Shown here piece by piece: positions 1 through 64,000 of a DNA stretch of 64,000 nucleotides. The position numbers were made by a program, and so were the translations under genes. Below the pieces are notes generated by a model. The model saw only the letters and a program-made list of their open reading frames with translations. It was not told the DNA's origin and did not search any database. The DNA lies in NCBI GenBank assembly GCA_964255285.1, contig CAXUUL010000018.1, positions 1-64,000 of the forward strand. Reading direction: 5' to 3'. Source of the stretch: Ionaspis alba (Eukaryota). The stretch's first letter is position 1, and the number at the start of each line of letters is the position of its first letter.

Positions 1-3000
1 GGCAGGACTACAGAGTTTGAATCATACCTTGTGCGTAGCATTCAAGCGCTGCTTCCCTGCTTTGCTTACTTCCCTCCCACAATCATTATTATTTTCTGCG
101 CTCAGCCCAAGTGCTGACCACGCCGGCGGGTGAAGAAGCTTTCGCTCTAGCAACGCCAATGATCGCCAGGCGTTGCAAACCCCCCAAAAATTCTCCGCCG
201 GCGTAGCGAGCTGACGCGATCAGTAGGAAGAAGGTCCGAGGGCCATGTATGTATGTATGTTATGGGTGGGGGTCCAGTCAAGCATGGTCGCAATATTTGG
301 TAGAGAGTTACGGCGTACATTATTAGCTGGGTTGGTTGATCAGGCGCATTCTCTACCAAGGAGAAGAAGCATGACCGAGCCGACATCCGAACCGTGCCCT
401 CCGTTTTTTTGGGAACTTTTGAGCGATGTCTTTTCTTGCTTCCCGCTGTCGTATCTATGGCTTGGGGAATGAGTGCTGGGATGTCGGATCTATACGAGTT
501 GGGCTGATGAGGGTGCGGCTGGCCATTGGGAGGAGGAAAGGAGAATTTTAGGGTTGGGGATGTGCATCTGGAGGCGTTGGAGATCAGAGCATGTGGTGGA
601 GGAGTGGTGCTGATATTGGTAATGGTACGGTGGGATTGTTCGTCTGGAGGGAAGATGCAAAGGTTGAGGTATTCATGAGGGCACTCGGACCTCGTCTCTC
701 GTCGCTACAGAGTACATTGGTACAGTAAGTACATGGCATGTAGCGGATAGCCGCATGGGGGAGGGATGCTGAGTGTGACTTGGACCATCGAGATTGATGG
801 ATGACAGACAAGATGGAAGATGGTAGAAAAGGGGATTGGATTGATTGAGAGCAATCTACTGGCTGATCATCCCGCCAAGCTTTACGCGATAACTCCAAGC
901 GAAGTTGCATAATAATAATGATGAGAGGAACGGTGAGGCCCCGAGAGATTTGCTCTCATACTGTAGTAGTGGTACCTAACATGTGCATGCTGCTGCTGCT
1001 TCGGCTGCTGCTCCTGCTCCTGCTCAATAATGCATAGAGAGCTAGAGAAGGAAACACAAGTCGATCCCGGATAGTGCATAAGCTTGCATAAAAAAGCAAT
1101 GGCATCATCGGCCTTGTGATTGGTCTGCAGTGAAGGTGGTCAATGGATAGCCACATTCTCTTGCTTGCCCATCCCCCATCCAGCAGGTTTCTTGTGGAGA
1201 AAAGGCGGGGGATTAGAGATCATTCATTGGGGGCAATTGAGTGTGTCGACCTGCCGCTGTCAAACTGAACTCTAGCGCCACTCTATCTGACGCAGCCTCC
1301 ATCCATCCCATCCATCCTTATCGTGCAAATTATTGTCTGCCAGAACATAACTGGACTCCAGTAGCAATACAGTGTGTGTCGATCAGAAGAGAGGAGAGTC
1401 ATCTAGTAGCGGCATGATGGGTAAAGCAATCATAGATCCATGTCTCGGCTTCATGCACCAAGCAAGAATCATGGTCGCCTGAAAATACCGTTGGCTGCTT
1501 GTCTTCTGCTACTCCTTGCCAAATCCCCTTCCAGCCGACCAGGCCCGGCTTGCCGTACTCTTCTCGCCTGGAACCTTGAGGGTTTGCTTGCCGTCTGCCT
1601 TAGTGCCCGTTCTCACAGAAGATGAATCGACAATCCCGTTCCTGTAACTCAAAGGCGTTAGAAAGGCCTGCCGACCCGCAGTTGTGGTGATGCCGCTGTA
1701 TGCGACCGCAATGGTCAGCATAACCAATGATTCCACTCGGGCTAGCCCACGATGGGCAATTCGATGGTGCGGTTTGAGGCCATTCGAGAGACGTGGCGAA
1801 ATCGTGGATCAATAATGCTTGATGCTGGATTGTCCTGTCCGTTGTCTTTGCCTCTGCCCTTGTCGGCAAGGCTCAACTCGACGGGTTATCATTGTTGGGG
1901 AACGGGAAACGAGCGAAACGAAGGAAGCCAAAGGAGGTCATAGCGGATCCGGATCCAAACAGAGCATGAAAAAAATGCCAACATCTACCAAGCCGTGGTT
2001 CTGAGTATAGCACGGAGTACGGAGTAGAGTAGGTAGTAAGGATGAATCCAGTAATACAGCCGGCAATTCTCCGTCTCCTCCTTCCCTTTGCTCGCCACTT
2101 TGCCCTGCCTCGCGTTGCGTCTGGATGTTGCGTCCCTTGCTGCACATCATTCCAAGCAACGGCTCCACTTTATTGCGCTTCATTTCACAAGCAGCCCAAT
2201 CTTCCCCCCAAGCGATCGTCCTCGTCCGAGGGATTTTTAGCACGAGCATGAGCCAACTTCTAATCTTACCTCAAGTCTCACAAGGCAACGTTTTGGGTGT
2301 TTGGGGCTGGGAACACAGGAAACGATCATCGTGAAAAATCTGCACAGTGGGCGCGCGTCAATTCTGTGGTCCCTTTTTCACTACGAGGCTCCACTTTCTG
2401 CACCAGGTCGTTCCATGATAAGAGAAGGACAGTTAGATTGTTCCATACACTTTACAAGAGCTTGGAGTGGACGACGATAGGATGCGGATGCTTGCGCGTA
2501 TTGCTGACGCCAACGTTCCAGATGTTAAAAGCTTCGTCCCTTGCGGAGAATATTTTGCTCTCGTCATCTTGATCATCCGTAGTGCAGTAGGCAGGGAGAA
2601 TGGTGGCAGGGAGAACGGATCGCTCGGGCGTCTAATGCTTGACAAGAAAGAGAAAGAGGCAAAAATCCCAAGCATTTGGGTAAGAGAGTCATATACTTAG
2701 CATAGCAGTTGTACCACATTGTGATAGGTACCTACATATGATTATTACCCCTCTACGCCTCAAACAGCGTCGCGTCGAAGAAAAAAACAAAAACGAAAAG
2801 GCCTACGAGGCTACCACTTGGCGAACCATCATTTGCCTCGAATCTGCTTTCGATCGAGATGCGCGAATAACAGCGCAGCTGCACTACGGAAGGCATCTCC
2901 AAGAGCCAGCCAATAGTCCGGGATGCGTGCCTCGTGCCTTGCATGCATTGCGTTTTTTTCCTCTCCTCGCTCCGCTGGCCAGCCAAGTGTCAGTTCCGAA

Positions 3001-4526
3001 CTGTACTTGTCGTTGTTGTTGCTTCGTGAGAATGCAGCATTGGTATGTTGAGACTTGGGTCCATATGCGACCGCGGGGAAAAGTGTAACGAGACGAGGAA
3101 AGCGAACGACAGATTTTTGCTCCTCAAGGCGTAACGCTGAACCCGTTGGAATGTCTCTATTTTGCATTATTGGCATGTCAGAACAACAACTGTTGCCTTG
3201 GCGCTTTGCCTTTCTGTCGATTCCCGATGCTGAGCAGCTACCATACTTGTACGAGTACATGTGGAGCGAGTACGTATGTAAGAGTGCATCTGTTTGAGTC
3301 ATCACGCCATGGTCTCTTCGCTTTGCCTCATTCTAACGGTACGTCGTACTCGAGGCCCATAAACGGGGAATAGGGAGAGGATTGCTATCTTTGTCACGAT
3401 TGTCTCACTTGGATAGGTTGGATGAGGAGGAGTTTCGAGAAAACCTGGCTCATGATTCAGAAAGAGTCACCTAAAACGGTTATAATTAACTGATCAGCAT
3501 TATTATTGCTGTATTTTGCCAACCAGATAAACTGGGAATCGTCTCTCCTCTGCCTATCTGCTGAACTATGCACGGTCCAATTTCCCCTGTTTGGCTGCAT
3601 GATTGACACATTCCACAAAGTTGTACTGTAGAGACTATCCACTTTGACTACTCAAAAAACCCACATCCACATCCACAAAATCCAAGTTGCCTCTCTCTCG
3701 ACCTATACACTACTAATTAACCAACTGTTACCACCATGGCAGCTTTGACTAACCACAACCGTGAACCCTGTTGTCCATCAGGCAAGCCCAGCCGCTAAGA
3801 CTGCCAGTGGAAGTGAAAACCGTGCAGCCGCGATAGCCTTGTGTCTCTCGTCAAGTCTGAGGACTGCCTCGCCTCCAATCACTCCCTCCAAGCAACCACC
3901 TTACCCCACGCCATTATCATGCAACATACCTGCAAGCTGCAAGCCTCCCAAGACACACCGAGAGGAGAGAGCGAGCAGAAATTTCGTAGACAGTGCCCAG
4001 AGAGAACAGCCCAGCCCTGGTCGCCTCTGATGCCCTCCCACATGAACTCTCTCGAACCCAGACACTAAGCACAAGAACAACCTGCAGCTGATTCGATCTC
4101 AATTAGCCAACATCCCTCTTTGCCCCTGCGCAGTCCTTTCCACGTCCACCCTTCCCATTCCACTCCACACACACCTCACACACAACACACACCACACACA
4201 CACCAACCCTTCCCCCATATTGCCTGGCCTGCTAGTCCGATGGTGCGGCACACCTCATGCCCTTCACCATCATTCGTCCATCCATCAGGTACTGGGGTCT
4301 GGCTCTATCCCTAGCACAATGATCAACCCGAACGCATGAGAGTAGCAGAGCGAGTGAGCGAGGACATTGAAAGTCCGGAGAGATATACAAAGATACACGC
4401 TCCCCTCATTTTTCTCCACTCCCTTCACCACCACCACCATCACTACCACTATCACACAACATAAACTTCCTAACACACTCCTTCCTCCCCTTTCCCACTT
4501 CCATCACTTGACTTCGACCAACTAGT

Positions 4527-4586
4527 ATGATCTCGTACCATCGTGGTTTCCCAATTGCCCTCAGCAGACTACTCCCTCGACTATAA
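4527..4586 (+). other. Possible uORF (MISYHRGFPIALSRLLPRL*) upstream of ecl1
   Basis: ATG 4527 to TAA 4586 in the pyrimidine-rich leader ~300 nt before the ecl1 ATG. TSS unknown. Confidence 0.3.
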
Positions 4587-4882
4587 AGTGGCGCAATTGC
4601 CTCGTCTGGAGAGAAAAGCCCTCCCGAGGAAGTCACACGGCCACCACCATCCCATCCTCCAGCTTAGGCAATAATACCATCCGTCCAAGCTTTCTCACCA
4701 CTATTACTACTATTACGCCTTCCTTCCCTTCCCCGTCTTCGACTTCGACTTTCTACTTCTTTCAACTCAAGAACCCATCACTCTCCCTCTCCAGTCCTAC
4801 ATACCTTGGTACCGTTCACTCTTCGCTTCTCCAACGCTCCTTTAACATTGGTTCCTCGATCTGAAGTCTCACATTCGTGATC

Positions 4883-5380
4883 ATGGAGACGGACTGGTCA
4901 CTCGACTACTGCTTAGCCTGCGATTGTCAGACCGCAGGTGAAGCATACTGCTCCCAAATCTGTCGTCTTGCAGACCTCGAGACTTCCTCCTGTGGCTCCG
5001 AGCCATCATCACCCTCCTCAGTTCAACCTGCCATGTCTTTCTCGCCCATCAGTCGAAGCCCCACTGCGGGCTTCTTCCTGCCTCCAGCTTTCGACTTCTC
5101 GGTCTACCGATCCACTTCTCCGACTTCTTCTTCAGCACCTACCTCTCCTCAACCGCTCTCGACAACCTGCTTCGCGCTCACCTCCTCAAGAACCTCGAGT
5201 CAGTCCACTTCATCGCCCAGAATCCTCACACCCTCCTCTTCTCGGTCATCACTCAGCTCCGTCCAAAGTCCTCCGGTCCAAGGCGAGATCATCTCTACAC
5301 AAGCTCGAAGTGAGCTTCGGGACTATACCAATTCCTTCGATCAAGTCCGAGACTGGAGAAGAAGGATGACCGCCTCCTAG
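4883..5380 (+). CDS. ecl1: Ecl1/2/3-family chronological life-span regulator
   Basis: N-terminal DYCLACDCQTAGEAYCSQICRLADLE matches the Ecl1 CxxC...YCSxxC zinc motif. Ser-rich middle; C-terminal ARSELRDYTNSFDQVRDWRRR. ATG at 4883. Confidence 0.88.
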   Translation: METDWSLDYCLACDCQTAGEAYCSQICRLADLETSSCGSEPSSPSSVQPAMSFSPISRSPTAGFFLPPAFDFSVYRSTSPTSSSAPTSPQPLSTTCFALTSSRTSSQSTSSPRILTPSSSRSSLSSVQSPPVQGEIISTQARSELRDYTNSFDQVRDWRRRMTAS

Positions 5381-6266
5381 ACGAGGGGCTTTTGTTGATG
5401 AGTCACATACACGCAAACGCAAACGCAGACAGGCATATCGGGCGGAGCTACATCGATACTCGGCAACACAGACACATAACTTTCTTGCATCAAACCTTTC
5501 AAGCATTTTCGTCTTCCATCATCATTGTTGGCATCTCATCACATCATCTTTCTGTTTCCCTACGATGGAGCCCACTACACTCGCTTGAATTGTTTTTGTT
5601 CTCCTTGTGTGTATAACAAAAGTATATTACGGCGGACAGGGCGTTTTTCCTTGAGCGGGGGCTGGGCACACAAAAGTATCATTATGGAGGCACGATTTGG
5701 ATTTGTCATTTTCTAAGAACGGATCTGGTCGTTGTTGGAAGAATTTGTTCGGAGTTGGGATTTGAGGGGAAGAGCATATGGTGCTAAGAAATGCGTTTTG
5801 TCGACTCAGCCCTCCATACATCTTTGTCTGGGCTTTGTCAGTGGAAAGGGGAGAAACAACTGTTGCACCATTTTCTTGGGCTCGTGGAGACGTTTTTTCA
5901 GGGGTTCTGCCACATCAAGAGAGAATTGCGTCTAGCGTGGGAAATGCGGGAGTACCATCACTACTGTACTTTGCATAAGTGGGGAACAAGATCACGGAGG
6001 ATGAGACACGCATATGGAGGGGAGTCCTTGATGGTCTCTGGCTTTTGGGATTGGAGGAGGGGGTCTAGGAGTCTTGGAAGGGACCTGGCAGATGCATCAT
6101 CGATAGACTGTGCGGAAGTGAGGGAGGGATTTTTTTTCATGTGGCTCGGAGGTTTACCATCCTGCCTGGTGGAAGTGGATGGGGGGACCTGGCTCTATTC
6201 CACTCGTTCCTGCGTTGTTAGCTACTATCTCTCTCTCGCCATGCAATCCATGCACTTTGATTGCTA

Positions 6267-6476
6267 CACCTTGGTGCTCGGTGCTCACATCGTTGCTCTG
6301 TGACCAGAAGCTGCTAGCCCCNNNNNNNNNNNNNNNNNNNNNNNNNNNNNNNNNNNNNNNNNNNNNNNNNNNNNNNNNNNNNNNNNNNNNNNNNNNNNNN
6401 NNNNNNNNNNNNNNNNNNNNNCACCTTGGTGCTCGGTGCTCACATCGTTGCTCTGTGACCAGAAGCTGCTAGCCCC
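6267..6476. other. Scaffold gap (100 N) with identical 55-nt flanks; assembly overlap artefact
   Basis: 6267-6321 is identical to 6422-6476 on either side of N 6322-6421. Confidence 0.92.
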
Positions 6477-8142
6477 TTTTTCAGTGACACCCACCAGTTG
6501 TCCCCCAACCTCGATCCCTACAGAAGGAACAAAAGGGCATGCCATCCCATCTTGCAACCTTTCCCCCCTTCACTCCCATCACTCAACTACCGACCACACA
6601 GCTAGCTAGCTAGCCAGCCTCGTCCACAACTACTGCATACTCGTACCTGCCCGGCTGACCACCCCGACCGGTCCAACCTCCCACCCTCACCGTGCCGCAA
6701 TCAACCCTCCCTACCAACCCTCCTACCCAGTAGTTAGCAAGACCCTTCCTTTCAACCATTCTATTCTCCAAGATCGATCCACCACCCTTGCGCGACGCAA
6801 ATCCTTCGGAGATCTCCATCCCGGTTCCAGATCTCGGCTGGGAAAGTTTAAAATTCCTTTGGAGTCCGTGTCGTCAGGCAATAATCCCATGCCATGTTGG
6901 CGTAGTCGTTTACGCAATAATGATAGCGACGGTTAGACTTCGGCTGGCCACTTGTTGCACTGGGATCACGGGTCCTGTCGAGAAGCAAAACGCTCGGGAT
7001 CTATCTATGTACAGGGCTCTACAGAGGGATATCTAGCCATCTACGAGTCATCTGTCCGCTTCCAAGGAGCTGGTAATAATAATCTGCGTTTTTCGTTGCT
7101 TGTATTCCTTGTCTGTACTTCGAGTTCTTTCTCTTTACATCACATATCCTTACCCACCTACCTACCTACCTCCATCGCTGACTGCTCTTTCTACATACAG
7201 ACACACTCTAGTATGCGTAATGAAATATGCAATCCTTCCCTCCCTCCTACCGCGGGAAATACCCGTCCACCACCAACCCACCCATCTGCTACCTTCTTTT
7301 CCACCCATTGGATCCTAGTTATCAACTATCTACCCGCCGTGCTATGACTCGTTGAATTCGCCATATCCGACGTCGATGTCGATCAGGGTCTTTTTGACTG
7401 TCGTCAGTGAGGTGAGTGGGTGGGTCCTTTGTCTCTTTTTGCAAAGGGCTGTTCGAATCGGTCGGCCAGTCTGGCTAGCTACGCCCCGGATCCGAGAAGG
7501 AAGATACAGCCTTGTCTTCTTCTTCCTACTACTGGTGGGATGGGATGTGTGGGATTGCATTGTTGATTACTTGATCGTTGGTTGTATGTATGTATGTGTG
7601 TATGTACCTTGGTACCTACCTGAGTATTATTCTACCGATCTTCCGCTGTGGGATGAGTTGAGTGTGCCTCTTTCGTCACCACCTCTCCCACAGGAAAGAA
7701 CCTGGACTACTCTACATACTGAACGGCGTAACTTGTACTTTGAGATGCAAGTCCGCAAAACGAACCCGTTTCCGAAGCCCCTTCCTCATTGGGCCTTGTT
7801 CGCCGACCTGTTGAGCCCAATTATGCATTTTTTTCGTAGCCAGCCTCATGAGTGCTTCTTTCGCTGACCGTCAAACAAAAAATAAAAATTATTGGCTGGC
7901 TGGCTCCTGTGGCTCTCTTTAAGTACCTGAGCAATTGTCCAGTGCCCGAGCCTGAAAAACGAACGATGAGGGAGTGTGTTTTGTGCGATGCTGAGAACGT
8001 GGTTCCAACCACTGCATGTTCTCCTCCAGCTGATCAGGACACGGTTGAATTGATTACTCGCCCACCTCAACGACTTTTCCTTCGCTTTCGAAACAGCAAG
8101 CATGCATCCGATCAGGCGCCTGTTCTTTGTCCGACCCCCACG

Positions 8143-8176
8143 CGTCGTCGTCGTCGTCGTCGCTGCTGCTGCTGCT
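8143..8176. repeat. Compound trinucleotide microsatellite (CGT)6 / (GCT)5
   Basis: Read directly from the sequence. Confidence 0.9.
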
Positions 8177-8494
8177 GGCTGCTGGCTGCTTCTTTTCGCG
8201 CCCACCACTCTTCTGTTGGCCTTATGTACGTGCGTGCATAGAGTAAAACATTGGACGAGTAGCTGTATCACATTTTGTATTATCCCGGCCAAGGCAGAGA
8301 TGCATAGGTTGTTATTATTTGGAAGCAACGGATATTCGGATGCTGATGGCGTACATTACTTACATGGGCCATTCTTTTGTGTGCGGTTGGTTGAGTCTAC
8401 AAGGTAACATACTTACTTACAGTAGAAAGTGAAGGATGTCATGTACATACGCCTTACAGACAATAATAATAATGCTTGGTACAGTAGACGCTCA

Positions 8495-9121
8495 TCATAT
8501 ATATCCTGGTCGATTCTGCACCTCTCCCATGCACGATGGCCACACCCCTTTGCCTTTGTCCTCCCGCTGAGATCTTGGGGATCGGCTTGTTCCGGTTGGT
8601 TCTTGGTGGAATGATAATAATCCTCCGTCGTTGGTTCGTTCTTTTGATGTGTAATTGCTTGATGGATCGATTGATGGAGACTACGGTACATTAAGGTTCG
8701 TTGCCGTCTTGATCGCTGAGGTTTTCCTGGTCGCACAAGTCAGAGCGGAGATGTCTCGAAGCTTGTCTTTCTCGGTACCGAGCTTGAGATGGAAGTTAAC
8801 GAGTTTGTTTAGTGATGCAAGCACGGAGCTCTTATTATCGTTGGTATACTCATCACTGATATTATTATCCTTGCTCCTCATAGCGGTTAGTCCTTTTACT
8901 ACGACTGCCAAATCATCTCGGTGTGCTCCAGGGTCAACGCTACGCTTATTCACCGACCGATCGAGCCACCTTCCCCGCCAAAAGCCACCATCGACGTCCG
9001 TAATCCCGTTCCCGTCGTTCCCGACCGTTCCTGCATCCATTTCTTTTTTCTCCTCTAGGGCTCAAGTCCGCGCCTCGGTCGCTAAGAATGAAAGGAGAAT
9101 GAGGAAACACAACGTCATCAT
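8495..9121 (-). pseudogene. Candidate stop-interrupted secreted protein
   Basis: MMTLCFLILLSFLATEART (signal-peptide-like) is followed by TGA at 9062-9064. The same frame then stays open through ORF 8681..9040 to TAG at 8681-8683, and for ~60 more codons to TGA at 8495. Confidence 0.35.
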
Positions 9122-10361
9122 TCTATGTATTGGGTCTAGTCCTCAATGCTATCTGACACGGCTGGCTCATCTCACTACTACCTATCATTTCCTCCAGGAG
9201 GGACCCTGAAGCTATTGAGCTGGGAAATGGGCCGTGGCCTAGATCACCCATGATCATACTGTCTCTGTGTGTGTCTCTCTCTCTTTCTTGACTAGGGTCT
9301 TTCAAACAATGTGACTTCCTGTTTGTCCTGGGATGCAAGCAGGATCGATGGCAGTTGAGATGATTCTTCTTTAGAGTGTATGCACCCGCCGTTAGCGCTC
9401 AAACAACCAGATCTGGCTGGATCGCTCTGGGGAGGGCTTACATCAGGGAGTTTTCAGAGTTAATTGGCCCGTGCACTCACTGCATGATTTATTGTCCGAT
9501 GACTGCAGCGACCTCGTGTTTACCGGTTTCTTCGTGGGTTGGATTGACGCTTTGATTATCTTCTGGCTACCTCGTACTTTTGGTCCATGGTTCATGGGGT
9601 GAGGGATGACAGGGCTTCCTGCTGATGATGATAGTCTGACCACTTTGGTAGCTTGGTCTAGATGGAAGGTACGCTTGGATCGCTTCGATGTCTGAGTATT
9701 GTATGCCTGTTTACGAGCATTTGCTTTTAATACTTACTTTTTGAACCTGCATTCCTTGACACTCCTACATTAAGACGACACCTAACGCTCTCTCTTTGAT
9801 GGGTGGGTGAGAACTGCAGGTTGGAGGCCCGAGTCGGAGAATTAATTCATGCATGGCGTTGCGTGTCTTGCCTTTGTCAAAGCGGTGGTGGTATCAGGGT
9901 CCTCAAATCCAACCTGCATGTCTGTGCACGCGATCAGGGAGAATGTAAGGGTTGTATGGAGAGCAGAAAGCATGTTCCAACCCTGTTTCTCTCCCTTGCA
10001 TTCGTTTGCTACCTTAGTCTAGTCGATGTCTTGGCTATGTATCCTTGGGAGCGTTGACCGAGGTCAAGGATGTTCATTGCTTTCCTGATTACGATGCGAA
10101 GACGGTGAGGTTGTGCTATACTCTGGATCATGCAACAAAGATTGGACCCCTATGCTCGGAGAAGTGTGTGCTTCTACCAAAACAAATGTTGATCCTTGAC
10201 CATTCCAAGCACAACTCAATGTCTCGGATCCTACCACCAAGATCTATCCGAGCATGATCTCTCTGTCCTTCAGCAGACACCCTCATTCCTTCACACTCCC
10301 GCTCGGCTGAGCCAGTATCGCAGACAATTCGTCACCAGGGCTCTTTTCGAGCAAATCGAGC

Positions 10362-10799
10362 TCAAAACGGTACCCGACCAGGACGTGCCGGATTATCCCG
10401 AGCTTCCTGCCAGGTCTGCCCGTTGAGGTACTCGGAATAATAATCGCAAGCTCCAACAGCACAGGTCCAGAAGCCCGCTCCTCTTCGAGGACTGCGAATA
10501 CCAGCTCTGTCTCTACGACTGACTAGGCCACAGTGACACTCTGGATTTCCTCTCTCAACTCCGCGATCATCGTCCCAGGTTATCCATCTTCTTCCACTCG
10601 AGCGTGTTTTCGCTTCCGCTTTGCAGTAAGCACAGGTATAGTATGGTCGACCGGCATTGCCGTTTCGATTGTGCGGTACTACTATGGAGCGCCGTTCCGA
10701 GATACGTTCGCAAATCTGGCATGCTGGTCTGTGGTCGAGAGGAAATGTTGGGAGTGTAGGGGAAACAGCAAGGCTGCTGACGAGCTCCGAGAGCGACAT
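10362..10799 (-). CDS. Small fungal GRF-type zinc-ribbon protein (two modules)
   Basis: CQIC...NRNGNAGRPYYTCAYC...WITWDD and CHCGLVSR...GAGFWTCAVGACDYY are GRF-like motifs. Confidence 0.78.
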   Translation of the reverse strand: MSLSELVSSLAVSPTLPTFPLDHRPACQICERISERRSIVVPHNRNGNAGRPYYTCAYCKAEAKTRSSGRRWITWDDDRGVERGNPECHCGLVSRRDRAGIRSPRRGAGFWTCAVGACDYYSEYLNGQTWQEARDNPARPGRVPF

Positions 10800-11752
10800 C
10801 CCTTAGAGAACGATTAATCGACGATTCTCTAGAGGCAACGAAGGATGAGTCGAGAGTCATGTCATACACTCATGTTCCGTTCCAACGCCGCCCAATGTCT
10901 CTGTCCTTGTCATCTCACCGTCCTTTCAGTGAACTATCGTCAAAAGTGCTGTGAACTTTATCACTTGTCCCTCATCTCCTCTGTCTGAGGGCCGGCTCTG
11001 CTAAGTACAGTGAAGGGGACAAAGAAACGGTGTTCTGAAGACGTTTGAGTGCATGGCGGCCACCTGCATTGGCTGTCTCACTGTGAGCACGATTCCTGCT
11101 TTATTCAAACGAGTGCCTGACCGGGTGGCATTATCTATCCCATCCTTGAAGAAACCTCGCTCGATGTTAGCCCCACTCGTACGTTTCTTGCGCTTCCATT
11201 ATGTTGGAAGCCTTGTCCAGATACGAAAATTGTTCAACGGGAAATGATCACTTACCATAGCGAGTCTTAGATGCATCGAAACCTTGTGGTCGAATTATAA
11301 GACTTAAAATTTTTCAACCACTACTTGCCTCGATAAATCTTGTTTCGACAGTATAGCCGCAAAAGCTATAGGTTGTTTAGTGATGAAGATGTGAAATGCT
11401 CCAAGTACATTTATCACCACTACCAATCGTCTTATTGCGTCCTCAACGTCCATGTTGCTAAGGTCATCTACCTGCGAGGATCGAGCAAAAGGACGTCGTA
11501 GCTAGTCATAACAACGTTCTTGTTGCAAAGGATACGCAATGTAGCGGTTCGACCATTTCACACGGGTTCAATTCTCTGAAGTCCACGATACCCATAATTC
11601 TGCATCCCATCATCCAAAGCTCATCTACTCCAACCGCTTCGCTCTCAAGAGACAACAAAGCCAGAAAAGCAGCTACCTAATCCGCTTTCTTTTTCCCCTT
11701 CAAAGTCACCAAATACCTAGAAACAGACCTCCCTTCCCTCACCACCCCAGAA

Positions 11753-14220
11753 CTAAAGCATCATACTCCTCCTCCTCCCCGCCGCCCTCTCCGCCCGTCC
11801 TAAAGAAGCATCACTCCTCTCCCTGTCTCCCTTCATATCCGCGCTCCCACTTCTCATATGCCCACCTACCGTCTTCTCACCCGCCGCCGCAACGGAAAGC
11901 GTGTCCCGCCTCCTCCCACTCTTAATCCTCTCTCCATGCTCCCCTGCTCTGCCAGCTTCATTGCCCAACGAGTGAGGAACACTGGAAACCCTTCTCGCCG
12001 CTCTACCGGCTTTTGGGTCCTGCGGAGCGGGAGCTGCGTCCGCTGGAGAGGAGCCGTCGAAGGCAAAGACGTCCTTTTCTGGTTTTGTGTCAACTACTTG
12101 ACCGCGGCTGCTGGCTTTGCGTTGTGTGCTGGTGGAGGCTAGAGCTGCGATGGTCGTGCTTGTTGCGGAAGTGGACGGCGCGAGGTCGGAATGGAGATCG
12201 GTGGATGAGGAAGAGGAGGAAGGGGGTAGGGTGGAGACGCGGCGTCGACGATCGGTCATGATGCTTGAGGGGAGGTTGGAGATGTTGTCGACCTCCTTGT
12301 CTTTCTCCCTCTCTTTCTCTTGGCCGTCTTGGACGCCTGAGCTCCGCCGATCGTTCGCATTGGGCAGGTTCTTCCATCGTGCTTCCCATCCCTCCTGCTC
12401 CTCCTCCTCTTCTTCCTTTTCTTTCTTGATTCTGACTTCTCCTACCTCCAAGCCTTTGGCACCCTCGCTCACGGCTCGTACGCTTTCTATCGTCACGCTC
12501 CCCGCCCTCGATACCCGCTCGTCTGCGCTTACTGCATCCACCAATTCCTTCCCCGGTCGACGCATCTTATCCCTCAGGTTCGGCTCCGCATAGCTTACGC
12601 TTCCTCGTTGCCGGCGTGATGGCCTTGCTGCTCCAGTATCTAACGGTGGGGGAGGGGGCGTGTCTCGCGGAATTGAGACGGGAGGTGTAGGAGATGGATC
12701 TTGGGGAATGGAAGTAGTGATGGGTTTGGGCTCTGGAGCAGGACGGATGATTTTGGTAGCGGGAGTCTCGGTTGCTGGACGAGAACGATCGCGATTGCGA
12801 TCGCGTGGTTTGGCTAAATCGTCTTTCTTGAGGCTGGCCAGGGCGGCGTTAAGCGTTGGTTTTTGAGGCGAGACTACTGGGTCTGTGTTGACGGTTTCTG
12901 GGAAAGTAGCTGTTAGCCGATTGTATTGAACGATAGGGATAAGTGGACGAAAGAGCAGACATACTCTCTCCTAATGCTTTGCGCGTTGCTGTGATGGCAG
13001 CCACTGCATCACGAGGCTTCTCTCTGTGCGCAACCTTTGCTACAGCTGAGGCTGCTGAGCCATCACTGTTGTCCTCGAGAACGGAATTGCTGTGTGAAGA
13101 GTTTGTCTTGTGGTTGGTGACTAGCTTTACTGGTTCCACTGAGGTTTCAGTGCGCCGATTGAAATGGAAACCATCTTTGTCTGTTGGTGCTGGAATAGTA
13201 ACACCGTCGTCCTCGTCCCTCGCACTGAGCTTTCGCTTTGCACCTGATTTTAGGGGCTGAGCCGACATGGATGGAGCAGATACGGAGGTATCATGCAAGC
13301 TTCCCGAGGTTTCTGGCAGGCTTGTCCGTGGCTGCTCCCGGCTGATGGAACTCTCTCGGCGTTTTCGCCGAGTTTCAAGGTTTGGAAAGAGAGCTTCTGT
13401 TGGTACGTCCTCGGATATACCTTCTGTGGAAGTCCTTCGCTGATTGTCATGCTTGACTGGATCGCCTTCATCGAAGTGGGCGACTGGAGGAGGGCCGAGA
13501 TCAGGAGAGTCTGCAACATTGTTCGGGTCAAACATTCCCAACAGTTCTTCCGCACTAGACTACCGTAAGTATTGGTACCGTCCCAAACATGATTGTCTAC
13601 ATACTCTAGTGTCTTCCGAGGAAAGTATTTGTCTTCTACAATGGGAGGAAGCCTCCCATCTTGACCGCCCGTCACTTCCGATAGCGTAAGAGCATTCTTC
13701 CAATTCCTCTGATCTGGTGATCGCTTAGGAGATCTCCGCTCAGCACGTTTCCGAGTCGGTGATCTGTTTTGCGCGGCGCTTCCGTGTGTTCTTCCCAATT
13801 CACCAACAAGTGTTGACAATTCGGCGAGCTTGATCTCGAGTTTGTCCTTGACGTTCCCAATGCCTTCCAACGTAGATCGCTGAGGGCGACTGTCCACCTC
13901 CTGCTGTAGCTTGATATTTCGTTCCCTTAGTGTAATATTCTCGGACAGCAGGCGGGAAGTTTCGGCTTCGAGGTTCCTTATACGAAGAGATTGTGTGGAG
14001 TTTGCACTATTGCCTGTAAGTAGAGTCGCCAAAATTGATGTGGTATTGAACCAGTGGTATAGCAACTCACCGAGCAATCTCCCTGTTTTGCCGGATAAAT
14101 CGCCTTTTTACTGGAGTAGGATGCTGTATCAGTACCAGATCTGCATAAGTCGTTGAAAACAGTAGACTCACAAGCATCAATAGATTCGACTGGGACGACT
14201 GGCTCGTTCAGTCTCGCCAT
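11753..14220 (-). CDS. sgo1: Shugoshin (centromeric cohesion protector), 5 exons
   Basis: Spliced N-terminus MARLNEP..DA/LKRRFIRQNREIAR/ANSTQSLRIRNLE forms the coiled coil. C-terminal SGO motif RPSRRQRGSVSYAEPNLRDKMRRP at ~12555-12625. GT-AG introns join the ORFs. Confidence 0.95.
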
Positions 14221-14574
14221 GAGCTGTCTCCGCAGACTATGGGCTCTGCACAGCGATAGTCCTTTGTTGTCAAACTTGAATAGTAAAGGAGCCGCAGCTC
14301 AGACCACAATGTTCACGCTGTCTAACTCTCCAGTCCTAGGGAAGGATAAATATTCTGGGGTCTGGAAAGTAAACAAGACGGATAATACCTAATCCAGACC
14401 GGTCAATCGCTTAAGGATAGCGCTGGTGTAAACGCCTCAACCGCGTCTGGATAACCAACAACACCACAACTTGTACTTATTGCTCTCTATCTGTCTTCCC
14501 CTTAAGATCATCGTTCCGGCTGTACATGTCTGAACACAAGTCGCCAGCAGCACTCTCTCATCTACTTCTTCAAG
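14221..14574. promoter_or_regulatory. Bidirectional sgo1/dad2 promoter with forkhead site
   Basis: 354-bp head-to-head gap. GTAAACAA at 14369, GTAAACG at 14428, MCB-like CCGCGT at 14441. Confidence 0.6.
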
Positions 14575-15111
14575 ATGGCATTCCAGAATCGTACATTGGC
14601 GTCCAACCTCCGCCATCCTTCGATTGGAGGACCATCAAACTCTTCGGGCCAATCACCAGCTTTGGTCGCTCGTATCAATGAAAAGAAAGCCGAGCTCGAA
14701 GACCTTAAACAGCTTCGGGACTTGAGTGGCGGCCTGGCTACCCAGATGGAGGTCTTGGAGCAGAAGTTATCCACGTTGTCTGACGGTACCGAAGGTATAG
14801 AAGGAGCAAAGCAGCAACAACTTTGGTAAATAGTGCTGACTTGGAACTTGCATAGCCGTAGCTGCGGTTTTATCGAACTGGCATAACGTGCTTAGAGCTA
14901 TAAACATGGCATCGAGTAAGGATTTTGTTTCCAATATTGTGCCACTGCTAATCATGTCGTGTCAGTGAAATTGCCCAAGCCAAGAAGTAATGGAACTGAC
15001 GGGGAAGCCTCGAAAAGCGCAGAATTGGACGTTTTGCTCCCGCAGACACTGGTTCGTATACCGGTAGAGCAAGAGACCCATGACCCTCGGAATGGTATTA
15101 ATCAATCATGA
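14575..15111 (+). CDS. dad2: DASH/Dam1 complex subunit Dad2, 3 exons
   Basis: LVARINEKKAELEDLKQLRDLS...LSTLSDGTEA/VAAVLSNWHNVLRAINMAS/...LPQTLVRIP; stop TGA 15109-15111. Confidence 0.95.
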
Positions 15112-15388
15112 AGTTGCTTGGTCATATAGTAGGTCGCCTTCGCGGTCAAGTACTCTTATGCAGCAATTGATGCGAACTTTCCAGTATCATTCCCAGAACC
15201 CTTCGCGATTCGCTTAACGTTGTTGCTTAGCGGGTAGTCAATACCCTCGTAAACACAGGAATACTCAATACCTACTACCCCTTCTTGGCTACACCTCTCG
15301 CTGTTCTCCATACTGTCTCTCGTGAAGCTTGCCACGTCTCTTGCGATTCTTGATCATTCTCCCACCTTTCAAGAAAACATAGTCGACC

Positions 15389-16110
15389 ATGTCGCATCAA
15401 TTCAACTATCCCAACGTCGAAGAGCAGGAGCTCCGTGTCATCCAGAATGCTGTCGAGCACACTGTCGATCCGTGGCCCAAGCTTGATATCGATTTTCCGC
15501 TCGATCCTAGGCTACAGTACAGTCCTACGAACGCCTCCTGTTTTGACTTGCCGCGTACGTGTACTTGATGAAAACTCTACGGCTGTCACTAACACAATTG
15601 ACAGCCGAGAACTACATCACTGCCTATAGTTTCGAAAACTGGATGCCTGGTGAAGCACACGCAAGTGCTCCGAACCACGAACATCAACACCCTCTCGACA
15701 ACAGTCAAACAACCTCCGGCGGTGTTGGCGGTACCGGTATGTCCGATCTAGGTACTCCTAATCCGATCCCAAGCAGCGTTATGTCCTCAGCCATCGGTAC
15801 CAACGCGATCACTCCTGAGCTCAGCACGTCGGTCTCAAGCGGCATGACACGTCCAGTCACTAGCACTGGCACTCTCGGTGACCATGGCGAAGAAAAATTT
15901 CCCTTCGTATGCGGTTTGTGTCACGATTGTTACACGCGCCGTTATACCGTCAAGAGGCACTTCCCGGAATGCGTCAAGAAACATGGTAATGATGGAAACC
16001 TCGCTTGGGACTCCCACCCGTCCTGTAAGCAAGGCCGTGCTTACAAGCCGAGAGGTTCAAATAGGTGGAATCGACGTGGTGAGTCGGGCCAAAGCGTCCA
16101 CGGAGTCTAA
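15389..16110 (+). CDS. Small protein with atypical C2H2-like zinc finger, 2 exons
   Basis: ATG 15389; intron 15555-15604 (GTACGT..CTAAC..CAG) joins in frame to ORF 15559..16110. Motif FVCGLCHDCYTRRYTVKRHFPECVKKHGN...WDSHPSC. Confidence 0.75.
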
Positions 16111-17017
16111 TCAATTTCTTTCGAATGCTGACTGTGAGACAGGTCGGGACTCCACTTAGCACGGTGCAGATACTACTTCAGCGGACTTCTAAGGATAGGG
16201 CAGCTACTTCAAAGCTATCATTGAGAGGTTGGCGGAACTATTTTTGAGAGTCTCTGTTGATGTCTGTATGAAGTGGCCGACGGAAGTGTCAAGCAAGGCG
16301 TCATGGATTTGATGATCAACGTGTTTTCCAAAAGTTGTGAGAAAACTTGTCTTCTGCACTCTCGAGTCATAGAGTCCTTGTGGCAGTGTTTCCTGTCTGA
16401 TGACAGGTTAAAATGTGTATGGCCCTAAGTGGCAAGGGCATTGGCAATAATATCAATCACTAGATTGTCTGCTAAATGCCGAATGAAATCAGAATTGTCG
16501 AGAACATTGGAACGTTTTACGTAGAGTGATACGTGTGAACCGTGTATGACGATCTATTGTGACTGTGGAACTGATTCTTCGAAGAGACTTTTTGAAGGAA
16601 GATAGCACGACAAGCTTTAAGGCATGGTTCCTCGAGTATTGCTTAATAGAAGTAAAACAGTCTTAGCTCCTCTTTAATATGTGGCTTATGTCAAATCACT
16701 ATTTTGTGCAAAACGATTAGAAACTCTATTTCTGCTATCTAGATGTTCCTACAACAATCCTGTCGATCGTGGGTTTTCACTGGTTCTCCACGGGGATGTT
16801 CCAGTATCACGCATCATGATACAGTTGAGAATCTAACTCGTTGCAGGCACAAATTGGTAACACCGCTCGCTAATATGCTTTGACAATCTCCAATCTCAAT
16901 ACTCTTCACCATTCATCCTCCATGTCCTCACTTCTGTCAGATACCTAGACTCCGCTTCGAACTCTCACTGTAATCTCTTTATCCACCTGTCCAGAACCAC
17001 AGTGTTTCCCCTGTCCA

Positions 17018-19088
17018 TCACGTATTCGTACTATCAACCGCTACCTCGACCTCAGTTCCCACTCCTGTTCCATTCTTAGCTCCCGCAGAAGCACTCGCCT
17101 TCTTGGCCCTCATCTTCTCCGCCCATTCTCGACTAGCAATCCTCCCCCTCTCTGCGGCCTCAACTCTGGCTCGCTTCGCAGCCTCCTCTTTCTCCTTTCT
17201 GTCTTTCAGTCGTGCTTCTTCCTCGACCTTTCCCCGCGCAAAGACTTCTTTACCGGAGGCTTTCGGGAAAGTGCTAGCTCGCTTGCCGGCTGCTCCTGAC
17301 TTGTCTGATGAATTCATGCGAGGTGCTGAAGCATTAGGTTTGGCTTTGGCTTCGCCTTTGGGAGCGGCAGGAGTGGTCACCGCAGCAGCACGAGCGGTCA
17401 CCTTATGTTGAGTCTTGGGCGCAGTATGACCGTCCACGTTTGTAAGAGTGGAGCCTGTGCTCGAGATGCGAGCTAGAGGGCGTATCACTGGTCCCTTCTT
17501 CGGCGCATTGTCACCACTGCCACTGGCAGTCCTTCCCGCAACGCTTAATCGTGACCGACTACTAATCGTTCCTCTCACTTCCACAGCGGGTGCCACACTT
17601 TTGCGCACAGGTCGCGCTTTGAATTGGCGTGCTTGGACTCTTTCGGCTTCCTCACGCGCCAGACGCTCTTCCCGGGCTGCCTTGAGCTTTTGAGCGACAG
17701 CTTCACCGGGAAGGGTGAATGTGGAGCGAGTGGGAGGTTTGCTTGACTTGGCCGGAATGAATGGAGGAGCTAGCAAGGAAGAGACACGTGGCTTTTTGGT
17801 AAGGAGGTTTGCAGTATTGGTCTGGTCACTTGTCGTGGATGGTGGCGTTGATTTCTCTGAGGTAGCGGTTGCGGTAGTAGAACCGGATTCGGCAGCAGTA
17901 GACTTGGTAGTTGTATGACGAGTCACAGAGGCTCGTGTCTTAGAATTTCGTAAATCACCCTTCGGCGTGACAGCCGGGCGTCGACGTGCACCATCCTGTG
18001 GAGTAGTAGCGGCTGGTTTCCGCATTGGCGCAGGCACTTTGGCATTCGATTGGCTTACCGAAACCCTCTTTCGTGGATCTGAGGTAGTCTTGCTTATGGG
18101 AGATGTCTTTGTGACCTTGCCAATGACTGGCTTCCTTGCACTTCCAATCTTGCGTTCCTTGGTTTCTACTGGCATTGACGTAGTTTCGTCTCGTTTGAGC
18201 TGTAAATTAGGGTCTTTTGATGCCTTCACTGGCGATTGAGGTTCATCCGGGAGCTTAGGAAGGGCCTGTCCAATCTGCTCCAGTGCATCTTCCAAGGCAT
18301 CAATAGCTTCTACCGAATCTTCGATACGTAGAGTCAATCTGACAGGTGACCTTGAGACAATATGCTCCGAGAAAGAATCATCCTTGACCGCGCCAGGCGT
18401 GTCACCAGCAGGCTTCTGTTGTGCATCCCCGTCCACAGTCATCTCTTCAGTCATTCTAGCTGGTGTGCGAGACTCGATGGCTCCGACAAAAGAGTCGTGA
18501 CTCTTGCGATCCATGCTGAAACTTGAATCCGAAGATACGTGAATCGCGGGATCAAAGCGGGGTGTGTGCGCTTTAGGTGATAATATTTTGCGTGCAACGT
18601 TCACCGCCTTCGAAGTTGGTGTGATGGGTCGCTGGTCATGCATCGGTACCTGGTTTATTCCTGTGTTCGAGTGTGTTAGCGCCTCCATCCTAGGCACCTG
18701 AATAGCTGGAAGCCCTACCACCAGTGCTTTCCCTCATCAATTCCCTGCACGCCTCTTCAACAGCTGAACTTGTCGAACTCTCATCGTCGTCTTCCAGCAC
18801 TTCCGGCCGGTTCTCCTGCTGAGTTTCGTTCTTCTTACGACCTTGCCTGGTTCCTTTAGCTCCCTTCGTTTTCTTCCCTTGCGCTGTTCTTGTCTTCTTC
18901 ATAGGCTTGCCAGCAGCCACGAGATCTTCTCCTAGTTGGATGACCTCTTGAAAAAGATTACCCGTCACTTCACCAAGAGGCGTGCGCTCTTGGCCCGGTG
19001 TCGTGGGTAGAGGTGTTTCCGCGGCTAAGTTGGCCTCATCCTCGAGGATCATATTGCTTCGGAGAGCGGCACGTGTAACACGAGGCAT
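17018..19088 (-). CDS. Basic, largely disordered protein with TPX2-like C-terminal motifs; putative microtubule-associated protein, 2 exons
   Basis: Intron 18718-18661 joins the two ORFs in frame. Conserved-looking blocks RIEDSVEAIDALEDALEQIG and PFIPAKSSKPPTRSTFTLPGEAVAQKLKAAREERL...FKARPV; C-terminal ARVEAAERGRIASREWAEK. Confidence 0.85.
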
Positions 19089-19231
19089 GGTTAAACCTTA
19101 GTTCAGGTGCTGATGCGTTTTAATCAGAGAAGATCGAAGAAATGCTAGCTTTTGGGCGCAAAGTGCTCTAAAGTGGATTGAAAGAATTGGGTGCTGAATT
19201 GAGCATCAAAATTCTGTAAGAAGCGCGATGG

Positions 19232-19375
19232 TTGTTTACCATTTCTGCATAGCAACGCAAGCGAGTACACGCGGGCGCGTCTTCTGATGACCGTTGTGGC
19301 CCCGGTTTGCCGATTGAGGTCGGGTCTGAATGTACCCTGTAACGCGAGTGGACGTGATTCTGTTTCACAACGCGT
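19232..19375 (-). promoter_or_regulatory. Forkhead plus MCB sites upstream of the TPX2-like gene
   Basis: TTGTTTAC at 19232-19239 (GTAAACAA on the minus strand), ACGCGT at 19370-19375, further ACGCG at ~19269 and ~19343. Confidence 0.55.
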
Positions 19376-19691
19376 GTGAAAGACATCACCCCAATCATAT
19401 ACTCAGATGACCATGGAGACTGAGTAGGTAAAAGGTCGTGTTTTAGGTAATCCTTGACTGCACGTGTGCAACGACCTTTGCGGCAGCATTAAGAGATCGG
19501 TCGGATCAATCATTAGCTGATTGGCTTTCGAATTGATACCACTCTTTGGCGAGGAAGCAACTATCGCGTATTGACGACAGTGACGGGCATCTTGACGATA
19601 TTGACACATTGCGTTTTTGAACATCCCTTGGCCCAGCGTCCATTCCGTTTTGTTCTTGCCCTGCTGTTGATTCCCAACTGTACCGTCAGCG

Positions 19692-20189
19692 ATGCTCATC
19701 TCACATAGTCCTTTTCTAGTGACTCCGAGCAATCTGTACTTTCCCCATCGCATCTTTGCTACCAGTCACTGCACCGGCGCCTACATTTCTATTCTCCTTG
19801 TCATCGATTACATGTAGGTGACCTCCAGTTCTTTAATGGCGCTGTTCAATGACGATCAGGATGTGTGCTTCGCTCCAGTAGCGGAGAACCAACGATATAT
19901 GATCCCTTTTAGCCATTCCTCTCCCACTGATGCTTGCCACTTTGGCATCGTGTTTGACGAGTCTGGAGACCCTATATACGAACCTGCGATGTTCATAGGT
20001 ATAAATCACATCCGCTCCGCTGCCCTGTGGTTGCTCAACGAATGTGTCAAACGCCCAGATAGAGACGGTTTCCGCGGATGGACAAAAGTGATGAATGGTG
20101 AAGTGCGAGTTTTTTTCCGTGGCAGCAGGAGCAGAGGGATACGTCGTTGGCGAGAGCGTCATCGAGTTTGCAAGGAAATACACAAGTAA
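19692..20189 (+). pseudogene. Candidate degenerate small Cys-containing protein
   Basis: ATG 19692 and a single in-frame TAG at 19815-19817, then ORF 19818..20189. It contains HIRSAALWLLNECV...GW, resembling the I..AA..L...CV...GG pattern of small secreted ascomycete proteins. Confidence 0.35.
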
Positions 20190-20596
20190 GCTTGAGCGGT
20201 TGGGTAGGACAGCAGGATGTGGTGACCGCAGCTGGAAGAAGCTGCATTGGATCGTGCATCATCCTGTGATATCTCCTAGGGGAGCCGCTACGCCTGGAAA
20301 ACCTTGACCAGGCGTGAGCCTTCATCTCGCTAGTTGTCGGCGTCGCCGTTGTATCTCTCGAAAAGATCAAAATGCGTGTGTACAAAAGATCTTCTGGGCG
20401 TTGATTACCTCAAATGGCATGTGGCCGCGGCGTAGGCGACATAAGGATAGGCGAACAGCCATATCAGTAACCAAATATGAGCCACTTGTGTATGATCTAC
20501 TACCCCTTATGTAGACATTTATTCAAACATGGAACGTACCAGGATATTAGATGCTAATGGATCGTCAATAGCAGGATACCGCCTCTTGAATATTCC

Positions 20597-21234
20597 TCAT
20601 CTAACACCACCTCTCCTTTCGATTCCGGGCATCTTCTCATAAGCATTTGGGCTCCCCTTCCTCGCCTTGCCCTCGCCTTTCTTGCCTCCGCAGTCATGCC
20701 CACGCCCATGTTCGCGTCTACTCCCTCTCTTCCTTTCCTTTCCCTTCGCCATCCTCGCAGTACCATCATCATTTCCACTATCGCTCTCATCATCCGAGGA
20801 CGACGACGATGAATCGTCTTCAGAGGAGGACTCCCCAACGACGCGGGGTTTGTGGTAAATGCAGCAGACTACCAGTTAACAACTATTAGCACGAATCCAG
20901 AAACATCCTCACGCCTATCTGCACGGATCGATCTGCTCAGGTGGACATGTAAAAGCACACCTTTCGAGCTCTTCCGGCCCAAGCCTTCGTTATCAACCAC
21001 ATCCTCCGCCCACCTTATCCCTTGCCGCGGCACATGCTCTCCTCGCAGTCTCAGTACCCCGATCTCAGGTAGGGGATCGGATGCGGTCACTGTCTGCGTT
21101 GTGCTACCCACTCCGGCACGCGTATTAGGACGCAGCGAGGTATGAAGAGGTCTTGATGTTGTGGGGCGATGTCGTGGAGAGTTCGAGGTCACGGTTTGGT
21201 TGAGGGATGTGGCGGCCGGGGGAAGGGGCATCAT
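20597..21234 (-). CDS. ypi1: Protein phosphatase 1 regulator Ypi1 (inhibitor-3), 2 exons
   Basis: LRLRG...IRWAEDVVDNEGLGRKSSK/VCCIYHKPR..GESSSEDDS...PNAYEKMP. Intron 20960-20869; stop at 20597. Confidence 0.95.
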
Positions 21235-21747
21235 AGGCGCTGACAGTTCTTAAGAGAAGCTTGGATGTTAGACAGTGACCGGATAGTGTAGACCAGTTTC
21301 AAATGTAAATTAGCTAACTCGACCTAGTATTTTCCCGTCGGTCGAAGCGGGAAGACGAATTTCAAGAGTGGGATGACGCTTTGGGAATGGTGGCGGTCGC
21401 CAAGAAAATATTCTTACGAGGCCGAAGAAGGTCCTTCGACAGTGACAACAAAGACGCATGAGAGTAACTTCAGCAGATGTGCCCGAACTTCTCTGGTCTG
21501 CGTACACAACAAATCATACGATACCAGCTTTGAGTCGATATACTAAGCTGAAAGTTATATTTGGTACCTAATACCTTGTACCCTTCCAAAGCATCCAGAT
21601 TGAGGTGAGGCATAATTACGGGCGTTGTCTATAATCTAATCAAACTGCTAAATGGCTACAAACTTCCGCCCAAACCTCTTGCGAAGACACGAAAGTCGAG
21701 CCACAGCTCCCGAGCTCATTAGTAAGTCTTACAAGGGAATTCGAAGT

Positions 21748-24700
21748 TCACATGTCAATCGTCTCATTGAACCGCAAAACCCCGTTGCCTCTCAAAACCC
21801 CATCAATACCTTCTGGCATGCGAAAGGACCGTGCCGCAAAATCCTGTTCTGATAAGGTCGAATCTCCGGAAGTGTTTGTGACGAGAACTAGACCGGCGAC
21901 TTTTATCGATTCAATCAGGGCGGGCACCATTTTCTGGTGGTGAAACTGAGCATAGATCTAGTATTGAGAGTGGGAGAGTATCCACTTACTAGAAGGCGTG
22001 AGGAGCAGATCAAGCCCATGAAGTTGTTACTTTGAGCTATGCGCACGGCATCCTTGACTGATATTGAGCTGTGGCCACTACTCTGTATCAACGGCCTTGC
22101 CGAGCCCAATGAATCAGTGTTGTACCCAAGGTCGTTGCATAGCAGAACGGGGTCTAATCTTCGATCAGTAGAGCGACGTATAGCTGATTTCTTCTTTGCT
22201 CACAATTAGGCTGCTTCCAATTCAAGGCTGTACAGATGTCAGAATTGCACGAGGTGAAAACAATGGATCTCATGAAATCGGGCGCTGTTTCCCGCATCAC
22301 TCGAGCATGTTCAAAAACATCGGCAAGGATAGCATCAGCGAAGTTGTTGATGTTTAGAGCAGGACTGAGACCTAGCATGCGTTCCTCTGCTGCAGAAGGA
22401 TAGAGTATGTGAATATCGACGTGAATGCTTGTGGATAAAGCGGCGAGGACGGATTTGAGTGTCAGGAATGATGATGCAAGAGTACGGTGGATGTCAACAA
22501 TATCCTCAACTGTCTTCCTTGCTATGAGTGGTAAAATATGCTGACTTTGCTGGTCCTGAGAACCCAAGGAGAGGAACTGTTGTAGGCTGAGTCGACCGAT
22601 TGGGAATTCAATTCCGTAGTGGTTAATGCACCAGCGAGGGTAAAGTACTGGGCAGCCGTCGCTCGTCAGTTGTACGAACAGCTGCACATATTCACCCGAT
22701 AAACTCGAGCCTGTTATCAGTGCATTGGGATGGGAGTCGAGCTGACTGGTAGCTTTCCAATATGTTGCGAATTGTGTGATCTCTAGAGGGATGCCATGAA
22801 ATGGCTTGATTACCTGAAAGTTGAAGCTGATCTGGCCAATGGCCCGAAGCCGAGGATCAAACAGTGGCAGACATCCATGACCTGAGCTACTCGTTATGGC
22901 ACTGAAAATGTTGGGAAGAGCAACGCTTTTGGCAATGACTTTCGAGCCAAATGTGGGGAAGATATCAAAGTCGACGGCGAAAGATTCGAGGTTGTCAATC
23001 TGGAATGATATGATCTTGAAGTCCTCCTGGATTGGGAGCATGAGGTTTCTTGGGATTAGGTCGGAGAGCTTGGAGGATATGGTCAACCGTGCAGCAGGAT
23101 ATTTGCTGTCGTGGTAAAACACTATCGCGTCAGATCCTGCTTCTTCGAAGCTGAGCTGGACGAAAGTCTTGGTGTCAAGGAAGTTGTGACCGTATCGACG
23201 GAATGGTATTATCGGTGGAGGCAGAATCAAATTAGGAATGCCGTCCGCATCTGTAGTCATCGCCTCGGGAGCAGTACCAGTCGTAAGCGGTGTAGTATCA
23301 AATTGTGTGGATTTGGATGCCTTAGACAGTCCGTCTCCATTTTCTGCTGGACTGAGCAAACTCATACATTGCAAGTGTCCTTCCCATGTAGCATAATACA
23401 TGGCAGAAAGATCCTTTTCATCAAGAATGTTGACATCCACACCTTTCTCCAACAATACCTGAATGCAGCTTACGCGACCCTCGCTAGCAGCATGAAAGAG
23501 CGGTGTCCATTGGTATAATTTGTCTCGCTGATCCAAGTCGGCTCCATACTGCTCTAGTAGTAAGAGTGTATCCGGTGTCCGACCAGTGCGTGCTACGAGG
23601 TGTTGAGGATACAAGCCTTCTGCATCCGGTAATATTTTTGCTCCATTCTCAAGTAGAAGTTCAGTGATGGCAGCGCAACCATGTTGACATGCCAAATTCA
23701 GAGGCACATGATCAGCATCACTTTCAGGATCAATACGTGCACCATGGGCAAGTAGTTCCTTGACACATTCGAGCTGGTGATGAACGATTCCATGGATCAG
23801 AGGAGTAAAGTTGTCGTGGTCTAAGTTATTGATCGTGAGTGGTCCTCGCTCGAGCAGTTTGCGTACCATAGCAACGTGGCCGTGCATACAAGCGTAGTGT
23901 AGAGGTATTCGTCCATAGACATCTACACGCCCAACATCGATTCCTCCTAGTAGCCCGATCTCCAATATCTGCTCTCGGCCTGATATAGTTGCCTCATGCA
24001 AGCAATTCCTCTCATTGATTTCATCCTCTGCATGGACATCGACTAAGTCCGTTTCGAGCAGAACTTCGAGCGACTCAACGGGAGCTTCCGTGACTGCTGA
24101 AAGAAAAGTCCTTGTAAATCTGCCCCCTGCATCAGGTGATCCTCGTAATCGACTTATCCAATCTCGAAGAACAATGAGATTGCCAGACACAGTCGCCAGC
24201 AGCAGTTGTGTATCGGTGTCATTCTCCTCTGTACCAATAGATTGTCCACTGACAGTGTGATCGGCCGGTCTGCTCGAATCGTAATGAACCTTTTCACCTT
24301 CAGCCCAGGCACCTAGTTCCAGTAGACTTGTCGTAGCTTGATCCGACAGCTCGCTGATCACATCCCGATTGAAACATGGCTGTACTTCAACGGCACGGGA
24401 TAGGTAGAGCTCCTTGGTCCGCGACTGTCACAGGAGTCAGCCGAAGCTGCGAGGCGCATGAGTTCAAGAACTGGACCTTGGAGGTTTTGTCCCACTACAA
24501 GCAATCAGCGCTACTGCCATGCGATTAGACGTACCTTGCGCGCACCTTCTTGAGGATCTTGGAGAAAGCTGTGGCGTTGATTTCAACGAATTGCTTGAAA
24601 TGGTCAGATTGTCGGTGGCACAACTCAACATGAAGTCATCTAACCTGGAGCTTGTTGAGGTCATTGCCAAATTGCTGGAAGCCTTCTTCTAGTGTGATGA

Positions 24701-25313
24701 AGCTCGCGGATATCTTTGACGTCGTTGCACTTCTCGATTGCATTACCTTCTTCTTGTCGAGTAGAGTCTTGAGTCGAAGTTTGAGCTGGAACTCGTGAGC
24801 CATAGCGCGGGTTCATTTGAGGACATAGCAGACCTCGGCCTCCTTCTGGAGATAAAAGGCGTTGACCTTTTCAAGCTCCCGCTCCTGAACGAGTAGTCAG
24901 TCGAGCGCACTATGCCAAGTTTCTGAGTTATACCTCACCAGACGGAAGAAGAAAGTTGCCTTGTTGGCTTGAAGCGACGTCTGCGGGTCAAGGACCTCAA
25001 GCGGAGGATGGGGAGCATTCTGAGCGAGGAGTGTGGGTGTTGCACTCAGTTGCTTGATGAGCTGTCTTGCGTATCAGCGTAAACACATGGACAGAATATT
25101 CGCTATCATCAACCTTCTTGAGCGCCTTGTAATTCACAAAGCTTGCCCCATATTCAGGTATGTCCAGTTGACGCTTCTGCAAGTGTTTCCCGAACTTCCT
25201 ACATCGGTGACAATAGGTCAGACCCCGTCGTCCTCTTTGCAGCGCAACGTGAAAGAAACGCACGTAGTAATGTCTTCGGCCTGAGCTCGAAAGCAGAAAA
25301 CAGAGACCTACAT
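21748..25313 (-). CDS. pho81: SPX-ankyrin-GDPD-like CDK inhibitor Pho81/Nuc-2, multi-exon
   Basis: SPX start (M)KFGKHLQKRQLDIPEYGASFVNYKALKK; ankyrin repeats (GRIPLHYACMHG, WTPLFHAASEG); PPPIIPFRRYGHNFLD; C-terminus GVLRFNETIDM*. Confidence 0.95.
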
Positions 25314-26188
25314 TTTTAGAGATAGAAGAAGAAGTAGCAAAAAGGCAATCCTTGCAGGGTATCTGCAGGATTGCCAGAGATTTGATGGAGAAGAGCAAGC
25401 AGAACAGTTGAGGAGAGATTGAAACCACAGGTCAAGGTCACGCTACAATCACATGCACCTCCCCACCACTACACATCTGCCTAGATGACATTGTGGGGTC
25501 CTCGCCGTGGCCATGGCGCTGGCTGATGCTTGCTGGGTAACTCGTTGACATGCATTGGTACCTTGTCAACGTCTAGCTATGCGGCCTGCCGCTCTACGAG
25601 TACGCCAATCGCTTGACCAGGAGCATGGAGACACAGAGTCGCTGGATGTGATAGGGTAAGATGACGGTTGTGATGTTTATCTGGGGTGTGAGAAGTGTTA
25701 AAAGAACCAATAGCCAACGAGGACGGAAGCACGTTGTGGATAGTTTCTGCCGGGAGCTAGAACCCCCTTGGCAATTTTATATGTAGTGGCATACAGCGTT
25801 CATTTAAGCGCACAACTTGCTACTGAAATCTTGATAGCGGATTTGATTTTGACAATATCCATACTATATACAGGTTCATTCCAACCTAATATCAACCAGA
25901 TGCTCCGCGGGTAAAGGTTTCTTTCGTGTACAAACATACCCCAGATACCACCCACCCGAAGCTCCTCACAAACAAGCCCCAGACGTGAAAGCAACAAAAT
26001 GGAACAGATGTCGGAATTTAGTCGAGAAGGAAACGACAGATCTTCACCGCCGGAAACGATGGTTTTGATTAGTACAGAATAATGCCGGGAAAAATTCGTC
26101 GAAATTCGAAGACCATGCGGCAAAACGAGCCTGGCCAAAGTGGGTGGATATTCGCAAGATGACAAAGGGGAAAGAATCAGATGCGCAA

Positions 26189-27470
26189 TCAGAAGTTCTG
26201 GGCAATCCCAGCATTGCCTTGATGAGGAATAACAGAGGGATTTTCGATCCGAGTGTTCCTCTTGGCTTGAACGTCGCGGATCACAGGCTGGCCGCCTCCA
26301 TATGATCCGTCTCCGTAAGGCCCATGCTGGGGCATGCCTTCGTCGTAGTAATTGGGGTCGTTATAATACTGTGGTGATGATATGGCGTGTGGAGGTCCTT
26401 CGTTCGAAGCTTCCGATCGGTTGGCCCCTGAGTACGCAGACGATGCATTCGACGGGCCGCGGTTGATGCCCCGGTCTGAGCGACCACCCATCGCTACAGG
26501 AGCAGCACCCAAGGCTCCAATTGTCTCGGAACCTGTTGAGGTTGGCCGACCGACCAGTGGGTCTCCAGATTGTACGTCAGAGTTGTGGCCTGTCGTTGTG
26601 GCAGTCGTTGGCGAATGTGCTTGATATCCACCAGGGTTGCTACCGCTATCGGATCTTGCCATTCCTATTGGACCGTTCCCGCTTGACAATGTGGTGGATG
26701 GGTTTCGGGCACTTGTAGTTGTTCCCCATCCTCGATATCCTGCACCGTCCGTTTCTCTCATCTCAGATGGCTCGTCGCCATGACTGCTGACTCCTCCCAC
26801 TACAACCGGAAGGGTCGGATCATTGTTGGGATTGAACCCGTATTCCTCCACTTCCTTCCTACGAAGCTCTTCTGCGTCTTTCCGTTGCTTCCGTCTCCGC
26901 CATAGAAATAGTAGAGCGAAAACTATGAGTGCTACAGCAACGAGCGGTACGACAACGGCAACAGCGATCTTGCCACCTGCCGATAAGCCGCCATTAGATT
27001 GATCCGCTGCGTTGGTGGAGTCTAATGCTGCAGCTCCAGATGTGGTTGATGTTGTAGCGCTTGTGGTCTTGGACGAGGTTTCAACTTGTGGAGGGTATGT
27101 CTGAACAGGCGCGGTGGAGGTGATTACTACGACAGTTGGTGGTGCTCCAGGACTTGTGGGTGTCTGTGTGACAACCGAAGTGATGACATTTGGTGTTACT
27201 GGTGTTGAAGGAGGTACTTGTGTGGATGGTGGTACTGTCGACACTGGTGTAGTAGAGACAACTGCAGAAGTGACGGCAGCACTTGAGCTGGGTGGCGGTG
27301 GGGTGAAGGTAGAAATAGATGTGGCGGTCGAGAAGACTGTTGAAGGAGGGAGAGTAGTCGCAGGAGGAGGTGAAAAGGACGGAGTAGTCACGACTGCTGC
27401 AAATAGACTTTGTTTAGCATATGAGACAGGACTGGACGAGGAAAAGTTATTTACCAGTGCTGTTAGACAT
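26189..27470 (-). CDS. Ser/Thr-rich single-pass membrane protein (Mid2/Wsc-like sensor architecture), 2 exons
   Basis: Exon 1 MSNST, intron 27454-27397, S/T/P-rich ectodomain, TM GLSAGGKIAVAVVVPLVAVALIVFALLFLW followed by RRRK, conserved-looking tail PVIRDVQAKRNTRIE..GIAQNF. Confidence 0.88.
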
Positions 27471-28634
27471 AGTTTAGCAACTTGTTGTCGTGTTCAAGGA
27501 AATGAATTGCAAAAAGCTGAGCTCGTAGTGCGTGACCCGGACAACGAGTATGTTGGATTTGGCCGAGAAGAGGACTGGTAGAACCGACAGGCCGGAGGGA
27601 AGTAGAAGCAAACAGGAACGACAGCAAGTCAATGCGTCTCCCTATGGTAATGCAAGCTGATGGAGTCGCGGATCGTCAGGGCTGAATTATGAATGACTGG
27701 TTGTTGGTGCTCCAGAAGTCGCGAAGCGTTTCACGATTCTGGTGTGACTCTGCGATGCCTTTCCCATCCGACCCAACGACGCGATGTCTGAAGACTGAGC
27801 CGGTAGCGAAACACAACTATCAGAGAGCCCAGAGTGCAATGAAGGAACGAAGACTGCGAGCACGATGATCTGTGTGGCAAAGGATGGAGAGGGTCGGCCA
27901 GTATTGATGGGATGGATTATTGGGAACAGGATAAGCTGAATCGTGGAGGTGTCAAGCCAGCCTCAAGAGAAAGCATGAAATTCAGGGTGAGTTCAGGAGG
28001 GCCAAGGCGCTAAATCGCCATGCTAAAGATAGTAAGGATTAGCGTAGCAAATCTACCAAGTCTCCACATCACCACCCACCAGGAGCGGAACATGAAATTA
28101 AACAATAATCCTAGCGGCAGATGGACCGTTGATCATTGTATGTGTAGTGGGAACAGAGAAAATTGTCGGGGAAGCGTTATTGTCGAGATTCTTTTGAGGC
28201 ACTGGAGGCATGTACCACTGCTAATGACCCAGAAGTTATTCTACAATATTGTATTCTGACTGTCAGCTAGATACACGTAAGATTTTCAGCAATCCTCGTG
28301 TACATGAATAAGAGCTTTCTGACAGTAACTTCGTGAACATCGATCTTTTTTCAAGAGAAATATTAATAATGATCGACTCCTTATCTGACTCTCTATCTTC
28401 AACCATCCACCTACCAGGACAATTGATTAATCTATACAATGTCTTCGCATAGTTGCAAGGGGTACCTTTACCTTGAGCTTGGCGGGCCATCCTCGCCCAG
28501 CGAACGCTCGTATACTGTAGCGGACTCTCCCATATCATACAGCCTCTAAGGCTGATGCTGTAACTCTTCATATTGAAACAGAGGGCGACCCCTCTAAGCT
28601 ACCAAGTCTATGTTGCCAGTGTCACCGCACTATA

Positions 28635-29600
28635 TCACGCTGTTGCTCTTAATTCTTCAGTTCCAATTTTCTCCATTGCACTCATGTCAGGCATCTCTGG
28701 CCAAGGCTTTTTCAAGGCATCTTGCAGTTGAACAAGACACCCATCCGGACCAGGGATACAACCTGCCAGCCACAAGTCAGTTCAATAATACCTCATCTTC
28801 AGACCATATCGAAACTTACCATTCAAAATCACCAGTCCATTTGGTTCGTCCACCTTCAGCACCTTGACATTCTGCACCGTAACCCTCTGCCCACCCATTC
28901 TTCCCGCCATCTTTTTGCCTGGCAACACTCTACTCCCACCTCCTTGACTCTGTCCAGCACTCCCCATACTCCGATGTGTCAAACTAACACCATGACTCGC
29001 CGGCTGTCCTCCAAATCCCCACCTCTTCATGCCTCCTGCAAATCCCATACCCCTACAATTAGCCCTCGCATCCACGAACTGCCCTTCCCGGAACCAGCCA
29101 GCTGTGATCATCTTCCCGATTCCCAAGAGTCCGCTCTCATCCCGTACTTTGAACTCCACCAGGTGCCGCTTTGGCGAAACCCCATGCTCTGCATAGTGCC
29201 CTAATAGCGGGCGCGTCACATTGCTGGGATGTTTCCATCCACATCCTACCTGCACTGCGTAGTAGCCGTTGCGCTTCCGTGTCTTGTGCGCGACAACTTG
29301 CGTTCGGTCCAATTGCACAACTGTGCAAGCGTATCGGCGGCCACTTTCGGGATCGTAGATGGCGGACATCCCTTTCTTTATGCCGAGAGCACCGGTACGT
29401 GGTGGAAGCGTATAGGCTTTCCGTTCGAGCGCTGCAGCGGTTGTGGATTCGAGAAGAGGGAGTTCTTTGCTGCGATTGAAGCGGTTTGGTCGTGGAGGAG
29501 CGATCGAGCGGATTGTGCGAGTGGTGGCATTGTGGAGAGTAAAGCGAGGGAGGAGGAACGGTGGAGGAAAGGAAGTGAACGGAGTGAGCTTAGGAGGCAT
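28635..29600 (-). CDS. mrpl9: Mitochondrial ribosomal protein uL3m, 2 exons
   Basis: RTGALGIKKGM, GMGFAGGMKRWGFGGQPASHGVSLTHRSMGS, GKKMAGRMGG. Second exon GCIPGPDGCLVQLQDALKKPWP ends at 28635. Confidence 0.96.
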
Positions 29601-30200
29601 GGTGGTCGTTGTTGTTGCTGATTCAATTGCCCTACTGGTTCAAAAGAGCTTGGACTTCTCGAAAAGCAGAAGGGCTGCATGACTAAGCGGGCTTGGCATT
29701 GATTCGCTCTCTTAGTGCTTTTAGTGCTACAGATTATAGGACGAATACTAGTATCAACAACAGCCTCAGGGCACATGGCCCTCCGGAGAAAGCTAGGAGC
29801 TGTGCTTTGAAGCTAACAATTTGAATCTACGAGGGACGCGTCGTGATCGTTGGTTCTGAGAATTTTTTCGGCGCCTTTACAGACTTTGGAAGGAAAGGAC
29901 TCCCTGCGAGTCTCGCGCACTAACCACAAAATCATGAACGAGGACATACCAAAACTGTGCAATGTAGCACAGCGCGTTTTCTGAGAGCTGGCACTTATGG
30001 ACAGGAGTATGGACAGTGTATTTGTGGTAACAGAAGGTCCTCTTAGAAATCGATTGAATGAATATTGAGCGCTTCGCATGCGGAACCATTTATTCACATG
30101 AATAGAGCGAATAGAGCTGGTAGTGACGAGGGCTCGACCATTGCAGACACGAGGCGGTCTCTGGAATTGGTCCATTTCTAAGGAGATGAGACGGCGGATT

Positions 30201-30862
30201 CTATCCAGTGACCCCTTCTGTCTTAGCCTCTGCTTGCAATGCCGTATTCATGAATGGGTCCGCTCTTTGCTCTTCCAACAATTGAATAACCCTCCCATCC
30301 TCAGTTTCTAAACTCCACTCCTGTGTCTCAAACTTGCGAGGGGTCAGCAAGCGCATTCAGATCTTACCGCAGCAGGAAAGAGACATGGCAGACTGACATT
30401 GCCCAGCCTCGTCCTCCTCACACTCCTGAATCGCATCCATCCCTTCCCCTTCCGTCCTTTGACGCCAAATTTGATATCAATGCGCCCATGCAATTGATTC
30501 ATTTCGCCCCATATCCACGGGAATTTGTCTCTGAAGTAGATCTCATCTCCCAGCACCTCTCGTGCACGTGGCGATGTGCGTAAAGCATAGAGGGTTGCGT
30601 TGACAATCGAGGAAGAGGATTTCTGGTAGTTAAAAATGGCGAGTGTGGAAGCACCAAGAATGGCAAAGAATATGGGAAGGGTTTTCAACCAGCGTCTCGA
30701 AGGAGATGTGAGTTCTGGGAGTTCTCGATCAGGACGACGGCTCATTAGAGGCCCAGAATCTGGTTTAGGAGGCGCGATGAGTGTTCGGCGGTTGCAGATA
30801 GAGGGCTCATAGAAGCGCAAAGATCGAGCAGAAGTGATTGGTCGTAGAGTGCTTCGCATCAT
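30201..30862 (-). CDS. coa1: Cytochrome c oxidase assembly factor Coa1-family protein, 2 exons
   Basis: FNYQKSSSSIVNATLYALRTSPRAREVLGDEI..PWIWGEMNQLHGRIDIKFGVKG; exon 2 FETQEWSLETEDG..LLE ends at TAG 30201. Confidence 0.9.
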
Positions 30863-31048
30863 TTTTACTTTGTTGACGAAATCAGTGGTGAATGAAAGCC
30901 CCAGCATAGGAGACCTAGGTGGTGATGGTTGATAGCCGGCTAAAGATGCCGTGAAATTTCTTGAAGGTAGGTGAAGGCGAGGCGTGTCACGGGTCCCTCT
31001 TTTCGAACTGTTTGGATGCCTTGATACAAGTATACGCGGGACGAAGTA

Positions 31049-31785
31049 ATGGCGACTACAAGACTACGGAAGTCATTTCAGTATCCGGCAGATGACAGTG
31101 ATGAGGACGAAGCTCCTCTGGCTATGGATGAGGAGGGTGCGAGTTTGAAATGCTCATCTTGAGCCCGACACTACTAATGCCTGTACAGAGCAGGAAAAGC
31201 TAATCACCAAGTTGAAAGAAGAAAATGCAGAGCGCAACGAAGAATACCTGGTAACACTACAGCCGTAATGTCTAAAGCGACCTGTGTAATGACCGAGAGC
31301 ACCAGAGAATCTTTCTTGCAATTCCAATGATATCGCTCATGACCTATCTTCCAGCCATTCTTACCTCACGTTCCACGCAAGCGAAACTTGTCTCCTTCCT
31401 CAACATGACCTCCCTACTCGCAACGGCATACATCCTCGTCTTTATCTCGACGAAAAAGCGGGATATGTTCAAGGGCAAGCGCGCCTTGACCCCATTACAA
31501 GAGGAAGCGAGACCTGTCCATCGCTACCTGCCGTACCTCAACGGTGCACTGAGTTTCTTGCTTGCGGTAAATGCAATTGCTTGGCGAGAAAGAAAGGGAG
31601 TCCATGAAGGATTCTGGGTCCTATGTTTGCTGCCAGCAGGTACGATTGTCGTAGTCACTAATCGACTACTGATGCTGAACTCCAGAATAGTTGTATTCTC
31701 TGTCATCGTGCTAGCAAAGAAGATCATGCTGGAGGTCGACGTCTCGGAGCTGGAGAGTTTGAAGTACCGGTACAAAGGCGCTTAA
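31049..31785 (+). CDS. Conserved fungal multi-pass membrane protein of unknown function, multi-exon
   Basis: MATTRLRKSFQYPADD..MDEE/EQEKLITKL.. plus hydrophobic helices; ends VDVSELESLKYRYKGA*. Canonical introns. Confidence 0.82.
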
Positions 31786-31873
31786 ATCCACGAACGTATC
31801 CAGAAGTCGCCGAGTTTGGGAATGTCGCGAGACTTGGGAGTCGTCTTGTGCAGAGTTCACGTCATGCCGTAGG

Positions 31874-32320
31874 TCATTTTAAGCACATGTCCATGCTCTC
31901 GTTAAGCATTCTCAGAGTAGACTCATATTGAAGGAATCCTTGTTTTCGAATCGCTATAGTACCAGGCGTGCTGTATCTCATTCTACGATACATCAGCTAT
32001 GCAAACGATATGCATCCCCAAACGGATGCAAGTACTGACTGAGGATGTGTAATCATATTCGCTTTCTCCCACCATCGTACGAATAACAGACTTTTGAGAA
32101 TACGATGTTCAAGACCTTTGACTTTGGCTGCGTTCTGCAAAAATAAAATAGTATTCCCGATCTTTTTGGCATTGAAGTTCGAAGGTGGGTCTGTCCGGAA
32201 GGCATTGCTAAGAGTATCCCTTAGTGTGTATCGTGAAGGTTTCGAGTATTGAACGGCTTGAAGACCGTAACGATAGAGGCTTCGGTAGGCTAGAATAACG
32301 GTAGATTGGTCAGGTACCAT
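31874..32320 (-). CDS. DUF1763 (LYR-like) probable mitochondrial protein, 2 exons
   Basis: VILAYRSLYRYGLQAVQYSKPSRYTLRD...NTILFLQNAA...LEHRILKSLL; second exon ends TLRMLNESMDMCLK*. Confidence 0.85.
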
Positions 32321-32324
32321 ATGG

Positions 32325-32370
32325 GATGATTTCTTGAAAGAGGATGATTTCCTGAAAGAGGATGCTTTCC
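32325..32370. repeat. 18-nt tandem repeat (~2.5 copies of GATGATTTCYTGAAAGAG)
   Basis: Read directly, immediately 5' of the DUF1763 ATG. Confidence 0.8.
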
Positions 32371-32853
32371 CATATGTATGCACAAGCGCTGATGCGTGTC
32401 TCAACTTGCCGTCATGAAGGCTCTAGTCTTGGCTCGAACGTGCTAACCCGAAGGGGAACGGAACATATCGATATGCGCTAGGAGCTTCTAAGGCTTGCCT
32501 CATTTCCAACCTTGTGACAACTACTCCCTTTCATCAGCACTGAATATATATCTCATCCGCCTTTCGACGAACGTGGTACCGCAAGAATTTGTATCTACCA
32601 AACTTGGGCCTGAACAGATCGGCCTCTGCTTGATCTGCACACACAACGTTTTCCGTTGTCAGCTCTGTGTCATCAGTGTTTCGTCTTACAGGAGTCCTTC
32701 TGACAACATGCTTCTGCATGCCAGAAAGTCGTTTCTATGAGCTAGAGACAGCATGACATGTATATGCGTGATGAATTATTGTCGCTAACGAAGCAGGCGC
32801 CATGATTGTGTGGAAGACATATATCTTGAGCTGTAGCTAAAACAATTTAAGCT

Positions 32854-35800
32854 ATGCCTCGAGTACAACATACTCGGGCTACATCGGCAGCTCCAGCTGC
32901 CAAACGCTTCAAGCAACTAACAAGTAGTAAGCCAGGTTATACAGTCGTGAAAGAAACAATTTTACAGCACAAGAAGAAATTGAGGCTAGGGGTTTGTCCC
33001 TCAGCCATGGGCTATTCTATTGCAGACGAACTATTCTAACCATCCCATCTCGTCAATTCAGGGATCGTACCAAGTCAAGGCTCCCCCAGGTTACACGTTC
33101 ATAGCCGCTGGTAACCCAGAGTTCACGGCCAAATGTAAGGAATTCGCAAGAAAGGATGGGGCGATGGTCTTGGCTGTCTCGGTATGCCCTCTCAAACAAC
33201 CCTCACAAAAGATGTCGTCACTGAATAGGACTTAGACATCGAGACACCGTCACAGTGATCTATCCAAACAGGTGCATCGAGTAGGATGTCACTTCCCTAG
33301 CACCATTGTGTCCCGTGCTTGCAGTGTCCTTGGAGTTCAGCTGGATTCCCTTGGCCACGTAATCCCTTTCCAAGGGTACAGAGCTGGTGCTCAACCCAAT
33401 GGCCGCCATAGCCACACCATATCTTCATCGCAAAACGCACCCCAACAGCCTCCGCACTCCCAAGCTGAAATCAACAAGCAAGCTGAGGACTTTATCGTAG
33501 ATCTTTTCCCTGGAATTCCTCGTAACGATTTGCGAAAAATTGTGAATCACGCTTTCGAATTGGTACGTCACTTCCACATTGCCGCTCGAGATGCTGATGG
33601 CAGTCTAGGGGAAGGATCGTGTGGGTACGGCATCTGAGCTCTCACTGCCAAAGCGTGTTCAGCTCGCCGTTGTTGCTCATATCCGCCATGTCTACACAGA
33701 CTACGATAAGTTGCTCAAGAAGGTGCCTTATCAGCAAGCAAGAGCGATGGTGGAGCAGCCATCTCTCGATAAAATGGCTCAGTGGAGAGGCGATAATGAC
33801 GACGATCCGAATGCGATGGTAGCGATTTTGGAAGATGTCATCGTCATACCTGATGATGATGAGGACGAAATAATTTCCCGAACTGGTTCAGGCATGCCAG
33901 ATCTCATTGGGCGTCATGCAAGCGTAGAGCCTACCTCTAATCGTGACCTTGTCGATGAATATGAGACTCGCCCGATTGACTATGGATCATCTCAGGCCAC
34001 TATGGGTCGGGCTGATAGCCCCGATACCGATGAGCACGAGGGCATATCCTTGGGTGACGGACAGTATTTTCTGGATAAATATGATCCGTCGAGACGGGAT
34101 CGCGAGGGAGCCCGCCGGCGGCAAGCTTGGGAAGAAGCCCGAGGCCGTCTACGCCAGCCCCATGTTGACCAGCGAAAAGAGAACGGAATGCGGCCCGTAC
34201 GAAATATACAATCTCATGGTGTCGAGTCTCGTGACTTCCATACTGTATCCTCTGGAAGACAGGACATCATCTATATTGATGAACGACCGCAATTGGAAAC
34301 CGGAACTGGGCCATCGAAACAACATGAGTCCATCAAGCTTCGACAACAAAATCTGCCCGAACACAGACAGGTAAGTCAAGAGCCTATCATGATGAGCATC
34401 GTGTGGAATCAGAATCCTTCACAATGCGTTCACGTTGGTCATGCTGAATAAATCAAGTCTCAACTTCAACACCAACACCAACACCAACTACACCCCATCC
34501 TGATCTCTTCTAGCCCGATCAAAACTCAACGGCAGCCCACGCCGCACGCGTCTGGTCAGTATTCTCTCGAAACTCGAGGCACCATCCCATCAGATAGATA
34601 CAGATTTTCGGACAAGGCAAGATCAAGCCTCGTGCGCCTTTCTGCTCCCACCGTTCATCGCCAAAGGCCGGAGCAGCATGAAATTCTTGATCAAACTCTG
34701 CCTCGTCCACATGTTGAGAGGGTCTTCGAATCTATTGAGAGTCCTACCCGAGGCAGACATGGTAAGGTAGTTTCAGAGAAATCCCCCAGAAGCCCAACTG
34801 TCCAGAACTTCAGACTCGGTGGAAGCCAATATATTCATGAGCATCCACAGCGGATGATGGTATACGAAGTCGACGAGAACCAGGAGCTTCCCGACCAGAG
34901 AGATGGTGGAATCCTCGAGGGACAGCACCACTACCGTCATGCAAGGCGCCATGATCCTCAAAGATCAATTCTCATTCCTATAGGTACCCATGAACATCCT
35001 GCGCAGACGGCGTACCGACCTGTGATAATCCGGCACGACGACGGGCTGCAGGCTTCTGCTCCAGATCGCGAGCGAGATCTTCATCAGCTTACAAAGGTGA
35101 TTCCGAGAACTCAGGCACAGCAAGACGCTGCAATCCTGAATTCTGAGAACCGGTTACCTGTCTTCCCAGTGTCTTCGTATCCTTCACAGGTCTTTCTGTC
35201 TCCGTTTGAGTCGCGTTCTCATACTATTCCTTCTCGCGTCGCTTCGCAACAAGTCTCACAAAACCAGAATCGTGTTGTTGACTGCTCTCGTATAACGAGT
35301 GATCACCAATATGAAGCCATGGCTCCATATGTTTCTTTGCCCGATAATGGTTCTGAACCTAAATACTATGTTCCCCTTCATTCGAAAGGAATTGAAAAGG
35401 TTGAATCGGGTGCGAGTCAGCATGTTTCTCGTCAGGCACCACGCTTTGATCAAGTCTCGCAATTGTCGCGGCCCTCATTTGATAGCACTTCTGGAGTTTT
35501 GGCTCAGCGCGAAGACAATCCTAGGGCGCCTTACTACCTCATTTTGGACGAGAGTTCACAGGTGACTAAATCGGCGGGACGAAGGGCCTACGTTCCGCTT
35601 GAAAGCACATCGAGTAAAGTGCGATGGCCTGTAGAGCCCATTTTGCTTCAGCAAAGTGCATCAGCCAAGACGGCCTCACAGGCTCCTTATCCTGAGAGTC
35701 AAGGTGTTGAATCTCGAGGCATGGCAGCTAAACTACCCAGGGAAAACGTTCCCCCGGGATTATACACGATGCCAAACCGACTTTCTCGAGGCCGGATTCA

Positions 35801-36061
35801 GGACCATGAAGAACGGTGTGCTTGCGATCGAAGATTTGACTGTAGTGAAACGAACGCTAACTCCTGTCTAGGACAATTAGCCTTGCGCGTCCTGTGAACC
35901 AGCTTCACTCCCAACATGCTACTGCCGACCAAGTAATTCAATACAGCGACGAAGATCACAAGCTGAAGACACGGGCACAGTCACACGGAAATCCATATGT
36001 TCGTGGATCTCAGAGCTTCTATGACAAGCACACCGGAAGACAGGTAATTGTGCTGGAATAG
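32854..36061 (+). CDS. DUF2293-domain protein with long disordered C-terminus, multi-exon
   Basis: PPGYTFIAAGNP..CK; IVDLFPGIP...HAF/GKDRVGTA..LPKRVQLAVVAHIRHVYTDYDKLL..ARAMVE..WRG. Introns 34371-34457 and ~35816-35870 restore the frame to RQVIVLE* at 36061. Confidence 0.88.
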
Positions 36062-37126
36062 TCGCTATCGCATCGGCTTCATGTGTCCTCAAGATCCGCA
36101 TCTCCGCAAAACCGGATTCTCTTTTGTCATGTACAGACCTGGGCGGCTATCGGTGAAGACTTGAGGAGGCTGTGTACATTTAGGTACATCGATGCATGGC
36201 GATCAATGGCATTTTCTTGCATTTGGGATTTGGGATTTGCATTGAGCGGCTTTCGACGGACCGCAATGTACATAGGTGTTTTGCATTGGATGGCTTTCGA
36301 GAGTTCGGCATACGCTATCTGTACTCGCATAGAGAGGATGGTCTAAAATAGTATTATATATCGGCACGAGTACTCGTGCTTCCCAAAGGGTTTCTCTCTT
36401 CGGGGCCGTATCGTGGGAAACAGAGACGCACCTCCACAGGCTAAATAGAACAAAGACCACTTTCAGAATTATAACTGCAAATGCCTTTCATGAATCAACT
36501 AAAATTACTATGTTTATCCCCATGCTAGACCTCGTATGTAGGCATTTCAGCTCAGGGTGACTGAATTGTATCCTCACGGTCCACAATGTGTATCCTTCAC
36601 GAGGATTGCAAAAGCAGCGCTCGGATCATGAGCAAGGATGCTTAGGCGAACGTTTGCCTTATGTCATGAGCCGAAAGTGGCATACGTCAGGATAAAGGTA
36701 GCTCCGGTGGATGAGCAAGGGTGTTTGACCCTGAGGGGAGAAAGGCCCCAACGCTGTTGTTGCTGAAGGACCGAAGTTGTCCCTCTCCTCTTTGGCAGCG
36801 TGCTGCTGTTCATCCCAATCCCCCTCTCCTCTGGTACTCTCTCGTTCAACTATATATTCAAGACCTCTTCTCCATTCACTCCGGTCTCTTTTAGATAGAT
36901 CCAATCACACCGCCCCGCTTGATTTCCCTATTAATTGGTGCAGAACACCCCTCTGCACCCCGCCTTGTCAACTATCCAGAGCAAAACTGACCTCCACCCA
37001 CCATACGGAGTCCATCACCACGTTACCCTAAGCACATCTCCCTCCTGGAGCTCTGGTGTCACTGGCAGACTCCCTTCTTCTCATTGCAGCCAAGTCCTTG
37101 TATCAAGCAGCTTCTGTTGCCTGTTG

Positions 37127-37198
37127 ATGGTCCCCTCAATGGACTACGACTGGAACTTCACATGTTCTCCGCCGTGTCAGGGACTCCGGCCTTCATAG
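37127..37198 (+). other. uORF MVPSMDYDWNFTCSPPCQGLRPS* (Pro-Ser-stop) upstream of the mitochondrial carrier
   Basis: ATGs at 37127 and 37139; ends CCT TCA TAG at 37198, 136 nt before the carrier ATG. Confidence 0.5.
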
Positions 37199-37334
37199 AG
37201 CCCACTCACACTGCGGAACCGCTACGCCAAAAACGAAGTCTGCGCTGAGGAATATACCCGCGCCGAGAAATACTGAAAGGAGAGAGGAATCCTCGCGCTG
37301 AGATATACACCATAGTGCGGTCTCAATCGCACTA

Positions 37335-38926
37335 ATGATGTTCGACCACAAAGCAAAACAACTTCATAACGATGAACTCTTAAAGACACAACCATCTGGA
37401 AGCGACACACCCACCATGGTCAAGGACAACCCTCTCATGCCGTCACCGGCTACAGCCAAACACTGGATGAAGAAGTATCGTACAGAAGTTGCTGCTAGTA
37501 CAAGCACTGTTTTTTCCACTCTGATTCCTGTAAGTGCATAGCTTCATGAGGTCTACAGACTCTCATGGGGTGAGACCGAGACCGACTCTTTTTTCCTGTC
37601 TGCAGATTAGAGACTGATAATTTGCACAGTTTCCTCTTGATACCATAAAAACAAACATGCAAAGGTTAGATTGTCCGGATCCCCAATATAGCTACTGTGG
37701 TCTAACGCGATAACAGTTCCGACGACAAGTTCCGTGTTTGTGCTATGAAGATCTATAGAGGCAAGGGATGGCAGGGTTTCTATCCAGGTATGTTGCCAAT
37801 GTAATTGGGCCCTTTCTCCTACATCGCAAACCAGAGGGCTTGTGACCTAGCATCCGGCGCTAGTCGTCGATCGTGCTACCGCACCACCAAAAACAAGTCT
37901 CTCTGCTCGTCATCCTCGACCAATGCGTATATATATGATGGGCTAATGCATTTTGTTTCTCGGCGTTAGGCGTTCTTGTTCCTCTTTTCAGTGTGACTCT
38001 GGTACGCACTGTGACGTTCTCAACCTACCAGAAAGTGAAGTACAAGATGTCTTCGATGATTGGCCGCGCAACGGGCCAGGAGGAGCCTCTTATCACTGTC
38101 AATCGCCCTGGTAGCCTTCCCACGGCAGCAACGATTGCTTGTTTCACGACAGCTGGTGCTGCAGGAGGCTTTGTCGGCTCGTTCTTTGCCTGTATGTCTT
38201 TCCAGTTACTAAAATCGAGCAATGCTGATAGCTTTTAGGTCCTTTCGAGTTGACCAAAGCAACCGCTCAAATGGCAACACAAATGGCCAAGGACAGTGTT
38301 TCAGGCGAAGCTGGAATGGCTGCACGCAGTTACCAGAACAAGGGAACTCTAGCTACCGCTCGTGAGATTCTGAAGACGCGTGGGAAATGGGGTTTGTATA
38401 CTGGTCTGCGATATCACATTGGTAAGCAGAAGGTCGTTGTAGATCTCGTTATGACTCTATACTGACGGATGCCATATAGTACGGGATACCATAGGAAGCG
38501 CCATCTTTTTCCCAACTTACGAAAGCACCAAACAACTACTCGTCAAGTACCAAGGCAAGTCTTCGCCTACATCTCCCAGTGCAGTTGCTGTGGCTGGTGG
38601 CTTATGCGGTGTGGTTTCCTGGGTCATTGTAAGTTCAATCCCAATCCGCTACTACTTCAAGTCGTTTGGCTGGCACATTGAACTGAAAAAACAATATCTA
38701 GACCTATCCTCTGGATACAGCCAAGACCAACTTTCAGAGGAATTGTGTCATGACGCCACACGGCAAACCTTTTTCGAGACCATCATTTGGCTACTGGGAA
38801 GTCAAACAATATCGCGGCTTGGCGGTATCTCTCAGTCGAACTTGTCTCACCAACATCGTCTTCTTTTCTTGTTTCGAGTTTGCAAAGAAGCGTATCAACA
38901 GCTTAGAGGATCCTATTGCCAAGTAG
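37335..38926 (+). CDS. Mitochondrial carrier (SLC25) family protein, multi-exon
   Basis: Three carrier-signature repeats FPLDTIK, PFELTK and YPLDTAK; GFYPG; RDTIGSAIFFPTYE; ends AKKRINSLEDPIAK*. An alternative strong-context ATG lies at 37416. Confidence 0.92.
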
Positions 38927-39449
38927 CATTAGATTCATATGCTGTTCTTCTTGTACATATGGGACTACTTCTTTGTTAGCATCTGAGCTAGGCGCAGCAT
39001 TGATCGGCGTGAGTTTTGCTCGTGGATGGGTCCAGAGCAAGGATATTATGAGCAGATGGAGGGCAGCATTCAAACGATCATGCATTGTGACGTTTGACGT
39101 TAGGAGTAGTCTATGGGAACTTGTGACCAGAAAGAACTACACGATGCAGTATGTCCATCAAGTGAGCTTGGTTAATTACGGTCAAAGTGCATCTGTAAGC
39201 TCATCAATCAACTCATAACGATTGTCGTTAAGGATTGATCCCGTGTAGATAATGTTTGCGTCACTGATCCGGGTATCGACGGATCCAGCCCTAACCGCTT
39301 TTGCTTCGTATGCTAGTATCAAGAGCTTCTTGGCATCTGATATTTCTTGCAATAACAACCGTCGTTGTAATATTACTCAAGAAGGTCGCCCTCAAGTCTA
39401 AGGCTAGAAATAACAGGTCTCGGTTGTCTGAAACTACACTCACAGTATC

Positions 39450-40990
39450 ATGGCAGATCCAGAAAAACCTGTATGTTGCTGCCTAGCTATCCGCATTCCC
39501 AAATCTAAATGATGGTTAGAGGGTTGAGAGGCCTCCTGAGTCTCCGACGACAGCTCGAGAGCTCGACTTCGATGACGATGATCCATCAGTATCGCCCAAG
39601 CCAGCCAAATCTGGCAATGGAATTGATACAGAACATATTGTTCCTAACTCGACAGCGGAGCGGGAAGCCCCACCTCCGCAGCCCCCACGTCCGTTGAGCC
39701 CTCGGCGACAGGCGGAGAATACTTTGAAAGAGGCATTTCCTGGCATCGAAGCGCCTGTAGTGAGAGCAGTCTTGACTGCGAGCGGTGGACAATTGGAGCC
39801 TGCATTCAATGCTCTTCTAGGTTTGGGCCATCACCCAACGGCAATTCAAGCAATCTCTGATGACTTTTAGAAATGTCCGACCCTAGCTCTGTGCAAGAAC
39901 CTGCTCCACCCCCCCAACCACCTAGACCAGTCCAATCTCCCAGACTTCATGAAGCCGGCCGTGGTTCACAGAGTCAGCTTGAGGCGGACGAGCTTTATGC
40001 CAGGCAACTTGCAGAACATTACAACAGGCCAGCCGACTATGGCGATCGTACAAGAGGCACATCCTACAATACCCGCAGTCAGGCTCCACACCTGGCACGA
40101 CCGAAGAAAGAGACTGGATTGAAGCCCAATGAGCTGTACGACGACCGAGAGCACAGCTTCCTCGACGGTCTATCTAATCCGCTGTCATACATGTGGACTT
40201 CGCTGACACCTGTTCAGACGACCTACCCATCATTCGAGACAACATCCGGAAAGGTTTCCTCGAGACCCAGTCAAAGGTCAATAGTTTTATCACCAATCTC
40301 AAGAAGAAGATAGATGGTGAGGATGAGGAAGAGTTTCAGTCTCCGCCACGTCGCGCTGCTACTGGCTACCGGGCGAGCTCTCCTCAACAGCCATATACTG
40401 GGAGGCGCAGTGGTGATATGGGACGCCGAAGTGGAGATCGAGAAAGATACGATGCAGATCCACAGGTGCTTGGGGATGATTTTGCTGGCCTCCAGATGCG
40501 TGATGAGACTGGTAAGCGTTTGTTGCCTGCTTCGGTCTTCCAGTAGCTAAGAAGATGAGCACCTCGCCGGTCAAGACCATTAGCGAATCCTGATCTCTTC
40601 AAACCTACACCACAAGCACCCTCTTCAGGACGACGAGTTTCCTTCCAAGATGGTCCCCCAGACGAAACTGGAGACCTCCACGGCGGACCTGATCCAACAA
40701 ATCGACCCGCTTCGAGTGCAAGCAAGAGCAAATGGCAACCATTGGCGGCAGTAGAGCCACATCCAGTATCAGATCATGATCCTTTCAGCCTTGGCGACAG
40801 TGATGACGAAGAAGCGAAGAAGACTGACGTTAAAGCGGGCGACACCGAGCGATTGAGGGAAGCAGCCGCGGAGGCTATGGCAGATCATTTGGGATCGGCG
40901 GATAAGAAGGATTTGCAACCCCATGAGAAAGTGGGCAGCTCTGGGACAGGGAACAAGGAGGCAGAAGAGAAGTTAACGGCAGATTCTTGA
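39450..40990 (+). CDS. cue5: CUE-domain ubiquitin-binding protein (Cue5-like), multi-exon
   Basis: TLKEAFPGIEAPVVRAVLTASGGQLEPAFNALLEMSDP; QLEADELYARQLAEH; DDLPIIRDNIRKGFLETQSKVNSFITNLKKKIDG. Confidence 0.9.
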
Positions 40991-41171
40991 TATATCTGAT
41001 GATGACGGACTGCAAGTGTAAATACTAGTCATGTAATCACTGACTTAGTATGCCGCCGTATGTTCATAATTCCCATGCCATGTGTGGAACTCATGAATGG
41101 ATGGATTATCCATCTGGGTATCATGCTCCCGCAATCCATAACGCCTGCTTATTCGTAATCCTTGGTCCAAA

Positions 41172-41519
41172 TTAATCTGAGCCTGCAGCCCCTTTCGCGT
41201 GTTTTTCCTTCTCCTTCCTAAGTTCCTTGATCACAGTCTGCCAACTCCATTAGATCTCACCAGACTGTTCCTCGCTCCTGATCATAAGAAGACATACTGC
41301 CAAGGCTTCCGGATTGACACCGTTCTCAATCAGTGAAATACTGATAGATAGTTGCGTCCGATTGAGGTTCGTATTCTGTACATTTGAGTCCGAATAAGCT
41401 TCATAGCAGTGAGCTTGCTGGGTGAGGAGTTTCACCAGAAGAAATGCGATTTCTTGCAAAATATCTATCACTTCTCGCGCTGCTTCGCGCTTCTGTTGAA
41501 TCTGTTCTGCGCTCGGCAT
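41172..41519 (-). CDS. mzt1: Mitotic-spindle organizing protein Mzt1/MOZART1, 3 exons
   Basis: AAREVIDILQEIAFLL/NTNLNRTQLSISISLIENGVNPEALA/TVIKELR; stop TAA at 41172. Confidence 0.95.
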
Positions 41520-41612
41520 TGTATGAGAAACAATCAGTTTGAACAGGTGCTTAGACTAGGGCCGAAGCGGTGACTGCACGTCTCTCGTGCTGACGACCAC
41601 TAGAAGTCACCA

Positions 41613-41619
41613 TGTTTAC
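41613..41619 (-). promoter_or_regulatory. Forkhead site ~95 nt upstream of mzt1
   Basis: TGTTTAC on the plus strand (GTAAACA on the mzt1 sense strand) in the 276-bp divergent gap. Confidence 0.45.
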
Positions 41620-41795
41620 AAGCACTCACGGATCTGGCTTGGCGCGACCCGCCGCCAGAAAGGGCGCATCCTCACAACAGACGCCACCGTTACGCCACAT
41701 TCTACCACCCATGTTTCGTGAAGAATGACCTACAGACATCCATTACTCACGATATATATGTCGCAACTCTTCCTCTCCCCACGTCGAACACCCTA

Positions 41796-44099
41796 ATGAG
41801 CCACTATATCTCGTCTTTTCTCATCGAACCAGTTGTGCGACAAGCTCGACGATTTTCTCGACCTGCTACCGAGGAGAGCCCTGCCTTTGCTCCGCAACAG
41901 GACACAAGCAATGGCCAGGAAACGATCCACTCTCGGGAGGCCGTGTCCCAGGTTGGTGAACATTCGGATGGCGTGAGTGAGGAAAGTGGTGATGGATCAC
42001 TGACCGCTCATGTCGAGGCCGCATTGCGCATTCCCGCCCCTCAAACCGCTGTCAGTTCGGAACCAGAGCCTCGAGACCTTCAATCGAGCGAAGTTGAAGA
42101 TGCCGGCTTATCTCAGCCTGCTAGAACACCTCCGACGAGGTCCAGAGGAAATACAGACCAGTCCATGGAGGACGCAATGTCTAGTAACCCACTGGTCGGG
42201 ATTCAGGACCGTTTAAGCTCCAACAATACCTCCTTATCAAGCTCCATACATGAAGCCGGGCAAGGCGCAAATCGTTCACGTGGCAATAATGTACATAATG
42301 GCTCCTTGCCCGCTGATGATGGTATGGGCGTCATGCGGAAACGCATTATTGAGATTCAGATGATGAATTCATCGAATCGTGAGAAATCACGGCTTATTCA
42401 TGAATTGATGACGGAGCAATATAGCTCTTCCCAAACGAGCCTTGCCGCGGTCAGTCATATACGACCCCGTTCGCCGGCCAGTATGACAAGCTGTGACCGG
42501 CCCTACACACCTAGCTCTGGTGGCTATTCCGTCGGTGACACTATGCACGCTACCTCACCACCAACTTCTCCATCATCTCCTGAGGCAGATACTCGCGATG
42601 ACTATCAAGTCACACCGGACGACCTTATCCCGACATACTATTCTAAACCTAACCCTCCTCTTCCTAAGGGGGAGACTGACATCTCGAGATCTAGAACCAG
42701 CTCCCTTGGACCCTCTGATGAAGACAAACATCTTGGGTGCAAGCACTATAGGCGCAACGTCAAACTTCAGTGCTCTGCGTGTAATCGATGGTACACATGT
42801 CGATTTTGTCATGACGAAGTTGAAGACCACTCCCTCAATAGGCGTGCGACAAAGCATATGCTGTGCATGCTTTGTGGCTGTGCTCAGCCTGCTTCCGAAG
42901 AATGTAGAGACTGCGGAGAGCGAGGTGCTTGGTACTATTGTAACGTGTGTAAGTTGTGGGATGACGATCCTGAGAGAAGCATATATCACTGCAATGATTG
43001 TGGAATTTGCAGGGTCGGGCAAGGGCTGGGAAAGGATTTCTATCATTGCAAGGTGATACTACTAAATGAGAGATATTCAAACTTCTGCACTGACACTGGA
43101 TATAGACGTGCTGTGTGTGCTTGTCGATATCCATTCGAGACACGCATCGATGTATCGAAAGGTCGACTGACTGCGATTGTCCAATTTGCGGCGAGTATAT
43201 GTTCACGTCCCCACAGACTGTGGTCTTCATGCCTTGTGGCCATAGCATTCACCATCTCTGCTATTACGAACACATGAAGAATTCCTACAGATGCCCAATA
43301 TGCAGTAAGAGTATGATCAACATGGAAATGCAATTCCAACAGCTCGATCGTGCGATCGAGACTCAGCCCATGCCACCTCAGTTCGAGGACACCAAAGCGT
43401 GGGTTTACTGCAACGATTGCTGGGCAAAGACATCTGTGAAGTATCACTGGCTTGGGCTCAAGTGCGCTGTGTAGGTAGTACCACATACACTCTTTGGCCT
43501 CCAGCACGCTAAAGAATGTGCGATCTAGATGTGACTCCTACAACACTGCCCAGATCTCGATCTCGAGCGGTTCGGCCTCACATAGCCGTGCAGTTGCAAC
43601 GGATCCAGCTGAAAGTCCGCCTCCTCAAGAGGCTGATGTTCTTATACCCGAGGGAGTGCAGACTTTCTCCCGCGGCCGCTCCATACATACCGGCAACATC
43701 ACTCGCCGCCCCGCCCTTTCAGCTCCAGGCGTAGACAATACTCGTCAGTCCTCACGCTCTATACCTCATCCACGCAGCGCTCGTTCAACGTCCATCACCG
43801 CTATGAATCGCTTCGCTCTCCCCGAAAGTGCAGATGTTAGCTCTGAAGATGAGGATCCGACGGAAGACGAGGAGGACGACGTCGATTTCTGGGGCGGACA
43901 GAGTCCAAGAGAAAGGATGACACTGGAGAGGACGAGAAAAAGGCGCGATGATGCTGAAGATGATGGCGATGAGCTTATGGATGACGAATTGGAGGATAGC
44001 GAGGATGAAGATGAAGAAGAAGATGATGAGCAGGGACAAGAGGACGAGGATGATGATGATGCGGATGAAGACCACATGGAAGTCTTTGGGCATCGCTGA
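41796..44099 (+). CDS. CHY zinc finger / RING-H2 E3 ubiquitin ligase (Pirh2/RCHY1-like), 3 exons
   Basis: LGCKHYRRNVKLQCSAC..CRFCHD (CHY); CTCHY; CPICGEYMF..CGHSIHHLC..YRCPIC (RING); CNDC..YHWLGLKC..CDSYNT; acidic tail. Confidence 0.95.
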
Positions 44100-44341
44100 G
44101 GTTTTGGATAAAGCTTGGACAAAGGCAATGAATTCTTCACACCGGCAACGATGGCGTTAGGCAGGCATGGTAAATATACCCTACAGCTCCAGTGTCCAAA
44201 AAGGCTGATCCAATTCTGATATCTGTCGAGTCATCGTGTATTTCAACTAAATATGCCAGAGAACGCGAACTAATAGCTGTCGCAATTACAATCACAACCG
44301 CCACCCCCACTGTAAACATCTACAGCAAAAGCGCCTCCATA

Positions 44342-45064
44342 TCATGAATCTATGCCGCCCGCTGGGCTGGAATGTGAGCCAGATCCTTTTCGGCTCGCGA
44401 ATACCCTCTTTAACCACTTTCTCTTCCTTCCCTTTCCCTTTCCCCTGCCCTTCTCACTCCCCTCATTCTCCTTCTCTTTCCCCTTTCCCTTGCCCATCCC
44501 CTTCCGACAGTCATCCAGTCCCGCAATCACCTCCTGGTAAGTACCCACTCGCCGACCAGGCAGCAATCTCCCCCCATTCTCCATCTTGGGGCCTTTATCA
44601 CCACCCCCCGCTGAGAAATCAGCCGATGTGGCTGCCGGCAGCCCTCCCCGCGGGATCCTCTCAATGTCCAGCTCTGGACATTCGGACGCAATGAGCGAGG
44701 TCAGCGTCCAAAGCGGCGGGCGAGAGTGCATTCGTGGCTCTTCTAAAGCCGGTCGGTCCTCAGGTTTCCCACCCAGGACGGGCGGGCCAGCGGCTGCGGA
44801 AGCGGAGGAATGCGAAGGCAAAGAGCTGATCCCAGGCCCAGATGACGCAGAAGGTGAAGCCTTCCCGTCTTCCGAGCGAGGAACACCACTTCCAGGTGTC
44901 GTGGGTGTGTCTTGGCCACCCGCCGAGTTCGGAGTCGCGGGAGGGGAGGGGGGAGCGGTTGCAGATGCTGCCTTGGTCGAAAGAGATGGTAGGAGGGATT
45001 TGTGCGTTATTTGGTAGAAGGTTATTGGGTTTGAGGATGACGGGGCAGAAGTGGAAGGAGACAT
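44342..45064 (-). CDS. Orphan low-complexity basic protein
   Basis: GC-rich open frame from ATG 45064 with short structured-looking blocks (ITFYQITH, PPLWTLTSLIASECP, TYQEVIAGLDDC) and an NLS-like RKRKWLKR. Confidence 0.5.
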   Translation of the reverse strand: MSPSTSAPSSSNPITFYQITHKSLLPSLSTKAASATAPPSPPATPNSAGGQDTPTTPGSGVPRSEDGKASPSASSGPGISSLPSHSSASAAAGPPVLGGKPEDRPALEEPRMHSRPPLWTLTSLIASECPELDIERIPRGGLPAATSADFSAGGGDKGPKMENGGRLLPGRRVGTYQEVIAGLDDCRKGMGKGKGKEKENEGSEKGRGKGKGRKRKWLKRVFASRKGSGSHSSPAGGIDS

Positions 45065-46455
45065 TCTGGTTGGGGTGAGTGGTGAGAATTTTGTGGTGGA
45101 TAGTGGATAGGAGAGATTGGACTGTGAGGTGGTATTCGAAGTGGGTGGTCGGGTGAAATGGCAGACTGTGTGCTGTCTTCGGTGTGATGGGTCTAACAGA
45201 GGGTCGATGTGGTTGTCCTTTCGATGAAGATGGATTTGTGCGTTGAAGGTGCAGATTGATTGCTGGTTGGGTTTGATTCGGGAGGAGAGACACTGAGATC
45301 TATATATCTGGGCTCGAGTGGTCAGTGCATTTGTTCTCGTGATGCAGAATCTGCGATAATGGATTTGTTGAGAAAGGTTATTTGCATGGCTTCGGCCATT
45401 TGTGGTCTTGAAAGTTTGTTTCGGATTACCGAGCCAAAGTATGATCTTTACAATTCTCTTACAGCTTTGGAGATCGCAGCACTGGAAAGAACACATGTTG
45501 AAGACAGCCATTGTCTCGGCCAGAACTAAGGTCTTGGTGGTTGCGGAGATACCACAAAATCGGAAAGACCCATCACGGACGTGGACTATACCGTGGTTCG
45601 GGGTAATGGCAATAAGTGTATGAGTGAGCCACCCGGTACTTCGAGGTTGACCCAAAGCTTCATCGATAAGGCAAACCCTAATTGAGCCTCGAAAGCCCTC
45701 GGCTGCCCGATTTCCTGACAACCTTCTTTGGCAACTGGAAGGGTACTCAATCTTAGGGTTCTGGAGTGCTTGCATCGTTTATATGCTTTATCAGGGCTTA
45801 GGGAAGCCGCGATTCGTTGACCTTTCCGAAAGGATAAAGTGCTTCGTTTCATGCTTGAGCCAAAGTAATCGCCACTGGCATGAGCTAGTTTTCGCAAGGT
45901 CCAGGCTTTCCCTTTTGTCCTGAAAGGTGAACTTTTCCTGTCGCCAGCTTCTATGCCTTACTTCTCTAGAGAGTCCACTACGTGTTCATCGCGGAGATTT
46001 AGGCATACACAAACACTATCCTGGATAGCTCTAGGTTGGATCAGGACCGAGGTGTCTCTAGTAGTAGAAGGCCTGTGGAACCCAAATTAGAGGCATATCC
46101 TTGAGACGAGCAATGGCAGCTTTGATGGTGCGGGTAAAATAGCTTGAATGAGCTCCTATCTTCAGACGAGGCATTTCAAATCTACTGCTCTGCAGGTTGA
46201 CACGAAGGAGAGGGTGACTGCCAGAAGAATTCGTCTCATTGATCATGTGAAGACATTTGGAGCATGAGGCTTCAGTTACAGCATACTAACAGTTCTAGAA
46301 AAGGGATCATATATAGAATTGCCTAGGTATTGGTACCTACAAGTAGTACAAAGAATTCTTGATATCCGTGGGGTATCACGCTGGATCAAAACAAGATGAA
46401 ACGCCCTCCAATCGCAAAGAACGCCGTGATTTACAATCCCAGAAAATAGACAATA

Positions 46456-47403
46456 TCACGAGGGCACAACCAAAAATCCTGCCGCATCCGACTTTCCCGG
46501 CTCCGCAACCTTTGCCCCAGCGCCCTCACCGGCGCTGGCCTTCCCCTCGACCTCATCGGCAAACGAGACCTTCCGTACCGGTTTTGAGGCGTCAGAGGGG
46601 CTTGAGGGTTTCGGCGGCTTGCCGACCACCGCCTCCTCCGTCACCCAGAATCTGACAGGCGGCGGCCCCTGGTCTGCCCAGTACATTTGGCACAGCTGCA
46701 GGATTTTCGGCTCTACGTGTTGGTAGACCACCATATCCCGCGGCTGTAGGACAATTGCCAGTACCATGGTCTCGTCACCGGCTAGGGCCTCATCTTCGCT
46801 TGTCGAGCACAGGGCGATGTGCGGGCACGTGAAATTGGAGTCCCAGAAGATGTCCCCTGCTTGTTTGAGGACTTTGCTCACGTGCCCGCTCCAGCGATTG
46901 TGCCCAGTGACTTTCCAGAGGCGGGGAGCTGCAGAGCCGTTTCCTGGAAGGACGCTCTGGACGAGGCGGGACGGGCGGGAGGCGAGGCTGTCACCGGTCT
47001 TCTCGGACTCGAGGGATGTCGTCCTCGAAGAGGTGGTTGCCGCAGTCGACCACGTGTCAGCTGTGACCGTGCTGATGCAACCAAGGGAATCGTCCCTTCG
47101 GTGGAGGTGGGAGAAGGATCTGGCTCGGAAGGAGTCCTCCTTCGTTGCTTCCGAGCCAGGTCCTCGAACGGTCGTCGTCGGCGAGAGACAGTTCTTGTCC
47201 GACGAGCGCAGAGAAGAGGACGTCGAAGAGCGGAGGGAAGGTTGGGCCGCGGAAGTCGCGGGAATTTGAGCTGCTGACTCCGCAGCGGAGGATTGGTGTG
47301 TTGTCGACTCAACGTCGACAGGGCGATTCAACGTAGGTGTACGTTGGGAGCTCTCTCCTTTCGAGCGAGAAAAGAAGCGGGACACGCTGGAAAGGGCAGG
47401 CAT
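46456..47403 (-). CDS. Orphan protein with Ser-rich N-terminus and a compact C-terminal domain
   Basis: 315-codon frame from ATG 47403; globular-looking segment LWKVTGHNRWSGHVSKVL...VLAIVLQP...VRFWVTE; RKVSF (PP1 RVxF-like) near the end. Confidence 0.6.
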   Translation of the reverse strand: MPALSSVSRFFSRSKGESSQRTPTLNRPVDVESTTHQSSAAESAAQIPATSAAQPSLRSSTSSSLRSSDKNCLSPTTTVRGPGSEATKEDSFRARSFSHLHRRDDSLGCISTVTADTWSTAATTSSRTTSLESEKTGDSLASRPSRLVQSVLPGNGSAAPRLWKVTGHNRWSGHVSKVLKQAGDIFWDSNFTCPHIALCSTSEDEALAGDETMVLAIVLQPRDMVVYQHVEPKILQLCQMYWADQGPPPVRFWVTEEAVVGKPPKPSSPSDASKPVRKVSFADEVEGKASAGEGAGAKVAEPGKSDAAGFLVVPS

Positions 47404-48053
47404 GATGGTCTTTGGTGTGGAAAGGGAAAGGACGAAAGTAGAGGCAGAAATGGTTCGGAATAAGTATGGAAGGGTAGGATTTGTGCGATGGCTCTTCTGG
47501 TGGAGTTGCTCTTTAAATTGGAAGGAAGATGATGAAAGTTGATGATCTCTACAATGGGGATGGGGCTCATATATATACTGTCCCCTCGATGGCTGGACTT
47601 GCTCGAACAATCACCATGGGCGTCTGAATGCCCAAAACAGCAGGGTAAGAATGGCGCAAAAATTGTACCAGACAATACAGTCCCCACTGAGGCAAACTCG
47701 AAAGACCAAAACAGTACTTAGCTTTATCACAATTAATTTACCGACAGCGGAGTTCAGACTAGAGAGGTAGCCAAGACTTGCAAACTGCGGTAGGTCGTAA
47801 CACTTTCCACGGACTCAAGACTGCGCTGCAGTGAGAAATGGTCTACCAGATGGGTTACGACCCGCAAGGATTTCAATATTCTTGGACGCGTGGAGAAGAA
47901 TGTACTGGAACCAGAACACCCCTACACAGTGAACCACCGGCCGCGCGACGCATCTCTTCTACTGGCTCAAATAGCTTCACAACTCATCACCATTCGTGGC
48001 TTCGAGGAAGTATAGCGAGCTAGGTTTGACCCACATTTCCTTTCTCGATGATC

Positions 48054-51000
48054 TCAAAAGCCTGACTTGCGGATAAGCTTCTTCTTTTTGAACGTACCTG
48101 GACGAGCTCCTTTAGACCCAGCTTCTGGCTGACTTTGGGTCATAAAGGCCTGGACCGACTGACTGCTACTCGCTACCACAGCAGACTGGCTTCCGAAGAC
48201 TCTGGAAGGAATTGTTTGTGAAGCCAACGCTTGAGAATTCTGGCGCTGCCTTTTTTTAGTCATCCTTCTTTGCAGCTTGGACATGAATGCATTTTCAACA
48301 CCGTCTTTCTCATCTAGAGACGATAACGCGCGGTGCGTCTTGTTCCAGTCGTATGCTTCAGGATTTTGACCCACTTGCCAGTGGCTGACTAGCTTTGACA
48401 TCGATTCGGACAACGACGGAGGGGTTTCTAGTGAAGTCAAGCGTTTCAGTCGGTCATACGACAAATCCATCTCGGCAGTGTGCGAGGACATCGACGGCTG
48501 CGAATGCAACGAAGGTGTCGCTTCGGGTGTTGGCAGCATATTTTGGGATTGTTGGGGGGTTGTACTAGTCGATAGTGGTTCTGAAAGGTGGGGAAAGAAC
48601 TTGTCCTTGAGAATCTCTTTGCCTTTCCCGGTTGGAGCTCCAATTGAAGCCTTGCGTCTCAGTGGTAAGTCATGTCGTCTCCCACTCATGTCCCGAGTTG
48701 ATGAATTAGTATCGAGCTCCTGGCACATACTTGGACCACGTTGCAGTCCGTGTGAGGCAAGATAGATTTGTACAGCAGCCTTCCTTATTTCCTTTTCTAG
48801 CTTTACTCGTGCTCGACTCGGCACGGCATGAGAAATTCCACTCATCCATAGATCAAGGAGATTTTCGTATACGTCCATGAGCATTGTGCTTTCTTCGCGA
48901 TCCACAGAGTTTCGGTTGTAATCGATTGCTGCAGGGGTTCGCAGGGGGTGAACTCTCAATCGATCTTCCAGATCATGCTCCGAGTCGTCACACGAGGGCA
49001 GGGGTTTACCGTCCTCATATACGTAGTCAAAAAGTGTTTGTAGCATTTGTGAGCCGTTCCCAACATCATTAAAAGAACTCTCGGGTAGGATTTCGAACCT
49101 GTTGAAGTTATCAGTGTGGAATGTATAACTTGTGAGCGTAGCCTACGTACAGTGGCCGAATCCCTTTTCCTTGAGAACTCATGGAGCCAATAACGTCCTC
49201 CACTAACTGTTCGGAAGACTCGGGAGCCTTGATATCTGATTGCGTAGACACCTTTCGATCTTCGATCTGATCCACCAACCATTCAAGTTGGGAAGTCCTC
49301 GAGTTGGCTGCAGTTAAATACAAACGCTGTCCAGCTCGTGTATGTCCCCTCAATGGCTCAGTCTCCATGTGATCATCTACATGCTCATAAGCTTGATCTG
49401 GTACCACAAAATCGTCATCAACTACTCTCGCAGCGCTCTTCGATATCTTGGCTTTGTCGATGCGATTGCATGTTTGATGCTGCACGTTATCTCCTCGCGC
49501 GGCCCAAACGTACACGTGCTCATGAACTGACAAATCGTGGTACAAGGCGAAGAACTTGAAAATCGAGGTTTCTGCTCCAGACGAAGAAACTTCATTATCC
49601 AGTCCGTGAGCGAAAGATAGGCTGTCTTGATTGAGAGGTAGCACATATAGAGCAGCCAGTGGGGGTGTGGACTTCGTGGACTGCTCACTCTGCAGTCGGT
49701 TTAACGTCACAAGAGATGGGTCTGAGATGGATTGAGGTAGGTTCGAAGTGGACGACTGAGTGAAGGTATAGCATGTCACGATGCTCGAGATTCTGCTATA
49801 AAGAAACGCAAAGGCTACTTAAGCCAATTAGCCAGCTTCCAGCAGAACGAACATGAATCTCTATACCCTCCACGCTACCTGTCAAGTGCAACTGCAAACT
49901 GATATCGTGCGGGCTGCGAAAATGCCTCCCGGAGAGTAGAGTTTTATCAGTTGCGTGACCGAACCTTGCGCTTTCCTCTTCATACGATGATACATTCAGC
50001 CAGAAGATACGAACCGTCGTTAGTACGAAGATCTGAGAAACATTAAAAGGACTTCTCCTGATGTCGAGAACCCAATCTGACACTGAATCGAGATCAAGCA
50101 GCGAGGACTTTAGCAGTCGCGAAGGACTTGTGGTACAATACAGAGCTACAGTCCTTCGACTTGCTGCCACGATAGTAGCACCGTTCCGTACCCAGATGAC
50201 AGTGCCCCACCCGTCCGCGTTGTCGATAGTCTCATCCGCCTTGTCAGGTCGCAAGACTTGTCCTGATGATCCAGCCTGTAAAGACCAGAAGCTTGAGTTG
50301 TTTGCACGGTCCTCTATAGTCCAAGTAGACCAACAACCTTCAGCATCCAGAATCGCAAACTGACGAGCATTCCATGGATTAAACGCAAAGTCAACATGGG
50401 CTGCTCCTCCAGTGCGTGTTGTAGTCAAAGCCAGAACACAATTGGCGTCTAAACGCGATGGCTCGTTGTGTAATCTTTGTCCAGAACTTCCAACATGTGT
50501 ATTCGAATACACAGGCACGACTCTCATTACGGGTTTAAGGATTGATATGACGCCGGGTGCTCTGATGGCAAGCCAGTCGCCTGATTCGTCGCCTCCTTCG
50601 GAGAAGCATATCTGTTGAATAGAAGTCCCCATCCCTGCCCATAACACTTGCTCTGTGCGCACGAATGTTGGAGTGGAAAACTGGGCTCCTTCATGGCCCT
50701 GCCACTTGAGTGGCTTTTCGTTTAGGCTTATAAGCCGAACGACATCTGCATTTGGCCCACTAGCAACAGCAGCAATATCAATGGTCTTCTTGTGGTAGCC
50801 TCCTATTTCTAGTTTTGCGGCCTTCCCTAATGCGAGAAGTGTAGTTGTCAGGGGATCTGTCAGGATTGTTGCATCAATGACAGCCTCAGACACTTGAGCT
50901 AGTTGAGGCAGGAGAAAAGTTGCAGGAGCCAGGTATGGATTTACTGCAACAAGATCTTGTATTTGTGTAATTCGATCGGCTGCTCGATAGGTGGCACGTG

Positions 51001-51219
51001 GGGCTTGGGGTAGCCTTGTTGGATTGACTGTGACAATTGGTTCTCCGATTGCTCTCAAGGACCAACCTGCTCATAGTCAGTGGATTATCGTGGGAGTCCA
51101 GACATTCAGTACTCACGTATATGTCTAGAGCGATTGAAAAGCCATTGCTCCTTCTCTCCATCATAGACAGCTTCGCCCAAATGACCGTAGGAAAGGTCAC
51201 TTGGGTTTACTCTGATCAT
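48054..51219 (-). CDS. rrn6: RNA polymerase I core factor subunit Rrn6-like, 4 exons
   Basis: N-terminus DLSYGHLGEAVYD..WLFNR; HVDFAFNPWNARQFAILDAEGCWSTW; QIFVLTTVRIFWL; RHFRSPHDISLQL; HWQVGQNPEAYDW; ends KKKLIRKSGF. Confidence 0.9.
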
Positions 51220-51462
51220 TCGGTCGCCGTCTCTGTCGAACTTTGGTCCTGGAGGTTGAATTGGCGAGGATAGGCATTGTAGGAAAGTACAGTATAAAGT
51301 TGTAGACTATAGAGCATAAAGCTGGTCACCGTCTACCATAAGTGATGGTCTTTTGTGATATATCACGTAGTCTTGTAGCAAACTTCACGCTGATCTTGGC
51401 GCGTCCAGTGCTGCACAGACCAACGCTTATCTACAAGCAGCTATTGCGCTAAGAAGTCCAAA

Positions 51463-51470
51463 GTAAACAA
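51463..51470 (+). promoter_or_regulatory. Forkhead site 120 nt upstream of spc25
   Basis: GTAAACAA in the 363-bp rrn6/spc25 divergent gap; GCGCGT near 51399. Confidence 0.5.
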
Positions 51471-51582
51471 AAGAATCCGGGCCAACTTCGACCGCAACGA
51501 CATTCACCACAACATCGCCCACATTCGTCATCCCTACCACATATCTTAGGCTTCAATTTTTCAGCCGATGCTGAGGCCAACA

Positions 51583-52419
51583 ATGGCGACTCTTTTCGAA
51601 CCTTCGCTCTCAACGAGCACAATGCGCCAGTCTCTCTCGGCAACGACGACTTCAGCGGCTGACTCGCTCCCAAACATCAATTTTGGCTTCGATGAACTTC
51701 GCGATCGTATGGCCCGCTTCACAAACCGCTTCGACAATTTCATCGCCGAAGGTCGTAAACGTGTCCTCGAAGAGCGTAATCACTTCCGGCTGAATGTTGC
51801 TGAGCTGCACGGTATGTCGGCCTCGGCCCTTCCTTCTGGCTTCCACAGTGGACTGACTTGTACCCTCATTGCAGAGGATCAGAAAACGAAAAAGCGTGAC
51901 CTTGAAATCCTCTCGCAGAAAGCTACCACGCACAATCATGTCCTCGCCAAAGAAGCTGCCGAAACGGAGGAAATGCACTCGGCTATCGACGCTATCACGA
52001 TCCAACACACCGCGCGGTCCCATCACCGAGATACGCTTCTCGGGCAGAAAGCCGCTGTCCAAAAACAAATCGCCGCGCGTCTCGACGTTCAGCGGCAGCA
52101 CGCAGCCCAATTTGATTTTCAAGCAGCGTTCAATGGACCGGAGCTGGACTTCTGGGTCGAGTACTTGGGCCTTCGGATCGAAGGCGCCGGAATGGCTGAT
52201 CGATTGAAGTTCGTCTTCACACAGATTGACGATAGGGATTGGGAGAGAGAAGCTTGGTTTGAGCTTTGTACCGAGCGGAGGGAGTATGAAGTATTGCATT
52301 GGGCACCTAAAGTCGAGAAGGAGAGGGTGGACGAAGTAGTAGAGAGATTGAATGAGGGACGAGATCTAGGAATTTTTTTGAAGAGGATGAGAGAACTCTT
52401 TGTGGAGGCAACGAGATAA
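51583..52419 (+). CDS. spc25: Ndc80 complex subunit Spc25, 2 exons
   Basis: LPNINFGFDELRDRMARFTNRFDNFI coiled coil; RWD domain PELDFWVEYLGLRIEGAG.DRLKFVFTQID..FLKRMRELF; 63-nt intron 51812-51874. Confidence 0.95.
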   Translation: MATLFEPSLSTSTMRQSLSATTTSAADSLPNINFGFDELRDRMARFTNRFDNFIAEGRKRVLEERNHFRLNVAELHGMSASALPSGFHSGLTCTLIAEDQKTKKRDLEILSQKATTHNHVLAKEAAETEEMHSAIDAITIQHTARSHHRDTLLGQKAAVQKQIAARLDVQRQHAAQFDFQAAFNGPELDFWVEYLGLRIEGAGMADRLKFVFTQIDDRDWEREAWFELCTERREYEVLHWAPKVEKERVDEVVERLNEGRDLGIFLKRMRELFVEATR

Positions 52420-52914
52420 TGACCGTGGGCGCAAGATGATGATATGGAAAGTATTGGGGAACACCCTCTAGGTCTGTTGAGTAAAGTGAGCAAATACGGG
52501 TAGTTAGTCAAATACTTTGAACCACTCAAGGCGAGGTCGTAGGAACTTTTCATCTATCATTACTAACTATCACACACTTCGTGCCAACATAAGGAAGGTC
52601 GTCCTGGATATCTCCGCTATGCTCCAATATTTCGAGTGTTCAAGATCAACCCTGTTTACCCCTCGAAGCAAACTCAGGTCTATCTACTATGAACTCCAGG
52701 TTCACTTATTGTCACAGCTGGAAAGATCAGGCCGCCATAACGTGTGAGGAGTTTGCTGGAAGCGTTGGAAACAAGTGACTGTACCTCAGACACCGTAAAA
52801 GTCCCATCCATCCAGCTCGTCCAAGATTGCCGACATCGAGCGTGGTGCGGTAGGCAGAGAATCTTCTCTCTTTGGAGGAGGTACCGAATACTCGGAACGC
52901 AGTTCCAGATCGAG

Positions 52915-55900
52915 TCACAGCTCGTCATCTTGATCGATGTCCGCTGGTTTGAGCAAGCCCCCGACCTTCTTGGCTCGTTCCATTTCAGCGTCTTTCACAG
53001 CCCTTTGTTCAAGATCACGATCCTCCGCGAAAAGTTCAGCGTTGTCACCAGAGAACTCTTTCAAACCAATCAAGAAGTCGCGAAGATTGGTCTTGAATCT
53101 GTTGATGTCGCTCTGATAGGTAAACAGCCCCTCAATGAACTGCTGCACTTGTATTCTGTATTTGTTAGCGCAGCCATGTAGAATCTTGGAACTTCAATCA
53201 CGTACGGTTGAAGATTTGGGAATGCGGTGTGTAGAAGGTTTCCGACGAATCCGTATAGGAAGTCTTTGTTAGAAGTACCAGGCTGGGCTTGTGCTGGTGT
53301 GTAGATCGGCTGATTGATTTTCCCCGATTCGATGAAGTAGAACATTCTCGCCAATAGCATGGATTGTGTCTTGAAACCTAAAGAACTGTAAGCATTTTTA
53401 CCAGTTTGTGATAGTCGCCGTACTGACCAGCTTTGTGATCGGTGTCTGTAAGCACGAAGAACACATCCTGCAAAATAGAGATGAAGAACTGCTGGAAGAA
53501 GGCGGTCGATGTCTGCTGGTCAGTCTCGGCCATGTTGTCGATGAGTTCGATGCACATTGTGAGACCAGTGTTCTCGACTTCACGATTGTCGTGCTTGCTA
53601 GCCCATAAACAGGAGTCGATGACAAACTTGAACTGACGCTGATCAAGCTTCAGAAGTGCCGGGAAACAGTAGAGATTAATTGCTTTCAGAAGCTTGAAGA
53701 ATTCGACGCGATGCTCTGGGTATTCTGAGAAGTCCTTGTTTATCATCTCCAAGGTACACTCAAAAACGTTCTCCATGATGGTAGGGACTTTGTCTTCCAT
53801 CAAGCTCTATTTACGCGTCAGCGGGTGATTATGTTGAGTCGATCGTCGGTTCTGACCGAGTGCTTGGAGGTCCGAGGGGTCCAACGTACATGAAGCTTAG
53901 CAATGATGGTTGTCATAACATTCAGAACTTCCGCGTCACGCGCGTCTGGAACATTGCGATTGTAATCCACCAGTACCGCCTCCAAAAGAGGAGGAACGAT
54001 ATTAGAATTGACCATGTCGAGGTCGTCGGCCTTCTGAACGTAGCTGTCAATGAGCTTTAGAATCTCTTTCTTGATCGTCCGTAGTCCGCGGATTCTAGGT
54101 GTTTTCGTGGCGATAGTACCTGTAACGGGAAGTCAACCACGGTCTTGTAGTTTTTGCCGAAGAAGCAGTAATAACCTTCCCTCTGCACGCAATCTGATAT
54201 CATTGTACTTGTAGCTCGATACATCGACAGCATGTCAAGATAAATACGCCCGATCTGGGGGTAGAAGTAGCTTCCGATCGATGAACAGGCTGCAACATTG
54301 GTCTTCATGATATTGCCGACTATCTTGATGGTCTCGCCATCCTGGAGAATGGATGGATCCTGGTTGGCAGAAGAAATGATCTGATCCCACTGAAAACGGG
54401 ATCAGTCTCTCACTTTAATGACAGGTCGGGCGTACTTACTGCCTGGTTTGGATAGGACATCAATTCTCCAATCAACCTCTCCTGGGTGCCTTTCTGGCCT
54501 TGAGCTGAGATCATGTACCCACAAGCTTCATAGAATGTATGCACTTGCTGAGGTGATAAGTCGCAAGTGATCTTCTGCATGTTACGGACGATTTCCTCGA
54601 TGAATGGCTCGCTCTCGCCGGGTTGCAAAGCAACGAAATGCCTTTTGCATTTGTTTGCAATCTTGATGAACGTATCGCAGGCCATATCTTGAACACCTGT
54701 AAAGATTTAGTATCTTGGAAAATGGGGAGATATCTCAAAAGGATGCAATGAACCTTCGTGCGTTTCGTGCATGAACTCGAAAAGTTTATTGACCACAGTC
54801 TTCAGAAACTTCCAGTGAGCTTTGAGAAACCGGGGATACTGGCCAACAATGTACATGATATTGCTCGCAACAACCGCCTTGTTGTCCTTGCCACGCTTCG
54901 CTTCGGTCAAGCCCAGCAGGTCTTTGATAACTGTAACCAGGAAGCGTTTCTCCGTTTCCTCATTCATTGCCCCGGAAATCGAACCGATAGCCCAGCAGAG
55001 GGTGTTGCATCTCTGCCAGGACCATTCTGAGTCATCCACCTGTCGGGCGAGCTTCTCCGACATGATGTTCTCCGTATCGACCACATCTAGGTGAGTGAGG
55101 TAGACTAAGACTTCGCGGCTGGTCTTGTACAGCTGGATCGTGTCACTCTCCTTAACAAACTCACGGACGATCTCCCCCTCATCGTTCTCTACTATCAATA
55201 CTTCCTCTGGTCGTACCATGTTCTCGATCATTACCAACCGGAGGTGCGAGAGAACCTCCTCGTATTTGTGCTTACGTAGTGGATAGTTGGCAAGAACATT
55301 CGGATGCGGGGCACCACCATTTGATAACCCACTAACGCTCATATTGATCAGTGGATTGATGTCTGTGATGGGCAACTGTTGCATCTCCTCATAGAGCTCT
55401 TGCACAAGTTTGGTCCAGTATTCCAGGCATATCTTGAATATCTCGCGGTCTTCAATCTGTGATATTCGTATGAGATAGAAGTGGGAGTGGGTCAGGTAAT
55501 CGCGATTGGGGAGGTTCTCGATGAGCTAAACATGTTAACCAAAAGTCGTTCGACGTTCAAGATCTGAGACCCTACGTTGATGTGCATTGTGAAGAAATTA
55601 CAGAGAAATAGAGCTAGGTTCTGCACGAACTCTTGATCCCTCGAATTGCTCTTAGGATATGTATCCTTGAGACTCATGCTTAGCGGAATGGTCTTGGAGA
55701 CAGAAGTTACCACTTCCGTGAACATCTGTATGAGCTTCTCATCATAGGCATATTGCGGCCCAATCTGGACGCCAGCAATTTCTGTGAGGCACTTCAAGGT
55801 GATATTCCGGAACTCGGGCTGCTCGAGGAATCTGGTCCTCAGTGTGTCGATGATCGGTGTCTCGAAGATATAACCCAGAGGAATCCAATTTAGAAATCGA

Positions 55901-56753
55901 AGCAGTGTCTCCAAGGTGGCCCTGACCAAGCTCGTTTGATTGGCTGTGTTCAAGACTTCCGAGCAGAGTCCAAAGATAGCCGAGAACTCGGTAGACATGG
56001 TGTTCTTCAAGTTTTTGGTCTTTGCTGAGGTCATCTGGTCCTGCGAAAAGTCGAAAACCTCTTCCGACAACAACCGGAGGATGGCCATGTTGTTCTCGCA
56101 AACGGTCAAGTTCGTATGACAGGAGCTAATGATTTCATTGATGAATGTTGGCCAGTTGTGGGGCCATTCCTGTTTGAGGATAGACACAAGAACCAGATTC
56201 AACTTGTTCAGAAAGGTTCGCTGGGTCTTAAGGCTCTCTTCAGTCTCCGAGGTCTGTACGATGAAACTGACGACAAAGTTTCTAATGCCTGCCGAACGAA
56301 AATTATCAGCAGAGATAGCATAGGTATGTGGGGGCATTCTCACCTTGGCATTGATCTCGTGGTAAGACCTTCCATCTAGTCATGATCACGCTATCCAGGA
56401 CTTGTAGACCAAGATCTGTCTACCCTTAGCACTGGACGAAGTTGATCGTCGACCAACACATACATTTGGTCTGAGGATATGTAGCCTCTTGTAGGATTTT
56501 GTCCACCAGTAGCCATGCGTCCGGGTCCTCCTTGAACTATGATTTGAAGTGGTATTAGATAACGCCATAGATGGAAGGAATGTAGTCATACCTGGTTCAT
56601 CGCTGCCTGAGCTTGTTTTTGCTTTAACACAGGCGTCAGTGCTTATTGTACGAAACTAGAGATGTGTTATCAGGGTATAGTCCCTACCGCATCACCACGG
56701 CTCTCGTAGAACAACCGGACAGTGGTGTCCAGCTCCTCCACAGACATCACCAT
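52915..56753 (-). CDS. crm1: Exportin-1 (Crm1/Xpo1/KapK), multi-exon
   Basis: [102 protein letters not shown]; ends [14 protein letters not shown]. Confidence 0.98.
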
Positions 56754-59444
56754 TGTGTCTCCAGGAAAATGGGGACTGTAGAGGTGTAGACAGCAAGACA
56801 AGGTCGTTCAAATGATGAAGTTCTATAGCAGTCAGGAGACCATTCGTAAGAGGTAAACTGGGCGTCCACGTTAATGGTATCGAAGAAAAGAGTACGTAGC
56901 GGGGCTCAGACCGCGAAATGGTGAGAATAGGATAACGAGGTGTTCCGCCTTCCGAAAACTGGATAAAGGAAGTCGGTGTGTATGGAAGCCTGCATTCGAT
57001 AACAGAAGACCTTAAAGACTGTTGGATGGTAGAGCTTTGGAGGGCGACGTTGAAACCGGGTAGGCAGGTATACCTATGATCGCGGTAGGGTCTTGATGGT
57101 CGCCGCGTCTCTTGCCGAGCGGATCATCAAAGCCCTGCCTCGGATCTCCATACTTTACTAATTCTAAGGAATGGTTCCGCAGAATACATCGATTCTTGAC
57201 TAACGTGAATCACAACTGACTGTGAATCTAGTGCAGCGACCAATATCGAGCTGAAGCCTAGTCCTCTTGCTGCATAGATCACATGAGAGGCCCAAATCCA
57301 TGTGACATTTCACGCGAATGTCTACAAACTTAGCATTGGTGACTGACTATTGTTTTCTACTGAATTATTCGATATCAAGATCGGTAACCACATAATAGCC
57401 ATTATTGCCTACATGAGATCCTTGACATCGATTGCGCTTTCTCGCAGGCTCGATGCAATTCTATACCTCTCGCATTTTATAGTACTTTCGTAACATTTCC
57501 TCCGGTCCCCTCCAAATCCAGCGACAAGGGGAGGAAACCCGATCTTTCTCCGGCGTCTCGCCCTTGCTGTACGATGGTAAAGGGAGAGAGATTTGCTATC
57601 GTTTGATACCTTCCAGTTAGTGAGGGGGTTTTCCGTGGGTGCTGACGCCTTGAATATTGTTTTGGGGTGAGATCAAGCGCTACTGAGACGTCCATAAGCG
57701 TGAAAGACACTGGCTGTTTGCAAGAGTTATCGTTTGCTTGGAGAGGAGGACACCACCATATCGTGTTGTTTTGAATCTACCTAGGTATTTCATGAGCTTT
57801 GCCTGACAGGCTCCACAGAATCTCAGTATCTCCCAGGATAACATGGCAATGGTAACTCGACTAAAGTCGAGTTTCGTACCCTCATGAAGCTCCTAGACCA
57901 AAACCCAGGAGTATTCTCCACTAGTTCAAAACTCAGATCTCAGGGGAGTGGGGCGAAGAAAGTACATCGCACATTGTCGGCAAAATATACAAGGTGCTTG
58001 GTGGAGGCGCATCTTGCGAGTCAAGATATAAATATTGAAGCATATGATGTCGATAAAATCATGCATTATTGTAACGCCAAATCTCAGCAGCTGCAGCGGT
58101 TAAATCGAGGAACTATCGCGAGGGGCCAATAGTAAGACTCGATTCGCTAGCCCAGACAAGACATGCTCGGTCAGCCGTTGGAGGCAAGATGAGGGAATTA
58201 GCCGCATAGAAGAGAGATGAGGATTCATCCTTGTCGCCTTGTGGGCTGCAGATGGCTTCCGATGGCAAAGCCTACCGAGTACTGTTATCGCGATGGCATA
58301 TCAGTATCCACCCGTTACTTTGCTCTTTACTCGCTTTCTTGCCCAATGCTCCTTGCACCTCGAATCATCATTGAAATTCGGGGATAATCTCCGCTTTTAT
58401 ACAATAATGAGCATTGTTCGGTTATCGAAGAGACCGACAATGGTTGCTCTTCAATGCGAACCCGTCCGCTTCAAATGATGCGCATAAGCAGAAGCTACAA
58501 CTGTCGAGTCTACAAAGTTACAGAACACAGTATGATCTGTCCGTATTGCACTCCGACAAGGGCAATGACTCTCGTATCAGGTGCGACCCAAATACATCAG
58601 TGAGCCTTGCGCCCTGTCTCGGTGAGAAGGGAAAGGGAGGGCAAACTCAAATCGGTCCTCTGGAGAAGCATCCACACCAACATAAGCTTAATCGCCTGTG
58701 CAACTGCAACTGGCGATCACCTCTCACACTCCATGTCCGTCTTACTGACCTGGTAAATCCAACAACGTACTATCACCCTGTATCACTCAAGGTGGTCTAT
58801 GCAGTCACGCATACAGTACACACAGGACGATGAAGACGGAAAAAAGCCAATAGCACCGTTGCCTTCATCACTGTGTACATGTGTATCTCCTCCTCCGTCA
58901 TCCTTTAGCGCCAACATCGACGCCCCTTTAAGCTGCCTTCTTGTACCTGACACTAATCCTCATCGGTGCAAGCGGGCAAAGGCTAGACGAGCCGCGCCTT
59001 CCTAATCTCTCCAATAATTTCGTGCCCCCCAATAGCAATAATCCCAGCACTCCAATCCAATCTGCTCTTCAATCGCTTGTGTCTGTCTCTTCTTTCTCTG
59101 CCTCTTCCTCCTCCACCACCACCACCTCCCTCCTGCTGCGACAACCAACACTATTCACACCTGGTCCCTTTGTGGCCGTTTCCTTCTTTTACTCTGGTAT
59201 CATCATACCACTTACGCTCCTTCACAATTGACCTTTAGTCGTTCTTTACTCACAGTCGTTGTCATTGGACAGAGCCCGACGTGTTTACGACCATCACGAG
59301 AATTTCATTCCGTGTTTTTCATAGCTTCATTCTGCGCACAACAGAGTGGGAGACTGTCCACGATGCTGTAGAAGGAGAATTGCCTTGCAGATATTGTTTC
59401 TTATTCTCAATTGATTCGTACATTGCCCGACATTCTGTCCAGCC

Positions 59445-61820
59445 ATGCCTCGATCACACATTCGTCACGCCGCTTTGCACCTCCACCACCGGGCACCTGC
59501 AGCAGCACCACATACAACTCCTATGTTTCAGGGCCGGCTAGCAGACGTAACGGTAGCGCAGAGTGCAGACCTAACTCGCCGAGATGCCTCAACAACATGT
59601 GGTCCGAATGATAACGGGCCGGGATGCCAAAGACCTGTATCCTCTACTACTACAACGACAATACCCATCGCTGTTGGGACTATGTACAACCCCTTTCTGT
59701 CTTGTTATGAAACCACAATGCTGACTGGCTCAAAGTGTTCCGATAACTATTGCTCTGATCATCTTTATCTTTCTCCAGCGCCGACACGTCAAGAGATTAC
59801 GTCGTGAAGATGCAATGGACAAACACAAATCATTGGACTTTGGTATAGATCCAGCGGACGCCCCAATAGGCGGGAAAAAATCTAAGAAAGTCACGGCACC
59901 AGAGATGAAAGCGGTTCATATGGGTATTGAGCCAGCCTCTCGACGTGGTCGTGGACTATCCATGGACATGGGCAACCCGTATCTTCTTCCGCCAGGCCTG
60001 CAGAGTTCTCGAGAATCGTTACACTCCATGTCTCGAGCTATTCATGGAGGCGACGATCCGTATCAGCCGGCTACTACTTTTGTTCCTGGTGACGGATTCC
60101 CAACATCCTATCAACCTTCAAAATTGGGTGGGGACGACTCCTCCAGCTATACGGGATCGAGTGGTCGAGGAGGCTACAGGTCGGACAATAGCAACCAGAA
60201 ACTACTGCGTAATGCACAACGAATGTCGCGATCTCAACCACCAACTCAGCGAAGTTCCGAGGCTTCAAATCTCGCCTATCCTCAAATCCAAGTTCCACCG
60301 CCTGCTCTGAGCGTAAAACGAAAAGGTGTCCCACAAAACACATATGACCAGACTTTGGCCCCAAGTTCAACACAGGATGCACGGGACTCGTACATGACCA
60401 AAGACGCGGCAGATCTGCGTCGGAGTAACAACTATCTTGCAGCTTTCATTCATAGCCGGGATCCTTCAATCGACAAGCATCTCCAAAACCAACCACAAGT
60501 CCAGAACATCGGAACTGGCTCATCGTCACCACCCGCTATCGCCATCACAGACGACTCTATACGCCCACCACGCAAACAGTCCTTGCAGTCAACTACAAGG
60601 TCGTCTCTGCAGAACACCACTCTCCCAAACAAGCCTCAGGGTGGAAACCATACCAGCCAGTCTATCCATCAACAAGAGACTACCACAACTACCGGATTTT
60701 CGTCCCTCCAGCCTGTTCAGGAATCGCACAAAATTGATTTGCAGCGTCGCTCCCGCAGCTATTCTTTCACCAATGTCGAAGACACCACACCGTTCTATAC
60801 GCCTGGCGAAATAGAACCTGTGCACATTCCTTTCGGACTGGATACTCCTGATGCTGTCCAGGATTCCCAACGTCTATCAGCTTTCATGCCACTTCCACCT
60901 GATGATCCATCCGACAATCCGGAGCAACGAGCGAATAGAATTCGTTCTTTCTACAAGGAATATTTCGATGAGTCCAATCCAACCCGCACACCTGCTTCCG
61001 CACCTGCCCCCAAGACATACTATGAGGACTATGGTCAAGAATACCTCAACGATACCGCTGTCTTCGATCCTGCTAGCGGTCAATTCGTCGTTGCCCAAGC
61101 CCCCTTCGCCCAACCGGTAACTCGACGCGCAATGACTCCTCCGCCTCGTGCTCCACCACGTTTCGCCGCACAACCTCAACGTCAGTCCAACCTCTCACAT
61201 CAAGGTGGTGCCGGTCCACGGTCCCGCGCCTATTCATCTGCCTCGACATCTGCACGCTTTGGCCCGCCCCAGCCACGTACGGCACCAAGACGAGCTGTTG
61301 CTCCACCAGTATCCCTGCGTACCTTGCCCACGCCTCACCTTCTTAATGAAGACGCTTTCAGCCTCCCAATCGATTTTGCCCCACCGTCAACGTACCAAGA
61401 CCGACGCGCCGGTCGTCCCGAGAGTCCAAGAATGCAGATGCGACCTTTCTCTCCCGCCAGACCTATCGCGAGTCCATTGGTGTCGTCTTTCGACGAGCTA
61501 TCCACTATGCCAAGCCCGTAAGTTTAATTGTTCTCAGTTGTCTCGATCGTGCTGACCAGGTCTCTAGCTATCAATTGCGAAAATCCGGTCTTTTTACAGC
61601 ACTCGACTTCGCACCACCACCTCGCTTCAAGAATAGCGATGCCGGCTCGGACGCAGGCAGTATTCGAAGCGGTAGGAGCACTGGCAGTGCCATGTCCGCC
61701 GCTCAAGCACACAGCATCCGTGCTGGTGCTTACCGAGTCAGCCGCATCCCGAAAGAAGTCGTTGGTACGAAGAACGAGATCACGGAAAGCTTACGACCAA
61801 AGTGGGACATCAATCGATGA
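59445..61820 (+). CDS. Skg6/Tos2-like single-pass polarity membrane protein, 3 exons
   Basis: CGPND...CQRP..IPIAVGTI/VPITIALIIFIFLQRRHVKRLRREDAMDKHKSLDFG; NPYLLPP; QRANRIRSFYKEYFD; LPTPHLL; FTALDFAPP. Confidence 0.85.
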
Positions 61821-62351
61821 AAACTAGAGTGAAAATGCTATAGGACATAATCTCTTCTAGCCCGCCACTGTTGCGGGACGACCCCCCTGGCATTTTGTCA
61901 CTATATTCGAACATACATAGACTTCTGGACCGATCTATCTGCACACAACCTGAGAGATCTGTTTGCGACGAATCTGCGTCGCTGCGCACATAATGGATTG
62001 CACATACACCGGTGTATTAATAACGTCAAAAAATGTTTGATCTCGAACGGCGAGGATTGTTGCTGGCCTGTACGATACGATCACTTGTGGGCGATAGATG
62101 GTTGGACCACTTCTGCTTCTATTTCCATCTCATTCCAGAGGTGGATCTCATTTGAATTCTGTTGGATTCGCTGTATATATTTTACCTTAGACGCCGACAT
62201 CGAATATGATTCCTTCGGCCATACAGATAGTTCTATGCAAACTACGGTGTTCTGGATACTGTTCATCCATGCTGTAAACGTGGGTTTATTTGACAAGTGA
62301 CATCTTCGAGATGTAATCTAATGTTCACAGCCCAAGAACAAGCTGCCCTGT

Positions 62352-63506
62352 TCACATGAAATCATCCTCATCCCAGCCCCCTTGATTTCCCACTCCCTCG
62401 CTCTCTACCCGTCCCTTCCCGTACAGCGTCTCCCAATCCCGTTCCTTTCTCTCCTTCTCGTCCTTCCTCTCCCGTAGTATTCGCGCCTCCTCTTTTCGTC
62501 GCTTCTGCGTATCCGNNNNNNNNNNNNNNNNNNNNNNNNNNNNNNNNNNNNNNNNNNNNNNNNNNNNNNNNNNNNNNNNNNNNNNNNNNNNNNNNNNNNN
62601 NNNNNNNNNNNNNNNTCCTTCCTCTCCCGTAGTATTCGCGCCTCCTCTTTTCGTCGCTTCTGCGTATCCGCATTTATCGCCTGCCGCTTAGATGCCAGTT
62701 GTGCGTCACGCTCTTCCTGGAGGTGGGTCGTTGAGTGGGGAGGCGGGATCTCCGTGCGGGTCTTTTGCAGCCGATTGAGAGGAGGGTTGAGGCGTGTGGG
62801 CACGAGAACACGTTTTGTCTGGTGGGAGAATGCGTCAGTACAATGGCGATAGCGGCAACATCACACACAGATACAACGGGGCCGAGGGACCAACTGACCT
62901 TTTTCTGGTCGTGGAAGCCGACTTGGCCGACAGCCATGCTGCCGTCCTTTTTGAGGTTCGACCATGGTGTGTAAATAATTGTCACGTTGTCTTTCTTGTT
63001 GCCTACAGCGCAGTAGTGAGTCTCTCGTGGTTACTCGTTGTAGCTGGGAAGTTGCGAAGACAAAGAGATCGAGGGCGAATAGTGTTTACCTTCAATGGAG
63101 TTCGCCTTTGTCAGCTGTGCGCAGTCTTCCAACAGGTCCTTGGATATATCGTCCCATGACTGTCCCGGATTAAGGCGTAGGTAGATATGAGCGCTAGAGA
63201 GATTGTCCGCGTGGAACTGTCAATCCTTTTAGCATAATTTGGGTGCATGCGTTAGGAGGAGGCCATACCCTGCATATTAGAATCAGTATTTAGGCAATTT
63301 CTAATAGAGTTGCTAGCTGCGATACCATACATCCTCTTCCCAGCCGTACTTGATCAGCTCCTCGTCTATGGAATCATACCGATTAGCTAGATGTGTATTG
63401 GGAGAGGCCTCTTGGTGTATGAAGAGGACGCACTCTCCGTTTTATCTTTGCCCACGTAGATAGTCGCGGGTGGGGAGACAACGGTGGAGGTAAAGTGATA
63501 AACCAT
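62352..63506 (-). CDS. jlp2: CCDC25/Jlp2 (NFACT-R, DUF814) protein, multi-exon, spans the scaffold gap
   Basis: [76 protein letters not shown]. Collapsing the gap gives the conserved end EDDFM*. Confidence 0.93.
62461..62670. other. Scaffold gap (100 N) with identical 55-nt flanks; assembly overlap artefact
   Basis: 62461-62515 is identical to 62616-62670; merging the copies restores the CCDC25 reading frame. Confidence 0.95.
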
Positions 63507-63711
63507 GCTAGCGAAGAGATCAATGCTCTGTCAGAAGTGGTAGTACTTAGATAGAAGTCGAATGGAAGAGCGACTGATATACCGCGGGATTTTGGCAGAA
63601 TAGCTATCTATGGCGGTGAAGGTCGAACCTTAGGAGATCTAGCCCACTGGGGAAGAGGTCGTCTGGGTTTTTCTATTCTATCCTGAACTAAAATCAATAT
63701 TACCATACACG

Positions 63712-64000
63712 ACCTTATTTTTTTTAGATATTCAATTAAAAATCATAACCTTACCCTTTTTAGATATCTAATTATAAAAATTATAATAAATTTTTGTTGA
63801 CGCGTTGTATAAATTTTTTAATATTTTTCGTTTTTTTTTTTTTTTTAAAATCTTGTTGTTGTCGTCTTTTTGTTATCGTCGTTTTTATTTTATTTTTTAA
63901 TTTATTTACTTGGTTGTTTTTTTCGAAATTTTATTTTTCGTTTTTTTACCGTCGTTATATCGATTTTTTTCAAAAATATTTTTACGGATATTTTGCCCGT
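63712..64000. repeat. AT-rich, heavily C-to-T mutated tract (probable edge of a RIP-degraded repeat) with a ~37-nt tandem duplication
   Basis: Abrupt drop in GC, T-dominated top strand, residual C mostly in CpG; imperfect duplication at 63712-63785. Confidence 0.7.

Follow-up and report, generated by a model that had tools for sequence, protein, structure and literature searches.

In Ionaspis alba, a lichen-type, Lecanoromycete-like ascomycete, several kinetochore and spindle genes lying close together on one contig appear to be served by the ordinary fungal cell-cycle promoter code, that is, by putative forkhead elements placed on an inherited linkage block and giving an inferred cell-cycle timing. 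This reading, to which a probability of roughly 0.7 is given, follows from the fact that relatives keep the motif at two of the promoters. Under it, GTAAACA(A) before the head-to-head pair sgo1/dad2, before a gene called "TPX2-like" and probably before spc25 would be a working element, putatively bound by a factor of the Fkh2/Sep1/Hcm1 class and placed about 100–200 bp before the start codons. The outcome would be S/G2-M-timed transcription of kinetochore and spindle genes, and co-regulation would stem from the sites of each promoter itself and not from the proximity of the genes. The sites, their conservation, the companion motifs and the synteny are observed; the identity of the binding factor, the timing of expression and the mitotic role of the TPX2-like protein are what we infer from the DNA sequence. 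Here "the window" means the whole analysed stretch of 64,000 nucleotides. An earlier note on it, in which seven neighbouring chromosome-segregation genes were read as a co-regulated mitotic cluster sharing forkhead sites, is partly confirmed, and its observation largely holds.

First of all, the labels sgo1, dad2, ypi1, mzt1, spc25 and crm1 are borne out by Pfam, since the Shugoshin, DASH Dad2, Ypi1, MOZART1, Spc25 and CRM1 matches all lie above the gathering score. The start codon of sgo1 was placed by means of the conserved "GCCAT" column of alignment A2, the second-exon ORF of dad2 (14920-15108) is matched in two of the loci compared (L004 and L007), and the crm1 product is 88–96% identical to fungal CRM1. 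The count of about 24 genes in 11753..56753 was fair, as re-analysis gives about 23–24. Zero tRNA genes and Rfam families were found in a search of the window, and no forkhead gene lies within its 64 kb. The genes concerned are as follows.

11753..14220, minus strand: sgo1 (shugoshin), several exons, start codon 14218-14220; ORF 11753-14107 matches Pfam Shugoshin_C (1.6e-10) and Shugoshin_N (3.7e-9)
14575..15108, plus strand: dad2 (DASH complex subunit), at least two exons, start "MAFQNRTL"; ORF 14506-14829 matches Pfam DASH_Dad2 (1.2e-13)
17018..19088, minus strand: "TPX2-like" gene, two exons, start "MPRVTRAALR", ORFs 17018-19097; a conserved Pezizomycotina protein of unknown family
20554..21234, minus strand: ypi1 (PP1 regulator); ORF 20869-21249 matches Pfam PPI_Ypi1 (6.9e-10)
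41250..41519, minus strand: mzt1 (MOZART1), about three exons, start "MPSAEQIQQ"; ORF 41250-41555 matches Pfam MOZART1 (7.2e-12)
48054-51206, minus strand: Rrn6, with Pfam Rrn6 domains
51568..52419, plus strand: spc25 (Ndc80 complex), divergent from Rrn6; ORF 51550-52419 matches Pfam Spindle_Spc25 (1.6e-26)
52680..56753, minus strand: crm1/exportin-1, many exons, with Pfam CRM1_C, CRM1 repeats and Xpo1 over 53070-56379

GTAAACA stands at 14369 (+), 19233 (−), 41613 (−) and 51463 (+), at the positions and on the strands reported before, and it does read in the sense direction of dad2, the TPX2-like gene, mzt1 and spc25. The measured spacing to the ATG of 94–206 nt agrees with the ~95–210 nt that had been claimed. 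Counted to the inferred start codons, the distance is 206 nt for dad2, about 149 nt for sgo1 (antisense), about 145–151 nt for the TPX2-like gene, about 94–100 nt for mzt1 and about 99–105 nt for spc25. The ypi1 and crm1 promoters contain no GTAAACA, so that the motif is common to five of the seven flagged genes. Beyond these four promoter sites the window holds others, 13 in total; nine are away from the claimed promoters and fall in coding DNA, between the 3′ ends of genes or before a zinc-finger gene. The sites at 9517 and 9708 were considered as the promoter of a further mitotic gene and rejected; the ORFs at about 5788-9300 look non-coding and match nothing.

One alternative is that the four promoter sites are coincidental matches of a common A-rich word and that the neighbourhood is accidental. 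Both motif and gene set were chosen once the sequence had been read, nothing around the mzt1 site supports it, and the window total of 13 is unremarkable in that it ranks only 10th when 210 7-mers of equal base composition are compared (mean 7.5). The earlier expectation of about eight copies by chance did not hold, as dinucleotide shuffles give 5.1 (sd 2.1) and reach 13 in 0 of 100 cases. Within the 250-nt promoters taken for the seven genes, however, GTAAACA ranks first of the 210 composition-matched 7-mers, with four matches touching five genes versus a mean of 0.21. The octamer GTAAACAA is found at only three of the 13 window sites (14369, 19233 and 51463), each in a claimed promoter. For sgo1/dad2 and the TPX2-like gene, chance is ruled out by the fixed position and orientation of the site in promoters that cannot be aligned, and as an account of the whole it is very improbable.

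The first conserved case is the promoter shared by sgo1 and dad2:

14221..14574: shared sgo1/dad2 promoter, 354 bp, genes head-to-head
14369..14376, plus strand: forkhead-type site GTAAACAA; distance to the ATG 206 nt for dad2 and about 149 nt for sgo1

The same head-to-head arrangement is found in seven other loci (L001, L002, L004, L005, L006, L007 and L015), and the ATG-to-ATG distance is 234–390 bp in 8/8 fungi showing either gene, the window included. In an unbiased survey of the orthologous intergenic regions, GTAAACA was the most widely shared 7-mer, present in seven of the eight, while none of 300 Markov simulations of these regions yielded a 7-mer common to that many. Six of the seven conserved sites are on the dad2 strand, 157–230 nt before the dad2 ATG, and the surrounding DNA is otherwise unalignable across the fungi compared. 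Judged by this footprint, the sgo1/dad2 GTAAACA is a conserved promoter element. It is probable that the single site acts for both genes, and this would account for the persistence of the pair; one shared forkhead-type site is predicted to hold sgo1 and dad2 together. A CGCGT accompanies the site once, in the window only. In the Chaetothyriales-like locus L006, GTAAACA is missing at both the sgo1/dad2 and the TPX2-like promoters, and the sgo1/dad2 promoter has ACGCG boxes in place of the forkhead site, a pattern in keeping with the predicted turnover of transcription-factor sites from class to class.

The conserved element could also belong to another factor or programme, namely a meiotic Mei4-like forkhead protein inducing sgo1 through a FLEX-type site, or an HMG-box factor acting on an overlapping AACAAAG. 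Shugoshin is linked to meiosis in fission yeast, and Mei4 binds an element with a GTAAACA core. Moreover, the conserved block of L001, L004, L005 and L007 is GTAAACAAAGC, which includes AACAAAG, a word present in five of the eight sgo1/dad2 regions. The core common to all seven regions, however, is GTAAACA and not AACAAAG, as is seen from the versions in the window (GTAAACAAG), L002 (GTAAACATC) and L015 (GTAAACAGA). This core also precedes dad2, spc25 and the TPX2-like gene, all required at each mitosis (presumably so for the TPX2-like gene), and the accompanying RFX-type and ACGCG elements are typical of mitotic and cell-cycle promoters. A meiotic or HMG-box origin is therefore considered quite unlikely, and a mitotic forkhead-type element is preferred.

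The second conserved promoter is that of the TPX2-like gene, in which the elements are arranged as follows:

19233..19239, minus strand: GTAAACA, sense to the TPX2-like gene, about 145–151 nt before its ATG
19249..19256, minus strand: RFX-type half-site GTTGCTAT, 9 nt upstream of GTAAACA
19269..19280: MCB-like core pair ACGCG-GG-CGCGT, with more ACGCG at ~19342 and ~19370

A sense GTAAACA is located at −109 to −168 in five of 12 TPX2-like promoters (window, L002, L004, L005 and L007), and there is one antisense copy at −293; 13 of 24 loci were omitted from this count, as their start codon could not be placed. Over 339 kb, counting both strands, the background is 0.13 per kb. GTTGCYAT, with a background of 0.077 per kb, stands on the sense strand in seven of the 12, between −164 and −183 in six (window, L001, L004, L005, L007 and L013) and at −285 in L015; where GTAAACA follows it in these promoters, the gap is 0–12 nt. 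ACGCG reaches 5.6 per kb in the 12 promoters versus a background of 1.43 per kb (about four-fold), and stands 34–62 nt upstream of the forkhead-type site in all five promoters with the sense copy. The L015 promoter lacks GTAAACA, and in L001 and L013 only the degenerate GTGAACA and GTAACAA stand beside the half-site. In the window the TPX2-like gene is inverted relative to dad2, compared with L001, L002, L004, L005, L007 and L015, and despite this inversion GTAAACA stays with the gene.

Some 7-mer common to five of 10 TPX2-like promoters was reached in 150 of 300 simulations, hence such sharing is not unusual, and the significance here rests on a motif named beforehand and on its constant placement. 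As L001, L004, L005 and L007 belong to related lineages, they do not count as fully independent. With these limits, and by its recurrence at one place and orientation, the TPX2-like GTAAACA is a conserved element as well; the phylogenetic footprinting suggested in the earlier note has thus found conservation at both promoters. In the proposed arrangement, the RFX-type half-site lies directly beside the forkhead site, and the MBF-type ACGCG 34–62 bp further upstream.

The remaining two sites are of different quality, and their positions are:

51400..51499, plus strand: spc25 promoter module, with CGCGT at 51400-51404, GTAAACAA at 51463-51470 and GCAACG at 51494-51499
41613..41619, minus strand: GTAAACA (octamer GTAAACAT), in the 276-bp promoter common to mzt1 and a CHY zinc-finger gene (ATG 41796)

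In the spc25 promoter the forkhead-type site is flanked by CGCGT and GCAACG, the latter 24 nt after it, and this layout, seen in the window only, resembles that of the TPX2-like promoter. It is plausible that the spc25 site is in working use. Scans of genome_contigs and viral_contigs with a CRM1 exon found no orthologous spc25 promoter. The mzt1 site is shared with the CHY gene, which is not mitotic; no ACGCG box is near it, and the sole GTTGC core of this promoter lies well upstream, near the start of the CHY gene. The case for reading it as a forkhead site is weak.

Elements of this type have been described in other fungi. In a study of S. pombe (PMC4538799), GTAAACAAA is reported in 68 of 72 cell-cycle targets of Fkh2, and the RFX/Sak1 motif GTTGnCntggcAAC is the second motif at these targets. 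The promoters described here are alike in having a GTAAACA(AA) core beside an RFX-type GTTGC half-site in the proximal promoter of mitotic genes, as described for Fkh2/Sep1 and Sak1 (PMC4538799), but they add ACGCG boxes and show half-sites and not the full palindrome. The motif pair at the TPX2-like promoter matches the fission-yeast Fkh2/Sak1 pair. According to PMC4603928, Hcm1 activates kinetochore, spindle-pole-body and motor genes, and the Hcm1 regulon of budding yeast, like that of human FOXM1, covers the same functional class as sgo1, dad2, spc25 and mzt1. A filamentous ascomycete has roughly four forkhead genes; for Magnaporthe the number given is four (PMC4174854).

A further parallel is a predicted cell-cycle promoter cluster of Neurospora crassa, for which a preprint (bioRxiv 10.1101/2025.02.27.640643) gives Mbp1 and Fkh2 motifs in common with yeast, together with Rfx1 and Tye7 signals. 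It concerns a filamentous ascomycete with MBF-type, forkhead and RFX motifs, and much of its membership consists, as with the TPX2-like gene here, of "hypothetical proteins"; it is, however, a genome-wide statistical inference in another fungal class, whereas the present analysis is a site-by-site footprinting of two promoters in lichen-type fungi. As for the shared promoter, PMC2871058 states that conserved divergent gene pairs in fungi tend toward functional relatedness. The pair sgo1/dad2 is of this kind, being head-to-head within less than 1 kb, kept across species, functionally related and provided with a short shared promoter and a conserved GTAAACA; DAD2, SGO1 and shugoshin have 0 occurrences in the main text of that paper (PMC2871058). 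A literature search on GTAAACA, forkhead and kinetochore found nothing on point.

The forkhead/RFX/MBF promoter code of yeasts thus appears to be directly readable in the genomes of lichen-forming fungi. Lichen-forming fungi are hard to grow or synchronise, and we know of nothing experimental on their cell-cycle transcription.

The name "TPX2-like" requires comment, because no search confirms it and the label goes back to a resemblance to the motif FKARPV. For the window ORFs a Pfam search gives no family, even at E<=1, and of 27 family members not one matches TPX2 (PF06886). Searching PDB sequences with a profile gave nothing relevant; in an Atlas search a TPX2 cluster appeared only at rank 11 (score 0.75), and the motif region alone returned nothing. 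A literature search on fungal TPX2 found nothing useful. The likeness to TPX2 consists of a repeated module "F-x-L-P-G-E-A ... charged helix ... F-K-A-R-P" (alignments A1 and A3), which we take to resemble the TPX2 modules F..F..T..RA ... FKA.P, and some members contain 2–5 matched stretches; the difference is that the window gene has no HMM, profile or Atlas support. Membership in TPX2 was rejected on the profile result, and the gene should not be filed as TPX2. Homologues of the protein number 627, and no Pfam domain is present in any of them; a profile run against 1.84 billion representatives gave 653 at E<=1e-3, with only the family itself among the matches listed. Four of the loci (L010, L012, L016 and L023) come from more distant fungi, whose TPX2-like genes are close to those of no named lichen fungus.

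Its N-terminal RxPLGE..N resembles an APC/C destruction box, and the FKARP modules resemble microtubule-binding repeats. Given the elements in its promoter and the age of its linkage to dad2 and sgo1, this widespread ascomycete protein of unknown family is predicted to be a cell-cycle-regulated, probably mitotic factor. A bolder proposal would be that crm1, ypi1, sgo1, dad2 and this uncharacterised partner form an ancient neighbourhood, selected since the ancestor of Lecanoromycetes and Eurotiomycetes and wired by shared forkhead/RFX/MBF promoters, in which the "TPX2-like" protein would be an unrecognised, Pezizomycotina-wide spindle or kinetochore protein outside all Pfam families, with 650 representatives or more; we regard it as a doubtful conjecture.

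Proximity itself could have been selected, if a shared chromatin domain or replication timing aided co-regulation and the forkhead sites marked an organised mitotic regulon. The sgo1-dad2-TPX2-like trio is present in seven other loci, and in L006 the TPX2-like gene, dad2, sgo1, ypi1 and crm1 are consecutive recognisable genes within about 11 kb, between the unrelated TRAPPC13 and bZIP genes, which speaks for such selection. Likewise, GDE1, a TM protein gene, mrpl3 and coa1, which lie between ypi1 and crm1, and all other window ORFs of at least 60 aa are absent from every locus compared, whereas ypi1 (near the block in L004 and L006) and crm1 recur. In protein-accession numbers the TPX2-like and CRM1 genes are only 5 apart in Usnea and 16 in Pycnora. 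The distance, however, is 107 in Agyrium and 247 in Cladonia, in Icmadophila the two genes are on different contigs, and L010, L012, L016 and L023 have no block and only unrelated neighbours. Moreover, the non-mitotic Ecl1 lies beside the block in eight loci, as conserved as the mitotic neighbours, and crm1 and ypi1 are pleiotropic. With segregation genes taken to be 2–4% of all genes, a Poisson estimate predicts that chance alone yields roughly one window of this kind in each genome, and the screen covered many windows. Selected clustering is consequently held to be unlikely. Rrn6 was tried as a synteny anchor and dropped, being too poorly conserved (31–33% identity).

The earlier claim of a co-regulated cluster therefore stands for the forkhead sites, at the two footprinted promoters; for the cluster as a whole it stands only in part, since ypi1 and crm1 have no site, Ecl1 is equally conserved and selection for clustering is not shown. 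Microsynteny gives the same divided picture: the genes are not scattered, as the trio and the L006 block show, and the linkage of crm1 has decayed in three genera, with the block missing from four contigs. In terms of gene order, the neighbourhood is an old inherited linkage block and not a proven functional cluster; seen as a "gene cluster", it is a modest finding. On the preferred reading, the block (Ecl1, sgo1, dad2, TPX2-like, ypi1 and crm1) would have been stretched or broken by local rearrangements, lineage by lineage. Sequencing run X2 contains the same organism at low depth together with another fungus, in whose contigs the adjacency of mzt1 and the CHY gene recurs, while that of spc25 and crm1 is spanned by a 17-kb contig of another fungus from that run.

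The window covers nearly the whole of a 64,151-bp metagenome contig, and among named organisms its proteins are closest to those of lichen-forming Lecanoromycetes: the TPX2-like protein shares 41–44% identity with Xylographa, Lambiella and Trapelia, and the CRM1 exon is 93–96% identical to Xylographa, Umbilicaria, Acarospora and Pycnora. The seven flagged genes are located as follows.

Flagged genes in the window (position, strand, gene, basis of identification)
11753-14107, with a first exon ending at 14220, minus strand: shugoshin (sgo1), Pfam match above curated cut-off
ATG at 14575, plus strand: Dad2, Pfam match above curated cut-off
17018-19088, minus strand: TPX2-like gene, homologues found, no Pfam family
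20554-21234, minus strand: Ypi1, Pfam match above curated cut-off
ATG at 41519, minus strand: MOZART1 (mzt1), Pfam match above curated cut-off
ATG at 51568, plus strand: Spc25, Pfam match above curated cut-off
52680-56753, minus strand: CRM1, Pfam match above curated cut-off

Six of the seven identities proposed in the earlier note are thereby confirmed by Pfam; the seventh, "TPX2-like", is not, as no search files the gene under TPX2. Its count of 7 of about 24 genes is fair (23–24 were counted) if crm1, ypi1 and the uncharacterised protein are all admitted, because the other genes there are not mitotic, among them a zinc-finger gene, GDE1, a TM protein, mrpl3, Coa1, DUF2293, a mitochondrial carrier, a CUE protein, a CHY zinc-finger protein, Rrn6 and several unknowns. 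Outside the genes, the stretch 5788–9300 has a strong AT skew, matches nothing in Pfam and looks non-coding; one reading frame in it (5788–7347) continues across single stop codons, and a 100-N gap lies at 6322–6421. The second 100-N run (62516–62615) is an assembly gap near the contig end, and GC content falls to 0.42 in the last 2 kb.

GTAAACA occurs 13 times in the window, where dinucleotide shuffles expect 5.1 and none of 100 reaches 13. This excess is partly an effect of word composition, since the total ranks only 10th of 210 words of identical letter composition (mean 7.5). Unlike the total, the placement of the sites is exceptional: when only matches within 250-nt promoters are counted, over all seven flagged genes, GTAAACA is first of the 210 words, with four matches touching five genes against a mean of 0.21 for same-letter words. 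The four promoter sites first claimed, at 14369 (+), 19233 (−), 41613 (−) and 51463 (+), lie at the places and on the strands named for them, 94–206 nt 5′ of start codons. The longer form GTAAACAA is read at only three of the 13 sites (sgo1/dad2, TPX2-like and spc25), and the mzt1 site reads GTAAACAT. Two further copies, at 9517 and 9708 on the minus strand just past the AT-skewed stretch, can be assigned to no gene.

A metagenome scan with the TPX2-like protein alignment gave 24 loci of other fungi (L numbers hereafter). In seven of them (L001, L002, L004, L005, L006, L007 and L015, by the Dad2 HMM) sgo1 and dad2 stand head to head and adjoin the TPX2-like gene. For the TPX2-like proteins of L001, L004, L005 and L007 the best matches are in Stereocaulon, Cladonia and Usnea (45–55%); that of L002 is more distant, and those of L006 and L015 best match Phialophora (Chaetothyriales; 48%) and Geoglossum (39%), respectively. 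Over the window and the seven loci, the start codons are 234–390 bp apart, and the DNA between them is unalignable apart from the stretch GTAAACA(AAGC) and another short block some 25 nt from it. GTAAACA is present in seven of these eight regions: in six it is on the strand of dad2, at −157 to −230, and in L015 it is inverted, at −224. When all 7-mers were surveyed it was the most widely shared, the next non-overlapping word reaching 4/8, and the best-shared word of each of 300 first-order Markov simulations stayed below 7/8, with 6/8 attained in two. The remaining region (L006:12135-12385), searched for GTAAACA, holds no forkhead-type site; it has four ACGCG cores, two of them the full ACGCGT, which looks like turnover of transcription-factor sites within a conserved bidirectional promoter.

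The second block reads TTCTCCGC..(C/T)TAGCG and lies about 10–30 nt after the forkhead-type site in L001, L004, L005 and L007; in the window only ATAGCGC of it is kept (14416–14423), 43 nt after the site. This block is not known to be bound by any factor. GCGCTA is also found 17 nt before the spc25 site (51446).

A start codon could be assigned to the TPX2-like gene in the window and in 11 loci, giving 12 promoters; the count leaves out thirteen loci whose first exon could not be located. Five of the 12 (window, L002, L004, L005 and L007) have a sense-strand GTAAACA at −109 to −168, and L013 has an antisense copy at −293; the background is 0.13 sites per kb on both strands of 339 kb. As an unbiased discovery this is not significant, since 150 of 300 simulations give some 7-mer common to five of ten promoters; taken as a test of a pre-specified motif with fixed position and strand, it is significant, and it is on this footing that the footprinting in relatives bears the site out. 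The gene converges on dad2 in the window and L006 and follows it in tandem in six loci, and the site travels with the gene across this change of orientation. The window, L001, L004, L005, L007 and L013 also carry a sense-strand RFX-type half-site, GTTGCYAT (background 0.077 per kb), at −164 to −183, and in L015 it is at −285. The half-site lies 0–12 nt 5′ of the forkhead-type site, giving GTTGCTATGTAAACA in L004 and L005, and pairs of ACGCG cores are found 34–62 nt further upstream (5.6 per kb in these promoters vs 1.43 per kb overall). L001 and L013 retain the half-site, with the forkhead core decayed to GTGAACA and GTAACAA, respectively.

The spc25 promoter, seen in the window only, holds the same ingredients as the TPX2-like promoter, namely CGCGT at 51400, GTAAACAAAAG at 51463 and GCAACG at 51494, and a forkhead reading of its site is likely. 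The mzt1 site, which may be a forkhead element, lies in the 276 bp (41520–41795) between the start codons of mzt1 and a head-to-head CHY/RING-type zinc-finger gene; an ACGCG box was sought in the mzt1 promoter and none was found, and its sole GTTGC core is well upstream, nearer the start of the CHY gene.

Such a regulatory reading is of a known kind, as precedents in fission yeast, budding yeast and Neurospora indicate. It has been reported that in fission yeast the "classic forkhead consensus GTAAACAAA" occurs in 68 of 72 cell-cycle targets in Fkh2 ChIP-seq, and that Fkh2 targets also bear the motif GTTGnCntggcAAC of Sak1, an RFX factor; half-sites of this motif correspond to the old "PCB" box (PMC4538799). 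In budding yeast, motor, spindle pole body and kinetochore genes are activated by Hcm1, which has been compared to human FOXM1 (PMC4603928), and about 30% of the budding-yeast members of a conserved core set of cycling genes are predicted to be its targets (PMC2323241). A 2025 preprint describes an inferred Neurospora cell-cycle promoter cluster with Mbp1 and Fkh2 motifs in common with yeast, Rfx1 and Tye7 motif signals, and about 40% "hypothetical" genes (bioRxiv 10.1101/2025.02.27.640643). Some four forkhead genes are present in filamentous ascomycetes (PMC4174854), and Fkh2 deletion disturbs the cell cycle in Beauveria (PMC4424799). The attribution to a Fkh1/2, Sep1 mitotic wave is therefore right in spirit, the closer precedent being the Hcm1-type link to chromosome-segregation genes. 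Footprinting upholds the forkhead interpretation at the sgo1/dad2 and TPX2-like promoters; it does not extend to ypi1 and crm1, whose promoters were searched for GTAAACA and contain none. Overall, the earlier observation is largely right.

Assuming that 2–4% of genes act in segregation, chance would give roughly one such 30-gene window per genome, and very many windows were screened. The linkage itself is old: the sgo1–dad2–TPX2-like trio recurs in the seven loci, with ypi1 nearby in L004 and L006, and L006 has the order TRAPPC13, TPX2-like, dad2, sgo1, ypi1, crm1, bZIP within about 11 kb. In sequencing run X2, which holds the same organism at low depth together with another fungus, contigs of the latter bridge mzt1–CHY and spc25–crm1. 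TPX2-like and CRM1 share a contig in Usnea, Pycnora, Agyrium and Cladonia, 5, 16, 107 and 247 protein accession numbers apart, a distance that is only a proxy for gene distance; the crm1 linkage is thus loose in both Agyrium and Cladonia; Icmadophila has the two genes on different contigs. Around the TPX2-like genes of L010, L012, L016 and L023, which have no close match to any named relative, no Dad2, shugoshin, Ypi1 or CRM1 was found within flanks of 4–10 kb. Equally kept is a non-mitotic neighbour, an Ecl1-family (TORC1 inhibitor) gene (4865–5380), which lies beside the block in eight loci (L001, L002, L004, L005, L007, L012, L016 and L023), three of them without sgo1 and dad2.

Of the proposed co-regulated cluster, then, the old linkage stands; the "cluster" is an old synteny block rather than a demonstrated product of selection for clustering. 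We read the neighbourhood as linkage inherited as a block and since reshuffled locally by inversions and insertions, exemplified in the window by the inverted TPX2-like gene and a small zinc-finger gene (15547–16110). The latter, between dad2 and the TPX2-like gene, encodes a C2H2-like motif, FVCGLCHDCYTRRYTVKRHF, and has no counterpart in any of the 24 related loci, so that it probably came with the rearrangement that inverted the TPX2-like gene; a GTAAACA at 15249 (+) lies about 300 nt 5′ of it. Only the sgo1/dad2 pair seems to have an evident reason to stay linked, its shared short promoter, which fits the tendency of conserved divergent pairs with short spacers in fungi toward functional relatedness (PMC2871058).

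The TPX2-like gene is real and conserved, with 627 homologues and 653 representatives at E<=1e-3. A TPX2 identity was considered and is unsupported: its ORFs match no Pfam family even at E<=1, none of 27 relatives gives a TPX2 match, a PDB profile search returned nothing relevant, and of two Atlas searches the one with the protein placed a TPX2 cluster no higher than rank 11 (score 0.75) and the one with the motif region alone matched nothing. The most useful by-product of the analysis is this family without a Pfam family as a candidate new mitotic protein, because of its cell-cycle-type promoter and its long-standing place beside dad2 and sgo1. Its members carry a repeated module, "TFxLPGEA ... 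charged helix ... FKARP", in 1–5 copies by lineage (family alignments A1 and A3), which we take to resemble TPX2 repeats, and a very conserved C-terminal helix. The N-terminus is conserved as "MPRxTRAALR ... RxPLGE..N", the latter part presumably resembling a destruction box, and an acidic helix, RIEDSVEAIDALEDAIE, is also present.
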